Shown here: in pieces, positions 1-64,000 of the stretch
Layout: every line of letters starts with the position of its first letter
How positions within the stretch are numbered: position 1 is the first letter of the stretch
IMG/VR virus record: IMGVR_UViG_3300026157_000001
Coordinates: 4,770 to 68,769 of that record
Reading direction: 5' to 3' (one strand)
Source of the DNA: a virus
DNA length: 64,000 bases
The notes under the pieces: model-generated
Told to the model about the DNA's origin: nothing
The model's database searches: none
The model's input: the letters and a program-made list of their open reading frames with translations, nothing else
Position numbers and translations under genes: made by a program

Positions 1-1611
1 CTGACCTTTTCGGGCCTTGGCTTCGTTTTTAGCAGCCATATAATAAGAGGTAGGCGCTGCTAATAAAAAGGTTCCCAGCGTTTTTTCAAACGGGGAAGCT
101 TTGGACGCATGCTTAATATTAAAAATTTCTTCGTTAACCGGTTCCAAGGCTTCTTTTTGTTTATTCTCTATTGCTATGCCCATGCCTAATCCTGCTACAG
201 GTGCTATCCATGGATTCTTAGCTATAAACTTAGTGAAATTACTGACATTTGCACTGTTGCCAAATATTTTAGCATAACCTGCATATAGAGCTCCGACAGA
301 TGTCATTAAGGGGATGGCGTTTTTTACACCACTTCCTGCTGGTCGAGGCTCATCATCAAATAAAAGGCTATTTATAAAAGACTGTTCAATCTCTTGTCGG
401 TTAGGATATAACTCGACACCCTTACTTTTTATGTTAGCACTCTTCTCTATGATTCTATTAATAATAGCTGGTTTTGTCAAGGAAAACTTGGAAATATCCG
501 GTTTTATTTCGTTTGCAACCTTCTCATTTACATAATCAGGGCCGATATTATTGATCTCCGGTGCATCTTTTGGGCTGGTCTCGAAAACGAAACCTTTTTC
601 TTCCAAAAGTTTTGCCAGTTTTCTGTTTCCAGTTGTGTATAACGCGAGCTTTTGAAAATCCTCTCGTTTTGGGAGGATTCTTAAAGCACAAAATGTTGAT
701 AAAGTTTCGTTAAGCGGATACTGAGATAGCTTCTCGATCTGCTCATCTGTAAAATTTTCTTGTGAATCTAATATGATTCGTTTTGGGTCTTCTTCAATGG
801 CGTCTATTTCGCCGGCATTAATTTCTTTCTTAATTGAGGCATGCTTCTTATCTGACATTAAATTTGCGGCCTTCTCCATAGTTGCCTCGTTGTCGACTTG
901 TGCGGTCGCACCCGGTCCGGATGCATCTTCTGCCATTTTACCAAACCCAATAGGTGCCATAATTGCTGCCAGTGGATCTGCTGGAATAGTTACAATCGAA
1001 AGGTCAAAGAACCTAGGCTTTGTATTAATAGCATATACACGTCTACCGTCGTCAAGTATTTTGTTCATCTTGTTACGAAGATAGTCACTGTATTCTTTTC
1101 TAGTTCGTGCTTTCTTTCCTGTTATAGAGCATACGTCATAAGGTACTTTACATCCCATTGATAGTTTGATGTTCATGCCTTTTTTCATATTAGTCATTAA
1201 TTTACAAACGTCCGGGTGGGACTCTTGAAGTTTAATGACTGTCTCTACTCTTTTCATGTGAGGGTTATAATAAGAATAAATAACCTTGCCCATAGATTTT
1301 TTAGGATCTTTGTTTACATGATGTTTATAAACGTGACCGTGATCTACAAACGTATGGTGGTATTTTTTAAGAGCCTCTTCTGGAAAGAAGTCACCATTTC
1401 TATTTGGTCCATAATATTCTCCAGCTGTAAGTGCATTGGCTAATGCATACACGAATCCCGGCTCACGATCTAGTGAGTCAAGAAATTGGGCAACCTCGGA
1501 GGCGTATTCTGCTGTTTTGACTAAGCCCTCTGTTTTAGAAGGCTCTGGCAAAATAGAAAAAATCTCTTGGTCATCCTGTGTTTGGATATACTCAGCTGTC
1601 TTTTCTATCAT
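1..1611 (-). CDS. Putative prohead/head maturation protease (3' end runs off the window)
   Basis: Open frame from ATG at 1611, absent from the ORF track because it has no stop in the window. Reads MIEKTAEY...GPNRNGDFFPEEALK...HVYKHHVNKDP...LSMGCKVPYDVCSITG...FFDLSIVTIPAD, resembling large-phage prohead proteases. Lies near the terminase. Confidence 0.6.
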   Translation of the reverse strand, partial: MIEKTAEYIQTQDDQEIFSILPEPSKTEGLVKTAEYASEVAQFLDSLDREPGFVYALANALTAGEYYGPNRNGDFFPEEALKKYHHTFVDHGHVYKHHVNKDPKKSMGKVIYSYYNPHMKRVETVIKLQESHPDVCKLMTNMKKGMNIKLSMGCKVPYDVCSITGKKARTRKEYSDYLRNKMNKILDDGRRVYAINTKPRFFDLSIVTIPADPLAAIMAPIGFGKMAEDASGPGATAQVDNEATMEKAANLMSDKKHASIKKEINAGEIDAIEEDPKRIILDSQENFTDEQIEKLSQYPLNETLSTFCALRILPKREDFQKLALYTTGNRKLAKLLEEKGFVFETSPKDAPEINNIGPDYVNEKVANEIKPDISKFSLTKPAIINRIIEKSANIKSKGVELYPNRQEIEQSFINSLLFDDEPRPAGSGVKNAIPLMTSVGALYAGYAKIFGNSANVSNFTKFIAKNPWIAPVAGLGMGIAIENKQKEALEPVNEEIFNIKHASKASPFEKTLGTFLLAAPTSYYMAAKNEAKARKGQ

Positions 1612-2111
1612 TACATGAACAAGCTTCCAGCTCCTAATAGGTCAGCTCCTTCGTCTCTTCCCATGTTGTCTTCGATCTTAGCTAGGGTATCATAAGTATC
1701 TATAGTTGGTCCACCTAGATCTGGTCTGACTCGTGCATTAATGTTTTGAGTGATAAATCCGCCTGCTGCTATTGGGTCTCTGGCTAGTCGAGGTGAAGTT
1801 CTATATAGGGTTCCTCATAGCTCTGCTACTTCTTCTACATCCTCTTCCATTAGCGCTGGGTTGGCTTTTAACATTTCTTCAAAATATTTAGGCTCAATAG
1901 CTTTCATATACTTTCTTTCTACGAGCTCTGATAGCTTATTGGCAAAACGTGCTACTATAACAGCACCACCAATAATTCCCACTATTTTTAAAGCGTCCAT
2001 CGGAGATTTTCCGACCGCTGCCACCTTCTCGATGGTGTCTACACGCATTTGATGCGCTGCTGCTTTTTCGGCAGCTATTTTGATAAGTTCTTTTTTCTTA
2101 TTGATATCCAT
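1611..2111 (-). CDS. Hypothetical virion protein, 166 aa, one TGA read as Trp
   Basis: Frame continues through TGA 1815-1817 (AEL*GTLYRTSPRLARDPIAAGGF) to TAA at 1611, forming a TAATG overlap with the next gene. Confidence 0.8.
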
Positions 2112-3123
2112 AAGTTCTTTTTAATTTGTTTTGTAGATCAATCTTATTTTTGAATTGTGCTGCCGCTGCAAATTGTTTAGGGTTCTTACCTTTATAAAGG
2201 CCAATTCCATACATTCCACCACCTGCGGTAATAACAGGATGTTTTTTACCAAATCTAAGAAGATTTGCCAGCGCACCTGCTGCATAACCTAAAGAGGTTC
2301 TCGCTCTACCTAGTTTTTCCAAGGTTCCATCTTCTGGAATAAGTTCAGCAATTTTTTCATAATGGTCTTTATAGAATAAGGCTGTTACGCACTCATTGTG
2401 TAAGTCGTGGACTCTTTGGACCAATTTATTTTCGTTGTTAATTTTTTGGCCGGCATACTTCTCAAGGTCATTTCCTTTTATCTTAATGCCATCTTTGTCT
2501 AAATCGTGTGAGATTTCTTCTACTATATAATCTCCGAACTCAGACGCTTCTTTGATTGTATATTCTAGTGCTGCGGCGTCGGTGCCGGATAGGTAAGCTT
2601 GTTTTACTGTAGAGTAGATCGGCTGAAGCCTGCTTTCAATCCTAATGCCATTCTCTAGTACATTAGATTGTGCTATTTTTAGATGGGATAACAGGTCAGC
2701 TGTTTTGTTATAATTTTTCCAGGCTGGAATATCTTCTTCCTTTTCTGCAGTTTTCTCTTGCTTGGCTTCTTCATGTTTTTTGGAAGCTCTCTTCTCCTGC
2801 AGAAGTTGGTGAGCTCAGTCTTTTTTAGGAGCCTCTAAATAGTCTTTTCCTTTAGAAGCTGTTTTAGAGCTGGAGGGCTCTTCATCAATTACTTCATTAG
2901 GGTCGGCAACGTCAAACTCTATATAAGAGTCTTGGTCTGCTGTCTTCATAAGTTCTAGGTATGTTTTCACATTAGCAGCTTCCGCTACCCTGTGTACTTG
3001 ATTTTGATTTAACCCATGGAGTGTAGACACTTTTTCCAGTCCATCTGTAAGAGGGATCTGTCGGTCTAAGTATTCCTTAGATATTTGGGTTCCTAATTTT
3101 TCTAATTGTTCCGGCTTAACCAT
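2098..3123 (-). CDS. Hypothetical virion protein, 341 aa, one TGA read as Trp
   Basis: ORFs 2815-3123 and 2098-2424 share a frame, and the 130 codons between them are stop-free after TGA 2815-2817. Confidence 0.85.
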
Positions 3124-3128
3124 GCTTT

Positions 3129-3157
3129 AATATATTTTTATTGGCTGTAACAGTCAA
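3129..3157 (-). promoter_or_regulatory. Sigma70-like promoter, probably leaderless
   Basis: TTGACT-17nt-TATATT-5nt-ATG. Confidence 0.65.
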
Positions 3158-3160
3158 ATT

Positions 3161-4729
3161 TTATTGTAAATTTTCTCTCAGGCTGTCTGTCAACATCATT
3201 AGTGCCATGGAACCAAACAAGGTTGCATGCACAAAGTCGTCTGGGCCTACGTTAGTGTACTTTTCTTTATTCTTATCTTCGTCGTATTCTATAATTACGT
3301 TCCTAATGTCCGTAGTCATAGGCTCTATGTCCTGGTAATTAGGTAGGCGTAACTTCCCCTTTTTGAGCATTGTGAAGAATTTATTCATCACCCAGTTCTT
3401 ATTCATTGTATATGCTCGCATTTTAGGATTATACCTTACAGGCTCTTTTTGGGTAGGAAGATGTTGATAAGGCCATACCTTTTCTAAGCCTAACCTGTTT
3501 CTAAATTCACTGTTAGGCGCTTCTCCCATACCGTAGTCACTAGCTAGTAGTGAGCAGTTCCACTTTTTAAATATCTTTGGGATTTCTTCATGTATATACG
3601 AATAGTCTGCTTCTTTACCTAAAAATTTCTTAGCGTATACAACCTGTAATTTACCTTCCCTTTCTTGAACAATAGATATACAAGTATGAGATTTTTCCGA
3701 ATTTACCGGGCCATAGTCAATACCCATAATAGTAGGCCTGCCAACAGAATGTTTATCAGGGTTGGGGCTCATTCTAAAGTCTGGATTACAAGCCGCTATC
3801 ACTTCTTCTTTTGTAATTGGGATAGCTCCTGAATCATACTCTAGCCCTAGAGTCTCATTGTTAAACAGAGCGGTGCTCTGGTTTTCCATCTTGTAAATGA
3901 CGTCGTCTTGCCAATTAACCCATGGTGAGTGCGCAAAGTGTAAAAGACAAACTCGGTAGCCTTCCATTTTAGGCCTGTCTTTCATATGCTCATAAGTAGA
4001 CACCCACTGGCCTTTGGCCTTTCTAAGGTCTAGTTTGTTTCCGCACTTAGAGCAGATTAAATGATTAGCCCCTATATTATCCGGGCCTAGTATATTCCAG
4101 TGGTTACAGGCTTCACACTTTATCGCATACTCATTTTGTGAAGACTTAAACCAAAGATCTGCTAATGTGCCCTTTGTTCTTTTAGGTGTGCCTGCATATA
4201 TACTGCGCTTTGTTACTGAGCGTGACATTGTTTCCTCAATAACTCCTATAACGTCTTTTCTTAAATCCTGAGTTTCGTCAAATAAACAGACGTCTGAAGA
4301 AATACCTCGAATACGGTCAGCGTTAAGAAGTGCATAACGCATGTTAATAACGCTACCGTTCTTGAATTCTTTTTTAAATACGTTCTGCACCATATGTGCA
4401 TCAACGAAGTAGTCTCTTATAAGAGGTGAGTTTTTAATAACCGGTTCCAGTTTGTCACGAACAAACTCCTGAGTTTGAGCTACTGCAGGGGATACGTAAA
4501 GCTGTTTAAAGTTAGGCTTCATTAAAGCCCGGGCTAGGAGAATATTAGCTAAAGACGTACTTTTAGCGGTCTGTCTAGAAAATTTCATTACAACCTTCTT
4601 GGCTTCCGTATTATATATACGTCTCATATGAGGATAGTCGTCCAATGAAAATGGCTGACCTCCTAAATAGAAAAAATTCTCCGCAAAGTCACTGAGCGCT
4701 AGCTCAATTTGTTCCTTATCTTTGCCCAT
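3161..4729 (-). CDS. terL: Terminase large subunit (lambda gpA-like)
   Basis: KFSRQTAKST Walker A variant, LFDE Walker B, GTP motif, CxxC..CxxC zinc motif, and GIDYG...DD nuclease domain. Confidence 0.85.
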   Translation of the reverse strand: MGKDKEQIELALSDFAENFFYLGGQPFSLDDYPHMRRIYNTEAKKVVMKFSRQTAKSTSLANILLARALMKPNFKQLYVSPAVAQTQEFVRDKLEPVIKNSPLIRDYFVDAHMVQNVFKKEFKNGSVINMRYALLNADRIRGISSDVCLFDETQDLRKDVIGVIEETMSRSVTKRSIYAGTPKRTKGTLADLWFKSSQNEYAIKCEACNHWNILGPDNIGANHLICSKCGNKLDLRKAKGQWVSTYEHMKDRPKMEGYRVCLLHFAHSPWVNWQDDVIYKMENQSTALFNNETLGLEYDSGAIPITKEEVIAACNPDFRMSPNPDKHSVGRPTIMGIDYGPVNSEKSHTCISIVQEREGKLQVVYAKKFLGKEADYSYIHEEIPKIFKKWNCSLLASDYGMGEAPNSEFRNRLGLEKVWPYQHLPTQKEPVRYNPKMRAYTMNKNWVMNKFFTMLKKGKLRLPNYQDIEPMTTDIRNVIIEYDEDKNKEKYTNVGPDDFVHATLFGSMALMMLTDSLRENLQ

Positions 4730-4893
4730 CTCCTTTTTGCCTGTTTATGTGCTTCTCGTTTCTTGTCTGAGGGTTTGGTATAAAACTGATTTGATTTATA
4801 TTGCTCCAGGACCCCTGATCGTTGTACCTTACTCTTGAATATCTGTAGGGCTTTCTCTAGGTTCCCGTCCCTGACGTTTACTTTTACTGGCAT
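4699..4893 (-). CDS. rpsU: Ribosomal protein bS21
   Basis: MPVKVNVRDGNLEKALQIFKSKVQRSGVLEQYKSNQFYTKPSDKKR is a typical bS21 sequence. Confidence 0.92.
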   Translation of the reverse strand: MPVKVNVRDGNLEKALQIFKSKVQRSGVLEQYKSNQFYTKPSDKKREAHKQAKRRWAKIRNKLS

Positions 4894-5698
4894 CTTCTTC
4901 TAAATTTCGTTTTGATTTATACTCTAAAAGGTCCTTAAAGAACTCTCCGTTCTCGTCATATTGCAGAACTTTATAAATAATATTTTGTTTACTGTTCCTG
5001 CCCGGACCCCAGTCAGAAGAATACGCAATTTTTCTGTCTTTATCAACTGATTCTACAAAATCTAAAGCATCTTGGAAAAGTGTCCTAACTTTTTCTTTTT
5101 GTCTTTCTACTTTATAATATTCAAATAAAGATTCTCTAGGATTGTTTTTAACCATACTAGAAAGCTTACGCTTCTCTGTTAAATAATCTTTTACAAGTTT
5201 ATTGAAATGTCTTACTTTAGCGTCAGCCACTAAGAACTCTGACCAGAACTTGGCGTATGTTGGTGCCATGTCTTTTCTCTCTGGTGGTTCGTTTAGCCAT
5301 TCATCTTCCATGACATCATAAACGCCGAAGTCAATAGAAGCTAAATTTTCTGCTGTGTCTTTTCTCCACTCAGCTAAGAAATAACTTATCACACGATTAG
5401 TGCCTTTTGCTATTCGTCCGTTATATTTTTTAGCTCCGTGAGTCTTTGATTTCCCGGGCTTAAGGCCTTCGATGGCAACCATGATATCAATATCACTTGT
5501 ATCACTGTATTTATAGCCCGTTAATGAGCCCAACATATAAACTCCCCTTAAAGGCCCGTCTCCAGCATCTTCAGCAATTTCTTTTGCGGTAGTTAAAGCT
5601 TGTCTACGGATCTCCGGATACATCTTCTTGTCTTGATTCCAAATGTCTGGAGATAATGAATCCCTGAGTCTTTCTATTACACTAGCTGGTTTATACAT
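4829..5698 (-). CDS. Pol-beta superfamily nucleotidyltransferase
   Basis: LGSLTGYKYSDTSDIDI matches the hGS..DxD motif. Confidence 0.75.
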   Translation of the reverse strand: MYKPASVIERLRDSLSPDIWNQDKKMYPEIRRQALTTAKEIAEDAGDGPLRGVYMLGSLTGYKYSDTSDIDIMVAIEGLKPGKSKTHGAKKYNGRIAKGTNRVISYFLAEWRKDTAENLASIDFGVYDVMEDEWLNEPPERKDMAPTYAKFWSEFLVADAKVRHFNKLVKDYLTEKRKLSSMVKNNPRESLFEYYKVERQKEKVRTLFQDALDFVESVDKDRKIAYSSDWGPGRNSKQNIIYKVLQYDENGEFFKDLLEYKSKRNLEEDASKSKRQGREPRESPTDIQE

Positions 5699-6524
5699 CG
5701 TCTTCGTTTTCTACCTCTTTAATATGTTCAATAGGTTTCTCGTCTGTAGAGAAAGTCTTAATTTTAAATTCAAAGTCTTCAAGAATGTTGTCGGCGTTTG
5801 CTCTTTTGTCCTTCTCTATAGTATCGATACGGTCGGTAACCTTAATGGTTAAGTTAGCCCAGCGTTGTGCAACATCTGGACGTATCTTACTTTGCTCTTT
5901 AAAGTTATAGTAAGAGTCTTGAGCAATATCCCGTAGCATGTCTGCAAAATCTTTTTCAGGAGTTACTCCTAATTTCCATAATAGATGCTGCTTATCTCCT
6001 TTTAATGCAATCTTATAATATTTGCGAAGCTGTGGCTCGTTAATACCCTTTACATAGTTTTGACGATCTTTTAAGGTCCACTCAGAAACGTTAAAGAAAT
6101 ATTTAAGAAACATCTTAACGTCATCAGAGGAATACTCCATATTATACTTACCGTTGACGATAAGTTCTATATCTTCGTCTGTAATAAGGGCCAGGGCCAT
6201 AGATGTGATAAGACGGTACATCAGCGGGTCATTTAAAATCTTGATGGCACCGTCAAGGCTCGGGGTGTCTTCCGGGAAATCGAAGTTAGTAAAATGGACG
6301 AAACCTTCTACAACGTCGTGATCTCTTATTCAATCTGGGTCCGCGGGTTCTGGGTTCTTCCTGTCAAAATACTCTGGAGCCTGGCTACGTAATGTATCAT
6401 ATACAATTGTTATAGCCTTTTGTGGAATAGGCTGATCGTAGTCTTCTAGTTTTTCTATCAATCCATCAACTGAAAACTTAGATATTACTAAGGTTTCAAT
6501 AAACTTTAAATGTGGTATTTCCAT
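5691..6524 (-). CDS. Hypothetical protein, 277 aa, one TGA read as Trp
   Basis: ORFs 6330-6524 and 5691-6221 join in frame through TGA 6330-6332 (DPD*IRDHDVVEGF). Confidence 0.85.
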
Positions 6525-6775
6525 TATTCTTCGTCTTCTGTGCCGAATTTAATATAGTATTCTAGCGCTTTCTTTGATGGCATCGCTTTCATAGAAGCGA
6601 TATAAATTAAATCATTGGTTACTGGCTGTTGCCAATGAAGCTGGAGATCTTCTCCTGAGTCACCGATCATCTGCTCTGTCTCACATTCATACTCGAATCC
6701 GAGGATAGTCTGTAGTTTTTGAGCTAAGTCGTTATAGCGCTCTGTTCCGGGATGTTCGATAACTATCGTTCTCAA
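6524..6775 (-). CDS. Hypothetical protein
   Basis: ORF with a TAATG overlap to the downstream gene. Confidence 0.7.
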   Translation of the reverse strand: MRTIVIEHPGTERYNDLAQKLQTILGFEYECETEQMIGDSGEDLQLHWQQPVTNDLIYIASMKAMPSKKALEYYIKFGTEDEE

Positions 6776-6779
6776 TTTA

Positions 6780-7121
6780 TTAGTCCTTCATTACTAATGC
6801 AGTTCCGCCAACGCCCGTACCGGCAAGAATTTTGCCTCGGTTCTCGTATACTTTTTTACCTTTGTTATATAAAGCTTTTTGCTGTTGTGACGTATGCCCA
6901 GCTGTGACTCCGGCAGGTGTTCTTCTAGCAGATGAAACGCCTTTACCGGTAGCTCCTGCATAAAGCGCTTTGCCTTTAGAGCCTAATTCGTCGCTCAAGC
7001 CTTTAGTCTTGGTTACAAGCCTTGACAGAGTTTTTAGGCCTCCACTCCAAAGAGCTTTCTTTTCAATACTATCTGAGAACCCTTTCATTGCAATAATTTT
7101 TTCTTCGTGTGATAAATCCAT
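6780..7121 (-). CDS. Small basic protein with EKKA motif and C-terminal Gly-rich helix
   Basis: ...FSDSIEKKA|LWSGG...ILAGTGVGGTALV. Confidence 0.7.
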   Translation of the reverse strand: MDLSHEEKIIAMKGFSDSIEKKALWSGGLKTLSRLVTKTKGLSDELGSKGKALYAGATGKGVSSARRTPAGVTAGHTSQQQKALYNKGKKVYENRGKILAGTGVGGTALVMKD

Positions 7122-7146
7122 TTTTCTATCTTTTATATTTTAGTAG

Positions 7147-7995
7147 TTAAACGTTTGAGGGACTAATCATAGAATTGCTTAGTCGCCGTGTACTGTTTCG
7201 TGTTCCTTTTTCTAAAGTCGTTTTTGTAATCTTAGGTGCTGCCATAGTTGCGCCTATAGAGGTTGTTGCTCCACCCATAAAACTTTTGTTTTTTATAGCA
7301 CCTTTAAAGCCTCCCAGGCTTTTAGTCCCTGTAAAAGTGGCTCCTCTAGCAAAGTTACCTAAATTTATATTTTTTAAAGACTTGAATGCCTTTATACCTA
7401 AATTCAAAATGCCCCCTATAGCTGCTGTCTTTTTAATCTGAGTCGGGCCATAGTATTCTTTTCCCCGGCCAATATTAATTGGGCGGTGAGTTCAGCTTTT
7501 AGTTAGATACTCGATCGCATCGGAAGTAGGCATCCGCCTACTTCTACCAAACTCTGCGGGATCCGCAGAGTGGTATAACTTTGGCAAAATTTTAGAAGCA
7601 TTTGGGTCTGTTTTAATAGGAATGAGAGCTGCTGTTTTCTTTTGCTCTTTTTCTATTTTATTGGCTGCTGCCATAAAAACAGGATAACCGATGGCTCCTG
7701 CAGCTGTACTTTTTATAAGCCGAGGGCCTGTTCCTCTGTATAATGTTTTCATTGTTTTAGCATCTGGGCGCAGGTCTCTTAATTTTATTTTCTTTCCAAA
7801 GTCTGTATTAGCCTGGGCGTCTACAGCAATGGTATCAAGGGGTTGAGTTGTTAGTGTAACTGCTGCGCCTGATAGACTCCCTGCCATGAAGTCTTTCTTA
7901 AAATCTTTCCAAAACTTTTGTTTAGCCTTCTCTTCTGGTGTGAGCTCAGGCTTGGTAATTACTACCGGTATTGGTTTTTGTTTGTCTTTTTCCAT
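7147..7995 (-). CDS. Modular protein with a mitochondrial-carrier-like repeat, 282 aa, one TGA read as Trp
   Basis: ORFs join through TGA 7492-7494. Contains FMAGSLSGAAVTLTTQPLDTI..Q and LYRGTGPRLIK. Confidence 0.75.
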
Positions 7996-8321
7996 TAGTT
8001 CTTAAAAAATCTTATATTTATCTCTTCGTCGTCTGACTTAAGCATTTCCCAAGTCTGCTTTGTGCTATAGTCCAGTGCGGTATAGAACAATGTCTTAAAC
8101 TCAATATACTCCATATCGGCTGTTAAAATATCTCCGTCTAGTGTGAATACATCTGTCCACTTATCTCCAAATTCCGAAGGTTCAAATCGTATGATCTCCT
8201 GCGTACTTAATGATATAGGTCTTCGCACTGAAGGGTTAATATCACTTAAGTTCATTAAGAAGTCTTCTAAATCTTCGTACTCGTCCGGGTCTGCACTAAT
8301 TGATATAAAGTCTATAAACAT
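7995..8321 (-). CDS. Hypothetical acidic protein
   Basis: ORF with a TAATG overlap. Confidence 0.7.
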   Translation of the reverse strand: MFIDFISISADPDEYEDLEDFLMNLSDINPSVRRPISLSTQEIIRFEPSEFGDKWTDVFTLDGDILTADMEYIEFKTLFYTALDYSTKQTWEMLKSDDEEINIRFFKN

Positions 8322-9582
8322 CGCCTTCGTTTTTCATGGAGTCTTTAGCTAGCTGTGAAATAATTTTGTCTTTAATTGCATGCTCTTTTAAAGCCGGTGC
8401 AAGTCCTAGTGTTGGAATTCCAGTTAAATACGGATGTTTTAAAATAAAAGAATCAGACTGATGCTGTCCGATACTACGTCTTACAAACTTCTCTTTATCT
8501 TCGCCGAGGTTATAGTTGCCACCCAGTCGTTTCTCTATGTCTGATACGTCTAAGGCTCCTTTCTTAACAAGATTTTTTACCTTTCCGGAATCCTTTAGAT
8601 ATTGACCTCCTACAGCAGTTAGTCCTGCACCTAAGCCTACTGTACCTCCAAAAGCAGCTCCCTCTGCAATTTCTTTTGCTGTGGGGCCGTTATCGGGTAG
8701 CTTTGGGTTTAAGGCTGTAGCAATTCCTCCTGCTGCGGTACCGCTTAGGGTAGTTGTAGCAATTATTTTTGCTGGGCTAAAGCTGGCTTCTTTAATTTTC
8801 TTTGCTGCAAATGGGGTAGCTGCTGCTCCGCCTAGGCCTATTCTAGCTGACCATGTTTTAAAGCCTTCTTTCCAAACCTTTCCTCTGGCCTCTTCCCAAG
8901 CTTTTTCGGCATCTTTATTTGTCTTTCTGGCTTTTTGCTTAGCTCCGCCGGAAGCCTCTTCTAGTTTTTTAGAGGTTTCCGTTAAACGCTTTCCCAGCGA
9001 ATCCATCTGACCTTTTGCTGCTTTATAGTTTGTTCCCTTTATAGCAGACCATAGGCTTGATGTTTTAATAACTCCTTCGCCCTCTAATATTCTAAGCTTT
9101 GCTCCTAATGGAAATCGCGGATCTTGTAACATTCCTCTGACCACATTAGACTCACCGGCTCGATAAATTTGTTTTGCTTTTTGTTTAACAATCTTTTGGT
9201 CTTTCTTTTTTGAGTCATAAATCTCTTTAGCTCCAACACCTGCTCCAACGGCTACCGGTGTTGCCACGGCGGCTTGTGCCATTCGTGTACTCTTCTCAAT
9301 ATTCTTAGCAGTGCCTTCCATTTCAGCAAGATCTTTTTTGTTTTTTCTAAGATCTTTTAATTTTTGAAAGGTGCTACGGTCATCAACAGCTATTTGATTT
9401 TTACCTAGCTCTTTGGCTTTTGCCCCTTTAGGGACATCGTCCATTTTTCTAACCGTCTTTTGGCCTATAAACCACGGGTTATCTACTTTTCGCTGTAAAG
9501 CTTGGCCCCTTACTCTTGCATTTCGTAAAGTCTCCCCACGAATTAAATCGTAGGCTCCTTTAGCTTTTACTTTTAATCCCAT
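8296..9582 (-). CDS. Basic Gly/Ala-rich modular virion protein
   Basis: Several Gly-zipper segments and IKTS/IKEAS/VKKG motifs. Confidence 0.7.
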   Translation of the reverse strand: MGLKVKAKGAYDLIRGETLRNARVRGQALQRKVDNPWFIGQKTVRKMDDVPKGAKAKELGKNQIAVDDRSTFQKLKDLRKNKKDLAEMEGTAKNIEKSTRMAQAAVATPVAVGAGVGAKEIYDSKKKDQKIVKQKAKQIYRAGESNVVRGMLQDPRFPLGAKLRILEGEGVIKTSSLWSAIKGTNYKAAKGQMDSLGKRLTETSKKLEEASGGAKQKARKTNKDAEKAWEEARGKVWKEGFKTWSARIGLGGAAATPFAAKKIKEASFSPAKIIATTTLSGTAAGGIATALNPKLPDNGPTAKEIAEGAAFGGTVGLGAGLTAVGGQYLKDSGKVKNLVKKGALDVSDIEKRLGGNYNLGEDKEKFVRRSIGQHQSDSFILKHPYLTGIPTLGLAPALKEHAIKDKIISQLAKDSMKNEGDVYRLYIN

Positions 9583-9911
9583 TATTTAAAATACCTCTGG
9601 CCTTTATCGTTTATTGGTTTTGCATAGCTTCCAATTAGATTTGTATCTATGCCTTGTTCTTGTAGCGCTCGTCGTCGTCTAGCCGCTCTTCCTACATAGT
9701 AAGAACTTGTTGCAGCTGCTCCTCCTGCTATAAGAGGGAGAAACCCTCAAGGCTTGACAGGGTTAGATAAACCTGCTGCTACTCCAGAAGCCGCTAGTGA
9801 TTCTATGATAGACCTCTTCCTATGCTCTTCTAGTAAATGTGGATTCTCTTTGTAATGCTTGAACAGCGCTCTGTCCATCGCATCCAATTGGCGTCGTTGT
9901 GAATACTGCAT
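9582..9911 (-). CDS. Hypothetical membrane-associated protein, 109 aa, one TGA read as Trp; missing from the ORF track
   Basis: MQYSQRRQ...NPVKP*GFLPLIAGGAAATSSYY...RYFK with TGA at 9747-9749. Fills the gap exactly, with a TAATG overlap and an upstream promoter. Confidence 0.8.
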
Positions 9912-9916
9912 GCTTA

Positions 9917-9945
9917 AACATACTTACTATAGATTAAATTGTCAA
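9917..9945 (-). promoter_or_regulatory. Sigma70-like promoter, probably leaderless
   Basis: TTGACA-17-TATGTT-5-ATG. Confidence 0.6.
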
Positions 9946-9946
9946 C

Positions 9947-9965
9947 TTTTTTGGTATAAGAATAC
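9947..9965 (+). promoter_or_regulatory. Repeated plus-strand promoter motif TTTGGTATAAGA
   Basis: One of 10 copies, each upstream of a plus-strand gene block. Confidence 0.65.
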
Positions 9966-10054
9966 TGATCAGCTTTAAAAAACAACTAAAATCACCGATA
10001 GGAGGTAGACTGTGTAAACATGACTAACCGATCCATCCAACAAACGGGTTTTTA

Positions 10055-10444
10055 ATGCTTCGACTTGAAGACGTAGAGAAAATATTTATTGAGCTGGAAC
10101 GCCTACATTTTTTAGGCTCCAGTGAAGATGAAGAGTTTCTTAAGATGGTTTTCGAGAACGCATGTACGCAAAAGAAGGTCAGCCCTTTAGAGATCGAAAT
10201 GACTTTCGACAGAGTAGGGTTTATGAACATCTATGGAAAAATAGTCAACTTTAAAATATCGTCTAGTTATGATAGCGCTGAAAAAGCTGACGAGGTAATA
10301 AAGCGAGTGTACAAACGGCTATACAATTCTAGAGGTAGGCATAATATTATGGCACTGATGCCTGATGAGCCACGGCCTGTAAAATTCGAAGTTCTGGTCG
10401 CAGAATGGGATATACATAAACTTAAAAGTCTAGAAAAAAGATAA
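10055..10444 (+). CDS. Hypothetical protein (single plus-strand island in the late region)
   Basis: ORF bounded by the promoter motif and a terminator. Confidence 0.7.
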   Translation: MLRLEDVEKIFIELERLHFLGSSEDEEFLKMVFENACTQKKVSPLEIEMTFDRVGFMNIYGKIVNFKISSSYDSAEKADEVIKRVYKRLYNSRGRHNIMALMPDEPRPVKFEVLVAEWDIHKLKSLEKR

Positions 10445-10445
10445 A

Positions 10446-10500
10446 AGGGAGGGAGGTCATAATAGCTAAATGATCTCCTCTTTTTTTTAGCTTAAGATTT
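10446..10500 (+). terminator. Bidirectional intrinsic terminator followed by AGCTTAAGATTT
   Basis: GGGAGGGAGGTCAT...ATGATCTCCTCT stem plus T8 between convergent genes. Confidence 0.7.
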
Positions 10501-13075
10501 ATCTAACCTTAGACCAAACTTTTGCCGCATCTTGCAGCTTGATACGTTTGTTATTTGTTACAGCATCTGTCATCTGTTTTAGAACAGAATCTTCTTTGAA
10601 GTCGGAGCCTTCGACTATAGTCTTAAAGCGTTTAGTGACCTCTTTTTTAACTTCGGGGTCATACAGCCTTCCAGCTTTGCCTTTAGTTTTCTTCATGATA
10701 AACTCTCCAATGTCTTCAAAGTCTTTTGCATACTTTTCATCTCCGGAGATTGCAAGTTCACTAAGTTCAAAGAACTTTTTGGATAAATTCGGGTCACCGT
10801 GCATAGCGGGGTTAAACCTGACTTCAGTAGCAAGATTTCCTTTCTGTGGTTTCCAGGATTTCTTCTTATGGCTGGTAAATCCTATTTTAGATTTTTCTGT
10901 CAAAGCGTCTTCCCCATCGTTAGCCCATATTCTAGCATTAGGTACATCCCCACCAAATGATATAGAGGCGTTATGTGATTTATACCCTTTTGCTCGATCT
11001 TCAGCCCCAGGTACTAAATAGTTAAGTGACGCTGTAGCTCCTACCACACGTTTGATAACTTTGTCCATCTCTTCTGGAGGTGCTTGAAAATGTAAGTGTG
11101 ATGAGGCTCCTAAGCCAACTCCTTTTTTAGTTGTGTCTGCATAGGTTAAATTTGTCAACTTGCTGCCTTTAGGGAGTTTCATCTGTTTTGAATACCCTTC
11201 AGTTATAGCGTCTCCTACGCCTTTATAAAGGTCATCTGCATTACCCGGCTTAAGTTGGACTTCAATACCGCCAGCAGTTTGGTCTCTAATAATAGAATAT
11301 CTTTTACCTTTTGCAGCAACCGTTTTAGTTCCTTCATCTCCATAAACATTTTGGGCATATACTCTATTTTTATTCTGATTTAAAACCTGAATCTCAGAAT
11401 CGTCGCCAAAAGTAGGGCGGCTATCTTTCCCTCTTAAGTAATTACCTAACGTTTTATTACTTTTCCTGGAAAACTCTACACCGTCAGGATCTTGAGCTAG
11501 AATCTTATCTAGATATTTTGGTTCTACTGGAATTCGTCCTGTGTTTGTGCTTCTTGTGCTCTGTACAAGCTTATTTATTTCTTTCTCTTTTTCAGTATAA
11601 GGGAGCATGTGGTAAACACCTGCTCCAGTCGCTATACCCCCTGCTGCAGAACCTCCTGCAATTAAAGCGTCTTTTTGATTTTCGGTAAGTTTTTTAGCCT
11701 CACCCAACTTTCTAAAAAATCTGTCTGCATTGTCGTATATTTTTTCTGCATAATTTTTATCGACATACGCTATATTTTTTCTAAACTCTCTATTGTTTAA
11801 TAAATGCTTTAATCCTTTATAACCACCAAAACCAACCCCTGCAGACGTAGTGGCTATTAGGGAATTTCTTAAAAGTTTCTTTTGCCTATCAGATAATACA
11901 GGTTCCTCTTTTTTTGCTGCTGAGCGTTTTTCAAGTAGCTTTGTAGTTCCTACTGCTGAAGCTCCTGCTGCTCCTACTCCGTATAAAGCCGGGGCTAGTG
12001 TGGTTTTTTGTCCTGTAATTTGATTTAACATATCTTTTTTATCTGCGGGGTTTAAAAAGTTGAATGACCTTCCGGAGTTCGTATTACCTTCGATAACTTT
12101 GAATTTACCGTCTTTTGTTTTTGCGATATCAAATCCTATGATATAATTCTTGTCGTCGAGTCCTTTTTCTTTTAAGTCTTTCTGTAGAAGCTTATTAAAT
12201 TCTTTACTATCGAAGCCTTTTATTTTGTCTATATCTTTGGTAGTAGGGACACCGTGTCGAGAGGTGGCCTTGTTTGAAAGTTCTCCCCCTACTGCATGCA
12301 TCCTATATTCTTTTTTAATGTCTAGTTTGGGTTGAATTATAAATTCATCTTTCTCTAATCCCTCCCTTAAAAGCTTCATACCAGGAGTACCTTTATACTT
12401 AAACTTGGCCAGATCTTCTATTGGTGCATAAAGCCCTTCACTTCTTTCGCCGTCTTTAGGCTTAATAAAACTGTTTGGTGCTTTCTTTTTTAGAGCTGTT
12501 TGTATTTGCTCGTCTGTCATTTTTGACGATATACCAAGCTCTTTTAATGTTTTTGATTCTAGCAGATATGGGTTTAGGTTTTTAGCTTTACCAGCTTTAA
12601 TATCCATATTTACAAACTGATCGTAATCTTTTCCTTGACGTGCTGAAGTGTTTACAAACGTGCTGTCTCCGCGTATGTTTTTCCCTGACGCATCAATAAC
12701 AACGCCTTTTAACTTTGTGTTTCTTTTTATTTGTGAAGGGTTTACAACGTCTACACCTTTATAACGGATGTTTCTGTAAGCACTTAACCCTTTGTCCCAA
12801 GCTAGATCTATAATATTCTTTTTGCCGTCCGTAGTTTTTAACTTATCGGAAACCGCTCGGAGTTTGTTCGGCATAACTTCAAAAGGAAAGTCGTCTACAA
12901 TCGTCACCTTTCCGGTGCTTTTATAGACGTCTTTAGCTTTTCTAAGAGCTTCTGTCTTTGGTACTGCTTTAGGTTTTCTTGTAGCTAAAAAAGTTCCTGC
13001 ACTTATTGCTGCGCCGACTCCGGAGCTAATCAACAAGTTCTCTTTTCTTTTCTGCTTATCTGTTTTTTCGCTCAT
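10499..13075 (-). CDS. RimK-like ATP-grasp plus amidoligase-like (COOH-NH2 ligase) polyprotein with Gly-zipper helices
   Basis: ATP-grasp motifs FIKPKDG..IIQPK..EYRMH..GFDI..VIEGNTNSG. Second module GIEVQ..SSHLHF..TEVRF. Confidence 0.7.
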   Translation of the reverse strand: MSEKTDKQKRKENLLISSGVGAAISAGTFLATRKPKAVPKTEALRKAKDVYKSTGKVTIVDDFPFEVMPNKLRAVSDKLKTTDGKKNIIDLAWDKGLSAYRNIRYKGVDVVNPSQIKRNTKLKGVVIDASGKNIRGDSTFVNTSARQGKDYDQFVNMDIKAGKAKNLNPYLLESKTLKELGISSKMTDEQIQTALKKKAPNSFIKPKDGERSEGLYAPIEDLAKFKYKGTPGMKLLREGLEKDEFIIQPKLDIKKEYRMHAVGGELSNKATSRHGVPTTKDIDKIKGFDSKEFNKLLQKDLKEKGLDDKNYIIGFDIAKTKDGKFKVIEGNTNSGRSFNFLNPADKKDMLNQITGQKTTLAPALYGVGAAGASAVGTTKLLEKRSAAKKEEPVLSDRQKKLLRNSLIATTSAGVGFGGYKGLKHLLNNREFRKNIAYVDKNYAEKIYDNADRFFRKLGEAKKLTENQKDALIAGGSAAGGIATGAGVYHMLPYTEKEKEINKLVQSTRSTNTGRIPVEPKYLDKILAQDPDGVEFSRKSNKTLGNYLRGKDSRPTFGDDSEIQVLNQNKNRVYAQNVYGDEGTKTVAAKGKRYSIIRDQTAGGIEVQLKPGNADDLYKGVGDAITEGYSKQMKLPKGSKLTNLTYADTTKKGVGLGASSHLHFQAPPEEMDKVIKRVVGATASLNYLVPGAEDRAKGYKSHNASISFGGDVPNARIWANDGEDALTEKSKIGFTSHKKKSWKPQKGNLATEVRFNPAMHGDPNLSKKFFELSELAISGDEKYAKDFEDIGEFIMKKTKGKAGRLYDPEVKKEVTKRFKTIVEGSDFKEDSVLKQMTDAVTNNKRIKLQDAAKVWSKVR

Positions 13076-14348
13076 TAATTTTTCTTCTGGTAAACTCTGC
13101 TGCTGTTCCTGTTCCGCCTATACCCAAGCCAATTTTAGCTGCTGTGGGGCTATCTAACCTTCCGGTTAATTGTCTGTATTGCATCTTGGGGCTTTTCTCA
13201 AATGTTCCGGGCTTAAATTCGGGTCCTCCTTTAGGTACATATGCTCCCCAAGAACCGCTGTTATCATTAATTTCAACTATATGTTTTTTACCAGTTTTGC
13301 TATCCACTAATACATCGAGGCCCAGGATCTGATTTTTAGCGTCTCCTTTGGTAGACTTGCTGTAATTTTTCATAGCTTTCTGTACATAGGCTTCTAATTC
13401 AGGATTATCTTTTTTGACATTAATCTCCTCGCCTATTGTCTTTTTACCATTTATCTGTTTTACATAGCCCTGTGTTGTAGAAGCTTTGCCGCCTTGTAGG
13501 GCAACATGCACTCTATACTCTTTATCACCTTTTATAAGGTCTTGTGCTATATAAGATTTCGGATTGTCCGCTAAGGTTTCTAAGTCTTTTATAGTCTGTT
13601 TTTTTAATTTGCCAGGATTATTTTTATATAAATCTGCAAACTCTTTTAGCTTGTCAGGTTTGCCCTGGAAGCCTGCGCCAAACCCTTCGCCGCCTCTCAT
13701 CTTAATAAATACTTTTTCTCCCTGAACCGCATCTGCGATAGAGTCCAGCTTTTCGGCCTTGCTCATATCTGCATAATTTTTTCCTGTTCTTTTTGTTTTG
13801 TTTTTCAAAACATCTGCTACCAGCCTAGACTTTGGAGTATACCCCTCAAATTCTTTCATTTGGGAAAAAGTATATTTGTCTTGAAGCTTGTCTAAGAATT
13901 CACTCTTATCTTTGTTATAAATAATATCCGCTTCTACTTTATAGTCTGGTTGTTTCGCTTTTTGTGTAAGTGTGCCTACACCGGTTTCTTTAGTTGGTGA
14001 CCAGTCTGGATGGTTCATAGCAACATCGTCATAGACGGTCCCTCTCATCTTTGTACCCTTAGGTATTTTATTGGCTTCGACCTGTCGTATACCTGCCTGG
14101 CTGTACCAGTTTTTAAGTTTGTCCAGCGGGTTTTCCGATGTTAGTCCTCTAACGTTATAATCGTCCCCGGAAGCAGTTTCTGAAACTATTCGGGTAACTT
14201 TGCCTTTGGACATTTTTTGTGCTTTACGTACTTCTGGTATCTTAGACAATAACCATGGAGCTTTGGACACTCCATAAGCTCCTGTTCCAAGAGCTGCGCC
14301 TATACCCAAAGATTTTAAAAGTTTTTTATCGTCTTTTTTATCTGCCAT
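13056..14348 (-). CDS. RimK-like ATP-grasp protein with terminal Gly-rich helices
   Basis: VFIK..GG.G, YIAQDLI..EYRVHV, LGLDV, IVEINDNSG. Confidence 0.75.
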   Translation of the reverse strand: MADKKDDKKLLKSLGIGAALGTGAYGVSKAPWLLSKIPEVRKAQKMSKGKVTRIVSETASGDDYNVRGLTSENPLDKLKNWYSQAGIRQVEANKIPKGTKMRGTVYDDVAMNHPDWSPTKETGVGTLTQKAKQPDYKVEADIIYNKDKSEFLDKLQDKYTFSQMKEFEGYTPKSRLVADVLKNKTKRTGKNYADMSKAEKLDSIADAVQGEKVFIKMRGGEGFGAGFQGKPDKLKEFADLYKNNPGKLKKQTIKDLETLADNPKSYIAQDLIKGDKEYRVHVALQGGKASTTQGYVKQINGKKTIGEEINVKKDNPELEAYVQKAMKNYSKSTKGDAKNQILGLDVLVDSKTGKKHIVEINDNSGSWGAYVPKGGPEFKPGTFEKSPKMQYRQLTGRLDSPTAAKIGLGIGGTGTAAEFTRRKINERKNR

Positions 14349-16332
14349 CGTCCGTCATGTTATAGCCTATTGCTCCTGCGCCTACAGCTCCAGTAACACC
14401 TGCAGCCCCTAGTAACGCTTTTGTTTTAGCATCCATAGAACCTTTTGGTTTGTCGCTTGATTTAGCTTTAGGTGTTTGTGTTTTCTTGGACGTAGTTTGT
14501 TTTTTAACTTTTTCTATCGGGGAAGATTTTCTAGTTACTTCCATTTTTGGTGCATTCTGTATATTAGCGGGGCGTCCCGGGGCTCTCTCAATTGTTGTCT
14601 TTGCTCCTGTAGACGTTGGTGCTACGCTACCTGTTTCTACTGCAGCGGCGTTTCCTGTCCTAGGTTTAGACTTAGTTTGAGATGCTCTGGAGCCCATATC
14701 TCTTAATCTCTTTTTGGGTGATGGTTTTCTTCAAGGTGTACTCCTGCGCCTAACAGCGTCAACTAAGTCATCAACCCCACTTATAGCGGTCCTCGCTTTA
14801 GCAAACTTTCCTAAAAAATGCGCATTCTTTTCTTCTGGTAATCCTTTATGCTTTGTTTCTGCATAATCTTTACTTTCAGACTTTGTCATGCTCTTTGCCA
14901 TAGACTTTATTTTCTTTTGCAAGCTGGGATCCAGTTCGCTAAAATTATCTAGCTCTCCGTTTTGGTATGCATGTACCATGCCCATTAAGCGCTGCTGAGA
15001 TTTGCTCTTAGCCTCGCTTGTCTTTGTAATAGTGTCTCGTACTTTCATAAACGTTTGTGCAGCTGCTGGATTGTTGGCCATTATTTCTGGCGACATATCT
15101 TCCACTTCTTTCAACAGCTTAGCTCGTTTAGGGTCATTCTTTGACATCCCCAAAAGCTTTGTAAGCTTATTATCCATGTTTTTTAAGACTCTCACGCTGC
15201 CACTTTTTTGTAGCATTGGCGCTAGTTGAAAAGCTGCTTTGTTTAGGTTTTTCATCTTAGGAAGCTTATTCATCTTTTCTAATTCCTTTCTCTGCTTTTT
15301 TGCCATCTCCTGCAATTGAGAATTTGTAGGGTTCGAAAGATCTTTGTCCAGAGTTGTTAAATTCTGTTCAAGCTGAGTGCTTCCTTTTGTTGCTATTTTT
15401 TCCGAGTTATACTTATGTGACTCGGTAAATAAATTGTGAATTGCTTTTTTTGCAGTTTTACTTAATTCCATTGTGGATAGTTCTGTATTTAAAATTTTCT
15501 CGCTTTTCTTTACAAGTTGAGGACGGTATTTTGTTTTCTTATAGCTATCACTTGATGGCTTGTTGCCTTGCTCGTCAACCCTTAGTCATTTACCGGTTGA
15601 TATTGTTTTCTCTTCATCGGCTGTAGCGGCTCGGCGTTTTGTTTGTTTGCCGTAACCTTTTTTCTTTTTTCCTTCTGCTCCTTTCGGTACTACCTCTGGA
15701 GTTGAACGGTTTGCATAAAAGATGAGGTCATGTTTGCTTTCGGCATTCTTTTTAAATACAACTCGTTGATCAGTATCTATCTCGTCTAATACTTGAGAAG
15801 TTGCGGCGTCATATTTTTTAAGGGTTTTGCTTCCTCGTCGTTTAGCTAACCCTCCTCCTAAGATACCGCCGACTGTAGCACCTATTGGTGCTGCAACAAG
15901 GCCCTGCGCTACTCTATTACCCTTGCCTGCAAATGCTCCTGTTAAAAGTGCTGTACCCAAACCTGAGCTAAACGCTGAGCGTCCGGCACTTGACCAAGCT
16001 TGATCACTGACGCGATCTTTTATAGCTTTTCTGTTAAGGGATTGTCGTTCTTTAAATTTCTTTTTTATATATTCTTTATTTTCCGGACTGGCTACAGAAA
16101 AGTCGCTGTGCTCTTTAAGCATGTCGAAGTTGGGTGAGCCTCTTTCGGCTATTAAATATCTATCATCTAGTAAGGCTTTCTTCTCTAGGCTCGCTCTTTT
16201 ACTCGCCCAAATGGCCCGTTCTTGTTTTAACGCGTCCTCATAGCTGTCATGTGTCCCAAGAACTTTTGTCTTCTTGGAATTATACAGTTTATACTTTCCG
16301 TCTTCTTCTACAATCTTGGCTGTCTTTTTCAT
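14338..16332 (-). CDS. Modular virion protein, 664 aa, two TGAs read as Trp
   Basis: Three track ORFs share a frame and join through TGA 15586-15588 (STGK*LRVDEQG) and 14731-14733 (STP*RKPSP). Confidence 0.8.
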
Positions 16333-16341
16333 ACCTTAAAT

Positions 16342-18024
16342 CTATTTATAGTCTTCTAGTTTGTCAAGTGCTTTCTTGCGCTCTTCCCGCATCTTAAGCA
16401 TCTTAACCTTCTTTTGTGGACCTCATACTTTCTTAGCTGCTTTATGGTGGTGGTGCCCATCCAGAATATATTTATCCTTACTTATTATCAATGGCTTCAT
16501 AGACTGTTTCTTCTTAAGCTTGTCTATAAGCTTACGAAGTTTCTTCTTCTGATAGTCTATCTGGCTTGGCTTTACGTCTCTAAGGGCCATACTCACTGCT
16601 ACCGGATCGTAGCCCCTCTTGAACTTATCGAGGTCCACCTGCGGCATATTTGAGCGCTTACGTTTAACTTGAGACTCTTTGTATAAGTTAGTATAGTTGT
16701 TCTCGTCTGCTCACTGCCTAATAGGTGGTAAAGGTTTTTTGCTCATACTTTTTGAGACCGAGTACCAATCAGCCAACATTTCTTTCTGTACATTTTTTGG
16801 AATGTCTGAGATATGTATATCCCTTGGCTCTCGGTACATATGGTGATCCTCAGAAATATAATGCTTTATCTTATGTGGGGTAAAGTCTTTTACTACATCT
16901 TCAGGTATTAACTCTTTGTTTCCTTTTTGGTCATAGAAGCCATCTTCTCCAAAGAAGTATTCCCGGTAAGGCGTCCAAGCTTTTGGATTAAATTTAGTCC
17001 TGTCGTGTAATAGCAGCTGCATCCTGGGAACACCTAATTCCCGGCCATGTTTATATACATCTGCCTTATGCTTTAAGATATACTTAAGTTGTTCCCAATC
17101 CTCTATACGGTTGTCTAAAAATTCTGATGTTTTGACATGTCCTAGTTTACTTTGCTTCCAATCTTTATATTTGTCTGAGTTTAAAGTCTTTCCTATTAAA
17201 TATGAAGAGCTTCCTGCTGCTGCAGCCATCCCTAATGGAGTTGCCATATATGTCATCGCAGAGGGGAGTCTGGCCTTTGTATATTTTCCTAATGTTTTTA
17301 AATAACTACCTTTTGTTCCAAGTTCATCTGTTTTGTTCAACATTCTAACAGCTCGTCTATCCGCATCTAGCTCTTGTGCATTTCCTAACGTCCCAACTGC
17401 GCCCCCGGCTAATGCTGAGAGTCCTGCAACTTGAAGCTCTTTTCCTTTTTCTGCTGCAGGGCTTAAGGCACCACTAACCGCCATTACACCTATCATCGTT
17501 CTGGGTGTAGAACTTTGGGAAAATCTTAGCTTGTCTAAAAAATTTATCGACTTATTATACGCCTTGTCAGAATTAGAGAATTGTTCTATATGTCCTAACT
17601 CATGAGCTATAACATGACGCTTACTAGTTCGAGGATCAAATTGGACTTTTAACGCACCGTCAGTTCCTTTTGTTGCGGAAGATCCAAAATTAAGAGGGTT
17701 AGAAGAAAACTTTACCTCTTTATCTTTAACTTTAGAAACTTCTTTTAGTTTTTTAAAAGAAGCATTATCTTCTGGGCCAGTAGCAGTGGCAGATCTTGAA
17801 AGGAGTTCATCAGGTGTAAGTTTACCCTTTTTAAAATCCTCTGTTACTTTCTTTGTTCTTTTGTCGTACTGTTTTATATTCTTTTCTATTTGTTTATCGG
17901 AAGCACTAAACCCAGATAAATATGTACCCTGTCCAGTTATATAGCCTAAGCCGGCCGCACCTACTGCTTCAGGAAGCTCTTCCGGTTTTACTGGCCTTGA
18001 GAGTTTTTTTGTTGAGTCGCTCAT
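16342..18024 (-). CDS. HExxH metallopeptidase + HD-like (DUF5662-like) + ParB/Srx-like polyprotein, 560 aa, two TGAs read as Trp
   Basis: IAHELGH; LKHK..LLHDRTKF..EDHH..EMLADW; MPQV..KPSQ..PLIISKDKYILDGHH. TGAs at 16711 and 16423, TAG stop at 16342. Confidence 0.8.
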
Positions 18025-18455
18025 TACTTAATTACTTTTAAAATATCTTTGAGTGTTTTTGCTCCATAAGCAGACTTTGTACTGCTGATCGAAGATGTTA
18101 TGTGATCTACTCCCCGGCCTGCTCTCACTAACGGATTCATATTCTTTTGTGACTTTCTAAGTTCTGACCTGCTCGCAGACATCTCATTTAAGAACGTGTC
18201 TTTAACGCCTCTTAATGATTTCTCTTGGGTCCTTGGATACCTTCCCTTTTCTTTATTGATATAATGGGTTAGCTCGTGACGTAGAATTTTGCGTTCTCCG
18301 CCTCTAGAAGTTACGGGGTCGATATCTACCCTTCCTTTCGTACCAGCGTCCGGCACAAACTGACCTCGGCGTCCTCCGGGCAATGCACGGTATTGTACGA
18401 GGGGTCCGGCCGCGTTCTTTTCAAGTAGATAATCTACCGGTGTGACTTTGTTCAT
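18024..18455 (-). CDS. Small HExxH metallopeptidase-like protein
   Basis: ILRHELTHY with a downstream E; N-terminus DYLLEKNA. Confidence 0.65.
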   Translation of the reverse strand: MNKVTPVDYLLEKNAAGPLVQYRALPGGRRGQFVPDAGTKGRVDIDPVTSRGGERKILRHELTHYINKEKGRYPRTQEKSLRGVKDTFLNEMSASRSELRKSQKNMNPLVRAGRGVDHITSSISSTKSAYGAKTLKDILKVIK

Positions 18456-21400
18456 TATCTTGCATTCAACCCTGTGAAATATTTGAAGTCTGATTTTAAT
18501 GCTTTATCGTATGTGTCTGTATGAGCATCTAACTCTTTCAGTTGTTTCAGTTCTTTTTTTGTCACATAGACGTCAGCTGGTCTTCCGCTCATCATTTGTT
18601 TAGATCGTGGCAACGCTCCAACTGCTAAATATTTAGAAGCTGTTCCGAAGTTCTTGTAATTTTCCTTCGGAGGTTCCGGGAAATTTTTATAGTCTGTCGT
18701 ATTATATTTCTTATGAAGCTTGTCGACTGTTTTATTAAAGCGCTCTTTGTTAAACTCTGGATTTTCTTTATACTCTTTTTTAACTTTCGGTTTAGTAAGC
18801 ATTCCTAACCCTCCAAGAGCAGTTGCTCCTGCTGCCGTACCTGCAAGAACTTTTCCTCACCCTGGTAATCTTTTGGTATCAGAGATTAATCCTGCTGCAC
18901 CTCCTAAGGCACCACCTAGGCCTGCACCAACAGTTACATTTTCTTTTCTTTTTGAATAGTCTTTTGTTTTCTCTACTACTGATGGGCTTAAGGTAGGATC
19001 TTTATCCTGTAGCTTATTAAGTTCTTTATCTGCTTTGCGGTTGCCTTCTTCTATTTTTCTATAGTTGGCAACATACTTTTTATGAGCATCTAAATCTTTT
19101 ATGCCTGCTATATCCTCAAAATATCCAGCTCTTTTCTCAATTAAATAGTCAATCATTGCTGCTTTGTTCATAAATTTCTCTGGTCTTATATCCACCAAAA
19201 CCGGTGCTTGGTGCAGCCCACTGCTATGGACATGTTGTGATTTTATTTTTGCCCATTCTCCGATAAAGTTATCAGGAGATTCATAAGCTTTTTGTCGAAG
19301 ATCGTCGCTTAAACCAGTACCAATTCTAATAGGCACAGAACTTCCTTCTGGCAGGGCGATAAAGCCTCCAACACCAGATCCTTCATATTTAGATCCCTCA
19401 GAAGCTTCAAAGGTTCCGAGAATCTCTGCATCATAATCATCTGTCTGTTTTACTTTCCTTGGAACAGGTTCATCTAGTTTATACACTACCAGACCTTCTT
19501 CCGTCTCAGGGTGAAATCCTTTCATAATACGATTAAACATCTGTCGCTTGTCATGTGGATCAAATGCTAGTTCGGGGAGTTTAAGGTCCGGAATTTTATC
19601 ACGGACTTCTTTTAACATCTCAAGTTTCCGGCTATATGGTAAGTCTTCTACATCTTTACCTTTAAACTTAACAACATCGAAAATTTTAAATTCTAGTGGT
19701 CGTTCTTTTTGCTGGATTTCTCGAGCTTTTGGTACCGAGGAATTGAGGATACGGGCTGTGTCGTTTCCTTTACCTCCAGGAACGAAAAGCTCGGAACGGA
19801 GTATTGTATTCCCAAGCTCTTTAGGGCTCGTTTGTTTATAGAGTGGTGTTTTAAATGTGTGGTCAATTCGCTCAGATCCTTTCCTTGAGCTCCTATAAGA
19901 GAACACGTCCGGACGTTTGTTAGGGCGTAAAACGACCAAATTGTGAGCCCCGTCAAGCTTGGGAGCAAACACCTCTTCTGTTCTGGACGTGTCAAGCTTA
20001 AGCCTGTCGGCGTCGATGGTTTTGTAACTTTTCTTATAGCTGGGTACATCTTCATAAACTTTTGTTTCTTCTGATGGTGTATAATTATAAATCATCCAGT
20101 TATCTGTTCCACCCTTACGAAGTAAAATAAATCGCTTAGTGTCCCGGCCAGGATACATGTTAAATTCAATCTTTGAGTCGCCGGCCTTCAATATGTCAAC
20201 GTCCCCGAGAAATTTACTTTCGACTTCTCCTTTGCCATAGCCATCTTCGATGGTTCCGCTTCACCCCATATATTTAGAGGTGTGGTCCGGCTGACGAACT
20301 GCTAAATGCTTTTGGCCTGTCCCAGGCATACCTTTGGGTAAAGCTCAAGAATAAGCCTTACTAGAACCAGGGGGAGATAGCCTAAGGTCTGTATGACTGT
20401 TGCTTACTAAAATTCCAGATATAAAATAATTATGATTGCCTTCTACTTCTAAGTCAAACTTTTTTAAAGATAGCTTTTGGTTTTTATTTTTACCTTGTTT
20501 CGTCCTATACCTCTCTTTCTTCAAAACAGGTCTAGGATAAACAGTATTAAACTCTAAAAAGCTTTCAAAGTGAGGGCGAGTTTTTATTTTATTGTAAGTA
20601 TTTGGAAGTTTATATGAAAATTCAGGCTGTATAAATTTTGAAACAATATTAAAAAATAATTTATTAGAAGCTATTGCTGAAGAACATAAATAATAATACC
20701 CATCTCTTTCTCTTTTAGTAAAAGAAAGGCTGTACCTGGTATTTAAAAAGTGTTGTAATTTCTCAACTTCTTTCTCAGTAAAACCATTTGTATATAAATA
20801 TAAATTTCCGGAATAGGGATCTACTCCTGCATCACTACGTCTTTTGGTATTACGTTCTAATTTCTTAAAGTTGCTGCTTTGTGGTGACCATTGGCCATCA
20901 TCCATAAACCATTGGGCTATAGCTGCGGGGGTTAAAAATTTAAATAGCTCATCTTTTATTACCTTAGTTCCATCTTTATAAAAAAGTTCAGATAGTGTGT
21001 GAAAATATTCATGCTTAAATCTAAAATAATAGAAGTCTGATCTATTTTTTCTCGCTTTTCTTAATTCTGTGTTTGTTGCAAATTTTTCAGAAAAATATTC
21101 GACTAGCTCTTTTTTAGACGCTTGTCCCCAATTAAAGGCCGGTGTTCCAGTGTAATTTTGAGGTATTGAAGAATCTCCCAAAAGGGACCCAATTAAGAAA
21201 TCTTTTTGGTTCTGTGATAGACCTCTGTCTTCCCGTAAAACCTCATGACTATTGGGATCAATATCTTTTGCAGGAATTTTATAGAGGTTATCTGTTCTTT
21301 TATCTTTTATAAAAATTTTATGGTTAGGCGTACTCGTGCACCCGTTTCTTTTATTTAGGTACAATTTGTGCCAAAAGTCGGTACTACCATTTTCCCACAC

Positions 21401-21640
21401 CCTTATAACCTTTTTATCTTCTACTTTTTTCGTTTGAGGATTAAAAGATTTTACTAAATCACCTATTTTTATGTCTCTAATATACTTTAGAGTGTTATCT
21501 GCCATTTTAACGCGAGCAGAGGGCATGAAACATCCAGCCCGTTCAGCATCGTGCTCCTGCAGATTTAACTGCCAGGTAGCATTCTCTGCTCTTGGTATAG
21601 ACGTTTTTTGTTTTTTATCTGGTATTCCTGGTGCGTACAT
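18455..21640 (-). CDS. LigD-type 3'-phosphoesterase + ATP-dependent DNA ligase with intein and Gly-zipper tail, 1061 aa precursor, three TGAs read as Trp
   Basis: PE motifs QEHDA..H.DLRL..S*ALPKG..LAVRQPDH..YMG*SGTI..GYGKG. Ligase motifs PKLDG, SELF, FDV, EGLVV, KVK and OB-fold IGTGLSD. TGAs at 20345, 20261 and 18857. Confidence 0.85.
20399..21532 (-). mobile_element. Intein with LAGLIDADG homing endonuclease (378 aa)
   Basis: Starts CFMPSARV and ends FDLEVEGNHNYFISGILVSN with +1 Ser. Has block B TPNHKI and the motifs LIGSLLGDS and WFMDDG. Confidence 0.92.
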
Positions 21641-21645
21641 AAGTT

Positions 21646-21674
21646 AATATAATAATAGATAAGCATTTTGTCTA
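21646..21674 (-). promoter_or_regulatory. Sigma70-like promoter, probably leaderless
   Basis: TAGACA-17-TATATT-5-ATG. Confidence 0.6.
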
Positions 21675-21700
21675 ACTTAATTTTACTAGTAATTCCTAAA

Positions 21701-21724
21701 ATTTGGTATAAGAGTAATGATAAG
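21701..21724 (+). promoter_or_regulatory. TTTGGTATAAGA promoter motif
   Basis: ATTTGGTATAAGAGTAATGATAAG. Confidence 0.65.
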
Positions 21725-21748
21725 CACTAATCTAAACTAAATAAAACC

Positions 21749-22759
21749 ATGCAACAAATAACAGTAGAACAAATCCACAAAGATGTAGAAAAGGAATCTA
21801 TTCGTTTTGGCCAAATGGTCAAACGACTTTCAGGCAGCAATCCTGATAAGGATAAAAAGCTTAGTCAACTAGGGTTTAAAAACTCTAAGACGACAACAAA
21901 AGAGGTTTATGAAGAGCCTTTTAACCTTCAGTTAATTCAGACTGAGGTGGAAGAATACCAGGAAATGTTTGGGGGGTTTCAATATATGAGCCATTCAAGT
22001 GTTCAACGAATCTGTAAGCGCTATGGGTTTTACTATGGTGATGCCCTTATACTTACAGAAGAGATACCTGATGCGAACTCAGAGGAGATTTTTCACTTTT
22101 CTGAAGAGTATGCTCGTATCGTTGGCAGGTGGGCGTTAGAAGACGTAATTTCCCTTAAGCATAACGTTGAACGTCTTAAAGATCGCAGGGCTCAATTAGA
22201 AGAAGAGCTCTATACCCGGCTAGAGGTCATCTTTAATAAGGACCGCGCGATTTATCACAGACCAAAACAAGATACCTTTAATACAAATATCGATCGGGCT
22301 GAGTTTAACTTTGTAAAAGATAAATGCTTAAACCACGAAGATCTTTATAAAGCTCTTCTGATTAACTGCGATCTTGGAACGGCATGCATTGCAGCGTCCC
22401 TGGGAGCTATAGAAGCTTACAGCCTGGACGAAAACGTGTATGAACTTCAACTCTCGAAGTACAAGAAGTATCCTTACATGCATATAGCTTGCTTTGATAT
22501 GCGGGAAGTTCTTAAACTTCCTACACTACATGTCATTGCTGATCCTGATAGCCTTATTGACTTCGACGATAAAGCTAACTTCTATGGTATTAACGAAGGA
22601 AGTCATCGTATTGTAAAGGACACATGGTCTACAAAAGAACAGCAAGCCAGAGAAAGGATGCAATTGGAAGATCCACTTGTTTTAGCAGAAACCCTGTGCG
22701 GGTTTATTTTGATAAGCAAATGGGGCCCAGAAGCTCTTATAGACGAAGTGGCCTCTTAA
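21749..22759 (+). CDS. Hypothetical phage protein
   Basis: 336 aa ORF with C-terminal DPLVL..GFILISKWG. Confidence 0.8.
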   Translation: MQQITVEQIHKDVEKESIRFGQMVKRLSGSNPDKDKKLSQLGFKNSKTTTKEVYEEPFNLQLIQTEVEEYQEMFGGFQYMSHSSVQRICKRYGFYYGDALILTEEIPDANSEEIFHFSEEYARIVGRWALEDVISLKHNVERLKDRRAQLEEELYTRLEVIFNKDRAIYHRPKQDTFNTNIDRAEFNFVKDKCLNHEDLYKALLINCDLGTACIAASLGAIEAYSLDENVYELQLSKYKKYPYMHIACFDMREVLKLPTLHVIADPDSLIDFDDKANFYGINEGSHRIVKDTWSTKEQQARERMQLEDPLVLAETLCGFILISKWGPEALIDEVAS

Positions 22760-22770
22760 AAAAGGCCATT

Positions 22771-22799
22771 TTTTGGTATAAGAATAATGATAAGGTTTA
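22771..22799 (+). promoter_or_regulatory. TTTGGTATAAGA promoter motif
   Basis: TTTTGGTATAAGAATAATGATAAGGTTTA, identical to the copy at 26922. Confidence 0.7.
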
Positions 22800-22847
22800 T
22801 TAAAACCTTAAGTCACTAACACAAAAAATAACTAAATCGAACCTATT

Positions 22848-23234
22848 ATGAATACAAAAAACGGACTAGCTGTATCTTCCTATAAAATTTGGACAGATGC
22901 AGAAGATAAAAAGCTTTTGAAGGCAATTTCTAATACAGAAACTCTTACAGAAGCCTTTGCTACTGTAGCAAAACATTTACCAGCTCGCACAGAAGCTAGC
23001 TGTAGTTCACGTTATTACACACTGCGAACAGGGGGCCAAATCCCGGAAGCAGATGTCCTGCGTAATCGACGCGGTATTATGACTCATAATGAAGTCACAG
23101 CCGCAGAAATTATCGATGTAACAAGTGACGAACAGGAATTTCTCCTGCCAGTGTCCTTGCGCTCGATCAAAACGCTCATAGACCAACTGTCTCCTGAGCA
23201 GCGATCAGAGCTTATCTCACACTATATAAGCTAG
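22848..23234 (+). CDS. Myb/SANT-like HTH protein
   Basis: WTDAEDKKLL...VAKHLPARTEASCSSRY. Confidence 0.65.
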   Translation: MNTKNGLAVSSYKIWTDAEDKKLLKAISNTETLTEAFATVAKHLPARTEASCSSRYYTLRTGGQIPEADVLRNRRGIMTHNEVTAAEIIDVTSDEQEFLLPVSLRSIKTLIDQLSPEQRSELISHYIS

Positions 23235-23743
23235 TGAAACGTCATCTATCTTACTTAAAATATGTACTTCTGCACAAATGGTATGTGTGGCAGGCTGGCC
23301 TGGTTACAGGAGCTCCCTTGTGGAGGCTCCTGATCCATGACTGGACAAAGTTTCGGCCGTCAGAGTGGAAAGATTACGCTCCCAATTTTTATAGACTGGA
23401 CGGAAGCTCACAGGAAAGAGATGATCGTCCGGAAGCGGTAAAAGGCCCATTCCGAAAAGCTCTCCAACGACACTATAAGCGAAACAAGCACCACTGGCAA
23501 TACTGGGTATATTTTCGCCCGGATACTCGTGAGCTCAAGGCTCTGGAAATGCCAGAAAAGTTTGTTCGTGAAATGATTGCAGATTGGATGGGTGCTGGAA
23601 AAGCTACAACCGGTGACTGGGATAGTATTGAAGAATGGTATCCTAAAAATAAGGATAAGATGATTCTGCATGATGCCACTCGGCTTAAGGTAGAGGAGAT
23701 CTTGGTTTACGAACTGGACTATACAGAGATAGTCGCTAACTAA
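23234..23743 (+). CDS. HD-like protein (DUF5662-like)
   Basis: LHK..IHDWTKF..HY.RN.HHWQYW..EMIADW. Confidence 0.7.
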   Translation: MKRHLSYLKYVLLHKWYVWQAGLVTGAPLWRLLIHDWTKFRPSEWKDYAPNFYRLDGSSQERDDRPEAVKGPFRKALQRHYKRNKHHWQYWVYFRPDTRELKALEMPEKFVREMIADWMGAGKATTGDWDSIEEWYPKNKDKMILHDATRLKVEEILVYELDYTEIVAN

Positions 23744-23758
23744 AAAAGGATAAATACT

Positions 23759-24040
23759 ATGTGGACATTATACGCTTATGCATTTGTACTCTTGTTAGGA
23801 CTTATTACCTATATCTTTGCTAAAAAGAACGGCATGAGAGCTTACTCTACAGAAACTTCAGCAATGATTTCTGCAGGCGTTTGGGGAGCTATTGTATTCT
23901 TCGGTTTCTATCTGGAAGGGTTTCTCTTCGGGTTAGTAAACATGGTTGCACTGTATTGTCTTATCTCTATACAAGAACGTATATATGACAGATTCTATGA
24001 TGCAATAGAAGAAAAAGAAAAACAAAAGGAGACCTCTTAG
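23759..24040 (+). CDS. Small membrane protein
   Basis: Three hydrophobic segments. Confidence 0.7.
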   Translation: MWTLYAYAFVLLLGLITYIFAKKNGMRAYSTETSAMISAGVWGAIVFFGFYLEGFLFGLVNMVALYCLISIQERIYDRFYDAIEEKEKQKETS

Positions 24041-24057
24041 GAGGTTTCTTTTTTTTA
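24026..24057 (+). terminator. Intrinsic terminator
   Basis: GGAGACCTC-TTAG-GAGGTTTCT followed by a T run. Confidence 0.65.
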
Positions 24058-24111
24058 CATTAAGAATTAGATGCCTATAGCTCGCCGCGCTTCGCGCGGC
24101 TCGCATGCATG

Positions 24112-25287
24112 TTATTCTATTAATGGTAAAATTGGGTCGATAGAGGAGAAGCATTCGTACTTTCCTGCAAATTCTTTTTTAGGTATATATGAATTCTTTT
24201 TACACTTGTTTTGAAGGTCTGTTTCAAATTCACATGTCTCTCTCGCCTGATCAAACCTTAGCGTATCAATAATCTCAACATTATACGGAAAATATGAAGT
24301 CCTCTTTTTAACACTAGTATAAGTTTTACCTATTTTGAAAAATTCAAAACCATTGTTTTCTTTCATTTTTACTATATAGATCTTAAAGCCTGTAAAATTT
24401 TTAGAATCTTTGCTATGCATTTCCCACTCACTATAGGACCATGAGCGGCTCTTGTATAGGCCTAAGACTTCATACTGACATTGTGTACAACCACCAGATT
24501 CGGCACTACGGTGGTCATAGGCTTTTGTAGTGATTTTTCCATGTAATAAACATCTTACTGTTATATCTTTTTTATTTCCGTTGTAAACCATGTCTGAATA
24601 GTCAAAACGCTTTCTTTTTTCTGGGGATAATGAATCTAAAAAATCTTGCTTACTATAAATCCTGTCTTCTCTTTTTTTCTCATTGACACACGTCGGACAA
24701 CTGTCTAAAGAGTTCAAATGTGAAGAGGGGGTTTGCTTAAACTCTTTATTATGTTTCTTGCAAATAAATATTACTTTGGTCGCTGCGTCTTTATAAATAA
24801 CCTTTGAATAATCGAACCTATCGCCGTAGATGGCCTTTGACTCCTTTATAAATTCTTTTTTAGTTTTTTTATTGTACGGTGTGTAGCATTTGCGACAGCC
24901 ACCTTTAGAACTATCAAGGTGCGTTTGGGGAGTCGTCCTAAACTCTCCATGATCTTTGCAAATAAAGGTAACTTTTGTTCTCCAGTTAATATATTTTACT
25001 TTAGTGTAGTCAAACTTATCACCAAACTTTTCGTGAGCTCTTTGAAGAAATAATGTCTTTAATCTTTCTCTATTTGTGTTATGTATGTTATCAATTGCAC
25101 AAAGGTTGCAACCGCATTTACTATTAAGGTGGCTGGCGGGTGTTTGCATAAATGGGCCATGATTCCTACAAATAATTTTTACTTTAGTTCGATTGTTGAC
25201 ATATTTTACCTTCGTATAGTCATATTTGTGGCCATGAGCTTTCTTAAAGTCTGCTATGCACTCTTCTTGTGTTTTTCGTCTAGGCAT
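24112..25287 (-). CDS. Free-standing putative homing endonuclease (DUF723-like repeats plus GIY-YIG-like C-terminus)
   Basis: Four [YF]DY[ST]K.+Y..C..H..F..TP..H...CxxC repeats, then KIYIVK..FFKIGKT..E. Confidence 0.7.
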   Translation of the reverse strand: MPRRKTQEECIADFKKAHGHKYDYTKVKYVNNRTKVKIICRNHGPFMQTPASHLNSKCGCNLCAIDNIHNTNRERLKTLFLQRAHEKFGDKFDYTKVKYINWRTKVTFICKDHGEFRTTPQTHLDSSKGGCRKCYTPYNKKTKKEFIKESKAIYGDRFDYSKVIYKDAATKVIFICKKHNKEFKQTPSSHLNSLDSCPTCVNEKKREDRIYSKQDFLDSLSPEKRKRFDYSDMVYNGNKKDITVRCLLHGKITTKAYDHRSAESGGCTQCQYEVLGLYKSRSWSYSEWEMHSKDSKNFTGFKIYIVKMKENNGFEFFKIGKTYTSVKKRTSYFPYNVEIIDTLRFDQARETCEFETDLQNKCKKNSYIPKKEFAGKYECFSSIDPILPLIE

Positions 25288-25912
25288 TTTTGTAAAAATA
25301 ATTTAGTTTGTCCTGGTGATCTTCGAAAATACGATTATATCCACCGTCAGGTTGCAGGAATCCATGGAGCAGCGTGTTGTTTGGTTCCGGGGCTTCAGGC
25401 AAACCAGCGAACTCTTTCATTCTATTTGTAAAAAGTTGTAAATCTTCTTGACAATCTTCTAAATTTAAAACTAAAAGTGGCAACTCTGCTCTTTCTGTTC
25501 TTTTTTGAGCTCGCTCTATGAGCTTGTTATGTCGTTTTACATGGTTTAATACACTAGGTAGTTTCCCGGGAGCTCTATTATCGTGCTTCAGCGCACTTTT
25601 TGCATTTAGATCAGGATCTCTGTATATTATAATAAAGTGAGGGTTTGTTAGGCACTTGTAAAACCGTCTAAAGAAGTAGATAGAGTTAGGTAATTTACAG
25701 CCCCATGCATAAAACTTGTTATCGTTATACTCAAAGTACTCTTTGAAATCTTTTCTCGAGGCACCTTTTGCGCAAAGCTGCTTAAATTGCTCATCTTCAT
25801 ATTGATTCGAGTGGAAGGTGCCCATATAGACCCCCATACCGATAAGAGTTCCGGCCACAAGGCTCGTTCCTCCTCTTGGAGTTCCTAAAACTATAAACTG
25901 TTTGGTTTTCAT
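25280..25912 (-). CDS. Sulfotransferase-family protein
   Basis: GTPRGGTS PAPS-binding motif, WGCKLP and IYRDP..S. Confidence 0.7.
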   Translation of the reverse strand: MKTKQFIVLGTPRGGTSLVAGTLIGMGVYMGTFHSNQYEDEQFKQLCAKGASRKDFKEYFEYNDNKFYAWGCKLPNSIYFFRRFYKCLTNPHFIIIYRDPDLNAKSALKHDNRAPGKLPSVLNHVKRHNKLIERAQKRTERAELPLLVLNLEDCQEDLQLFTNRMKEFAGLPEAPEPNNTLLHGFLQPDGGYNRIFEDHQDKLNYFYKNA

Positions 25913-25946
25913 AGCAGAATATAGTTAAATCTTGGTGAAAATAAAA

Positions 25947-26345
25947 ATGAATAAGATAACAGTATTATTATTTGCATTATTAGTGGGTTTTATAGGTTGT
26001 GATTTGATAGCCGGTGGTGATCGCCGGGAGTCTCTTCCAGAGACTACTCCCTTAATGTCCCGGGAAGGTGTTATAATGGAAGTGTTCATCTTAGAAAAAG
26101 ATGGAAATATTCACTTTTGGCAGGAATCCGCGCATGGAATTATAGCAGAATCAGCTAGGCATTTTAGCCATGAACACATAAATCCTTCGGACTCAACGGC
26201 TTACACAACTTTTAAAGTTACGTACTGTCTAACTGGTAAAGAAGTTTGGGACGAAGTTAGTTATCAGGACGCTAAATTTATTCACAATGTGATGAAACAA
26301 CATAAGGAAATACATGCCCCTGTGATATTAAAACTAGACTATTAA
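25947..26345 (+). CDS. Putative lipoprotein
   Basis: MNKITVLLFALLVGFIGC resembles a lipoprotein signal peptide. Confidence 0.6.
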   Translation: MNKITVLLFALLVGFIGCDLIAGGDRRESLPETTPLMSREGVIMEVFILEKDGNIHFWQESAHGIIAESARHFSHEHINPSDSTAYTTFKVTYCLTGKEVWDEVSYQDAKFIHNVMKQHKEIHAPVILKLDY

Positions 26346-26369
26346 TAGATAACTTTGTATATTCCAAGT

Positions 26370-26762
26370 ATGGAAATAAACAAAGATATTATTGAAAATG
26401 TATTAGAGCCTGTCGACTTTATTTTTGTCTATTCAGACAAAACACGGCAAGCGTTTGGTATGGATCCAAAAGAATTTGAAGACGCAGTAGAAGAATATGC
26501 TGATAACTTTTCCCAAGTAGGCATTTCTAACAACCCTATGCTCTTCCACATGAAGGCTACGAATATCATAGCACGGCTAAACGACTTTCACCAGGAACTT
26601 GCAAACGTTACAGATATGCAAAAATCTTCGGGTGGTATGGGCGACGTAGAAACAAAAGCAATTATAAATAGAACCAAGCGTGTATTTATAGAAGGAGTCA
26701 ATATCCTAGCTCCTTATAGTGCACTGCTATTAACAGCAACAGAAACAGAAAATTACGCATAA
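26370..26762 (+). CDS. Hypothetical protein
   Basis: Start moved to ATG 26370, downstream of TAGACT-17-TATATT (26335-26363). Confidence 0.7.
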   Translation: MEINKDIIENVLEPVDFIFVYSDKTRQAFGMDPKEFEDAVEEYADNFSQVGISNNPMLFHMKATNIIARLNDFHQELANVTDMQKSSGGMGDVETKAIINRTKRVFIEGVNILAPYSALLLTATETENYA

Positions 26763-26764
26763 TC

Positions 26765-26920
26765 ATGAAAATAGATAGAACACTAACACTCCTTACTGCA
26801 GCTGGTACTGCTTTATATATTGGCTGGCAATGGCTGAAAAAAGAGTCGGATGTTACAAAAGATCACCCGTGCTGCATTTATCCTGACTGCAATTGTAAAG
26901 AAAAGCTAAATAATTCCTAA
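26765..26920 (+). CDS. Small Cys-rich membrane peptide, 51 aa
   Basis: MKIDRTLTLLTAAGTALYIGWQWLKK..HPCCIYPDCNCKEKLNNS fills the gap. Confidence 0.55.
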   Translation: MKIDRTLTLLTAAGTALYIGWQWLKKESDVTKDHPCCIYPDCNCKEKLNNS

Positions 26921-26921
26921 A

Positions 26922-26950
26922 TTTTGGTATAAGAATAATGATAAGGTTTA
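26922..26950 (+). promoter_or_regulatory. TTTGGTATAAGA promoter motif
   Basis: 29 nt identical to the copy at 22771. Confidence 0.7.
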
Positions 26951-27054
26951 TCCCTTATCAGCAAAGCTTCGAGCAGTTTTGTTTTGGACCCCGAGCGCTA
27001 ACGCGTTTCGGGGTTTTTATTATCACTAACAAGCTAACCCTTAAAGGAGTTATC

Positions 27055-27447
27055 ATGGATTCAAGACTCGTAAAAGGTTTGCTATATATAATCTTGTTGG
27101 TACTCGTGCTGTCATTCTGTTCGGGATGTGATGGCGGTGAGACTGCAGTTTATAATAGTGAAATCTATGTCAGTAAAACGGCTGAAGAGGTCCCTATATT
27201 TATATATACCATTGAGCCGCCAGGTGCCAACCTGGATAGAGATATAATTGATAACGCACTAGATGATCGAATCTCTGAACACAGGATAAGCGAGCTTGCT
27301 GAAAACTGTCAGAAGATAGCGATTGATTTAGAGAGATACTTTGGCTTCACATCCCTTGAACTTGGGGTAGAACGTCAATATACCCACCAATTATCCTGGC
27401 CTGAAAATAAGCGATGCCGAATCGTGCGGGACAGACCGGGGATTTAA
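27055..27447 (+). CDS. Putative lipoprotein
   Basis: AAGGAG precedes ATG 27055; LVLSFCSGC signal. Confidence 0.6.
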   Translation: MDSRLVKGLLYIILLVLVLSFCSGCDGGETAVYNSEIYVSKTAEEVPIFIYTIEPPGANLDRDIIDNALDDRISEHRISELAENCQKIAIDLERYFGFTSLELGVERQYTHQLSWPENKRCRIVRDRPGI

Positions 27448-27476
27448 TTCTCACCTTTTAAAAATGCAAAGTACAT

Positions 27477-27989
27477 ATGTTAAACAACTTTCTGAATGGG
27501 TTCACGTCCTTGCAGTATATAAAGAATTTTTCGTTTGACACTATACTCTCAGAAGATAAAAAGACGGGTAATCTTCTTGGAGAATATATGATGAGTTATG
27601 ATAAGGACTATATAGAGTGTCCTTCAGAGCTCGACCCTATACTCACGCCTGTCTTGTTAAAATCTGTGTTCGATTATCCTGTGCAATACTGGTTAAACCT
27701 CGTAATAGAGCACCCGGATTATGAATACACAGCTATATGTGAAGGTATAAAGCAAGATAAGCTTTATATGTGTGCAAACCTATGGCTAAGCCTTGGGTTT
27801 GAATTGCCCTTACCGGGCAGCAATGATACGCTAGAAACTCAGCTCTATAACACCAATAAATTGGTGAATATGGGGACAGTTGAACGGCGACGACTACTAA
27901 TATTAACGCAACGTGCGTTAATTCTTTCCGGCATGTTTGGTAAAAATTTGCCTACGGAAAATATCTTTAACAAAACCTCTACGACATGA
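27477..27989 (+). CDS. Hypothetical protein
   Basis: ORF ending in an ATGA overlap. Confidence 0.7.
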   Translation: MLNNFLNGFTSLQYIKNFSFDTILSEDKKTGNLLGEYMMSYDKDYIECPSELDPILTPVLLKSVFDYPVQYWLNLVIEHPDYEYTAICEGIKQDKLYMCANLWLSLGFELPLPGSNDTLETQLYNTNKLVNMGTVERRRLLILTQRALILSGMFGKNLPTENIFNKTSTT

Positions 27990-28450
27990 CTAATGTATTT
28001 GTTGGTCCTGAAAGCCTACAAAAGGTCACGAGTAGTTTCTTCAAGGTACCGTTTTTGGCAAAATTCCGCTTTAGGGATATCAGCAATATCGAAGTCCGCG
28101 CTAACCAGCGAATGTTTTTTGCGGTACCCACTAAAAAAGACCCTGTTACAGGGGAAGATAGAGTACTCAGACGTATTCCTTCAGAGTTTATGAAGTTTAA
28201 AGAGCTCTATAGGATGGCGTATGACCAAAAAGCAGTCAGCGACTTAATTCAATCCGACGAGAACGTACCACTTGAGGATATATTATTTACCGGCATTACC
28301 GTTCATTTATGGAATCCGGAAAAGAGTATATTTGAACGTGTGGGATATAGAGAGCTTCAGGAAAAAGAGCTCTATAAAGAAACACAGTTGAGTCAGGTTC
28401 AGCGCCTGTTCAGCAAGATTTTTCCAACATATCACCCAGTCCCGCACTAA
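27986..28450 (+). CDS. Hypothetical protein
   Basis: ORF followed by a terminator. Confidence 0.7.
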   Translation: MTNVFVGPESLQKVTSSFFKVPFLAKFRFRDISNIEVRANQRMFFAVPTKKDPVTGEDRVLRRIPSEFMKFKELYRMAYDQKAVSDLIQSDENVPLEDILFTGITVHLWNPEKSIFERVGYRELQEKELYKETQLSQVQRLFSKIFPTYHPVPH

Positions 28451-28492
28451 CTATTGCGGACTGGTTTAAGTAATTGGGTTAGTGCTAAATTA

Positions 28493-28519
28493 GGGGAGGC
28501 TTCGGTCTCCCCTTTTTTT
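28493..28519 (+). terminator. Intrinsic terminator
   Basis: GGGGAGGC-TTCG-GTCTCCCC followed by T7. Confidence 0.8.
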
Positions 28520-28717
28520 GCTAATACCAATGTAGAATTTTGAGGACAGCAGGGTTTACAGGCGACCGTCTAGTAAAGGTGTAAAAACAAAGACGCTGTT
28601 GCAGCCGACTTTACCTGCGTAATTGGGGCTTCGGATCTTGTAGGATAGCTAATTACTGTCTGAAGGGTCCGGAGCCACCTTTTTATTATTTATCCACCCT
28701 ACTAACCCTAAAACTAT

Positions 28718-28984
28718 ATGCACTATGAAATCGATCTTCTTGTTAAGCACAGATTGGAATCTAAGAAGAATGATATTCTGAATAGCGAGTCTTTGTTTAG
28801 AAAGATGCACAGATTCAACCTTTTAAGAGCTGTTAAGCTCGGTGAAGACAAACAAGTAGTTTGTGTAGCTGAGACAGAGGTCGGCAAGGTTGTAATAAGG
28901 GACTCTGACATAGAGCACCAGTGTACTCAGAAAATGAAGCTTGTATACGAAGATATCATGGACGAATTAGTACAGGAGATATAA
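28718..28984 (+). CDS. Hypothetical protein
   Basis: ORF with an A/C-rich leader. Confidence 0.7.
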   Translation: MHYEIDLLVKHRLESKKNDILNSESLFRKMHRFNLLRAVKLGEDKQVVCVAETEVGKVVIRDSDIEHQCTQKMKLVYEDIMDELVQEI

Positions 28985-28986
28985 TC

Positions 28987-29340
28987 ATGAAGTATCCTAC
29001 AATCGACCGCGAAATCGACGAGATACCGAATAGAGTACGCAAAGGTATAGCCTTTATCGAAAAAGTGCACCACGGCAAAGAAGATCTTGCTTTTGTAGAC
29101 GTAGAGAAAGTAAACTTTCGTTGTGTCTATCAATCTATTTTTGTAATTCTCAGAAGCTATCGGCCTAGCAAATACGATAAGCATTCAGAGAAAGTACATG
29201 ACCTTCAACAATTTGAGCTGGGCTTTACGCTGGTCGGCTATATGCCTGAACAGCGAGAAGCTTATAAAAAGGCTCTAAAAGAAGAATGGGCAGAACAGAT
29301 CGATCGAATCGACTCTGGGAGAAAATTCTCAATCTTCTAA
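28987..29340 (+). CDS. Hypothetical protein, likely paralog of 29433-29822
   Basis: Shared G...V....F...GF...L...W...I pattern. Confidence 0.65.
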   Translation: MKYPTIDREIDEIPNRVRKGIAFIEKVHHGKEDLAFVDVEKVNFRCVYQSIFVILRSYRPSKYDKHSEKVHDLQQFELGFTLVGYMPEQREAYKKALKEEWAEQIDRIDSGRKFSIF

Positions 29341-29432
29341 GAATACGCACAGCACCTTACCAGGGGGGGAGTTTATTTCCGCGTCGGATCTGCTCCCCCA
29401 TTTTTATTCACTAACACAAAACAAACAATACT

Positions 29433-29822
29433 ATGTATCAAACCAAGCAAATGTTAGAATTACTATTTAAGGACCCGCAAACGATTAATAAGATCTTAAC
29501 GGGGATGCGAAAGCTCGATGAAGCAGACCTGGGATGGTTTACTGAGGATAAAGTGAACCTTGCAGAACTCGACTTCACTGTAGAAAATAATCAGCTTGTA
29601 TATTTGGCCGGCGCTAATGACTGGAAGGTAGAAGATAAAGTTAATGCGGGCTTTTATATCGGCGATGAGCCTAAAGGTATGGCAAATCGTCTTTACGAAG
29701 CTGGTAAACTCGAAGATAACTGGATAAAAGTTATTGAGGGAGTAAGGAAGCTTAAACTAGAAAAGACACGGCAGTTTATTCATGATAAAAAAGCTGCAGT
29801 CTATTTAGGAAGGCTAGGATAA
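29433..29822 (+). CDS. Hypothetical protein
   Basis: ORF flanked by hairpins. Confidence 0.7.
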   Translation: MYQTKQMLELLFKDPQTINKILTGMRKLDEADLGWFTEDKVNLAELDFTVENNQLVYLAGANDWKVEDKVNAGFYIGDEPKGMANRLYEAGKLEDNWIKVIEGVRKLKLEKTRQFIHDKKAAVYLGRLG

Positions 29823-29885
29823 GAATATGCGGGCATTAATAGTTAACGCCCGCACTTTTAAACATAAAACAAACCTATACATATT

Positions 29886-30464
29886 ATGAATAAGTTAATA
29901 TTTACTATTCTAACACTGTCACTAATGTTGTTTGCAGGGTGTAGCTCTGTGACCGACTCTAACGTCGACGAACTGGGCGGCATTGAAACAAGTGCCTTTA
30001 CAGACGCGGCTGAATCCAAAACTTCTAAGTCTAATTACAAGGACGAAGATAACAACGGTATACCTGATGAAGGTGAAGTTGTTACTGGGGCCTATAAATC
30101 AGTCTATGCTTTCGATGCAACCGGTTCTTATTACTGGGACTTGGGTGATGGGCGAGTACAGGGTGATGCCAGCTCTATAGCTGATCTTGATCAAGCCACA
30201 TTATCAGTATGTGACTATAAGGTTGTTTACAGAGCAACCTTTGGAAATGATCCCTTTATGGACACTGGGTGGATTCGCAACAATATTAAGTGTAATGGCT
30301 ATAGCTATGATAAAGCTAAGACATATAACTACTTGATTGTGCATGAAACTGACCACAGATATAGCGAAGATGCTCCTGAAATTTGGGGTAGCTGGGCTTA
30401 CTTTGTAGATACAGAGAGCGGCGTTGGAAACAAACTTGCCGGTCCCAAAACACCACAAAATTAA
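29886..30464 (+). CDS. Lipoprotein
   Basis: MNKLIFTILTLSLMLFAGC lipobox. Confidence 0.75.
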   Translation: MNKLIFTILTLSLMLFAGCSSVTDSNVDELGGIETSAFTDAAESKTSKSNYKDEDNNGIPDEGEVVTGAYKSVYAFDATGSYYWDLGDGRVQGDASSIADLDQATLSVCDYKVVYRATFGNDPFMDTGWIRNNIKCNGYSYDKAKTYNYLIVHETDHRYSEDAPEIWGSWAYFVDTESGVGNKLAGPKTPQN

Positions 30465-31195
30465 ATCTGTGGGTGAGCTAACAAAAGCTTCTGTGCTAGC
30501 TATATTATTGGTGGTATAGCTATAGTGATAGGTGCGGGCTTATTGGGGTCCGCACCGTTTACTATACTTGGGCAGATGAGTAGATTTTAGGGTAAAAAAA
30601 AATAACCAAAAATATATACAGGTAAGAAATTGCCAAAAAATAATTTCGGGGCCGGACCCTGGGGGTAGCTGAGACAAAATAATATGTCGGGCGCTACCTG
30701 GGTAAGGACCCGGGTATGAAATGGGACCCAATCTCTTAAGATGAGAATTAACCCTACCCCCATCGGGTAATACCTCTAACCCGGGTTAACCCTAAAGATT
30801 TAGTTTCTAGTCCAGTTAGTGTCTCTCATAGATCTGCTGAATTGGATTGCTGACCTAGAGGGTTGGATTGCCCTCTAGGTATGTTATTGGATACCAGTTA
30901 GTCGAGTATAGAAGGTGGATAGCCCTCTATACTCTTATTCCTCCTTTATTCACACAGGCCAATCAGGCTTTAAGCGGTTGAGAGCCCTTATAGCTGTTAA
31001 GTCGTTAATAAACAGCCATTTATGGCTTAAATTGGCGCGCCGGGGGCCGTAAGGCCCTCTATATCTACCGTTACCCCGTTATACCGGTGTTGCATGCTAT
31101 AGCTGGCTATGCTGGGCCCCATAACGGTATCACGGTATCCCGGTATCCCGGTGGTGCCGGTACTAACCCAACCTTAACCATATAAACCCTCTTAT

Positions 31196-31672
31196 ATGCA
31201 CTCATTATACACAATAAACCTCTTTATTGACTATGCACAAGCATTCTTAGATGAAATAAGCCCTGATGATAAGCTTCAATGTAAGAAATACAGGGCATTA
31301 CAAACTAAACGTATGCTTGAGAATGCTAAGCTTAGAATTGACAGGCTATTAATGGCCAACCCCGGTCTCACGGAGAGCAGTCCGGATATAAAGCTGGCTA
31401 TACAGCGCTATAACCTGTATAATAGCCAAGCTATGGGTATTATCACCACCTCAAGCTCTTTAAATGGGGCTGAATTGCTGTTTGACGCCTTATCACAGGC
31501 TGAAAAGGCTATGTGGATGGCTAGAGACGGCATTATAACCCCTAAAAAGGCCATAGAGAGCTTAAACAAGGTAGAAGCTATTAAAAACGCTATGGAAACT
31601 AATGGTAACAGGGTTCCCGACACGATAATCCACAGATTAGAGGGAGTTAAAGGTTATATCGCTTGGATATAG
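31196..31672 (+). CDS. Hypothetical protein
   Basis: 158 aa ORF followed by a terminator. Confidence 0.7.
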   Translation: MHSLYTINLFIDYAQAFLDEISPDDKLQCKKYRALQTKRMLENAKLRIDRLLMANPGLTESSPDIKLAIQRYNLYNSQAMGIITTSSSLNGAELLFDALSQAEKAMWMARDGIITPKKAIESLNKVEAIKNAMETNGNRVPDTIIHRLEGVKGYIAWI

Positions 31673-31699
31673 CTTTTTAGCGTGTTAGTGAAACCCTCA

Positions 31700-31744
31700 G
31701 GTCAGCATCTTTACGGTGCTGGCCTTTTTTTTAGCTTAAGATTT
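31700..31744 (+). terminator. Intrinsic terminator followed by AGCTTAAGATTT
   Basis: GGTCAGCATC-TTTAC-GGTGCTGGCC plus T8. Confidence 0.75.
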
Positions 31745-32178
31745 GTTCGCTTCGCTCAAAGGCCGGCGCTGCCATATTGTCTGTTGACTGCAATACTGCC
31801 ATAGGATAGGTGACTATAGAGAAGTTTAAAAGCTTAAATTCGCCTAAATGGTCTTTGTTCGCCTTATTCGGCATATTTTTTCTCATTATATAGAATTGCT
31901 TTTTTACGCGCCTATTGGGTCGTACCCAGGGTTGCTCGCTGTAAGGCCGTGGTTAGCTTGTGCTTAGCTCAAATTGACTTTACCGCGTCCCACCATGCTC
32001 AATATTATAGGCCTTTAGGGGTGAAATGTCAGAAGTTTTTACTAGTATATCGAGACCTACGCTATATGTGGTATAGAACCTGTGATTTACTGTCGTGCCA
32101 CTTGTTACTAGTGGGTTTTCAAGCATTATATCAACTAAACTCTTTTTTGGTTTTGGTGTATCTTTAATAACTGGTAAT

Positions 32179-32433
32179 TCAACGCTGTCTTTCAAATATC
32201 GGCCTCTTTAAATCTCGTGTGTCTGCTGTTGTTTGTATAAATTGGTAATTGGGTATTATGTCGACAATTTCCGGGCTTACTCCATATACTAAACCATGGT
32301 CCCATGCAACTAGATACTCAACATGTTTTATAGGAGCGTATTTAGTTTTATCAGATTTGCGATAGTTACTAATATTAATTATCTCTCCCTCACATCCAGT
32401 ATTGTGACATCTAACTCTATATCCTATAGTCAT
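32179..32433 (-). CDS. Small SH3/KOW-like beta protein
   Basis: GYRVRC..TG.EGEI..YLVAWD, similar to its neighbour. Confidence 0.5.
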   Translation of the reverse strand: MTIGYRVRCHNTGCEGEIINISNYRKSDKTKYAPIKHVEYLVAWDHGLVYGVSPEIVDIIPNYQFIQTTADTRDLKRPIFERQR

Positions 32434-32439
32434 TATTAC

Positions 32440-32775
32440 CTACCTGTCTAATGTGTGTGGTTTATTTGTTATCGAAGTGTCTAATAGACTCTTATATGAT
32501 ACCTTTACATGATCAATATCTACAGTTTCTAGCCTACTAGGAGAGTTGCTCGCCATCCACATGACTTCTAGCTCTATCTTAGGCTTTCCTTTGACATGTA
32601 ATGTATTGCCCTGTGGTGTCTGTACAGGAATAAGTGATGTTGCCGTAGTTGAACTAGTTACATACCCTGTAGAGCCAGTACGTTTACATATTACTTCTTT
32701 CATAGGGTTATCTAGTATATATTTTAATTTTTGATCTGGCGACATACTATTGTGTGGTTTTGGGTATAAGAACAA
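32440..32775 (-). CDS. Small SH3/KOW-like beta protein (start probably further downstream)
   Basis: VICKRTG.TGYV..LEVMW. Confidence 0.5.
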   Translation of the reverse strand: MFLYPKPHNSMSPDQKLKYILDNPMKEVICKRTGSTGYVTSSTTATSLIPVQTPQGNTLHVKGKPKIELEVMWMASNSPSRLETVDIDHVKVSYKSLLDTSITNKPHTLDR

Positions 32776-32809
32776 TAGACACTAAACCCGTTAATTTTAA
32801 TATAACGAA

Positions 32810-33277
32810 ATGGATACAAATAAGCTAATACAAGAAATCCTAACTTCTATGGATATGCATGATATAGAGCCTGAGGATGTAAAGAAAGCTAGTTATGCTT
32901 CCACCGACTCCTTTATTGCTCAAAAGTTTATTCTTGGCCAAGATGTCCCTGATGAGGAATTTACAGAGGATTTTGCACAATCGCAAATTAAAGCTTTTAA
33001 TTTCCTGAATATCGCGCATCGTAAGCGAATGGAAGATGCTTTTGAATCTAAACCTAAAACAGGTAATGATGTCATGGACATGATGAGCAAGACAGAGATT
33101 CCACTATTGTGTATGACTATAGTTTCACAGATAGAGGCACTTCAAAATGTCATAGATCGCGCCGAAAACAAGGGCTATGATATTGTTGCTTTTTCTATGT
33201 TCACAGATGACGAACTAGACGATATAGAGGAAGAGCGAATTCATAAACTACATGGTTGGGAGCAAGACAATGAATAA
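32810..33277 (+). CDS. Hypothetical acidic protein
   Basis: ORF after the GGTATAAG motif at 32763. Confidence 0.7.
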   Translation: MDTNKLIQEILTSMDMHDIEPEDVKKASYASTDSFIAQKFILGQDVPDEEFTEDFAQSQIKAFNFLNIAHRKRMEDAFESKPKTGNDVMDMMSKTEIPLLCMTIVSQIEALQNVIDRAENKGYDIVAFSMFTDDELDDIEEERIHKLHGWEQDNE

Positions 33278-33713
33278 AGATCAAACTACAAACGAGATAA
33301 TTAGTGGTATTATATCACTTAATAAGTATATAGAAACACAATCTGATAAACTAGGAGCACAAAACGATCTAGATAAAGAGGATCGTGATCTAGATGTGAT
33401 GAAAGATGCAGTTTTATCCATATTTGTATCTGCCAAAATAAGGGCGCTTGCAATAGAAGCAACGTTCAGTCAGTTATCAGATCAAGAAGAGCAGCTAAGA
33501 GAACAGGGCTCAATAAAGGCTGCAAACAAGCATGCTAAACACCTCTTAGCTAGTATGCAGCAAGCTTATCAGATAATGAGTTCTATGTATATCTTAAACG
33601 ATGAACAAGAACTAGGAGTTGAGTTTACTGATGATGTAATGGTGCCTATGCTTGATTCTTTAACGCAGCTACATTTTCCAAATATAGTGGGAAAGAAAGA
33701 GGGTGAGGGTTAA
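33270..33713 (+). CDS. Hypothetical helical protein
   Basis: ORF, probably starting at MNKDQ. Confidence 0.7.
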   Translation: MNKDQTTNEIISGIISLNKYIETQSDKLGAQNDLDKEDRDLDVMKDAVLSIFVSAKIRALAIEATFSQLSDQEEQLREQGSIKAANKHAKHLLASMQQAYQIMSSMYILNDEQELGVEFTDDVMVPMLDSLTQLHFPNIVGKKEGEG

Positions 33714-33720
33714 ATAGAAA

Positions 33721-33764
33721 AAGGGAGGCATTTTACTGCTTCCCTTTTTTTTAGCTTAAGATTT
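33721..33764 (+). terminator. Bidirectional terminator followed by AGCTTAAGATTT
   Basis: GGGAGGCA..TGCTTCCC plus T8. Confidence 0.75.
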
Positions 33765-33774
33765 GTGTTACTAA

Positions 33775-34341
33775 CTACTGTATAGATGGTAATGGAATTC
33801 TTTTTAAATCTCTGCTTGACTTAGCTATAGATCGACCTCTACTCATGTGTTGATTTTTTATCCAATAGTCTACTGGCCCTTCACCTGCATGATATCTCTT
33901 AAGGTACATCTTTTCTTGTCCTTTAGCGTAATTTGTCGCTAGCTCTTGTGACCTACTGGAAAAGTCTCTGCCTAGTAGCGCTCCTAAATTATTAGCTTGT
34001 TGTCCTGTCCTGTCCGCCTCTCTAAAGTATGTTATGTCTAGATCTTTGCCTTTTAATTCATCTAATTTTCTGAGCCTACTCAACATGGCTTTCCTTGCTG
34101 CTTGTTGGCTTATCGCTATTTTTACTATCTCTGATTTTTTAATCATACTCTTTATCTTTTTAGATCCTCCTTTAATTCCTCCTTTAATTCCTAATGCAGC
34201 AGCTAAACCTAATCCAGCTGCAGCGCCTACTATAGCGCCTGCCTTCATATTCTTCTTTTCCTGGCCAGGCTCGGCAGACATATTACCTGCTACTGCTCCA
34301 GTACCTGTTCCAAGTGTTAATCCTGCTAATAGTCGGCCCAT
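33775..34341 (-). CDS. Gly-zipper modular virion protein
   Basis: LLAGLTLGTGTGAVAG, GAIVGAAAGLGLAAALG and IKKS/VKIA motifs. Confidence 0.7.
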   Translation of the reverse strand: MGRLLAGLTLGTGTGAVAGNMSAEPGQEKKNMKAGAIVGAAAGLGLAAALGIKGGIKGGSKKIKSMIKKSEIVKIAISQQAARKAMLSRLRKLDELKGKDLDITYFREADRTGQQANNLGALLGRDFSSRSQELATNYAKGQEKMYLKRYHAGEGPVDYWIKNQHMSRGRSIAKSSRDLKRIPLPSIQ

Positions 34342-34484
34342 TACACAATCCTGGTTTTAATTGGAAGTCCGTGAATTCTATCTACTGTGTCCACTATCCT
34401 ATTTTGATAAGCCTTTGTTACAGCTTTTGCACTGATAGCTGTCTTCTCTAATAAATATTCTAGTATTTCTGCTTTCTTACTCAT
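34341..34484 (-). CDS. 47 aa peptide with LLEKTA motif; missing from the ORF track
   Basis: MSKKAEILEYLLEKTAISAKAV..., with TAATG overlaps on both sides. Confidence 0.75.
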   Translation of the reverse strand: MSKKAEILEYLLEKTAISAKAVTKAYQNRIVDTVDRIHGLPIKTRIV

Positions 34485-36703
34485 TATTTTATTTCCGTTG
34501 CTGCTGCTTGTAGTCGTTCTAGTTGCATAACAACATCTGTCATACTATCTAATGCTGTCTTAATGGCGTCCGGATCTGTTTGTTCCATTCCCATACGTGA
34601 GGCTAGTAGCAGTTTGGCTAGTTCGCCCAGCACGTATTGAAAGGTAGGTAGCATAGCCAAGTATTCTTGTATATTTTTCTTTCTCAGCATGTTCAAGCTC
34701 AATATCGCATCAACTGATGTCTTATCACGGAATTGAGCAGCTATTTTAGTGAGATTTTTGCTAATTTTAAGCTTCTTATCGCCAAATTCAGCATATTTCT
34801 CTTTTAGCTTCTTTTCTACTCTTTCTAGTGACACTGGAGCAGCCATTCGGCCTTCTAGTTCACAAGAGTCACCCATTTTTAAGCTAGCGACCTTTTTAAG
34901 GTCTTTTTCCGTTGCTCCGCAGTGTAATGCAGCCCATTTTGCGTCATTTTTGTTTAAATTGCGAATTGGGTTTGTTTGAGCGTATTTTGCAAACTCTTCT
35001 CCCCTTAATCCGTATAATCCGGATTTATCACGGTAAACTTCATGAGAGCTGTGGAAATTAGTTAGATTAGCGCTTTTTTCTATGTCATGGTGCTCTGCAA
35101 ATACTAAATCTCCCTCATTAAGTACATATTGGTCTTTTTCTGCCAACCAAGTAGTATCTTGTGAGTTAGTAAGATAAAACGCCACTTTACGGAAGCCATT
35201 TAACCCTTCAACCTTTATTTGGGCCTCAAAGTCCTTTAATTCGGCCATTTTGTCGTTTTGGCCGCTTAATTTAACAAATTTTGCATTTTTTGGTACATAA
35301 TGACCAAAATTGTTCTTTTCATGCTTAGTAAACGTGTTGTCTGTAGTATTTACCGGATAATACGCTACTTTTTTAAATCCTTGTTCTCCTGAGATCTCGT
35401 AATTGCCAGGTCCGGCCATTTTTACTGTCCCAGTTACCTCAAAAGGCTCTGTTGCTGCCTCTTTTGTTACAAATACTCCAAAATCACCAATTTCAGGCTC
35501 TTTTCCTTCTAAATCTTCAAATTTAATCGTTGAGTTGGCTACTTTATCCCGATAAGTGTATTCTCCAGTCTTTTCAATGACTATAGCGCCATTTTTTGTG
35601 TCGTCGTGTCTTGATACGCAGTATGCTTGAGGATTTGGCTCTACTTTGGCTATTTTAGTGATCTCAAAGTCATCATATGCAACAAGATCGTCACTTTTGA
35701 CAGCTAAAACGCCTTTTTGACCCTCTTTTAGCGAATTCATGCTAAATGAGGCTTTTTTAATCTTTACAAAGCCTTCAACTTCAGGGTTCATCTTTGACTC
35801 ATCATTTAAAGCGACGTAATATTTGCCATCTTTTACATATTCTGCTTTATCTTCAGACTTAACTTCCTTCATCTTGGCAGCAAGTTTCTCATTTGCCATA
35901 ATAGGATCAAGATCTTTTCTGTCCAGTGCATCAACCTCTACTGTCCATGTCTTATCGACACGAGAGTTAGCCTGTTTGACAAAACTATTTCCATACTCAT
36001 CAGAGTATACCATTTGCCTGTCAACATCTAGGCCTCTGAAGTAATCATCCAGTACAGAAGACTTTGAGCTTTTTTTAGCTCTTTCTGCAATTTTTGTGAA
36101 TAGATCCATGTGACCATGCTTTTTATATGCTCTCTTGACTTCCGGTTCTTTAAGAGCTGCAATAGTCTCCATTGCATCATCAGTGTCTATATAAGACAAG
36201 TTTTCAATAACAGAAGCAACTTTAACAGCATCGCGTGTTGTGCGTCCACTGTTTCCGCCATAGTCCTGAGTAGGGCTAAATTGTAAGGCGTTGTTTGAAC
36301 CAAATAAAGACACATAGCCACCTCGACGTTTTCCAGTCTCAAGCTCTTTAAAAGCCTCTGGCTTCTGATAGATCTTGCTAATGAAATAGTCATTAAGTGG
36401 AAGTGATTCACCATTGATCATAAATATGTCCATTGGTGAGAGTTTAAATTCGTTTACGATTAGAGGCACTGAGCCACCTAATACATTTAAATGTCCAACA
36501 GCGTATCCTTTATCGTTGTCTTTTTTATTCCAGGTTACCCCGATTTGTTCTTTTTGTAAATAAGGAAATTGCTGCAGAAAGTTAGTTATGATCTCTTTGA
36601 CCCATAAGGTGCTATCTGAGGGAAGGAATACTGATCCCATCTCAGCGGATTTCTCGAACTCGCTGTCTATTTCCGGAAGTTCTTTTAAAAATAGATCGTT
36701 CAT
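34484..36703 (-). CDS. Large putative structural/head-associated protein
   Basis: 739 aa with many K-x-A motifs and an internal repeat (GF[KR]KVA[YF]Y). Confidence 0.65.
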   Translation of the reverse strand: MNDLFLKELPEIDSEFEKSAEMGSVFLPSDSTLWVKEIITNFLQQFPYLQKEQIGVTWNKKDNDKGYAVGHLNVLGGSVPLIVNEFKLSPMDIFMINGESLPLNDYFISKIYQKPEAFKELETGKRRGGYVSLFGSNNALQFSPTQDYGGNSGRTTRDAVKVASVIENLSYIDTDDAMETIAALKEPEVKRAYKKHGHMDLFTKIAERAKKSSKSSVLDDYFRGLDVDRQMVYSDEYGNSFVKQANSRVDKTWTVEVDALDRKDLDPIMANEKLAAKMKEVKSEDKAEYVKDGKYYVALNDESKMNPEVEGFVKIKKASFSMNSLKEGQKGVLAVKSDDLVAYDDFEITKIAKVEPNPQAYCVSRHDDTKNGAIVIEKTGEYTYRDKVANSTIKFEDLEGKEPEIGDFGVFVTKEAATEPFEVTGTVKMAGPGNYEISGEQGFKKVAYYPVNTTDNTFTKHEKNNFGHYVPKNAKFVKLSGQNDKMAELKDFEAQIKVEGLNGFRKVAFYLTNSQDTTWLAEKDQYVLNEGDLVFAEHHDIEKSANLTNFHSSHEVYRDKSGLYGLRGEEFAKYAQTNPIRNLNKNDAKWAALHCGATEKDLKKVASLKMGDSCELEGRMAAPVSLERVEKKLKEKYAEFGDKKLKISKNLTKIAAQFRDKTSVDAILSLNMLRKKNIQEYLAMLPTFQYVLGELAKLLLASRMGMEQTDPDAIKTALDSMTDVVMQLERLQAAATEIK

Positions 36704-36745
36704 TGTATTTTTGTTGTGTTGTCTTTATGTGTTGCTTCTGAGTTT

Positions 36746-36774
36746 AATATATTCTTTGAGTAGCTATTAGTCAA
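36746..36774 (-). promoter_or_regulatory. Sigma70-like promoter
   Basis: TTGACT-17-TATATT. Confidence 0.6.
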
Positions 36775-36781
36775 ACAGATT

Positions 36782-37093
36782 TTAGAGATCCTTTATATTC
36801 CTCTTGGTCCTTGACACTGAAGCCTTTACTTTTGTGCCTGCTTTACTCTGATAAGAAGAGCTTCCAGCTGCACCAGCTGATGCCGACCCGGCACCTATTG
36901 CTTTAAATGCAGTAGGTAAAGCTTTATTAATTGTGTCAATATCGTCTATAATATCCTTTAGGATAGGCTTAAGAGCCTCGGTGATAGCGTCTGCCAATAT
37001 ATCAGTATCTTGTTCTGGTAGTGGCCTTTGTACCTCTGCCTCTCTTAAGGCTTTTACAATTTCTCTGTTTATAGTATCTGATAGTTTACCCAT
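36782..37093 (-). CDS. Hypothetical protein (spike operon)
   Basis: ORF. Confidence 0.65.
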   Translation of the reverse strand: MGKLSDTINREIVKALREAEVQRPLPEQDTDILADAITEALKPILKDIIDDIDTINKALPTAFKAIGAGSASAGAAGSSSYQSKAGTKVKASVSRTKRNIKDL

Positions 37094-37331
37094 TATTATC
37101 CCTGTTTATTAATTTGATTGAGACGTCTTCGGTTAAAATTCTCCTTTCATCGAATATTCTTAGTGTGTCACTTACTTTAATAATCATACCTTGTGCGCAT
37201 AGTATATAACAAGTAGATCTGTTGCCCTGAGCAGTGATATAGTCATCGTCTGTCATACCTACCATGAATTCATTTTCGGTCTCGCTTTTAAACAAGCGGT
37301 TAATTAAATCTAGTGCTTCGTCGGCTTCCAT
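37086..37331 (-). CDS. Hypothetical protein
   Basis: ORF. Confidence 0.6.
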   Translation of the reverse strand: MEADEALDLINRLFKSETENEFMVGMTDDDYITAQGNRSTCYILCAQGMIIKVSDTLRIFDERRILTEDVSIKLINRDNNG

Positions 37332-37332
37332 G

Positions 37333-39033
37333 TTACTGCTTCTTGGTTGTTAGTGATTTGCTTATATTCTCTGACCAGTTCTCATATTGCTGTAGTTCTG
37401 TCAATACAGGTGGATTTAGTGGAGCAGGTGATCCAGGTGAAGTAGATATAGTGAAGTTGGTGCCATATGTTTTCATTAACCTGATTAAGGCTCCAAATAC
37501 CAGTGATTCACCGTTATAAGTAAGGCCTTCTGGTGTAATCTCGAGTATACTTGCATCTGTTACTTTTAGAGTGATCCTCTTACCATCTATTGTAATCTCG
37601 ACGTCGTCACTGCTTTTAAGTGAGAGCTTTTTGTTTGTTACAGTAATTGCCTCTATATCTTGTCCTTCTGTGTAATCTAGGATATATCCGTTGTTGACAG
37701 TGTGCCTAAATTGGAAATTGTCCGTCTTAAGAACCTCGCTGAAGGCATTCTGGTCAGTAAATATCTGTTGAGTAAAAATGCCGGTAGATGATCGCTCGAT
37801 TTCTCGAATATATGAAACATCAGGTGATCCAAAGGTTGATGTAATTGTATCTGATTCATTTGCCATATGACAGTAGTGTATACTGTCCCCTCCTAGAGTT
37901 TCCAAGGATTTATATTCTAATTGTCCACTGGTAAGCTGTTTTTTGTGGATTGCTTTGCGATATAAGGTCTGGTCGTCTAATTCTCCAAATGATTCAATAA
38001 ATTGATAAGCTGAATCACTGTCTAGGTTATAATCATAGCCTTGCCCCTGTCCTAAGGGGTTTGATATTGGATTTCCATAGGGAACTCCACTATTTAGGCC
38101 TTCATAAATCTGTTTTCTGTATATTTCACCACTTTGTTCGCCAGTCTGTAGCTCTCCATACCTTTCAAGCATGGTTCCCACGTTATTCTGTATATTTTTC
38201 TTATAGGATGTCTCTAATATCGTACCCTCAGGGTATTCTATGCCATCATAGCGCTCGTGTGTGGTCTGATAGCCAACTCTGTGTGATGTGACGACTGTTT
38301 TATCATAGGAATTAAGAGGCTGTTGGCTTTGCATTGTTTTTCGGTGATATACGACGTTTTCTCCGGGTATATTGCCATAATTATACACAACTTTGTTTGC
38401 ATAGTCGTATGCAGGCGTCATAGGAGGTAAAGGAGTGGAATTTCCTTGTTCTAGAGCTCTGTTTGCATCAGAAAAGCCTCTAATATCCTTTATATCAGTA
38501 TACACATGAGTGCTGAGTGTATTTTCTGTCTCTTTATTATATTCATCAAAGCGCCAACCGCCGGAATATAAAATCTTGGAGGTTCGTGATTTTGCTAAAA
38601 ACTCTTTCTTCGTTCCATCTATAGATACTTGAGCAAATTCATTAGACAGTAGAGCTGCATAGCCTTTTCTGTTTAATATGAGCTTTGCATTCTCTAGTCC
38701 GTTAACCGAGAGCTGCATTGCGCCCTCATCAAGCTTGTCAGGGGGTAATTGGCCATAGGCTGCAAATCCAAACGGCTGAGTGTATGCTATAATATTTCTT
38801 TGTCCTTCGCACTCTGCTACTAAGCACTCCTGCCCTACTGATGGGTAAGATAGCAAGCCGCTACCTACCACTGATGTGGGTAAAGGGCTAGGTGGTGTAG
38901 CTGTTCGTTCCCAAACGCCCCCTCCATCACTATCGATAGGTGACACATAAATCTCTCGTTGCGTCTCACCGTCATCCATAGGGACGGAAACTTTTACAAC
39001 TCTTGCTTTATATATTTTGGCCTGTTTATACAT
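37333..39033 (-). CDS. Putative baseplate spike (gp5/GpV-like)
   Basis: N-terminal OB-like ARVVKV..YPSVGQECLV and C-terminal beta-strand repeats. Promoter TTGATA-17-TATATT at 39041-39069. Confidence 0.5.
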   Translation of the reverse strand: MYKQAKIYKARVVKVSVPMDDGETQREIYVSPIDSDGGGVWERTATPPSPLPTSVVGSGLLSYPSVGQECLVAECEGQRNIIAYTQPFGFAAYGQLPPDKLDEGAMQLSVNGLENAKLILNRKGYAALLSNEFAQVSIDGTKKEFLAKSRTSKILYSGGWRFDEYNKETENTLSTHVYTDIKDIRGFSDANRALEQGNSTPLPPMTPAYDYANKVVYNYGNIPGENVVYHRKTMQSQQPLNSYDKTVVTSHRVGYQTTHERYDGIEYPEGTILETSYKKNIQNNVGTMLERYGELQTGEQSGEIYRKQIYEGLNSGVPYGNPISNPLGQGQGYDYNLDSDSAYQFIESFGELDDQTLYRKAIHKKQLTSGQLEYKSLETLGGDSIHYCHMANESDTITSTFGSPDVSYIREIERSSTGIFTQQIFTDQNAFSEVLKTDNFQFRHTVNNGYILDYTEGQDIEAITVTNKKLSLKSSDDVEITIDGKRITLKVTDASILEITPEGLTYNGESLVFGALIRLMKTYGTNFTISTSPGSPAPLNPPVLTELQQYENWSENISKSLTTKKQ

Positions 39034-39137
39034 ATATCATAATATACAGCAAAAAAGCTCCGATATCAATAACCTTGTTATTTTTTGGTATAAGAAGTAT
39101 GATACTAACCCATAACGATTAAATAAATGGTGACTAT

Positions 39138-39902
39138 ATGGACTTTGCAAAGTTCTTATCTATTCTGTTGTTCTTTTTCATTGTTTGTTCTCTTCCTTTT
39201 GCCTGGATAGGAGATAAACTATTAATTGAGATAAACCAACATGCCCAGTACCACGAACAACTTGATGCTGGCGACTATAAAGGCTCAAAAGGTAGAGCTG
39301 AATTAAGAGAAAGCCTTCATGATACAGGTAACAACATCATAGGCATTGCTTTTCTAACAACTTTAGCTTTTATCCCAATTGTGCCTATCAGCTATAAGAT
39401 CTTTAAAGTCTCTGCTTTTATGGCAATGGTTGGAGGAGCAAAGCTTACCTTTATATCTGATGAAAGCAAGCTTGGTTATTATATGAATGAAAGGGATAAC
39501 TATTGCTATTGTGTGGGAATAAAGCCTTGGGGAATATTGAATGCATCCCTAGTTCCCGGATTTAGTAATAGTAGTGACTCTAGAAATAGGAATATGAAAG
39601 TTCATAAAACACCTCCTAAAAAGAGTCTCTTAGCTAGATCTAAAGTAATAATAGGCAATAGGGAAAACGGCTGGAGAACAGATGAGTTTACTTTTCCATT
39701 TGCTATTCTAAGCTGGGACGATGACTATAAATGCCCAGTCGAGAAGCAGGCTGAAAAGGTAAGGCAAAACTTCGAAAGAGCGGTAATGCAAAGAAAGACC
39801 TTAGCAGACCCTAACTACAATCCGGATACCGCTCCAGAAGACGCAGACTATACTCTAATAGAGGACAAGGACAGTAGTGTCTATAACTATGGGAGGGGCT
39901 AG
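39138..39902 (+). CDS. Membrane protein, paralog of the next gene
   Basis: Two TM segments and a shared N.NG....P....W...YK.P motif. GGTATAAG at 39087. Confidence 0.7.
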   Translation: MDFAKFLSILLFFFIVCSLPFAWIGDKLLIEINQHAQYHEQLDAGDYKGSKGRAELRESLHDTGNNIIGIAFLTTLAFIPIVPISYKIFKVSAFMAMVGGAKLTFISDESKLGYYMNERDNYCYCVGIKPWGILNASLVPGFSNSSDSRNRNMKVHKTPPKKSLLARSKVIIGNRENGWRTDEFTFPFAILSWDDDYKCPVEKQAEKVRQNFERAVMQRKTLADPNYNPDTAPEDADYTLIEDKDSSVYNYGRG

Positions 39903-39903
39903 T

Positions 39904-40482
39904 ATGTCGATACTTATCAGACAGTCAGTATGGTCGATAGTATTGTTCTCACTTGGGCTTCTATCATATCTGATGGGAGCGTCCTTCCACTCTGGAGTGC
40001 CTCAACTGGTTATGCTCTTTCCAATGGTGGTGGGCCCTTTTCTTGGGTGTGCGGCCACTCTTAAGCTATACAGAATGTATAGATTCATGAAAGCATCGCC
40101 TAAGACAACAATGAGGATTATCCGAACTCCTTATGAGTTTGGAAGTTTCTTTCCAAGAGAAGGTCGAGAATATAACTTTCTGGGTCATAACACTTTAAAC
40201 CTTGAAAGATCAAACTCTATCCCTCCTTATAAAGAAGAAGGGACAATATACCTTGTACCCTTCGAGGTAACATTAAATAACCAGGTTTATATGAGAAACA
40301 AGAACGGTCACACATCAGAAATGTTAGAGCTTCCTATAATACTGTGTGAATGGCCTTCAGGGTATAAATCACCTGCTACAAAAGCCAAAGAGAAGTCGTA
40401 TAACGAATTTCGCTCTGGACTGCATCAGGCACATCTGTTATCGGATGGAAAACATGGCAAACCAATGCCACATTTAGAATAA
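39904..40482 (+). CDS. Membrane protein
   Basis: Two TM segments; paralogous C-terminal domain. Confidence 0.65.
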   Translation: MSILIRQSVWSIVLFSLGLLSYLMGASFHSGVPQLVMLFPMVVGPFLGCAATLKLYRMYRFMKASPKTTMRIIRTPYEFGSFFPREGREYNFLGHNTLNLERSNSIPPYKEEGTIYLVPFEVTLNNQVYMRNKNGHTSEMLELPIILCEWPSGYKSPATKAKEKSYNEFRSGLHQAHLLSDGKHGKPMPHLE

Positions 40483-40604
40483 GAGGGCTTTGCTCTCTTA
40501 TTTTTTTTATATTAACATTATGGCTCGGTAATGGGTATAAGAATCTTGAGTCAAAAACCATCAAATTTTAAACTAAGAATTACAATGAGAAGTATTAACA
40601 ATTA

Positions 40605-41541
40605 ATGAAAATTCGACATTTCGGGTTATGCTTGTATTAATGATGAGCTAAACACGAGCGATCCTCGTGTATCCAGCTCCCGTACAATACGTAAAGTTAC
40701 CTATGAGAAGGAAGGCCTGGCAAGGGCTGGTGAACTTGCACTACAAAATGCAAGAGATCTTCTAACAATCTTAAAATGGAATCAGAACAACAATATAAAG
40801 TTCTTTCGTATATCAAGCGATATCTTGCCTTGGAAGAGCAGATGGCACTTTAGAGATATAGAGCCTAAACTACGTCAGGAACTGTTTGATGCTTTAGAAG
40901 CAGTCGGTGACTTCGCTAAACTATTTAATCATCGGTTAACGACACATCCTGGCCCCTTTAATAAACTATGCTCTAATAAAGAGCGTGTTGTTGGTAACAC
41001 TATCCGTGAACTCGAGGATCACAATGAGATCTTCGACCTTATGGGCTTTGAGCCCTCCTATAGAAACAAAATTAACATCCATCTGGGTGCAGCGTATGGC
41101 GACAAAGTTAAGACAGCCCAACGCTGGTGTGATAACTTTAAACGACTATCACCTAATCTCAGAAAACGCCTGACAATTGAAAATGACGATCGTGGTTCCC
41201 TATATGACACGAAAGATCTTTATGACATGGTCTATAAAAAGACAGGCGTCCCTATTGTATTTGACTTTCATCATCACCGGCTCCATAACATACATCCCGG
41301 TATGAATGAACAAGAATGTGCAGAATTAGCAGTATCAACATGGCCAAGCGATATTGTACCTGTTATGCATTGGAGTGAATCACGACGCGAAGAGCAGAAT
41401 GATACCTCTATAAATACCAGTGCACATAGTGACTACTGTCACGGCCCTCTTCCAGACTTCAGCCTATCGAGACCGGTAGATTTAATGATAGAAGCGAAAA
41501 AGAAAGAACAAGCACTATTTACCTTACAGACAAATGAGTAA
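40605..41541 (+). CDS. uvsE: UV damage endonuclease UvsE (apparent +1 frameshift near the start)
   Basis: GYACIN..FFRISSD..THPG..INIHLG..LTIENDD..VFDFHHH..HWS..AHSD..MIEAK.KE. Confidence 0.88.
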
Positions 41542-42004
41542 AAAGAAGACAAAAGACACATCACAAGTAAATTCACTCATGAACGTTAATCAGTTCTATG
41601 GATGTGAATTTGACTTTAAACAACCAACCGAACTTAAAGTACGTGGATATTTCAAAGGCTTCATTAAAGTAGAAGACTATGAGTACCATATTGCTGAGCT
41701 GCTCTTGGTAGCCACTGATAAAGGCCCTTTAGAGCAATACTTCAGTGATATTGAAGAGAACGGCAAAGCATCATTCTATTTCCCTTTTAGCAAGAAATCT
41801 GCTAACAACGACGATCTTGTTGCCATATTCAACAAAGGGATCAATGATTGGGAAAAGATGAAGGAAGTTATCGATGAATTTCGTATATTACCTTTTGACA
41901 CAGAACGAGAACTCTTAGATTGGTTATTTGGATTCGATACAGCCCAAGCATCGACCGAGCTTGAACTTAATAGAGAAACACCGGAAACAGATACTGCTCA
42001 GTAA
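41534..42004 (+). CDS. Hypothetical protein
   Basis: ORF in operon. Confidence 0.7.
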   Translation: MSKKKTKDTSQVNSLMNVNQFYGCEFDFKQPTELKVRGYFKGFIKVEDYEYHIAELLLVATDKGPLEQYFSDIEENGKASFYFPFSKKSANNDDLVAIFNKGINDWEKMKEVIDEFRILPFDTERELLDWLFGFDTAQASTELELNRETPETDTAQ

Positions 42005-42332
42005 TGGTATCTTGTTGGTGCTTTCCTTTTATAAAGGCGATGACATAGTTATCAGATGTTACTATAGTGCCCCTGCAGAGCCCTGTGGCTCTCAGGGAAC
42101 TTATAGCTATCACTTCAAGTGCATTTCATCCGACTATGATCATTTCCATTATATGGGTAGCTTTGATGACTGGCCGGCAGAAACTGCCAGGCTGACTGAG
42201 AAAGTGTATAGGCTTATTGAGGCCAAGCACAGTAAGACCATAAAACCAATATCTTCCGACTTTTTTTACCTTAAGAGTCCCGGAGAAGCAAAAGAGTTAA
42301 TAAACTTATGGAAAACGAAGAGCAACAAGTAA
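41928..42332 (+). CDS. Hypothetical protein (start uncertain)
   Basis: ORF in operon. Confidence 0.55.
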   Translation: MDSIQPKHRPSLNLIEKHRKQILLSNGILLVLSFYKGDDIVIRCYYSAPAEPCGSQGTYSYHFKCISSDYDHFHYMGSFDDWPAETARLTEKVYRLIEAKHSKTIKPISSDFFYLKSPGEAKELINLWKTKSNK

Positions 42333-42607
42333 CATATAAGCGGCCATTTCTTCATGGCCTGTTTTGGATCCTGGTAGTGGGAGGCAACCCCTATATATCT
42401 ATTGGTGAGGATGAAACAAAGTTGAGGTTCATGCTATGGGGTAAAAACCATGTAGAGTTTGAAGTATCAACAAGAGGAGTAAAAAGTATAAGCGATCTGG
42501 TCCTTAAAATAGAGCGAGGTGAAAGAAATGGAGACATTGACATTCACTGCTTTCCCACCACACAAGACCAGATGGAGTATATAAGAGAAAACTTCGGAGA
42601 TATATAA
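42308..42607 (+). CDS. Hypothetical protein
   Basis: ORF in operon. Confidence 0.65.
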   Translation: MENEEQQVTYKRPFLHGLFWILVVGGNPYISIGEDETKLRFMLWGKNHVEFEVSTRGVKSISDLVLKIERGERNGDIDIHCFPTTQDQMEYIRENFGDI

Positions 42608-42609
42608 CC

Positions 42610-42957
42610 ATGAAGTTCATATCAAAGAAGATGGTAAAGCCTGAGTGCTTTGAGGATTTAAAGACTCCGGGTGTTATATGGCAGATCATGAAGCGGGACC
42701 AGCTTTACCTGCCTCCTGAAAAGAGGGCTTTTTGGGTAAGCATGATACCACCAGTAGATAAAACCCTTGCACAGATACCTATAGCAGCATTTCATAGAGT
42801 AACAGGCTATATAGGCTCAACTGTTGTGGAAGAGAACAAAATGCTTATATTTGAGGACAAGCATAAAAAAGACCTGTCATTACTTCCGTTCAGAATCTGG
42901 GGCTATCTAGATGCTGAGACATTTTACACTGAAATCATAGGTGATCTTGCCAGGTAA
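42610..42957 (+). CDS. Hypothetical protein
   Basis: ORF in operon. Confidence 0.65.
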   Translation: MKFISKKMVKPECFEDLKTPGVIWQIMKRDQLYLPPEKRAFWVSMIPPVDKTLAQIPIAAFHRVTGYIGSTVVEENKMLIFEDKHKKDLSLLPFRIWGYLDAETFYTEIIGDLAR

Positions 42958-43027
42958 CCTGACAAATTGCCCTTGACTATCCGGATAGATCCGAATATCT
43001 TATGGTGTAACTAATATTAACCGGTAA

Positions 43028-45511
43028 ATGGAGAAGAATAATATGGAAAAATGCATTTCCTATATCCAAGCGCCGATCACCAACAAGAAACCCTCAGCAG
43101 AAGTCTCGCTAGAGACAATACATACTGCTCTTACAACTAACGATAGTTATAAGAAGGCAACTGAGGAATACAGAGACATTTTAAAAGATCCTGAAAGCGG
43201 TGAACGCGCTGTACGTGTTGCAAAAGTCAATAACTTTGACTATGTAACCATGAGCGGTACATTTACATATGTATCCAACAAGAATCTTAAAGAGCACAGC
43301 GGCTTTATATGTATTGACATAGACAAGCTGGAAGATGAGGAAACTGTGCATGAATTAAAAGAAAGGCTGAAAAATGACAAAGATGTCGATACAGCCCTTA
43401 TATTCATAAGCCCAAGCGGTAATGGCATAAAATGGACCGTACCAATAGACATAAACCACGACCAACCTGAGAAGTCTCACCTGAAATATTTCCGTGCTTT
43501 GCAGAACTATGTAAAGAATAGCTATGGCATTGAAATAGATGAAAGCTGTAAAGATGTAGCCAGAGCATGCTTTTTATGCTATGATGGAAACAGCTATATG
43601 AATAAAGATGCCCTCCCAATAGGCGAAGCCTTTATAGAAACCTGGGGTGAGCCCGAGGTTGTGTTTAACTCAGCTACCAATAGAGTACAAACTACCAATG
43701 AAACACCATGGGAAGAGTATAATGAAAGCGGAGATGTAGAAGAGCTGCTTAAAAACTATGGCTATACATTTGTGAAAAGTGAAGGAATGGGTAATAAATA
43801 TCTAAGGCCCGGAAGCCCAACAAGTGAATACTCATTAATCGTATTCCGTGATACGGGCATGGTGCATGTTCATAGCGACTCATGCCATAAGCTGGAAGTT
43901 GGTACACATACACCAGCTCGTATATTTTGTGACCTGGAAGCAGGTGGCGATTGGAAGCATGCAGCTAAGCTTTTAAAGCAGAAAGGCTATGAAGGCACGG
44001 TTGATGAAAAGACGCTAAATATAATCTCCGGGTCATCCTTACCTTCCGAAGTCCCACAGTTTTGGGAAATCGCCCAGGTCAAGAAAAACGGGGAGAAAGG
44101 GTATCAATGCAAAATAAAAGATTACCAGTTCCATAAGTTCTGCTTTGACGCATTAAGTATCGGACTGGTAGAAGTACCTCATAACGATAAAGGGCACCAG
44201 CTTGTACAGTCTCATGATAAGATTATAGAGAAGATTAGAATAGAGAAGGTGTTTAGGATCGTAGTGAAATATCTTGAAGAGCATATAAAGCCTTATAATC
44301 AGGAAATGTTCGAAGTTGTTTATAACGCCTTTTACCAATACTGGCATAATCAAAACCTTAAAAAGGTTGAGAGTGCAATGACAGTGATCACTCCAAAGCT
44401 TCTAGAAGAAGTGCCGGACAAAGCGTATGTATATTACCAAAATGGATTTTTAGAGATAACATCCAACGGCTATGAGTTTAAAAGCTATAAAGGCTTAGAG
44501 ACCTATGTATGGCATGATCAGATTATTGAAAGAGACTGGTTAGGTAGAACATCTTATATAGAGTCAAACTGGGCTAACTTTATTTGGAAGATCTCCGGGC
44601 AGGACAAAGATCGCTTTGATCATATACGCCACTCATACGGATACCTTATTCACGGCTTTAAAGACCGTGCAAATCCAAAAGCAGTCATCTTAGTTGATGA
44701 AGAGTTAAAAGAGGACCTGTCAAAAGCCTCCGGTGGTACAGGTAAATCTATTGCTGCATCAGCTATTGATGCTATGAAGCATACCTGCCTAATAGCAGGT
44801 AAAACATGGGACCCGTCTAAAACCTTTGCATTTTCGCAAGTAAAGCCGGGCCACCAAATCATGTGGATAGATGATGCCAAATCTAACCTGAAGTTTGACT
44901 TCCTTTATAACGCAGTGACTCAGGACTTCGAGATAGAGTATAAAAATAAGAACAGGTTCAGCATACCGTTCGAAGAATCTCCTAAAGTGCTAATCTCAAC
45001 AAACCACCCAATACGTGGTGACGACGCGTCCAGCGTCAGACGACAGCATGTCGTTGAGGTAGCTCCTTATTTCAGCAAAGACCATACAGCAAAAGATGAG
45101 TATGGTGAGCGCCTAGTAGAAGATACAGACTGGGATGAGAAGGATTGGCAGAAGTTTGATAACTTTATGATCGATTGTGTAGTTGACTATCTTAAGAACG
45201 GGCTGACCGAACTAGAGATAAACTATCGCTATAAGCGAACAATTGATCAGATCACTCCCGAGCTGTTTGAGTGGATTGAAGAGCATATGGAGCTTGGTAA
45301 GTTTTATCCAACCTCAGATATCCTGCACGGCAAAAAGCCAAAGGCTGATATCACAGGATTCCGGATGCTTTACCCTGATATAAAGAAAGTGTCCCGATAT
45401 ATAGGAGCGGACCTAGAAGTCTTTTGTAACTTTAAAGGATACTATCTAAAGAAAGAGAGAAGAGACAAGCGCGGATATATAATCTGTGAAGAGAAACCTT
45501 CTGATGAGTAG
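43028..45511 (+). CDS. Primase-helicase (VirE-N/BT4734-like primase plus SF3/D5-like helicase)
   Basis: SGTF..SGFICIDID..SPSGNGIK..CKDVARACF; GGTGKS, WIDD and ISTN. Promoter TTGACT-17-TATCTT at 42973-43001. Confidence 0.85.
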   Translation: MEKNNMEKCISYIQAPITNKKPSAEVSLETIHTALTTNDSYKKATEEYRDILKDPESGERAVRVAKVNNFDYVTMSGTFTYVSNKNLKEHSGFICIDIDKLEDEETVHELKERLKNDKDVDTALIFISPSGNGIKWTVPIDINHDQPEKSHLKYFRALQNYVKNSYGIEIDESCKDVARACFLCYDGNSYMNKDALPIGEAFIETWGEPEVVFNSATNRVQTTNETPWEEYNESGDVEELLKNYGYTFVKSEGMGNKYLRPGSPTSEYSLIVFRDTGMVHVHSDSCHKLEVGTHTPARIFCDLEAGGDWKHAAKLLKQKGYEGTVDEKTLNIISGSSLPSEVPQFWEIAQVKKNGEKGYQCKIKDYQFHKFCFDALSIGLVEVPHNDKGHQLVQSHDKIIEKIRIEKVFRIVVKYLEEHIKPYNQEMFEVVYNAFYQYWHNQNLKKVESAMTVITPKLLEEVPDKAYVYYQNGFLEITSNGYEFKSYKGLETYVWHDQIIERDWLGRTSYIESNWANFIWKISGQDKDRFDHIRHSYGYLIHGFKDRANPKAVILVDEELKEDLSKASGGTGKSIAASAIDAMKHTCLIAGKTWDPSKTFAFSQVKPGHQIMWIDDAKSNLKFDFLYNAVTQDFEIEYKNKNRFSIPFEESPKVLISTNHPIRGDDASSVRRQHVVEVAPYFSKDHTAKDEYGERLVEDTDWDEKDWQKFDNFMIDCVVDYLKNGLTELEINYRYKRTIDQITPELFEWIEEHMELGKFYPTSDILHGKKPKADITGFRMLYPDIKKVSRYIGADLEVFCNFKGYYLKKERRDKRGYIICEEKPSDE

Positions 45512-45913
45512 AAACCTTGCCCGGAACAGATTTTAAGTCTGCCATTTATTAAAAACCCCCAAAATCGGCCTCACAGCATATCTAGAGGCCGATTATAAAC
45601 ATTTTCCCAGCTAAACCTCAAAAAAAGCACTCATACTACAGTGTAGTAGTAGAATAATCGTTTGTGTTTAAACATAAATAGTATATAGGTTTATAAGTTG
45701 TAATATAGGTTTTTAACTGGTTAAGTGGTTTTAATAGTAGTAAGTATATAGTAGAGAGTAAGTTAGAGTTTCCAGATAAAGTTTTTTTATATGACAAGTA
45801 TCCGGGTAAATAGCCCTTTTTAGACTTTATTACCTTATTTTATTCTTTTTTATCCTTAAACTTCAGTACTACCTTTAACATTCAATTTTAACAAATGTAA
45901 AACTATGTAAATA

Positions 45914-47295
45914 ATGAAAGACCATAATATTATCTTTTTTCAAATAAAAGCTATGTTAGAACTAACACTTGAGTTTAGTTTGAGAGAAATTCCTAACCCA
46001 CTTTCTAATAAAGTGCCTACTCAAATCTATGCAAGTAAGGGACGAGCAAGTTTTGCTAGAATAGAAGTATTAGACCCAAACCGCGTCCGTTATGGGTTCA
46101 ACAACAGAGTAAATAAAAGGCTTCTTGAAGAATATAAAGAGTATCTAAAAGAAATGGGATTTGAAAAATGATAACAGCGTATATACAAGCACTTGAGAAT
46201 TTAGTAGAACGTCGCCTCTCTGAAAATTTAAGGAAATCCCCGGAGTCATCTGTCAGGTCACCTTCGCTTTCCAGGCGAGTAGCTGTAAACCCTTTAATAA
46301 TATCTCAAGGTCCGGCAATTACTGAGTCTCACCGCAAATTTTTACAAGACCATGAAAAACTTTTAAGACAAATAGGAATATTACCATGAAAAGCCCCGTA
46401 GATTTACATGTAGCCTTTATATTTTTAGAAACTTATCTAGAGTATGCTTTAGCTGATGAGCTTGATCTGTTTTTTGAAAACCTGCAAGTGACAGACCTTG
46501 AAAGTTCTACAAGACAGCATAGAAAGGTATTTTCAGAGGTTATCATTCATATATCTGCTCCCCGTGCCATAGGGGACAATGAGCACTTTTATGAGATACC
46601 TAACTTTTTTACGTTTATAGCAGCTTTAAAGTCGGATCACAGAAATTACACAATCGCTAGCTTTTACAATAGAGATGGAACTGATTAAAATATTAATATG
46701 CCTGGAGATTTATACAGAGGACAGAGCTATAGACTTTAATACAGACTGCTGCTGGTCACGTCATTTCTATAAAAACCTAGACCCTCTGGACCCTAAAATC
46801 CACGCAGACCATGATTTTTATGGCTATATGAGAGGAGCAGCCTTAAAAGATATAAGGGGACCTATCAAGTCCTATGAACGCTACCTTGTTTTATCAGGAC
46901 TTATTATCGAAAAGCTACCTATAAAAGACTACCTAATAAAACTAGAATGCCTTATGGAAGATACGTTCGATGAAAGACGAAAAGTAGCAACTTTAAACTA
47001 TAACAGAGTTAACTATGATCTGTATGATAAATATGAAGATACCTATATAAGGAACTATGTCTACGGAGGATAATCGACATTATAATACCTCTGAAATAAG
47101 ATGGGCAATGGACGGACCCCCTCACCGATGAGTAAAATAGAACTTAAACCTAAAATTATAATCTTTGAAATTTTTATAGACGAAGTCCTCTCAAATAATT
47201 ATTATCTAGACTATACATTGCTGGATCACTATTTCGAGAACGGCTTCTTACCTATGCCAAGAGTCAGGGCATTAGGCCTTGCTTTTAAACCTTAA
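45914..47295 (+). CDS. Cluster of five small hypothetical genes (45914-46171, 46168-46389, 46386-46688, 46675-47073, 47101-47295)
   Basis: Overlapping small ORFs sharing a hydrophobic-LExxxE pattern. Confidence 0.55.
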
Positions 47296-47315
47296 ATAAA
47301 ATATATTTAATAGAT

Positions 47316-47678
47316 ATGAGACAGTTATCCCAATCACACCCACGACCCGACGATGCACTATATACAATCTTCTTGTCAGACAAATATGACATGAATGATG
47401 TAGCATTCTACCATCTGACGGCTAAACATCCACAAGATCCAGACGGGATCGATGTCATCTTTCTGTTTAACAGAGATAAAAAGATGGTCGGTCTTCAGAG
47501 TGAGAAAAGCCCTTATATCGAGGAGCCGCCAAAACTGCAGCTTGTTGATATTGCCGGTAGTCCAAGCACATATAATTTGAGCTTGCCTAAGAGTTTTCCA
47601 GACTTTCCAGAGTACAGTAGCCTGGTCAAAGCTCTCCATCTAAATAACTTAGATGGCGACGACGACTCAGATGGGTAA
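47316..47678 (+). CDS. Hypothetical protein
   Basis: ORF. Confidence 0.6.
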   Translation: MRQLSQSHPRPDDALYTIFLSDKYDMNDVAFYHLTAKHPQDPDGIDVIFLFNRDKKMVGLQSEKSPYIEEPPKLQLVDIAGSPSTYNLSLPKSFPDFPEYSSLVKALHLNNLDGDDDSDG

Positions 47679-47901
47679 CGGTAAAAAGCTCCCCCTATCA
47701 AAAACACTGCATTCTTTATTCTACAGGGTAGAGTATAAATTGATCCCTTATACAAAAAGAGTCAACACGGCGGACCCGGAAGACATAGACATAGACCTTA
47801 AACATGACCACACTAAACCATGGGCCGCCCTATGTGTAATAAGCGAAGGCCCCACCCTCGACCGTGACCACATACCAAAGGAGCTAAGATCATGGAACTA
47901 A
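47653..47901 (+). CDS. Hypothetical protein
   Basis: ORF, followed by a 56 aa ORF at 47892-48062. Confidence 0.55.
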   Translation: MATTTQMGNGKKLPLSKTLHSLFYRVEYKLIPYTKRVNTADPEDIDIDLKHDHTKPWAALCVISEGPTLDRDHIPKELRSWN

Positions 47902-48054
47902 GTGCTCTAGAGTATGACGTAACACTCCTTAACCCGATGGAACACCCTACCACAGAACGCATAGATCATAGATATTCGTCATGGGCGGAATATATGGTAA
48001 ATTGGAGCCGCAAAGTTACACCTACTTACAAGGCTAAAATAAGGAGGGCATTCT

Positions 48055-48696
48055 GTGTATAAACAAGCTGTTTTGCTGTCATCAAAGGGAAATCTTTATT
48101 ATAGTACAAACTTTTATCATATGGCATTAAAGCCTAAGTTTAAGTTTAACCTTTCTATCTTCAGACAGTTTAGCCCTCCGGGCTTTAGTGTGGGCTCCCC
48201 TTTTATCTTTAATGATGACGGTACTTTACCTGACAGAGTGTCAGCAGACCTTAAAGAAGAAGGCAATGAAATCCTATACTTTACCGACCGTAGAGACTAT
48301 AAAAACTTTTTAGCCAGAAACAGACTAACTCCACACCCTGCATTCTTAGACCGGAACTATCCAGGACGTATAGACCCTTATCTAGCCTGAATAGCCAGAC
48401 CATATACAATGGTTGAGGATGCTAATAAAACTCGGTGATATCTCGACTATCGAAAGATTCCTATCGTCTCGCACACCGACTTACAGAAAACATGGTTGAC
48501 ACACTTCTTTGATTCGCACATAGAGGCCCGCTTCTTAAGCCCTAACGGTGCCGACACAGATTATCAACCCTTACCATTCTTATATACACTTACGATCTCT
48601 AAGGCGTTTTTTATAGCCTTTTCTGGAAAAGTACCGATAAAGGCAGCATGGTCTTTTATGGACCAGAGCGAATTACTTGAGAATCTTTTGGTATAA
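48055..48696 (+). CDS. Hypothetical protein, 213 aa, two TGAs read as Trp
   Basis: ORFs 48055-48390 and 48496-48696 share a frame; only TGA 48388 and 48436 intervene. Confidence 0.7.
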
Positions 48697-48739
48697 GAAC
48701 TATACATACATAACCTAAACCTTAAATATAAGGATAAAC

Positions 48740-49315
48740 GTGATAGAAACATCTGAGCAGCATATCATCAGTGAACAGTGTCATCGAGAAACTAAAGAAG
48801 AGTTTATCGGCTCTCCTTTATGGAAAGAAGATGGCCCTGACGCAATAGGTTCAGTTATGACAATGAAGCGACAGCTTTACTCTAATAAGACAACTTATGG
48901 CCGGGGTAAGCTTATATCGCAATCATTAAACTCAACACACCAGGAACTTGATTATTTTACCTTAAAAATACCTCAAGATTTCCCTCTACAAAACCTTGAC
49001 CATATAGTCAAAGCTGTAGAGCAACTTCCGAGCATTACATTAGGTGTAGCAATTACTAACCCAAAGGATAGCCGAATAAGGGTGATTACCCACGACTATT
49101 CAGAAGAAGGCTATATGCACCTTATCTACTCAGCGTTGTTTGCGTGGTTAGAATTTAACAACCAAACAATCGAAGAGCTCTGTGAGAACAATGGATTAGA
49201 CGAGCATATATTAGAGCTTGAGGACTTCTTAGAAGATCCTTTTGATTCAGATTCCTGGATAAGTTTTAATTTAGGTTTCGATTTAGAAACTATCTTCTCA
49301 CCATCAGAAAACTAA
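48740..49315 (+). CDS. Hypothetical protein
   Basis: ORF after the GGTATAAG motif at 48690. Confidence 0.7.
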   Translation: MIETSEQHIISEQCHRETKEEFIGSPLWKEDGPDAIGSVMTMKRQLYSNKTTYGRGKLISQSLNSTHQELDYFTLKIPQDFPLQNLDHIVKAVEQLPSITLGVAITNPKDSRIRVITHDYSEEGYMHLIYSALFAWLEFNNQTIEELCENNGLDEHILELEDFLEDPFDSDSWISFNLGFDLETIFSPSEN

Positions 49316-49337
49316 GACAATTAACTAAAAGACAATA

Positions 49338-50861
49338 ATGAAAAAAGACAACGACAACACCATATTCTCAACGGTCTCAGCTAAAACAACTATTCCTTTT
49401 TATCAAGGGATATTGGCTGATGCTTCACAATATGGACCGAAAACACCAAATTATAAAATGGTCCTAAAATGGGTTAATTTCCGTGACCATGCGATAAAGA
49501 ACAGAAACCCTATACAAAAAGAGATAATGGATCTCTCACTGTTCTTGAAGATAATAAAACCCCAGTTTTACTATCTGTGCAAGTTTTTTAATTTTGCACC
49601 AAACAGCGTAGACGCGGCTAGAAATCTTCAACTTCGTTGGAGAAACGGTGGCGATAAAGAAATGCCGATAACCTTAAACACTATCGGTTGGTTTGGCCCC
49701 CTGACAAACCTGGTTAATAAGTTTGACCAGACAACAGTCACGGATCAGTTCATCACTCCAAATGCTCTTCATAGTCATATGTTTAATCTTAATCAGCCTG
49801 ACGGCGCTAAGCTTAAAAAGACTATGACAATAAACATGCCCTATGTCAATAAAAAGAAGATAGAGTGTGTTAGACTGGATGTGAAGAATCTGCACCCGAA
49901 CGAACGCAAGTTCTCGATTGATAAAGACCATACGACTGGAAAATACTTTTTCAGAGAGTGGGACCCTTATGCTGACTCTAAGCCAGAGAACTATTATGAC
50001 ATCATGTCAATGCGGGCATCAGCCCGGGGCATTGTGAATTATGACTTGATGGTAGACATCAATAAAAAGCTCCCTTTAAAAGAGCGTCAGTTTGATAACC
50101 TCTTAGACTTAACAGGGCAACGCCACCTTAAAGATCTTCAGGATTCCAGAGGTTATGACGAAGTGCAAGCTTTTGAAGAGCTGCTAAAAAACAATCCTAT
50201 GCTAGTCAGTTTTGCTGATGCATCCAGGAAAGACATCAAAGTAAGTGATCTTGCAGCGTCTGTAAGACGTAGAAGAGCTCAACAGGGCAAATATAAAATC
50301 TGCAACGAGCAAGGCTTTCCTACCACTGACAAGATGGTTAGCAGAGCTAGGGTCGGGCGATTCTTCTCCCGGTATACAGATAGTACAATATCTAGCAAGA
50401 TACATAAAGGAAAACCTTTCTTTCAAGCTGGCAAGGTGTACTATGTATCCAAAAACAATGGTGATACCTCTGAGTGGCCACAAAAGGTCAGAGACTATAA
50501 CTTTGACTTCGAAGAGTCACACAGATGCGCTGACAACGTAATGGAGTTACATTACGGTACGTCAATGAGTGATATGACTGCAGATATCTATAAATTAAGG
50601 ATCATGCGTTTTGGAATAAACGAGATCTCCAGTATACTGCAAATTGCGCCGTCGGAAGTAGAAAGCCATGTTGAACTGGGACATAACATCCTGGAACAAA
50701 ATCCTACTCCTCCTTCAAAGCAGAAAGCTAAAAGCGCTGATAAAGGGTCGGTTATCGACAGTAGCCTATTTAGTTTTGCAAAATTGCCTGAAATGCATGA
50801 CTATGCATCAGACATTTTTGAATCCTATAATAAGGCACCAATAGCGCCAGCTAAAGGCTAA
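49338..50861 (+). CDS. Hypothetical protein with possible C-terminal HTH
   Basis: 507 aa; GINEISSILQIAPSEVESHV resembles a sigma region-4 type HTH. Confidence 0.6.
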   Translation: MKKDNDNTIFSTVSAKTTIPFYQGILADASQYGPKTPNYKMVLKWVNFRDHAIKNRNPIQKEIMDLSLFLKIIKPQFYYLCKFFNFAPNSVDAARNLQLRWRNGGDKEMPITLNTIGWFGPLTNLVNKFDQTTVTDQFITPNALHSHMFNLNQPDGAKLKKTMTINMPYVNKKKIECVRLDVKNLHPNERKFSIDKDHTTGKYFFREWDPYADSKPENYYDIMSMRASARGIVNYDLMVDINKKLPLKERQFDNLLDLTGQRHLKDLQDSRGYDEVQAFEELLKNNPMLVSFADASRKDIKVSDLAASVRRRRAQQGKYKICNEQGFPTTDKMVSRARVGRFFSRYTDSTISSKIHKGKPFFQAGKVYYVSKNNGDTSEWPQKVRDYNFDFEESHRCADNVMELHYGTSMSDMTADIYKLRIMRFGINEISSILQIAPSEVESHVELGHNILEQNPTPPSKQKAKSADKGSVIDSSLFSFAKLPEMHDYASDIFESYNKAPIAPAKG

Positions 50862-50921
50862 AATTTGGTATAAGAGTGGTGTAAGAGCCACTCTTATTAA
50901 TATTAACCAAACCTAATCAGA

Positions 50922-51281
50922 ATGAAATATGCTTTACTAATTATACTAGTATGCTCGCTTTTTGCCTGTAAACAGAAAGAGACCCAACCTATGAGCAAAG
51001 AAGCTGAAATAGGTATGCACACCTTAAAAGAGTTAAACCTTGACTATGTTGCTATGGAATGTGTCCGGGATGTCGGCGCAGAACATTGTATTGGATACCT
51101 TGACGAAATAACACCCGTTAAAGCAACCGAAAGAGCAGTGGATAGGTTTTTAGCCGACCACGACCATTTTGAAAATATAGAAGGCCGGCTGTTTAATTAC
51201 AGATTGGCAGGACAAGACTATACAGTCAACTTCTTAATCACATCCAACGAAGTGAGAATCATAGTTAAAGAGGCAGTATAA
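50922..51281 (+). CDS. Lipoprotein
   Basis: MKYALLIILVCSLFAC; GGTATAAG at 50867 and a terminator near 51320-51345. Confidence 0.7.
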   Translation: MKYALLIILVCSLFACKQKETQPMSKEAEIGMHTLKELNLDYVAMECVRDVGAEHCIGYLDEITPVKATERAVDRFLADHDHFENIEGRLFNYRLAGQDYTVNFLITSNEVRIIVKEAV

Positions 51282-51370
51282 CCCAAATCTCTGATTAGGG
51301 TTATTAGCGACAAAATTGCAAGGCCCCTCCGGGGGCCTTTTTTATTTACTTTCAAAATCATAAAAAAACA

Positions 51371-51835
51371 ATGCTAAATAATCCTATAGATCCTTTATGC
51401 CCGGAACAATCTTTAATTGGTTTATTATCGAGTCTTGGAATTTTAGATGATACTTTGTATTTTAACCTAACCCGTAGCCTCGTAAGAACCGGCAAGATTC
51501 GATATACCGACCAACATATGATAGAAGCTGTTTTTCAATCTGTAGACGGCCAACATCAAATTACAGCTGTTAAAACCAGAAGGACAAAACTGGGCCAAGA
51601 TATTGGAATACTCGCATATTTCCACAGACTCTTCCCAGGCCCACCTGAACTATTAGCTCAAAGAGAATATAGAACAACATCAGATTTTAATAGAGATTTA
51701 AGATCTGCAGAAGGTAAAAGACTAAATTTACGACAACATAAGACAACATTAAACACCAACACAATAACTTTTCCACATAAACTCAGACGAGGTCTCGCGG
51801 CAATTACAACGACGGGACATTTTAACTATATATGA
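51371..51835 (+). CDS. Hypothetical protein
   Basis: ORF with an ATGA overlap. Confidence 0.65.
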   Translation: MLNNPIDPLCPEQSLIGLLSSLGILDDTLYFNLTRSLVRTGKIRYTDQHMIEAVFQSVDGQHQITAVKTRRTKLGQDIGILAYFHRLFPGPPELLAQREYRTTSDFNRDLRSAEGKRLNLRQHKTTLNTNTITFPHKLRRGLAAITTTGHFNYI

Positions 51836-52626
51836 CAAAAGATATACATAACCAAGACCTAATTACATTAGATGAAGCAACTCACCAGTACACTGTAAAG
51901 ACAGCGCCTCATCTGCGATATACCTCTGCAACAACATTTATCGGAGAATTCTTCCGTGGTTTTGACGCAGACGGAATAGCAGAGAAACTAGCTGCAAAAC
52001 AAACAGGCAAATACGCTAATAAAAGCAAAAAACAAATATTGGCCGGCTGGACGGCAATTGCCGACCGGGGCACAGAGGTCCACTTAGAGCTTGAAAACTA
52101 TTTAGACGCTTGGAGAGAGAACAAGCCTTTACCAGAAATAGAAGACATAAAAGCGCAACATGGACGCATGTGGATAGAAGAGATGTTTGAGCCACACTAC
52201 GTGCCATACACAGAGATTAAATTATTCAGCAATCAGTATCAGATAGCCGGTACTGTAGATCTCTTGATTCACAACCCTGACACAGACCAGTGGGTAATGG
52301 CCGACTGGAAGACAAACTCTAAGATTACAACGTCCTCATGGGGTGGTAAGAAAGGTATACACTATGCCACACGACTATTAGATGATTGTAAACTTACAAA
52401 ATATGCCTTACAAATGAGCCTCTACCAATATTTACTAGAGAGCGAGTATGGCATAAAGATAAACAACAGAATATTAGTTCATCTAAGGCCTAAACAAACG
52501 ATGACATACCCACTGGGCGTAAAAACCTATGAAACAGAATATTTAAAAGCTAATGTTGAAAAAATGTTAGAAGCAAGAATGGAAAAGAAACTAGCAGGTG
52601 AACTGTTTTTTAACCCTATAGAATAA
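51832..52626 (+). CDS. Cas4-like PD-(D/E)xK exonuclease
   Basis: RGTEVH..E..IAGTVDLL..DWKT..YALQMSLY. Confidence 0.8.
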   Translation: MTKDIHNQDLITLDEATHQYTVKTAPHLRYTSATTFIGEFFRGFDADGIAEKLAAKQTGKYANKSKKQILAGWTAIADRGTEVHLELENYLDAWRENKPLPEIEDIKAQHGRMWIEEMFEPHYVPYTEIKLFSNQYQIAGTVDLLIHNPDTDQWVMADWKTNSKITTSSWGGKKGIHYATRLLDDCKLTKYALQMSLYQYLLESEYGIKINNRILVHLRPKQTMTYPLGVKTYETEYLKANVEKMLEARMEKKLAGELFFNPIE

Positions 52627-53268
52627 TGCTAAAAGAAACATTAGAAGATCTTACATACCTTCTTTACGAAGTACACGGGCTTAATCCACACAAAGGAGAC
52701 ATTATTGAATGTCCTTTTTGTGTCGAAGGGTCTTCTCGATTTTACTGCTTGTACTGCACATCCTCCGGTATTGCCCACCTTAAATTTTACAAAACGTTTA
52801 AACAATTGATAAAAAGGCATTTCACATGGACCGATATATCTCACTAAGAGATTATTTACTTTTGCTTCAGGGGCATCTTTACGATAAAAACACACCTTAT
52901 TTCAAAAAAGACTTTCTTTTATGCCCAAATTGTAAAAGTGAAAGTTTTAAAAGTCCTTATGTGTGTGTTATCTGCATGGGGTGTGCAACCTTGGATAAGA
53001 GAAACCCGGCTCAATTTAACTATTTAAGTAGACATTATAAATGAAAAATGGAAACTTTCCGATAACTTACTATCTTGATGGGCTCCAGAAGCAAATATAC
53101 CATAACATCCGACCTCCCTTTAAAAATAACTTTATGGGATGCACAAGTTGCGGTGACGACCCTCGCTTTGCTGTTATTAGATGTTCAATTTGCGGAGGGT
53201 CTTATGAAATAGATAAAAGGGACGCAGACATCTTTAACCATTTAACTAAATACCATGAAACTAACTAA
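52626..53268 (+). CDS. Three tandem small CxxC..CxxC zinc-finger proteins (52626-52847, 52826-53044, 53041-53268)
   Basis: CPFC..CLYC, CPNC..CVIC and CTSC..CSIC; the last two share DKR...FN.L.. Confidence 0.65.
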
Positions 53269-53770
53269 TGCCTTGGCCGTATTTCAGGGCCATATTTTTC
53301 TAGAAATAGACTATAGAGTCTGTGAAGTAGCACAAAAATGTTTTAACAGCTCTTATACCCAAGACCAGAAGTTCTCAACAGGCCAAAGGCTGAATTTTCA
53401 GGGTGGTACTATCTCATTTAAAGCTCCTGATATGTTATTTGGCCGCGGTTCTTTATTCTTTGAAGAAAATACCCATCTTAGTAAATACAGTAATATATTT
53501 TACGTTTTAAGTGACTTAATCCCCGACTATATCTATAAATATTTTCTATTTCATTTAATATTCCTCTCGAATCTAAAAAACACTGTTTTATATTATCCGC
53601 AGGGCAAAGAGCCATCTTTTATTGTCGCTACGACGTGTGAATCTGCTGTTAGGGACAAACTTACTAAAGAAACTCACTTTATAGCTAAGCCTTCAGAATT
53701 TTTAAAACATGTACACCCGTATGAGCATGTAGAATGTGCTTTCTTTAATAAAACCACATCAACACCGTAA
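53255..53770 (+). CDS. Hypothetical protein
   Basis: ORF. Confidence 0.6.
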   Translation: MKLTNALAVFQGHIFLEIDYRVCEVAQKCFNSSYTQDQKFSTGQRLNFQGGTISFKAPDMLFGRGSLFFEENTHLSKYSNIFYVLSDLIPDYIYKYFLFHLIFLSNLKNTVLYYPQGKEPSFIVATTCESAVRDKLTKETHFIAKPSEFLKHVHPYEHVECAFFNKTTSTP

Positions 53771-53772
53771 TC

Positions 53773-54261
53773 ATGGAAAAATGGTATTTAGTAGAAACCT
53801 TAAAGAGGCTGTTTAGCCATGTCTTTATGGGAAATGATAGAAAAGCAGTGTTGGCAATGCTAAAACACGGCAAAAAACCTTATAAAAGCGCCTATTTTGA
53901 CGTAAATAGGACCATCTCAATGGAAAGTATAGCAGATGAACGTATAATCGTTATAATTCCACTTTGGGCATGTAAATTTGAAATAGAGGGCTATACAATG
54001 TTTGATTTTATAGCAGAGGACGATCCGGAATCAACATTTTGTATTTACAGGTCAGAGGACGACCGTGTCTTATATGTGATACACGAACAAATAATCGAAG
54101 AAAACCTCCTTGACTTTATGTACCACCCCTTAACCGATAAAATATGTGGGCTTGGTCCTCGCTTTGATGAGGGCTCTGATAAGTTTCTGCCCAGTGCAAA
54201 AACAAAGGATTACTACACAGTAAAAAGCTATTATCCGGAGGCACATCTCGTCATACCTTAA
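53773..54261 (+). CDS. Hypothetical protein
   Basis: ORF. Confidence 0.65.
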   Translation: MEKWYLVETLKRLFSHVFMGNDRKAVLAMLKHGKKPYKSAYFDVNRTISMESIADERIIVIIPLWACKFEIEGYTMFDFIAEDDPESTFCIYRSEDDRVLYVIHEQIIEENLLDFMYHPLTDKICGLGPRFDEGSDKFLPSAKTKDYYTVKSYYPEAHLVIP

Positions 54262-54325
54262 TATAAATAGGTATAAGAATAATGAACGAAACATAACTTT
54301 AATTTTAATTTTAATTTAGCAGCCG

Positions 54326-55627
54326 TTGAATAAGCTAATAGGAACAATAAAAGATATGGCGTCTGCAATTATTGTAGAAACCGTAAGACAACTAATAATA
54401 AATACAACTCAGGAACATATCACAGTAAAAGTCTCTGAGTTTTTTGATAGAAATAAAGTATGGGTGCAAGTTAATCACTCAAATACATTATACAGCGCGC
54501 TGTTATTTTTCTTGTCCGAACGAGTAAAACAAGACTCTGTACAGAAATTTACAGCAGCCATCTTAAATAAATATAACACTAGCCATTTAGAACAGAACCG
54601 AAATCTTTTGATAGCTCCCGGAGAGGACGAAATCACGGTGACCTATAAAAACTGCGAGTTTAAATTTCACCGTACAGAGCCTATATCATCTAAAGGGTCA
54701 AGCTCTGCAGAATCATTAACACCAGAGGATGAAAAACCAGGATTTAAAATTACCACCCATAAACGAAACCGAGCAGTCTTGGTCGAGCTTCTCAAAGAGG
54801 CTTACTCAGACTATACTGCTGAAGTGCGCACAGGAGCTTCCGTCTATTATACTCGCTGGGGCTCTGATTTTTTCCGTGCGGAGACAACAACGCTCCGACC
54901 GTGGGAAAGCGTCGTGTTGCCAAACGAAAAAAGAAACACCCTAGAAAAACATATAGAGGATTTTTACTCTTCTAAAGAATGGTATACGGACAGAGGCATA
55001 CCTTATAGAAAAGGCTTCCTCTTGCATGGCCCGCCCGGAACAGGTAAAACATCAATTGTAAAAGGGCTAGCTAAAAAATATAATCTTGATATTTATATCA
55101 TAAGCTTCTCTTCTACAAACTTTGATGAAAGCACACTGACCGACTTATTCAATGATATACCGGAAGGTGTAATTGTTTTATTTGAGGACATTGACGGATT
55201 ATTTAAATCTCGTCAGGACCCGAATAAATCACCGGAAGCTGATGACAACCCTATAAGCTTTAGATCCTTTATTAATCTATTAGATGGAGTTATGTCACCG
55301 GAAGGCGTATTAATCTTTATGACGACAAACTTTAAAAATCGCCTTGATGAAGCATTAATCCGACCAGGCCGTTGCGATGTGAGAATGGAGATTGGTTATA
55401 TAGACGAAGAGATGGCTAAAGATTTCTTTCGATATTTCTATAAGGATAAAGATGATTTAGACGATCTAGTCGTAGAACGGTTTTGGAGTGTAATCGGTGG
55501 CACACCAAAGTTAACCATAGCAGTACTTCAGAGTTACCTTACTAAATATAAAAACGACCCCGGACAAGCAGCCACGAACGTTTATTTTGAAGAGTTCTAC
55601 ACGGATTATAAAAAGGAGAACCAATGA
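54326..55627 (+). CDS. BCS1-like AAA+ ATPase
   Basis: WYTDRGIPYRKGFLLHGPPGTGKTS, FEDID, LLDGV, MTTN and LDEALIRPGRCD. Confidence 0.85.
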   Translation: MNKLIGTIKDMASAIIVETVRQLIINTTQEHITVKVSEFFDRNKVWVQVNHSNTLYSALLFFLSERVKQDSVQKFTAAILNKYNTSHLEQNRNLLIAPGEDEITVTYKNCEFKFHRTEPISSKGSSSAESLTPEDEKPGFKITTHKRNRAVLVELLKEAYSDYTAEVRTGASVYYTRWGSDFFRAETTTLRPWESVVLPNEKRNTLEKHIEDFYSSKEWYTDRGIPYRKGFLLHGPPGTGKTSIVKGLAKKYNLDIYIISFSSTNFDESTLTDLFNDIPEGVIVLFEDIDGLFKSRQDPNKSPEADDNPISFRSFINLLDGVMSPEGVLIFMTTNFKNRLDEALIRPGRCDVRMEIGYIDEEMAKDFFRYFYKDKDDLDDLVVERFWSVIGGTPKLTIAVLQSYLTKYKNDPGQAATNVYFEEFYTDYKKENQ

Positions 55628-55902
55628 CAGAAACATTAATTATCAGATCATTAATACTGGTTGATGATGATGGCCACTTTAACACATTTGCGCTGTCAAG
55701 CCAAAGAGGGGCAATATACCAATTCTTAGTACACAACCTTACACATCGTGACCGGATAAATCTATCAGCTGAAGAGATAAAAGAGGGCGTGCTCCATGAA
55801 GACTATGAAGAGTTTCTTAGTTTTCTTCAGGAGCATATCCTGCAAAGAGGGTTCGCAGAACTAGGTGATATAAGACATAACCTGGATGATGACCCCTTCT
55901 AA
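55624..55902 (+). CDS. Hypothetical protein
   Basis: ORF. Confidence 0.6.
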   Translation: MTETLIIRSLILVDDDGHFNTFALSSQRGAIYQFLVHNLTHRDRINLSAEEIKEGVLHEDYEEFLSFLQEHILQRGFAELGDIRHNLDDDPF

Positions 55903-56125
55903 AAACATATACCTGTTACAGATAATGAAAGGATTAGAAAGCCGTTTATACTTTGAGCACTTTTGCACATATGATAAAACTCCAGACTTAAACCCCTGTA
56001 GCGACTGTGGGTGGGCTGTAAAGTACTGCGAAAAGTGCACTAAACAGCTGCCGACATATGCTCTATTTAAATCGGCATTAAAGTATAAATGCATAAATTT
56101 AGACAACCTTAAACAGAAAACATAA
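55886..56125 (+). CDS. Small CxxC zinc-finger protein
   Basis: CSDC..CEKC. Confidence 0.55.
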   Translation: MMTPSKNIYLLQIMKGLESRLYFEHFCTYDKTPDLNPCSDCGWAVKYCEKCTKQLPTYALFKSALKYKCINLDNLKQKT

Positions 56126-56126
56126 C

Positions 56127-59100
56127 ATGTCATTACAAGAAACCGAACGGTTTAATACCAGAGAAGGTACGAAGGGTATGAGTAAAGGAATTGACGCATC
56201 TTCAGAAAAGATGGTCATGGATATACTCCAGGCTACCCAGTATGCAAAGCCTGAAGAATCTACAGTACGTGAGCTAGCATCCAATGCTGTTGATTCACAA
56301 AGAGAAAAAGAGATTGCGTATGATATTTTGTCAAACGGGGCTGACCCTGACGACTACTTTGTCGAACGAGAGGGAGCGCAGTACGAAAGCTCTAAATGGG
56401 ATCCGTCCTATTTTGATATAAACTATTTCGACATGACGAAAACAAACGTTCTCATTCAATATATAGAGAACGCCGGCACAGGCTATTGCGACGAGTTCAG
56501 TGTAACTGACTATGGCGTAGGTCTGGGCATGCCAAGACTCCGGGGTTATTTTAACTTAGGATATTCCTCAAAAAGAAATACAAAACATGCGTTAGGCGCT
56601 TTTGGTATCGGAGCAAAAAGTCCGCTGTCAACTCAGGTGCCATTCTATACTCTAGAAACTGCGCATAACGGCCGGAAGTATAAATTCAATATCTATCCCT
56701 ATAAAGTAGAGAGTACAACCCCTCGCTTTAATATGGAGACAGAGGATGAATACCCAACGCAGAATATAGGCACAGAAAAAGACCCCTATATCATCCACTA
56801 TATTCCAACGGATGAGAAAAACTTCTGTAAAGTATCAATGGGTGTCAAGCGCCATAACCGGCACAGATACCGTGATGCGGTAAAACACCAACTACTGTAT
56901 TTTCCCAATGTAGACTTCCAGTATAAATATGAAGGCAACGACCATTGGAATGAAATAGAGTTTCAGGCAGATATTCTACACAACAGCGACAGCCTGATTA
57001 TATCCTCTAACATGCAGTATAGTAAACCACACATTGTGGTAGTAAAAGAGAAAGGATCTGACATGGGCGTTACCTATGGCACGATTGATTTCCAAGAGCT
57101 TGAGATGGAAACCCTACGTGGTTCTATCGGCTTTAAATGTCCTATTAGATCGGTCGTGGAAGACCGAGAGACTGGTGAACGAAAAGTAGTACAAGACGGC
57201 GTTTCTGTAAATCCTAGAATTTGGTTATTAATATAACTTTTTGTACTTTAGATTATGAAAAAATCTAAAGCAGGTATTTATAAAATAAGTTTCCAATGTA
57301 GCCATTTAAATGTATACTACGGAAGCACAAATAAGTTTAACAGGCGTAAATCTCAACATTTACATCTTTTAAGACGAGGTAAACATAGTAACCCTATATT
57401 ACAGAGTTACTTTAATAAATATGGAGAAACCTCATTTAAATTTAGTAAAGTTGAGACAATCTTAGATGAAGACGAAGAGTATATAGTAAAGCGAGAGCAG
57501 TATTATATTGATGCTTTAGAATCTAACCAAGATATAAAAACTCTTAATTGTAATTTGGAGGCTGGAAGGCCTCCTTATACATGAACAGAAGAAAGACGAG
57601 AGGAGCTCAGAGAGCGTAATAAAAATTATAAGTGGACAAAGGAAAGACGAGAAAAGCACTCTCGTATAAAACAAGGATCCACACGCTCAGAAGAGGCTAA
57701 AGAAAAAACCTCAGAATCTTTAAAAGAGTTTTATTCTCACCTAAGAACAGAAGAAAGGGCCTGCCCTTATTGTAATTCGCTTTATACAAGGAAAGTTGGT
57801 AAGCGATATAATAAAACAAAGAAGCAAATGAATCAGCGATATAAATGCACCGACTGTGACAAGAACTTCTTTAAACCTATCAAAAAGTAATTAATAACTC
57901 GCTGGGCCTTTATAGAGCAATCTATAAAGTGCATTGGGTGAATTGCTGGAAGGCGAAAGCTAATCAGCAGCCAAGCTAGGGGTACACCCCTAGAAGGTTC
58001 AGAGACTAGTGGAGGGGTAAAGCCCCCTTAATGACCACAATAGCGCCCAACATCTCTCAGAGATGATGATATAGTCCACCCCGCTTTATAAGTGCGGGTT
58101 GAGCAGAGAAAGCGTTGTCTGGGACGAAAACACCAGAGCTTATATCCAGAAAGTAATTAAAGATGCTCAGGATGAAGCATCAAAAATTATCCAGGCCGAG
58201 CTAAAAACAGATGATTTCTATACATGGCTGCAGCGCAGCACAGAGATTATCAATCAGATGAGCGCCTTCTCCTATCAGGAAACAAAGCTAACTATATTAG
58301 CAAAGATTGTTGATAAGCATAAGCTTCAAACAAAGTTTCCAGGAGACTCACGCATTATATATAAGCATAACCCGTCTACATTCTTTAAGGATATAGAAGT
58401 AAAAGCTATTGAAAAAGACCAGATCTATAAAAATGGCAAATATAAGACAAAGATAAACCGGGATGATGTACCAAACTGGGGATACTTTAAAGGGTCTTTA
58501 GTGTATGAGATGACTGAGGACGAGCGCCACAGTGTGACGAAAGATCTTTATATTCAGCACTTAAAGGATAGCAATCACTTTATTACAGTAAAGAAAGCTA
58601 CCGATGAGCAAGTAAAAGAACGAATAGGTAAACGCTTTAAAGATACTCAGGTAGCCACAAGAGGTGGTGAAAAGATCACCAAAAAGATTAAAGAAGAAAT
58701 CGCATACGCTATAGAACAGCGAGACATTATTTGGGATGCGCTATTTGGAAGTGATCATATAGAGATTGAAAACTATGCTGACATTGAAGTAACGGATGAG
58801 TTCCGAGAACTGATGAAAAAGCAGAAGGAAGAAGCGGAAGAAGAAGAACAAGAAGACAAAATGGCAAATATGACGCCTAAAGAGCGTCGTGAAATGCTTG
58901 GTAAGACTGTTTGCTATTCTTTCAAAAAGAACCCAAGAGCTACCGGGTACAGCAGCTCTAAGGACTGGGTGCTATCAAAGAAAGAGCCAGTCGTAAATGA
59001 CTTGGTCAATTTTGATAAACCGGTTATCTACGGTACGTCAAAAGATGACGACAGACTTAAAGCGTTATCAGCTTTCTTTTCACATGACGTATGTCAGAGA

Positions 59101-59841
59101 CTAGGCAAAGGTGAAAGACATGCAGATTTATGGGCTATAAATTCTATAAAAAATACGCCTAACTATGATGGCATGAGCATTTTACGGTTCAGTAAAAGAA
59201 ACCTAAAGCATGTTCGTGACGTAGACAACTTTATTAAAGTAGAAGATTACCTAATGCAAAAAACAGAAGACACCTACCATATAGGGGAGATTTTCGTCAA
59301 GTATTTTACGGGTCGAAAACTCAAAGAACGCTTGGAAAACATAAAGTTTTTGCGTAACTTTGAACAGTTAGACGAGAGTATTCAAAGGGCGTATAACTTC
59401 CTGTATCAGTATACAGTGGATCACTATAGTCACTATGACCATTATTATTTTAGAGACAGTGCAATCTATAAAACACTGAAAGAAAATACCGAGAAAGCTT
59501 TTAAGTTTCAGAAATTTGTTAAGGACGCAAATCCTACAGAAGACGAAATAAAAGCTAAAGCTAAACTGCTCTTCGATAACGAAGATATAACAGAAGCAAA
59601 AGGTATTGAAATAGAAGTAATTGAACTCTTAGAAGAGGTAGAAGCCTATGCTGAGCCTATAAAAGAGTTGATGAACTCTATACCTGCACTTAATGGCGGG
59701 AACGGTAACCTCGGTGACACAAGCATTAAACAACTGAAGACGGTCATAGCGTCTGAAGGCTTGAGTCAATATAAATTAACCGAAGAAAAGCAGAAACTAA
59801 TACAACAAGACAAAAACGAAGAAGAAGAGGAAGATAATTAA
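56127..59841 (+). CDS. rIIA: rIIA-like protein, spliced: join(56127..57215,58102..59841), about 942 aa
   Basis: GHKL motifs VRELASNAVDS, DYGVG, SSKR and GAFGIGAKSP. Splicing restores the conserved ..PSRES.. motif. Adjacent to rIIB. Confidence 0.85.
57216..58101 (+). mobile_element. Group I intron (886 nt) carrying a homing endonuclease gene
   Basis: 5' exon ends in U (CCT) and the intron ends in G. Core elements P GAATTGCTGGAA, Q AATCAGCAG, R GTTCAGAGACTA and S GATATAGTCC. IGS GCTGGG at 57901. Confidence 0.92.
57255..57890 (+). CDS. Intron-encoded GIY-YIG homing endonuclease, 211 aa, one TGA read as Trp
   Basis: GIYKI..YYGS..R..H..E..N. Continues through TGA 57582 into NUMOD-like repeats and a CPYC..CTDC zinc ribbon. 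Confidence 0.85.
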
Positions 59842-59843
59842 GT

Positions 59844-61055
59844 ATGATCACATTTAATATAATTAACAAGAATATCGCTGGTTCCGTCAACAACAAACCA
59901 TTTAACGTCCCTTACAGCAAAGAGCTGTGGGATAAACTGGTAGATGCTGAGAAAGAATATCAAGCAGCATCGGACGTAACAGCAGCGAAGGAAGTTATGA
60001 AAAACTTTCAGAAGTTAGTTGAAGGTCAAACACATGAAGAGGCTATCCAAGAAGTAACGCCTTATATAAAGTTTAACCCAACTAAAAAGACATACCATCT
60101 CCACGATCCGGGTGAGGATAAAACCTCAGTGATTCCTCTACCAGAGGTACTGATCGATAAAATGAAGTACGCTCATGATGAAGGTCTTCCAGTAGATCCA
60201 CTCGTAAAGTTCACTATTAGAACCTTGCGGCACCGCAACCTAGAGAAAGCGGTTGATGCTGAAGAGTTTATCAGACTTATGTGCTCTTATGCATTCCGGA
60301 CATTTTGTAGTCCGCAGCTTATGGAGCATTATACAGAAGAGGGGTATAGCGAGGAAGCAGCGAGAGAGCTGTCTACTGTATACCAGACGCCAATTACGAT
60401 GGAAGGCTTGCTATCCACTAAGAAAGTGGTATCACCACTTTATGACCGTCAACGCTATAAATTTGAGTACGATGAGGATGGAAATCCACAGAAAGTACTA
60501 CGAGACGGCATTCAGAAAGAACTCAATGAGGATACTGGTGAGGAAACAATCCATGACCCTGAGTATGCTGAAGACTGGGTATTTGAGCCAGCCATAATGG
60601 GAGATCGATATGATCCATTTTACTGCGGAAGTGATGACGACGCTGAGTTAGGTCACATCATGAAAGTCGGTAAAGAGATGAGATTAGAGAAATGGAGCCA
60701 GGTTGATTGGGATCCACGGCATACAGCCGTTAAAGGCCTGCACTGTGGTAACCAGGACTATATTGACACATACGAACGTGACAACAACGTGACGTTTGAC
60801 TGTCTTGTAGATCCATCTAAAGTAGTGGTGCCGTATAACACAAGCGATGGAGCAATCCGTTGTAAAGAAATGATGATTATCGGCATCAAAGATCGAAAGA
60901 TCGAAAATAAAAACCTTTATCACTCTAGCGAGTATGCTGCACTGCAGGATGAGCGCTGGGATGAATATCGCAAAGAGGTACTTGCGAGGTATGATGAAGA
61001 AGAGAAAGCGTTCCTCAAAGAACTTGAAGAGCGCAAAGAGCGAATGGGCCTATAG
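59844..61055 (+). CDS. rIIB: rIIB-like protein
   Basis: PITMEG, GLHCG..Y and VDP..VV.PY....RC; follows rIIA. Confidence 0.8.
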   Translation: MITFNIINKNIAGSVNNKPFNVPYSKELWDKLVDAEKEYQAASDVTAAKEVMKNFQKLVEGQTHEEAIQEVTPYIKFNPTKKTYHLHDPGEDKTSVIPLPEVLIDKMKYAHDEGLPVDPLVKFTIRTLRHRNLEKAVDAEEFIRLMCSYAFRTFCSPQLMEHYTEEGYSEEAARELSTVYQTPITMEGLLSTKKVVSPLYDRQRYKFEYDEDGNPQKVLRDGIQKELNEDTGEETIHDPEYAEDWVFEPAIMGDRYDPFYCGSDDDAELGHIMKVGKEMRLEKWSQVDWDPRHTAVKGLHCGNQDYIDTYERDNNVTFDCLVDPSKVVVPYNTSDGAIRCKEMMIIGIKDRKIENKNLYHSSEYAALQDERWDEYRKEVLARYDEEEKAFLKELEERKERMGL

Positions 61056-61078
61056 CCCGAGTCGTTTATTCCTATTAT

Positions 61079-61110
61079 AAAGAGAGCCTTGATCGGCTCT
61101 CTTTTTTTTT
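61079..61110 (+). terminator. Intrinsic terminator
   Basis: AAAGAGAGCC-TTGATC-GGCTCTC followed by T9. Confidence 0.8.
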
Positions 61111-61140
61111 AGTTTAAAATTATAACCTAAATCTAAACAA

Positions 61141-61605
61141 ATGACCCTAAGTGAAACAGTAGATATATTCTATAGAAAGCAAATTGAAGAGCACTATGCA
61201 CCCTTTATAAAAGATCGCATATCAAATTTACTTGTAATGTCGCTCTCCGAGCGCCCAGCAAATGTAAAGGTAATGAAAAATAAAGAGCGGGTGCATGCAC
61301 AGGATACACAGGAAGACCCAGCTATCTTGCGGTACCATGAAATACATCTCGGTGATATATTCCGGGTATATGTATGGCCGGCCAAAGGGCTTATCTCTAT
61401 ATCAATAAGCGAAGACTCCCCAAAGCCACCCCATGTAAAGACAAACTCTCCAAGCTTGGACTTTAGAAATTTTCTTAGCTTTTCTATACAAAAAGAGTTA
61501 TTTTCCAATCTTGGTGCAGACTATGCACCCATTAAAAAGGCAAATCTTGAGGACATAAACCTTGTTGAGTCCTTTATAACTGAACTAAAAGAACTTAAAC
61601 TATGA
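61141..61605 (+). CDS. Hypothetical protein
   Basis: ORF ending TGA-TAA. Confidence 0.65.
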   Translation: MTLSETVDIFYRKQIEEHYAPFIKDRISNLLVMSLSERPANVKVMKNKERVHAQDTQEDPAILRYHEIHLGDIFRVYVWPAKGLISISISEDSPKPPHVKTNSPSLDFRNFLSFSIQKELFSNLGADYAPIKKANLEDINLVESFITELKELKL

Positions 61606-62549
61606 TAAAAAAGAATTTAACTATTTTCCTAGACCTCGACGGAGTACTGGTAAATTTTATCGGCGCTGTCGAAGACCTCCTAGGTGTTGATTTAAAAGAC
61701 CTTGATTCCCGATCGATGGGTAAATATCTTGGCATATCAGATCAAGAGATCTGGGAAGAGATAAACAATGACGGCTCTAGATTCTGGTCGCAGGCAGAGT
61801 TATACCCATGGGCCCAGGAAACCTTGGACATATGCTATAACACCACACCGGATTTGTTTTTGGCTACGTCCCCCTCAAATCACCCAAGCTGCGTCAAGGG
61901 AAAGCATGAACTTATTTTGAATAAGATGCCTAAAGAGTTGCACCGTCGATTCTTTTTAGGCCCCCATAAAGAAAGATTTGCCAAAGACCATAATACAATC
62001 TTGATTGACGATAGTGATAAAAACTGTAAAGCGTTTCGAGATGCCGGTGGTACAGCTATTGTATTTCCACAGCTATGGAACAGTGCAGCTGACCATGTAA
62101 GCAACCGTATGGACTATCTAAGGCACCAGCTCTCGCCAGGCAAGCCAGACATCCATATATTTATTTTAGAGGACGATGAGCGGCGTATGGACTTATTTAA
62201 AGCAAGATTTAAAGAGAGTGAGATAGCAAATTTCACCTTTGATCATGCAAATAATGTTCATGCGGCTAAAAAGCTTTTAAAGGCCAACAATTACGACATG
62301 CTCTTTTTGGATCATGACTTGGGCGGCCAAACATATGTGTCAAGTACAGAGGAAAATACAGGAGCAGGCTTAGCAAGGTGGATAAAGGAAAATAAAGAAA
62401 CAATAAGTTTGTCGGGAGCAATTCTTATTCACTCTTTTAATCCGCAAGGCGCAGAGTATATGAGAAAAGAGCTGCACTCCGTCCATGACAACGTATTTAA
62501 GGTGCCATCACTGTGGTCAAAACATACGTTTGGAGCGGTAATCACCTAA
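61602..62549 (+). CDS. HAD 5'(3')-deoxyribonucleotidase fused to a cyclic-phosphate-processing receiver domain
   Basis: DLDGVL..LIDDS..N; ILEDD..LDHDLG..TG..IHSFNP.GA..M. Confidence 0.8.
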   Translation: MIKKNLTIFLDLDGVLVNFIGAVEDLLGVDLKDLDSRSMGKYLGISDQEIWEEINNDGSRFWSQAELYPWAQETLDICYNTTPDLFLATSPSNHPSCVKGKHELILNKMPKELHRRFFLGPHKERFAKDHNTILIDDSDKNCKAFRDAGGTAIVFPQLWNSAADHVSNRMDYLRHQLSPGKPDIHIFILEDDERRMDLFKARFKESEIANFTFDHANNVHAAKKLLKANNYDMLFLDHDLGGQTYVSSTEENTGAGLARWIKENKETISLSGAILIHSFNPQGAEYMRKELHSVHDNVFKVPSLWSKHTFGAVIT

Positions 62550-62588
62550 AATATTTGGAATAAAAATCTAAAGTTTGTATATTGATCT

Positions 62589-63104
62589 ATGATAATTAAA
62601 TCAATAGATACAGAATACGATGGATACCTATTTCGCTCCCGGCTAGAAGCACGCTGGGCAGTATACTTTAACGAAATGGGTATTCGATATATATACGAAC
62701 CAGTAGGGGTCATCTTATCTGATGGGTCTAAATATTTACCAGATTTTTACTTTCCAGACTTAGAATCTTGGGCAGAAGTGAAGGGCACTATGCTTGACTC
62801 TTTTGATAACCATCGGGCACAATTATTGTGCGAAGATTCAGAGAAACCAGTTTTAGTTTTGGACGGCGACCCAGGTACATGCTATTTCACACTGTATATA
62901 CCGGAGCCAGACGGTTACGGTGTAGAGATGGCAAATGTGATCGATGATGACGGAAGCTTTGTGATCAAACGACAGATGAAAGGCAAAAGAGCCTTCAGAG
63001 AATTTGGTAACAAAGGAGAAAAGGCCATAATGGCCGTAAATAAGGCGAGGCGTAAAAGATTTGACGTCTACAAGAACATAGACGCCGAAATACTTAACAG
63101 CTAA
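62589..63104 (+). CDS. PD-(D/E)xK nuclease
   Basis: FRSRLEARWA..YEP..YLPDF..EVKG. Promoter TTGGAA-17-TATATT-5-ATG. Confidence 0.75.
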   Translation: MIIKSIDTEYDGYLFRSRLEARWAVYFNEMGIRYIYEPVGVILSDGSKYLPDFYFPDLESWAEVKGTMLDSFDNHRAQLLCEDSEKPVLVLDGDPGTCYFTLYIPEPDGYGVEMANVIDDDGSFVIKRQMKGKRAFREFGNKGEKAIMAVNKARRKRFDVYKNIDAEILNS

Positions 63105-63173
63105 ACCTTAACTTAGGATAACTCAACAGCCCTCGATGCAGCACACATCGGGGGTTTTTTATTTCTATGAACT

Positions 63174-63389
63174 ATGATAAGACTACGAAGACATTTATAT
63201 GCATTAGAAAGGGTGATGTCTGGCGGACCTAAGACGTGTGACTATCGCACTCCTTTCAGTAGCTATCGAAGGAAAGTCTTATTGAGGAATATTCAATCAC
63301 TTGGTCACTCTGATCAGATAACCCAAAATGTTATAAGACACCACTCGAATAAATCACAGAAAGATTATGAAAACAAATATCTATCATGA
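63174..63389 (+). CDS. Hypothetical protein
   Basis: Small ORF after a terminator near 63130-63160. Confidence 0.55.
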   Translation: MIRLRRHLYALERVMSGGPKTCDYRTPFSSYRRKVLLRNIQSLGHSDQITQNVIRHHSNKSQKDYENKYLS

Positions 63390-63856
63390 AACTCACAAAA
63401 AAACAGTTAGAAAAATGTGAATACGATTTAAAGAAAGGTAAAGGATGGAGAAACAAAAAAGAGCACTGTTTACGAATTCTGAATCAGTGGAATCTATTAG
63501 ACAGGAAATTAGAAGACAGCGATCTGGAGTGGTTCTTCGAACGGTTTGTCCCGATGGAGCGGTCTCGTATAAACCGAGAGTTGCACAACCGTTACCAGTC
63601 CGGCGACTTGATTGGGTCCAAAACACCAACAGACTTGCCAGGGCGTTCCACGGGGTTCAACATAGTAACGTGTCCCCGCTTAGGACAAAAGTACCACGTA
63701 TCTTGGGCCTATCGGGGAGCCTTGTTCGTATTAGAGCAACTGGACCCAGACGGGGTACATGGATATCTAAATAACCCAAAAAATAAAAGAAAGAAGCTTC
63801 TAAAAGTGAAATTAGAGGATTTGAGACATTTAAAAGGAAAAACAGATGAGGGATGA
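63386..63856 (+). CDS. Hypothetical protein
   Basis: ORF. Confidence 0.6.
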   Translation: MKLTKKQLEKCEYDLKKGKGWRNKKEHCLRILNQWNLLDRKLEDSDLEWFFERFVPMERSRINRELHNRYQSGDLIGSKTPTDLPGRSTGFNIVTCPRLGQKYHVSWAYRGALFVLEQLDPDGVHGYLNNPKNKRKKLLKVKLEDLRHLKGKTDEG

Positions 63857-64000
63857 ACTCTTTTATTATGAACCAGGTAAAAGTAAACTACAAGATTCAT
63901 TTTGGGCACTTGAAAAAATAATAGAGCTTGAAATACATGGCAAACATCGCATCTATATCCAACCTTTCAGTTTTTATAGAGGCCACACTACCCGAAAAAG
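63846..64000 (+). CDS. Hypothetical protein, truncated by the window end
   Basis: MRDELFYY..FWALEKIIE stays open to the end. Confidence 0.5.
   Translation, partial: MRDELFYYEPGKSKLQDSFWALEKIIELEIHGKHRIYIQPFSFYRGHTTRK

Follow-up and report, generated by a model that had tools for sequence, protein, structure and literature searches.

Use of TGA as a tryptophan codon in the late genes and probably as a stop in the early genes of a large phage from soil metagenomes

The window analysed here, a stretch of 64,000 nucleotides from the virus record IMGVR_UViG_3300026157_000001, covers about one third of a phage genome of roughly 200 kb; the runs in which the sequence occurs are labelled soil metagenome, none of those listed is recorded as RNA, and the source record is ∼35% complete. 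The late block, which contains packaging and virion genes, occupies positions 1–21640 on the minus strand and reaches beyond the left edge of the window, as far as genome position 257; as a whole it comprises 25 genes with 62 TGG codons, 20 in-frame TGA codons and no TGA stop. The early/replication block (21749–63856, both strands) comprises 62 genes with 138 TGG codons and three in-frame TGAs, all of them in two genes, I and J. A first-pass annotation had proposed that TGA is read as tryptophan at 15 positions of the window. All 15 are TGA on the strand given, and after merging ORFs under translation table 4 they fall in 10 window genes, not in the 11 counted at that time.

The terminase large subunit (3161–4729; phrog_675, E 1.6e-69) has eight TGG and no TGA codons for tryptophan. 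The major head protein gene (phrog_2522) is directly left of the window, and two more genes on that side (genome positions 257–1564) carry five and three in-frame TGAs, eight in addition to those of the window. Genes A to H, on the minus strand, contain the late TGAs of the window. Gene A (1611–2111, 166 aa) has its TGA at 1815–1817 (residue 99), a column that among 52 relative loci is W 45 times (43 TGG and 2 TGA), F six times and Y once; the stop codon of the gene shares 1 nt with the start of the next one. Homologs of gene B (2098–3123, 341 aa; TGA 2815–2817, residue 103) align through the site, at which the column is varied (F 4, TGA 4, N 4, E 4 and others in 42 loci), and the segment after the TGA reaches 0.427 bits/codon in frame, compared with 0.073 and -0.022 in the other frames. 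For gene C (5691–6524, 277 aa; TGA 6330–6332, residue 65) the column is W in 34 of 42 loci (29 TGG and 5 TGA), and in a variant contig of run X4 (6300–6375) all 10 listed differences are at third codon positions of the frame. Gene D (7147–7995, 282 aa; TGA 7492–7494, residue 168) includes a Mito_carr-like stretch (Pfam), and the homolog in L043 aligns with its residues 25–263, through the TGA, the column being F in three and V in two of five loci. Gene E (9582–9911, 109 aa) has its TGA at 9747–9749 (residue 55), within a Gly/Ala-rich hairpin; the homolog in L043 covers residues 4–109, and as the column is G in one and V in the other of two loci, readthrough is supported at this site but not the identity of the residue as Trp.

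Gene F (14338–16332, 664 aa), with a DUF3008 stretch, has TGAs at 15586–15588 (residue 249) and 14731–14733 (residue 534). The 38-codon gap at 15586 scores 0.402 in frame, and downstream of it (15526–15580) each of the seven listed strain differences affects the third position of a codon in the TGA frame. The site at 14731 is the weakest of all; because of an ATG 11 codons downstream, there could be two separate genes. In gene G (16342–18024, 560 aa, with M48-like, DUF5662/HD and ParB-like parts) both TGAs, at 16711–16713 (residue 438) and 16423–16425 (residue 534), are spanned by domain matches, since DUF5662 covers residues 309–452 and phrog_2859 residues 441–558, and the homolog P0001 has W at both. 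Gene H (18455–21640, 1061 aa) encodes a LigD phosphoesterase and ATP-dependent ligase interrupted by an intein, with TGAs at 20345–20347 (residue 432), 20261–20263 (residue 460) and 18857–18859 (residue 928). Its LigD_N match (414–476) includes residues 432 and 460, opposite which PDB 3p4h has W and F, respectively; eight relative loci have W at residue 432 in every case and W or F, four each, at residue 460.

In the early block, gene I (48055–48696, plus strand, 213 aa; TGAs 48388–48390 and 48436–48438) yielded no match in the homolog search, and its reading relies on frame continuity and modest in-frame coding scores (0.306 and 0.105). Gene J (57255–57890, plus strand, 211 aa), a GIY-YIG homing endonuclease, has a TGA at 57582–57584 (residue 110), and phrog_314 covers its residues 1–190. 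A group I intron core (57869–58096, plus strand; Rfam RF00028, 78 bits, E 4.1e-18) is located directly 3' of it.

As the first-pass annotation stated, the TGAs rejoin same-frame ORFs of table 11, and the resulting genes end at or near the neighbouring gene; the eight merged ORFs of the minus strand end 1–14 nt inside the next gene or 9–25 nt short of it. Readthrough of TGA raised the greedy coding density from 0.886 to 0.927, with control values of 0.878 for TAG and 0.891 for TAA, and the mean gene length from 208 to 243 aa. Of 17 post-TGA segments, 16 scored best for codon usage in the TGA frame, the single miss being an 11-codon gap. Domain or homolog matches cross 10 of the 15 sites: Trp is the commonest homolog residue at 1815, 6330, 16423, 16711, 20345 and 57582, it equals Phe at 20261 (four each of eight loci), and at 2815, 7492 and 9747 the columns vary or are hydrophobic. 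The other five sites (14731, 15586, 18857, 48388 and 48436), for which no spanning homolog was found, are supported by frame and coding score and, at 15586, also by the strain variants.

The homolog columns bear out tryptophan as the residue. The three alignments on which the proposal had been based all hold: the LigD motif has W in 3p4h and in the relatives, the endonuclease repeat of gene J has W in 4/4 homologs, and the HD module has W in the column (residue 438 of gene G) for its paralog, P0001 and L043 when aligned with MAFFT (by BLASTP, the alignment with the paralog ends 10 residues before the site). A 268-aa ORF directly left of the window has five TGAs and 678 homologs; among the best 150 of these, mostly full-length (about 260 aa), the five columns are W in 133/133; W 73, Y 24, F 18; Y 71, F 34, W 8; W 46, F 36, Y 26; and F 50, W 27. 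Conversely, opposite 212 in-frame TGAs of relatives our phage has W at 107 positions, a TGA of its own at 27, Y at 27, F at 12, S at 3 and G at none. Of 18 database homologs that are cut short at the C-terminus, 13 stop right in front of a Trp or TGA column, and standard-code relatives have TGG at 1815, 6330, 20345 and three sites left of the window. The exchange also goes in the other direction, as recoded relatives have TGA at TGG sites of the phage, including conserved Trp positions of the terminase.

The use of TGA differs between the two blocks. It represents 20 of 82 Trp codons (24%) in the late block and 3 of 141 (2%) in the early block (Fisher p = 2.5e-7), whereas it ends none of the 25 late genes and 10 of the 62 early ones, a marginally significant difference (p = 0.057). 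The early genes that end at TGA are 27477–27989, 32179–32433 (minus strand), 45914–46171, 46168–46389, 51371–51835, 52826–53044, 54326–55627, 61141–61605, 63174–63389 and 63386–63856; ATGA overlaps, which do not occur in the late block, form the ends of eight of these genes. Past 27989 the read-through frame scores -0.128 and the overlapping gene 27986–28450 scores 0.176, and the 85-codon extension does not look coding. In the late genes (packaging, head and virion-borne enzymes) TGA is a sense codon for tryptophan; in the early genes the pattern of gene ends, many of them ATGA stop-start overlaps, suggests that it still functions as an ordinary stop. The recoding of the record is confined to the late genes and is not a genome-wide code 4, although the TGAs of genes I and J count against a strictly late use. 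As had been noted, TGG remains the majority Trp codon: the record has 200 TGG and 23 TGA, and it is the only Trp codon of the terminase. The reassignment had been described as recent or partial: it is partial in the sense of this late-gene limitation, but recency is not supported, because all nine rows in the terminase clade to which the phage belongs are recoded (quick tree, SH-aLRT 100). Of 58 related loci, 30 are recoded in this way and 28 use the standard code.

The decoder was not seen on this record, as ARAGORN, Rfam at E up to 1 and R1, a clade model derived from the UCA tRNAs of relatives, found no tRNA on it, which also had no RF-1/PCRF or TrpRS. The suggested search for tRNA-Trp(UCA) or RF1 was therefore negative on this ∼35% complete record, but for the tRNA it was positive in 3/3 near-complete recoded relatives. 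G012, G013 and G014 (97–100% complete, about 205–210 kb) each have one tRNA-Trp-like UCA tRNA with an added long arm, the anticodon loop CUUCAAA, G73 and CCA, and no RF or TrpRS was found on them. The UCA tRNA of G012 is identical to the tRNA-Trp(CCA) of the same genome at 54 of 73 positions with the extra arm excluded, and position 34 is the sole difference in the anticodon arm. Trp identity in tRNA depends on A1-U72, G73 and the anticodon; two of the three UCA tRNAs have A1-U72, and the sequence outside the added arm aligns with tRNA-Trp. Their minimum-free-energy folds show a 6–7 bp acceptor stem, a 5 bp T stem and a 5–6 bp D stem. ARAGORN labels two of them 'SeC', and one exceeds the Rfam tRNA-Sec threshold (48.5 vs 47 bits). 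In G012 only a single unbroken half of the genome gains density under code 4, with the UCA tRNA at its border. These relatives share only ∼50% terminase identity with the phage; closer recoded ones (G006, G007 and G015, 24–38% complete) have only tRNA-Lys, or no tRNA. Because the near-complete recoded relatives have such a tRNA, the decoder may well be a phage-encoded copy of tRNA-Trp with anticodon UCA on the unsequenced part of the genome. An unmodified standard-code host could then read the early genes, late proteins would be full-length only after UGA becomes decoded, and a tRNA decoder would couple their synthesis to the phage's own programme. We regard the whole of this reading, with late TGA as Trp, early TGA as stop and a phage tRNA-Trp(UCA) as the decoder, as probable.

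The TGAs could instead be errors, signs of gene decay or rarely leaky stops with untranslated frames downstream, for which there is nothing to say except that TGA is normally a stop. We consider this practically negligible, as the TGAs are common to the phage family or swapped with TGG across it, the strain differences downstream of 15586 are all third-position, and essential head and packaging-region genes are affected. Assembly error is ruled out by matching contigs with identical TGAs from two further soil samples, runs X4 and X5, neither of which is flagged as a possible source of the record: the X4 pieces without any difference cover the TGAs at 2815, 14731, 15586, 16423, 16711 and 18857, those of X5 cover 2815 (with a single difference, at 3311) and 9747, and contigs of four runs have the same letters at the TGAs. 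It is also very improbable that TGA encodes another residue. Serine would fit the long extra arm and G73 of the relatives' UCA tRNAs, a shape accepted by seryl-tRNA synthetase, and one site outside the window that is S in 13/32 loci, and selenocysteine or cysteine would fit the tRNA-Sec-like calls. However, those tRNAs are otherwise tRNA-Trp-like, the column with W in all 133 homologs (of the best 150) leaves little room for another residue, and W far outnumbers S opposite the relatives' TGAs. Glycine (table 25) appears at one site in a single homolog and, left of the window, at one further site in one or two cases, and was rejected on its complete absence opposite the 212 TGAs; there is no C among the residues listed at TGA columns, which speaks against selenocysteine recoding, a mechanism that would also require a SECIS element and SelB.

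A different possibility is that the host natively reads UGA as Trp and table 4 applies to the entire phage, the early TGA 'stops' being read through. The record would then need no suppressor tRNA, and early readthrough would be cheap because a second stop lies close behind the TGA: TAA or TAG follows within 0–8 codons in nine of the 10 cases, and the distance to the next stop is shorter than for early genes ended by TAA/TAG (median 5 vs 10, one-sided Mann-Whitney p = 0.018, or p = 0.059 with late genes in the control). Such a uniform code leaves unexplained both the unequal TGA share among late and early Trp codons and the eight early versus zero late ATGA overlaps; the extension past 27989 would run over a better-scoring gene, 28 of the 58 related loci use the standard code, and the near-complete recoded relatives carry UCA tRNAs of their own. 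We thus judge it quite improbable, and table 4 applied genome-wide fails on the TGA-ended early genes. Late TGA could also be read as Trp without a phage tRNA, through a suppressor of the host, through a co-infecting element, or because a phage factor inactivates RF2 and the host tRNA-Trp(CCA) can then read UGA. This would agree with the lack of a UGA decoder on the record and on the closer relatives, and with the detectable suppressor in only 35% of TGA-recoded genomes given in the preprint of Borges et al. (bioRxiv 10.1101/2021.08.26.457843). But most of the phage genome is outside the record, the near-complete recoded relatives all have the UCA tRNA and no RF or TrpRS, and five TGAs in one 268-aa protein demand efficient decoding, which makes this explanation unlikely.

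A broader version of the preferred reading, phage tRNA-Trp(UCA) decoding, would be that this ∼200-kb phage family made several separate late-gene moves to TGA as Trp, with a duplicated tRNA-Trp(UCA) as the sole device, that its selenocysteine-tRNA-like extra arm is functional (e.g., in delayed maturation or shielding) and times the late proteins, and that the same tRNA lies on the missing two thirds of our phage; we put this forward tentatively, and it is rather doubtful in its entirety.

In table 4 organisms of the Mycoplasma/Spiroplasma type and their phages, UGA is decoded as Trp genome-wide by tRNA-Trp(UCA). The phage would resemble them in the use of such a tRNA but differs in the TGA stops of its early genes and in TGG being the main Trp codon. 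Closer is the resemblance to the TGA-recoded ('code 4') gut phages of Borges et al. (bioRxiv 10.1101/2021.08.26.457843) in which late genes are favoured, for instance the Agate and Jade clades: in-frame TGA builds up in structural/late genes with replication genes readable by the standard code, close relatives use the standard code, recoded members sit on several branches of the family, and a suppressor tRNA is present in only some assemblies. Our phage differs from them in coming from runs labelled soil and not gut, in its family (its terminase is ≤27% identical to any of 545 matching phage-collection records), in the lack of the RF1 or TrpRS 'code change module' in its near-complete relatives, and in the added long arm of their UCA tRNA. 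It is well supported that the phage belongs to this known class of late-gene TGA-to-Trp recoded phages. The long arm, the 5–6 bp D stem, G73 and the tRNA-Sec score recall the tRNA-Sec-like and 'allo' tRNAs with stop anticodons of Mukai et al. (PMC5389517), from which those of the relatives differ in folding as 6–7/5 bp and not 8/4 or 9/3, in being Trp-like outside the arm, and in columns that indicate Trp and not Ser/Cys.

This late-gene recoding, known mainly from gut phages, is now found in a large-phage family of soil runs, which requires mixed-code gene calling: table 11 splits or shortens 10 genes of the window (12 of the record), and plain table 4 is also wrong, as it over-extends the 10 early genes that TGA still ends. 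Because standard-code and recoded members occur side by side, the family is a good set for studying how code changes begin, and the long-armed tRNA-Trp(UCA) of its complete members is a concrete and testable candidate decoder. With respect to the host, there are some weak hints: Shine-Dalgarno sites are few (17 of 87 genes), the phage has a BT4734-like primase domain, and a 204-kb relative was binned in a Bacteroidales MAG.

The in-frame TGAs of this record are not an artefact. All 15 positions at which the first-pass annotation had placed them do carry this codon, and its proposal that readthrough repairs broken genes was borne out: reading TGA as sense joins the code-11 fragments into 10 ORFs (genes A to H on the minus strand, I and J on the plus strand) whose ends overlap or almost touch the next gene, and the comparison of codes that it had called for raised the coding density from 0.886 to 0.927 (0.878 and 0.891 in the control readthroughs of TAG and TAA, respectively). 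Furthermore, of the 17 segments following a TGA, 16 score best for codon usage in the TGA frame. We compared the contigs of four metagenome runs (X2, X3, X4, and X5) over 1650-21645. In X2 and X3, the possible source runs, each long piece showed 0-3 differences, none at a TGA among the differences listed (92 more exist); the zero-difference pieces of X4 include the TGAs at 2815, 14731, 15586, 16423, 16711, and 18857, and X5 pieces include 2815 and 9747. A 165-nt variant contig spanning 15586 has 19 differences, 7 of them listed. The strain differences listed at 15526-15580 (7/7) and at 6300-6375 (10/10) are all at third codon positions in the TGA frame; such listed differences, confined to third positions on both sides of a TGA, are the pattern expected of translated sequence.

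The source record is a single contig of 68,769 nt, the window being its bases 4770-68769, and is a linear virus record with an estimated completeness of 35%. Part of it is present in nine runs, all labelled soil metagenome, and five of these contain half or more of the words sampled. The late block, with the terminase, the major head protein, and virion genes, occupies the minus strand to the left of 21640 and continues past the window start; the large terminase lies at 3161-4729 (minus strand) and the major head protein immediately beyond the left edge of the window. The remainder of the window holds mainly plus-strand replication-type genes (primase-helicase, exonuclease, AAA ATPase, and rIIA/rIIB-like). 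The terminase shares at most 27% identity with any of 545 matching phage-collection records, and a megablast search of the late block against this collection gave no match. Neither Pfam nor PHROGs had a match to genes A, B, C, E, and I, nor to a pair of TGA-rich genes beyond the left edge of the window. With the 8 TGAs of that left region, the whole record has 23 in frame, most densely in two adjoining late genes at genome positions 257-1564 (stretch L016): one of 268 aa (257-1063), with five TGAs against three TGG, and one of 166 aa (1064-1564), with three TGAs.

In the late genes TGA almost certainly encodes tryptophan. The three alignments put forward in the first-pass annotation pointed to this residue and stood up to closer comparison: in the LigD phosphoesterase of gene H, PDB 3p4h has W opposite the TGA at 20345 (and F opposite 20261); in the HD module of gene G, W stands opposite 16711 both in the in-window paralog (23234-23743) and in the homolog L043, a column settled by MAFFT since the BLASTP alignment with the paralog ended short of the TGA; and in the endonuclease repeat all four homologs have W at 57582. 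Another homolog, P0001, has W opposite both gene G TGAs. The 268-aa protein has 678 homologs, and among the best 150 of them one of its five TGA columns is W in 133/133. The other four have W, Y, and F in 73, 24, and 18 homologs; Y, F, and W in 71, 34, and 8; W, F, and Y in 46, 36, and 26; and F and W in 50 and 27. Moreover, 13 of 18 C-terminally truncated hits stop at the residue preceding a Trp or TGA column, which is what one would expect had the relatives' genes been called under table 11.

Syntenic relatives point in the same direction. Those with the standard code have TGG where the window phage has TGA, and recoded ones have TGA where it has TGG, including at invariant terminase tryptophans. 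The metagenome scan, which found no contig extending the record, gave one further contig (2.4 kb, 75% identical) in which four of five TGAs are common with the window phage, the fifth being TGG, and one TGA stands at a site that is TGG in the window phage. Opposite the relatives' 212 in-frame TGAs, counted over 38 non-identical loci, the window phage has W 107 times, its own TGA and Y 27 times each, F 12 times, S three times, and G never. At 2815, 7492, and 9747 the homolog columns are variable or hydrophobic, and no homolog was found that spans 14731, 15586, 18857, 48388, or 48436; a word-indexed protein search gave one homolog for gene G and none for gene I. The TGA at 14731 could be a true stop, with a separate gene following it.

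A genome-wide reassignment as in plain table 4 does not fit the record. The 25 late genes contain 62 TGG and 20 in-frame TGAs and none of them ends at TGA, whereas the 62 early genes contain 138 TGG and only 3 in-frame TGAs, and 10 of them end at TGA (Fisher test: codon split p = 2.5e-7, stops p = 0.057). There are eight ATGA overlaps in the early genes and none in the late ones, and two and six one-base overlaps, respectively. Reading through the early TGA stop at 27987 adds 85 codons with a non-coding score that overlap a better-scoring gene, and the other nine early TGA stops have TAA or TAG 0-8 codons downstream, somewhat nearer than in controls (p = 0.018; p = 0.059 with a wider control), an arrangement that would make the decoding of UGA less harmful. 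Two genes of the early block have in-frame TGA: an orphan ORF and the homing endonuclease gene carried by an intron.

The 58 related loci divide into 30 with four or more in-frame TGAs inside matches to window phage proteins and 28 with 0-1. In a quick terminase tree the window phage belongs to a clade of nine rows, all recoded (SH-aLRT 100), and the recoded or standard label changes at least seven times, three of these changes being forced by well-supported branches. Two MAG-binned contigs came from the genome scan; one of them, of 204 kb, uses the standard code, with tRNA-Trp(CCA) as its sole tRNA-Trp. The related-locus scan queried with the 858-aa protein gave no relative, and a single-sequence terminase scan gave only relatives of 25-36% identity, set aside as too distant, among whose tRNAs there was no UCA anticodon.

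No tRNA and no RF-1, PCRF, or TrpRS domain was found on the record, which says little, as it represents about one third of the genome. Three recoded relatives that are 97-100% complete (G012, G013, and G014; 205-210 kb, 30-34 tRNA matches each) each carry, apart from the main tRNA array, a tRNA-Trp-like UCA tRNA with an inserted long extra arm (L160 351-447, L162 387-484, and L163 361-459, respectively). These are 97-99 nt long; the anticodon loop is CUUCAAA, the discriminator base is G, CCA is encoded, and the predicted fold of all three is a cloverleaf whose extra arm is long. Two are classed as 'SeC' by ARAGORN, and one is above the Rfam tRNA-Sec threshold; the arm is an insertion when they are aligned to the tRNA-Trp(CCA) of the same genomes, with which they share 54/73, 43/71, and 40/75 positions outside it, and in G012 the anticodon arms differ solely at position 34. 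No RF or TrpRS was found in these three genomes. In G012 the code-4 density gain is limited to a region that starts at 180 kb, crosses the contig ends, and stops at 75 kb; its UCA tRNA, at 70.65 kb, lies at the border of this region, and the late block of the window phage corresponds to 183.6-195 kb. A model built from the three UCA tRNAs gave no match in the window, in the 4.9 kb left of it, or in the portions retrieved from closer relatives. A tRNA with anticodon CTA is additionally present in G012 and G014, although TAG readthrough does not clearly raise the coding density.

We consider it probable, in a judgement weighted towards the demonstrated part, that late TGA is tryptophan, early TGA a stop, and the decoder of phage origin. 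The full model, in which early genes would end at TGA and the late genes would be switched on by a phage tRNA-Trp(UCA) encoded in the part of the genome that the record lacks, is favoured more modestly. The late-gene recoding model in the accessible text of the Borges et al. preprint (bioRxiv 10.1101/2021.08.26.457843) matches this pattern, which is thus already known, and recoding with suppressor tRNAs is also reported in the accessible part of a 2026 jumbo phage survey. The present case differs from the known late-gene recoded phages in its phage family, in the soil label of the runs, and in the tRNA-Trp(UCA) with a long arm that relatives carry, of which we found no description for recoded phages in the literature searched (supplements excluded) or in the accessible part of PMC5389517.

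Gene H also contains an intein (20399-21532, minus strand; Cys37 to Asn414, about 378 aa) that includes a LAGLIDADG endonuclease and is inserted within the LigD phosphoesterase motif; it has five TGG and no TGA, and the exteins have three of each. A group I intron (57237-58096, plus strand; Rfam 78 bits) carrying a GIY-YIG endonuclease gene is flanked by an rIIA-like ORF (56127-57236), which has a GHKL ATPase domain, and by a 580-aa ORF (58099-59841), and may split one gene whose candidate exons lie on either side.

The 12-mer TTTGGTATAAGA (plus-strand reading) has seven exact copies (9950, 21702, 22772, 26923, 39084, 48687, and 50864), and with up to two mismatches there are 23 matches (shuffle mean 11.6; 0/100 shuffles reach 23). 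Because the exact copies share a single orientation, in gaps ahead of plus-strand genes, and are often followed by ATAATGATAAG, it is likely, as judged from sequence, an early or middle promoter element. The repeated motif TCTTATACCAAA was ruled out as a late promoter, since every exact copy faces plus-strand genes. Assembly contigs break at copies of the 12-mer; in X2 and X3 contigs 9977 is joined to 10480/10481, skipping about 502 nt (9978-10479) that contain the sole plus-strand ORF within the late block (10055-10444). This may be a strain-variable insert or, as such joints coincide with the repeated 12-mer, an assembly-graph effect.

Large multi-domain late proteins at 14338-21640 (minus strand) carry enzyme modules unusual among virion genes (M48-like peptidase, DUF5662/HD, ParB-like, and LigD phosphoesterase with ATP-dependent ligase), and may be ejected proteins. 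The TGAs at 9747 and 18857 (minus strand; genes E and H) lie in the same small motif, P-x-W-G, within the loop between two Gly/Ala-rich hydrophobic stretches, and Gly-zipper-like segments form the ends of several virion-block proteins.

Follow-up and report, generated by a model that had tools for sequence, protein, structure and literature searches.

A single mitochondrial carrier (SLC25)-like repeat in a conserved late protein of uncultivated tailed jumbo phages

The DNA analysed in this study, a stretch of 64,000 nucleotides from a viral record (IMG/VR IMGVR_UViG_3300026157_000001, positions 4,770 to 68,769; hereafter the window), contains a late gene whose product harbors one repeat of the mitochondrial carrier type. 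Profile comparisons showed that residues about 28-115 of this product are one true mitochondrial carrier (SLC25) repeat, and homology of the phage domain to the carrier repeat was judged to be nearly certain. The repeat very probably stands alone in the protein. Moreover, the gene was shown to be a conserved single-copy late gene in a clade of uncultivated tailed jumbo phages, the member in the window coming from soil. The carriers of the SLC25 family form a six-helix barrel with three-fold pseudo-symmetry, exchange solutes across the membrane and are held to be a eukaryotic invention that arose by triplication of a two-helix unit. A literature search found no report of a one-repeat carrier-like phage protein. 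The explanation preferred here, taken as a whole and with the membrane mechanism set out below included, was given a probability of about 0.5.

A preliminary description of this DNA, made from the letters alone, had proposed a single SLC25-like repeat in a phage protein and had named a search with the Pfam profile PF00153 as its check. The search gave a significant match (E 3.4e-7; 30.3 bits against a gathering score of 22.3; profile positions 3-85 of 96), and the repeat is real. The peptide quoted there, FMAGSLSGAAVTLTTQPLDTIAVDAQ ... KTLYRGTGPRLIKSTAAGAIGYPVF, is present as residues 36-107 of the carrier-like ORF (nt 7675..7890, minus strand), and the interval of 7650-7895 given for it was right to about 25 nt. 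Furthermore, PF00153 matched 16 of the 17 members of the phage family at E<=0.01, with a best E of 1.7e-12, and a profile of the family searched against the PDB returned seven matches at E<=1, all seven of them mitochondrial carriers (UCP2, 4.7e-5; bovine AAC, 4.3e-4). When the family was aligned by hhalign with 33 canonical carriers, which had been chosen by likeness to the query, the probability was 98.8% (E 7e-17) over 86 columns, corresponding to the whole repeat. An HMM built from the phage proteins alone was run on 55 canonical carriers chosen in the same way and recovered three repeats, no more and no fewer, in 45 of them. In the composition control, a carrier-repeat HMM that depends on this choice as well scored the phage domain at 67.2 bits, compared with at most 7.3 bits for 1000 shuffles, 2.6 bits for the reversed domain and a top score of 5.5 bits for the 127 other ORFs of the record. 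Only the two Pfam PF00153 tests (on the query and on the 17 members) and the PDB profile search are independent of how the carriers were chosen. A phmmer search of 1.84 billion representatives gave 70 matches at E<=1e-3, comprising 15 one-repeat proteins (the query included) and 55 longer ones, and the top longer match, P0011 (5.4e-11), belongs to a cluster containing a Phaeocystis antarctica carrier. The top identity of the protein to canonical carriers was about 27-32%, and its match to PF18405 (SLC25_like) fell under the family cut-off (E 0.027). The coordinates are collected in Table 1.

Table 1. Features of the carrier-like gene and of its upstream neighbour in the window.
Feature	Position	Strand	Description
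Full carrier-like gene	7147..7995	-	282 aa with the single in-frame TGA as Trp; K+R 18%, D+E 7%
Carrier-like ORF, table 11 reading	7492..7995	-	167 aa if TGA stops translation
Mito_carr (PF00153) repeat	7675..7908	-	residues 30-107; same place in six-frame search
Odd-type helix H1	7813..7890	-	residues 36-61; A-G-S-L-S-G (small-G-small-x-small-G), then P52-L-D54 ... Q61
Basic loop with matrix-helix equivalent	7726..7812	-	ends Y86-R87-G88
Even-type helix H2	7663..7725	-	residues 91-111; P-R-L-I-K95 ... A-A-G-A-I-G-Y-P-V-F
First KKTA motif	7630..7641	-	aa 119-122, directly after H2
In-frame TGA	7492..7494	-	codon 168; probably Trp, opposite W in P0002 and P0003
C-terminal tail past TGA	7147..7491	-	115 aa, basic, Gly/Lys-rich; blocks N-F-x-R/K-G and G-[TA]-[ST]-[IV]-G-A ... 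L-E conserved
Second KKTA motif	7423..7434	-	aa 188-191, where the Gly/Lys-rich tail begins
Acidic 108-aa protein, upstream	7995..8321	-	D+E 23%; TAA stop overlaps the carrier-like ATG by one base (TAATG)

The features that the phage repeat shares with SLC25 proteins, such as the bovine and yeast ADP/ATP carriers and UCP2, run through both helices and the loop, and they were counted over the 17 one-repeat members. In carriers, the odd helix packs through a small-G-small-x-small-G motif and the even helix through a face of small residues. In the phage family A38, G39 and G43 of H1 are each invariant, positions 40 and 42 are small in 17/17, and the face of H2 retains A101 in 17/17, G103 in 16/17, and A99 and G100 in 15/17 each. 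The odd helix of carriers bears the signature P-x-[DE]-x-x-[KR], whose +5 basic residue belongs to the matrix salt-bridge network, and a Gln at +9 known as the glutamine brace. The P-x-D kink is likewise present in the phage proteins (P 14/17, D54 16/17), as is the Gln at +9 (Q61, 17/17); unlike in SLC25, however, the +5 position after the kink Pro is A, T or I in every member (K/R 0/17). At +7, 13/17 members have K/R, but the protein of the window has D there and A at +5 (PLDTIAVDAQ); the earlier remark that the charge-pair K/R are replaced holds for this protein. The loop helix of carriers reads [DE]-G-x4-[YWF]-[KR]-G. The ends of the phage loops follow this pattern in part (aromatic 15/17; K/R 10/17, with Ser in 6; G 15/17), the upstream [DE]-G is not conserved, and loop length is variable, being very short in P0010, P0013, P0020 and P0026. 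The even helix shares with carriers the P-x-L, a basic residue (K95 and R/K92, both 17/17) and the small-residue face. At the cytoplasmic network, which in carriers is [FY]-[DE]-x-x-[KR], every phage member has the aromatic residue (17/17), but it is followed by M, T, G or K and never by an acid (0/17), and 3/17 have K/R at +4, a second departure from SLC25. As read from these alignments, each salt-bridge gate lacks one of its charge partners in 17/17 members. In a Kyte-Doolittle 19-mer scan, H2 was the sole segment reaching 1.0 (1.23), and H1 remained under 1.0.

Two further differences from SLC25 concern the architecture. A carrier chain is built of three repeats in tandem, each about 100 residues long, whereas the protein studied here is encoded by a tailed phage, has one repeat and continues into a 170-aa non-carrier extension, in which a middle region precedes the basic tail. 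Part of this extension lies past an in-frame TGA. The two closest homologues, P0002 (273 aa) and P0003 (263 aa), have W at that point and read on; with the TGA taken as Trp, the ORF extends to 7147 and the product would be 282 aa. Elsewhere among the late genes of the window, TGA also stood opposite TGG-Trp codons of relatives, in 18 of the 32 positions that aligned, and the full product is probably the 282-aa read-through form, with TGA read as Trp in late genes. No suppressor tRNA was found in the phage record, and the fetched parts of three related records yielded tRNA-Lys(UUU) only. The tail alone, used as the query, retrieved homologues at the related loci L003 (E 8e-8) and L004 (E 1e-7) and no paralogue. 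The extension past the recoded TGA into this basic tail had been missed in the first reading. Additionally, a K-x-A-[AS]-hydrophobic motif occurs twice in the carrier-like protein and recurs across the family, most long members having it at the position of the second KKTA. Release of the repeat at a KKTA site, as suggested in the preliminary description, would be conjecture.

The large terminase of the record matched phrog_675 (E 1.6e-69) and its major head protein matched phrog_2522, which identify the contig as a tailed phage, and both genes lie in the same strand block as the carrier-like gene. The arrangement was conserved: in 6/6 related viral contigs the carrier-like gene is 2.5-3.3 kb upstream of the large terminase, its product being 33-38% identical to that of the window, and a homologue of the acidic protein lies directly upstream in 5/5 loci reaching that far. 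The terminase is at most 27% identical to those of isolate phages, and the host is thus not readable from it. No lysis, transport or metabolic gene was recognised next to the carrier-like gene. The promoter and terminator scans gave counts not above those of shuffles (17 vs 13.4 +/- 4.0 and 4 vs 5.6 +/- 2.2, respectively). A TTGACA-17-TATGTT element, a consensus match only, lies at 9945..9917 on the minus strand, immediately upstream of the 9911 start. Elsewhere in the window, a Myb-like domain was located at 22848..23234 and a BCS1-like AAA domain at 54326..55627.

The single-copy state of the repeat was examined in all six frames. Across the whole 68.8-kb record PF00153 matched in one place only, inside the carrier-like ORF, and no second copy of the repeat domain was found as a paralogue among the ORFs of the record. 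Each of five related records gave one PF00153 match, 3/5 of them over the cut-off, and phmmer found one matching stretch per protein in most family members. As all of the viral records are fragments that are 9-38% complete, more repeat genes, and hence a hetero-oligomer, are possible elsewhere in the genome. The cluster to which the protein belongs does occur on a contig of 216 kb. Neither a tblastn search of the protein against 50,697 GenBank phage records nor a DNA similarity search against GenBank phages gave a match, and a word-index search with the family profile added no further one-repeat member. When 185,579 prokaryotic species genomes were scanned with short patterns, no relative was revealed; such scans detect only sequences retaining the patterns chosen. 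For P0066, a 103-aa one-repeat protein outside the phage clade, no genomic context was found in viral and metagenome contigs.

In the mechanism proposed here, H1 and H2 would form a membrane hairpin, and several copies would pack via the same small-residue faces by which a carrier holds its three domains together. With three copies, a six-helix barrel could be rebuilt, in which three invariant Lys95 and three Arg/Lys92 would face the centre. Late in infection, the protein may work in the cytoplasmic membrane of the host; alternatively, it may arrive with the virion. Its partners may be neighbouring basic proteins with Gly-zipper-like hydrophobic segments. Assembly into a membrane homo-oligomer can be put forward tentatively, and a trimer in particular, raised in the preliminary description as a pore, is doubtful. 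An alternating-access exchanger is unlikely because 17/17 members lack both the positive residue of the matrix gate and the acidic residue of the cytoplasmic gate; with both networks incomplete (K/R at +5, 0/17; acid after F107, 0/17), carrier-like transport is doubtful. A passive pore or leak, or an aid to membrane thinning or insertion, appears more likely than an exchanger. All three flanks are rich in Lys/Arg, which makes the membrane insertion and the topology in a bacterium uncertain.

A different history and role would follow if a phage ancestor had captured one repeat of a eukaryotic carrier gene and the hairpin now did no more than anchor the basic tail in a membrane or act as its packing module, with no barrel formed. 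To our knowledge, carriers are otherwise eukaryotic, and in a capture the degradation of both gating networks would be understandable. The F-x-K-D-F-x-A-G stretch ahead of the helix has its match at the N-terminus of bovine AAC repeat 1, and the window has other domains best known from eukaryotes, namely the Myb-like and BCS1-like AAA domains. The mimivirus carrier is presumably another carrier-family sequence encoded outside eukaryotic nuclear genomes, a trait that the phage protein shares. The same trait is found in the known bacterial cases, LncP and Lpg1137 of Legionella pneumophila; as reported, these are full-length three-repeat homologues with six transmembrane segments that act in the eukaryotic host cell, unlike the phage protein with its one repeat from a virus of prokaryotes (PMC3252375, PMC5621508).

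The origin of the repeat was approached with a tree of 107 repeats, three from each of 30 of the 45 three-repeat carriers (chosen, as above, by likeness to the query) and one from each of the 17 one-repeat proteins. The preliminary description had called for such a phylogeny of phage homologues. A phage clade was indeed recovered, 16/17 one-repeat rows grouping together (SH-aLRT 98) on a stem of 0.76 changes per column, but the clade was not placed relative to repeats 1, 2 and 3. The free tree put it in an open group with 22/30 repeat-1 rows, which would agree with capture. However, in the AU tests, which covered placements with repeat 1 and repeat 2, neither was rejected (repeat 1, cost 31 lnL, p-AU 0.115; repeat 2, cost 1 lnL, p-AU 0.486), and as it stands this repeat tree favours no repeat and does not resolve the origin. 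Against capture, moreover, the clade did not fall with support inside any carrier subfamily, the stem leading to it is long, and its top identity to canonical carriers is low. The inter-domain packing motifs are invariant, which would be unexpected for a mere anchor, and the BCS1-like AAA protein is a member of a known phage family (phrog_7485, E 1.6e-65) and gives no sign of recent eukaryotic transfer. Capture of a fragment is thus possible but unlikely; if true, it would document gene flow from a eukaryote to a soil jumbo phage and show a carrier domain recycled as a module.

The gene stands among those for head and packaging and is transcribed together with the terminase and head genes. This position is also what would be expected of a basic late protein that is packed in the head, inserted into the host envelope on ejection and forms or lines a conduit for DNA. 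At least eight other proteins of the late block have Gly/Ala-rich hydrophobic segments, and several of them are fused to ATP-grasp, ligase or M48-like plus ParB-like enzymes, which could be useful to a phage entering the cell. The K-x-A-[AS]-hydrophobic motif, with 8 matches in 7/23 late proteins as a raw count with no null, could be the site of a maturation protease. However, no prohead protease was recognised in the late block, and the PHROGs scan of the carrier-like protein gave four matches only, at E 0.16-0.32, none of which amounts to similarity with known ejection proteins. A virion-packaged ejection protein was accordingly rated as an unlikely account.

Phage holins are small late membrane proteins encoded beside the endolysin. 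A holin-like or depolarising role, in which a late membrane protein of two helices and a charged C-terminus makes holes at the end of infection, would suit the two hydrophobic helices, the long basic C-terminal tail and the leak expected of a gateless barrel. Nevertheless, no endolysin, spanin or lysin domain was found among the 48 proteins scanned, flanking genes included; the gene lies among head genes, H1 is weakly hydrophobic, and either product (167 or 282 aa) exceeds the usual size of a holin. Such a role is improbable. Finally, a Gly-rich helical hairpin that resembles carriers by convergence, a view to which the common Gly/Ala-rich segments of neighbouring phage proteins and a single-sequence phmmer search of the PDB with nothing significant (UCP2 E 0.25) lend something, appears close to refuted by the composition controls, by the independent Pfam and PDB profile matches, by the lack of any PF00153 match at E<=0.01 in 18 other late-block proteins and by the spread of the match over discrete non-Gly positions (P, D, Q, Y-R-G, P-x-L, K) of H1, the loop and H2.

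Among known systems, a possible precedent for a carrier fold without gated transport is given by the MTCH2-type outer-membrane insertases, which are described as carrier-derived proteins that gave up gated transport and in which helix loss opens a hydrophilic groove to lipid (PMC12934571). By analogy, an incomplete phage barrel could work as a lipid-facing groove, although the MTCH proteins, unlike the phage protein, are holozoan and retain a body derived from three repeats (PMC12934571). A fold likeness with circular permutation, together with a motif, has led to the proposal that the bacterial proteins CysZ and YihY are homologous to the ADP/ATP carrier (10.64898/2026.03.31.715626). Both that proposal and the phage family bear on prokaryotic relatives of SLC25, and the phage family differs in that its link to the carrier repeat is a direct sequence match. 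The same 2026 preprint, which describes the SLC25 family as being without a trace of prokaryotic ancestry, contains no mention of phages, viruses or one-repeat proteins (10.64898/2026.03.31.715626).

In conclusion, a natural conserved protein with exactly one carrier unit in viruses of prokaryotes provides a test case for the rise of the SLC25 family. It is improbable, on the present comparisons, that the phage family is a surviving one-repeat stage acting as a homotrimer and that the eukaryotic three-repeat carriers descend from such a gene of a phage or another prokaryotic mobile element; if true, this would give a supposed eukaryotic innovation a root in prokaryotic viruses. The long-assumed intermediate nevertheless becomes directly testable with respect to three-fold assembly and conduction by one repeat, and the one-repeat sequences may be used to polarise repeat phylogenies. 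Furthermore, the phage family may show what the carrier fold is capable of without its two salt-bridge gates.

The carrier-like gene encodes one true carrier repeat, present as a single conserved copy in a late gene that is co-transcribed with head and packaging genes. The preliminary description had proposed a single SLC25-like repeat at 7650-7895. The peptide that it quoted lies at residues 36-107 of the product P0001 (7675..7890, minus strand), and the search that it suggested with the Mito_carr profile (PF00153) matched residues 30-107 to profile positions 3-85 of 96 (Pfam-A; E 3.4e-7, 30.3 bits against a gathering score of 22.3 bits). In a six-frame search with PF00153, the carrier-like gene was the single location in the whole 68,769-nt record, and 0 of 14 control genomes were positive. 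Individually, 16 of the 17 one-repeat proteins matched PF00153 (best 1.7e-12). A search of the family profile (alignment A1) against all PDB chains retrieved seven sequences at E<=1, all of them mitochondrial carriers: UCP2 (4.7e-5), bovine ADP/ATP carrier (AAC; 4.3e-4), yeast AAC2 and AAC3, UCP1 (twice) and a fungal AAC. In the same search, the pre-helix F-x-K-D-F-x-A-G of the phage family aligned with the start of bovine AAC. Comparison of the family with 33 canonical carriers by hhalign gave a probability of 98.8% and an E value of 7e-17 over 86 columns covering both helices and the loop. Moreover, a carrier-repeat HMM scored the real domain at 67.2 bits. With this HMM, 1000 shuffles had a mean of -2.6 and a maximum of 7.3, and the reversed sequence reached 2.6; among 127 other ORFs in the record, the highest score was 5.5. 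PF00153 had no match at E<=0.01 in 18 other late proteins, the Gly/Ala-rich neighbours included. The canonical carriers used for hhalign, for the repeat count below, for the tree and for the shuffle test came from a set ranked by phmmer likeness to the query; the Pfam match of P0001, the PDB profile search and the PF00153 matches of the 17 members are independent of that set. Because of the PF00153 matches across the family, the PDB and hhalign results and the shuffle and ORF controls, the match is judged from sequence not to be due to chance or composition.

With P0001 as query, phmmer retrieved 70 proteins at E<=1e-3 from 1.84 billion cluster representatives, comprising 15 short proteins with one carrier stretch (the query included; matched as two pieces in P0008 and P0014) and 55 longer ones. 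An HMM trained on nothing but the phage proteins detected exactly three repeats in 45 of the 55, two in five, four in four and six in one. The best canonical match was P0011 (5.4e-11), whose 90% cluster also contains a Phaeocystis antarctica protein. A word-index search added P0002 and P0005, giving 17 one-repeat proteins, all from metagenome assemblies. Neither a search of 50,697 GenBank phage records nor a pair of pattern scans over 185,579 genomes of prokaryotic species found a relative. Each of five related viral records, which are fragments, had exactly one PF00153 match, and no paralogue of the domain was found among the ORFs of the present record, the completeness of which is 35% according to CheckV. 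Public runs containing the 6500..9000 stretch were all labelled soil metagenome, and no RNA run was listed among them; three contained 99-100% of the sampled words and may be the source, and runs of three other studies contained 26-39%.

The repeat tree comprised 107 repeats, three from each of 30 carriers drawn from the 45 with three repeats and one from each of the 17 one-repeat proteins, with 96 columns retained. In this phylogeny, which had also been suggested earlier, 16 of the 17 one-repeat rows formed one clade (SH-aLRT 98; stem 0.76). The row apart from the clade, P0066 (103 aa, 21.6-kb metagenome contig), is likewise a stand-alone carrier protein with one repeat but of a different kind, with an even helix nearer the canonical motif. 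The phage clade fell within an open group of 22 repeat-1, nine repeat-3 and two repeat-2 rows. Constraint tests, which covered repeats 1 and 2, cost 31.0 lnL with repeat 1 (p-AU 0.115) and 1.05 lnL with repeat 2 (p-AU 0.486). The tree data therefore do not discriminate between a phage repeat that predates the triplication and one acquired from a single repeat of a carrier. A captured fragment of a eukaryotic carrier, serving as an anchor, is a conceivable but rather unlikely reading of the protein.

By its sequence, the record is that of a tailed phage. It encodes a large terminase (TerL) with at most 27% identity to any isolate phage and, upstream of the window, a major head protein (phrog_2522, E 1.6e-13). 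The carrier-like protein cluster also occurs on a 216,352-nt contig, so the phage is a jumbo phage. In all six related viral loci, which represent about three lineages besides that of the window (L003/L005 and L004/L006/L007 are near-copies), the carrier-like gene lies 2.5-3.3 kb upstream of TerL. A homologue of an acidic 108-aa ORF directly precedes it in the five loci reaching that far; in the window, the TAA of this ORF overlaps the ATG of the carrier-like gene (TAATG). Homologues of the 83-, 277-, 289- and 64-aa ORFs separate it from TerL in five of the six loci, the exception being L008, which has no match to the 83-aa ORF and carries the 289-aa homologue upstream of the carrier-like gene.

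The 167-aa ORF ends at a TGA (7492..7494) where P0002 and P0003 read ...LTKS-W-THRPIN... and continue for about 100 residues, matching the next window ORF (7147..7407). Twelve in-frame TGA codons occur in eight ORFs of the late minus-strand block 1611..21640, throughout which comparative evidence indicates that TGA is read as Trp. Their aligned partners in relatives are TGG-Trp in 18 of 32 cases, Phe in five and other residues in nine, and two sites are Trp in 6/6 relatives. Furthermore, the L003 and L005 homologues have two in-frame TGA codons of their own, one of which faces TGG in L008. Recoding was also seen in L012 (G000 1..6500), where two ORFs upstream in the record differ between tables 11 and 4; of these two, the 268-aa ORF contains five in-frame TGA codons. 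Several plus-strand genes seem to end at TGA with an ATGA overlap onto the next start (27986, 51832, 61602), and TGA may therefore still be a stop in early genes, as is described for recoded phages (10.1101/2021.08.26.457843). Neither the record nor the examined parts of three related records yielded a suppressor tRNA. A stop at the TGA of the carrier-like gene would yield the repeat without its tail.

Features of the window around the carrier-like gene and in the remaining gene blocks
Feature	Position	Strand	Details
Large terminase	3161..4729		phrog_675, E 1.6e-69; Pfam GpA_ATPase
Carrier-like gene, TGA as Trp	7147..7995	-	282 aa
Carrier-like ORF P0001	7492..7995	-	167 aa
ATP-grasp (R2K_3) protein	within 8296..18024	-	858 aa
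DUF3008 protein	within 8296..18024	-	664 aa; weak C19orf12 match, E 2.4e-4, below cut-off
Three further proteins	within 8296..18024	-	428, 430 and 109 aa; also Gly/Ala-rich hydrophobic segments
M48-like peptidase + DUF5662 + ParB-like end	16342..18024	-	560 aa; DUF5662 E 2.1e-15
LigD_N phosphoesterase + ATP-dependent DNA ligase	18455..21640	-	1061 aa; three TGA as Trp
Myb-like DNA-binding domain (PF00249) protein	22848..23234	+	128 aa; E 1.8e-8, above cut-off
Stand-alone DUF5662 protein	23234..23743	+	169 aa; E 1.5e-37
UvdE UV-endonuclease	40825..41541	+	E 2.8e-42
BT4734-like N-terminal domain + DUF5906	43028..45511	+	
BCS1-like AAA ATPase	54326..55627	+	BCS1_N 38.9 bits (cut-off 28.1), AAA, AAA_lid_BCS1
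NT5C-like nucleotidase fused to cREC_REC domain	61602..62549	+	

The proteins of the upstream block 8296..21640 (minus strand) are basic (K+R 17-20%) and carry hydrophobic segments rich in Gly and Ala; several are also fused to enzyme domains. The ligase protein contains an intein (Hint, Intein_splicing) near its N-terminus with a LAGLIDADG endonuclease inside, and two Gly-zipper-like hydrophobic segments at its C-terminal end; C19orf12, weakly matched by the DUF3008 protein, is a mitochondrial glycine-zipper family. Related records carry tRNA-Lys(UUU), which fits the Lys-rich late proteins. The basic late proteins of 8296..18024 may be packaged or membrane-targeted cargo. That the carrier-like protein is itself a packaged ejection protein is somewhat less probable than a captured fragment, and is compatible with the membrane-hairpin reading given below. 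In the window, DUF5662 occurs both alone and within the 560-aa late protein. BCS1 is known chiefly as a translocase of the mitochondrial inner membrane; the BCS1-like ATPase belongs to an existing phage family with no assigned function (phrog_7485, E 1.6e-65), with a weaker AAA match in one of five related records. Myb-like domains are typical of eukaryotes. The BT4734-like/DUF5906 combination represents a type of primase-helicase described in Bacteroides elements and may hint at the host.

Carrier motifs comprise P-x-D-x-x-[KR] on the odd helix and [FY]-[DE]-x-x-[KR] on the even helix. In the family alignment of the 17 one-repeat proteins (P0001 numbering), A38-G39-x-x-x-G43 with small residues at 40 and 42, T50, Q61 (+9), R/K92 and K95 were invariably present. 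D54 was found in 16 and P52 in 14, an aromatic residue at the Y86 position and G88 in 15 each, and A99, G100, A101 and G103 in 15-17; Y104-P105-x-F107 were also among the conserved positions. As had been noticed in the window protein, the charge-pair K/R is replaced: none of the 17 has K/R at +5, where A, T or I is found, and +7 is K/R in 13 and Asp in the window protein. The acid of the even-helix motif was likewise found in 0/17. The family has thus retained its kink and its faces for helix packing, with one partner gone from each gating salt-bridge network. In a 19-residue Kyte-Doolittle scan, the even-type helix alone reached 1.0 (1.23), the odd-type helix remaining below, and all flanks were rich in Lys and Arg. 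Two copies of a K-x-A-[AS]-hydrophobic motif (here KKTA-A), which may be a cleavage site or a helix cap, lie in the carrier-like protein (7423..7434 and 7630..7641). In most family members the motif is found where the tail begins; its eight matches in seven of 23 late proteins are a raw count.

The repeat would form a two-helix membrane hairpin, and hairpins would self-associate through their conserved small-residue faces, so that three copies would rebuild the barrel of a carrier and place K95 and R92 at its centre. Since both gates are incomplete, a passive pore or leak, or an aid to membrane thinning or insertion, would be expected rather than an exchanger. The latter role is likened to that of MTCH2, which became such an aid after helix loss (PMC12934571). 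The phage protein would do its work in the membrane of the host, either late in infection or once delivered with the virion, perhaps with its Gly-zipper-bearing neighbours. A holin-like protein is improbable, and convergence with carriers, with no common descent, is highly improbable.

The Legionella proteins LncP and Lpg1137 are carriers outside eukaryotes (PMC3252375, PMC5621508). Mimivirus also encodes a carrier. These proteins are described as having three repeats and acting in eukaryotic cells, whereas the phage protein has one repeat. A 2026 preprint (10.64898/2026.03.31.715626) states that no prokaryotic homologue of SLC25 is known and, from fold likeness, puts forward CysZ and YihY as relatives; it mentions neither phages nor one-repeat forms. 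Full-text literature searches turned up no description of a phage protein with a single carrier repeat, and they yielded just one phage paper that names a carrier, with a BLAST match at E 8.5 in phage FNU1. On the sequence evidence, the phage protein is a member of the carrier repeat superfamily. It does not qualify for the SLC25 transporter family under the accepted definition, since it has neither three repeats nor both gates.
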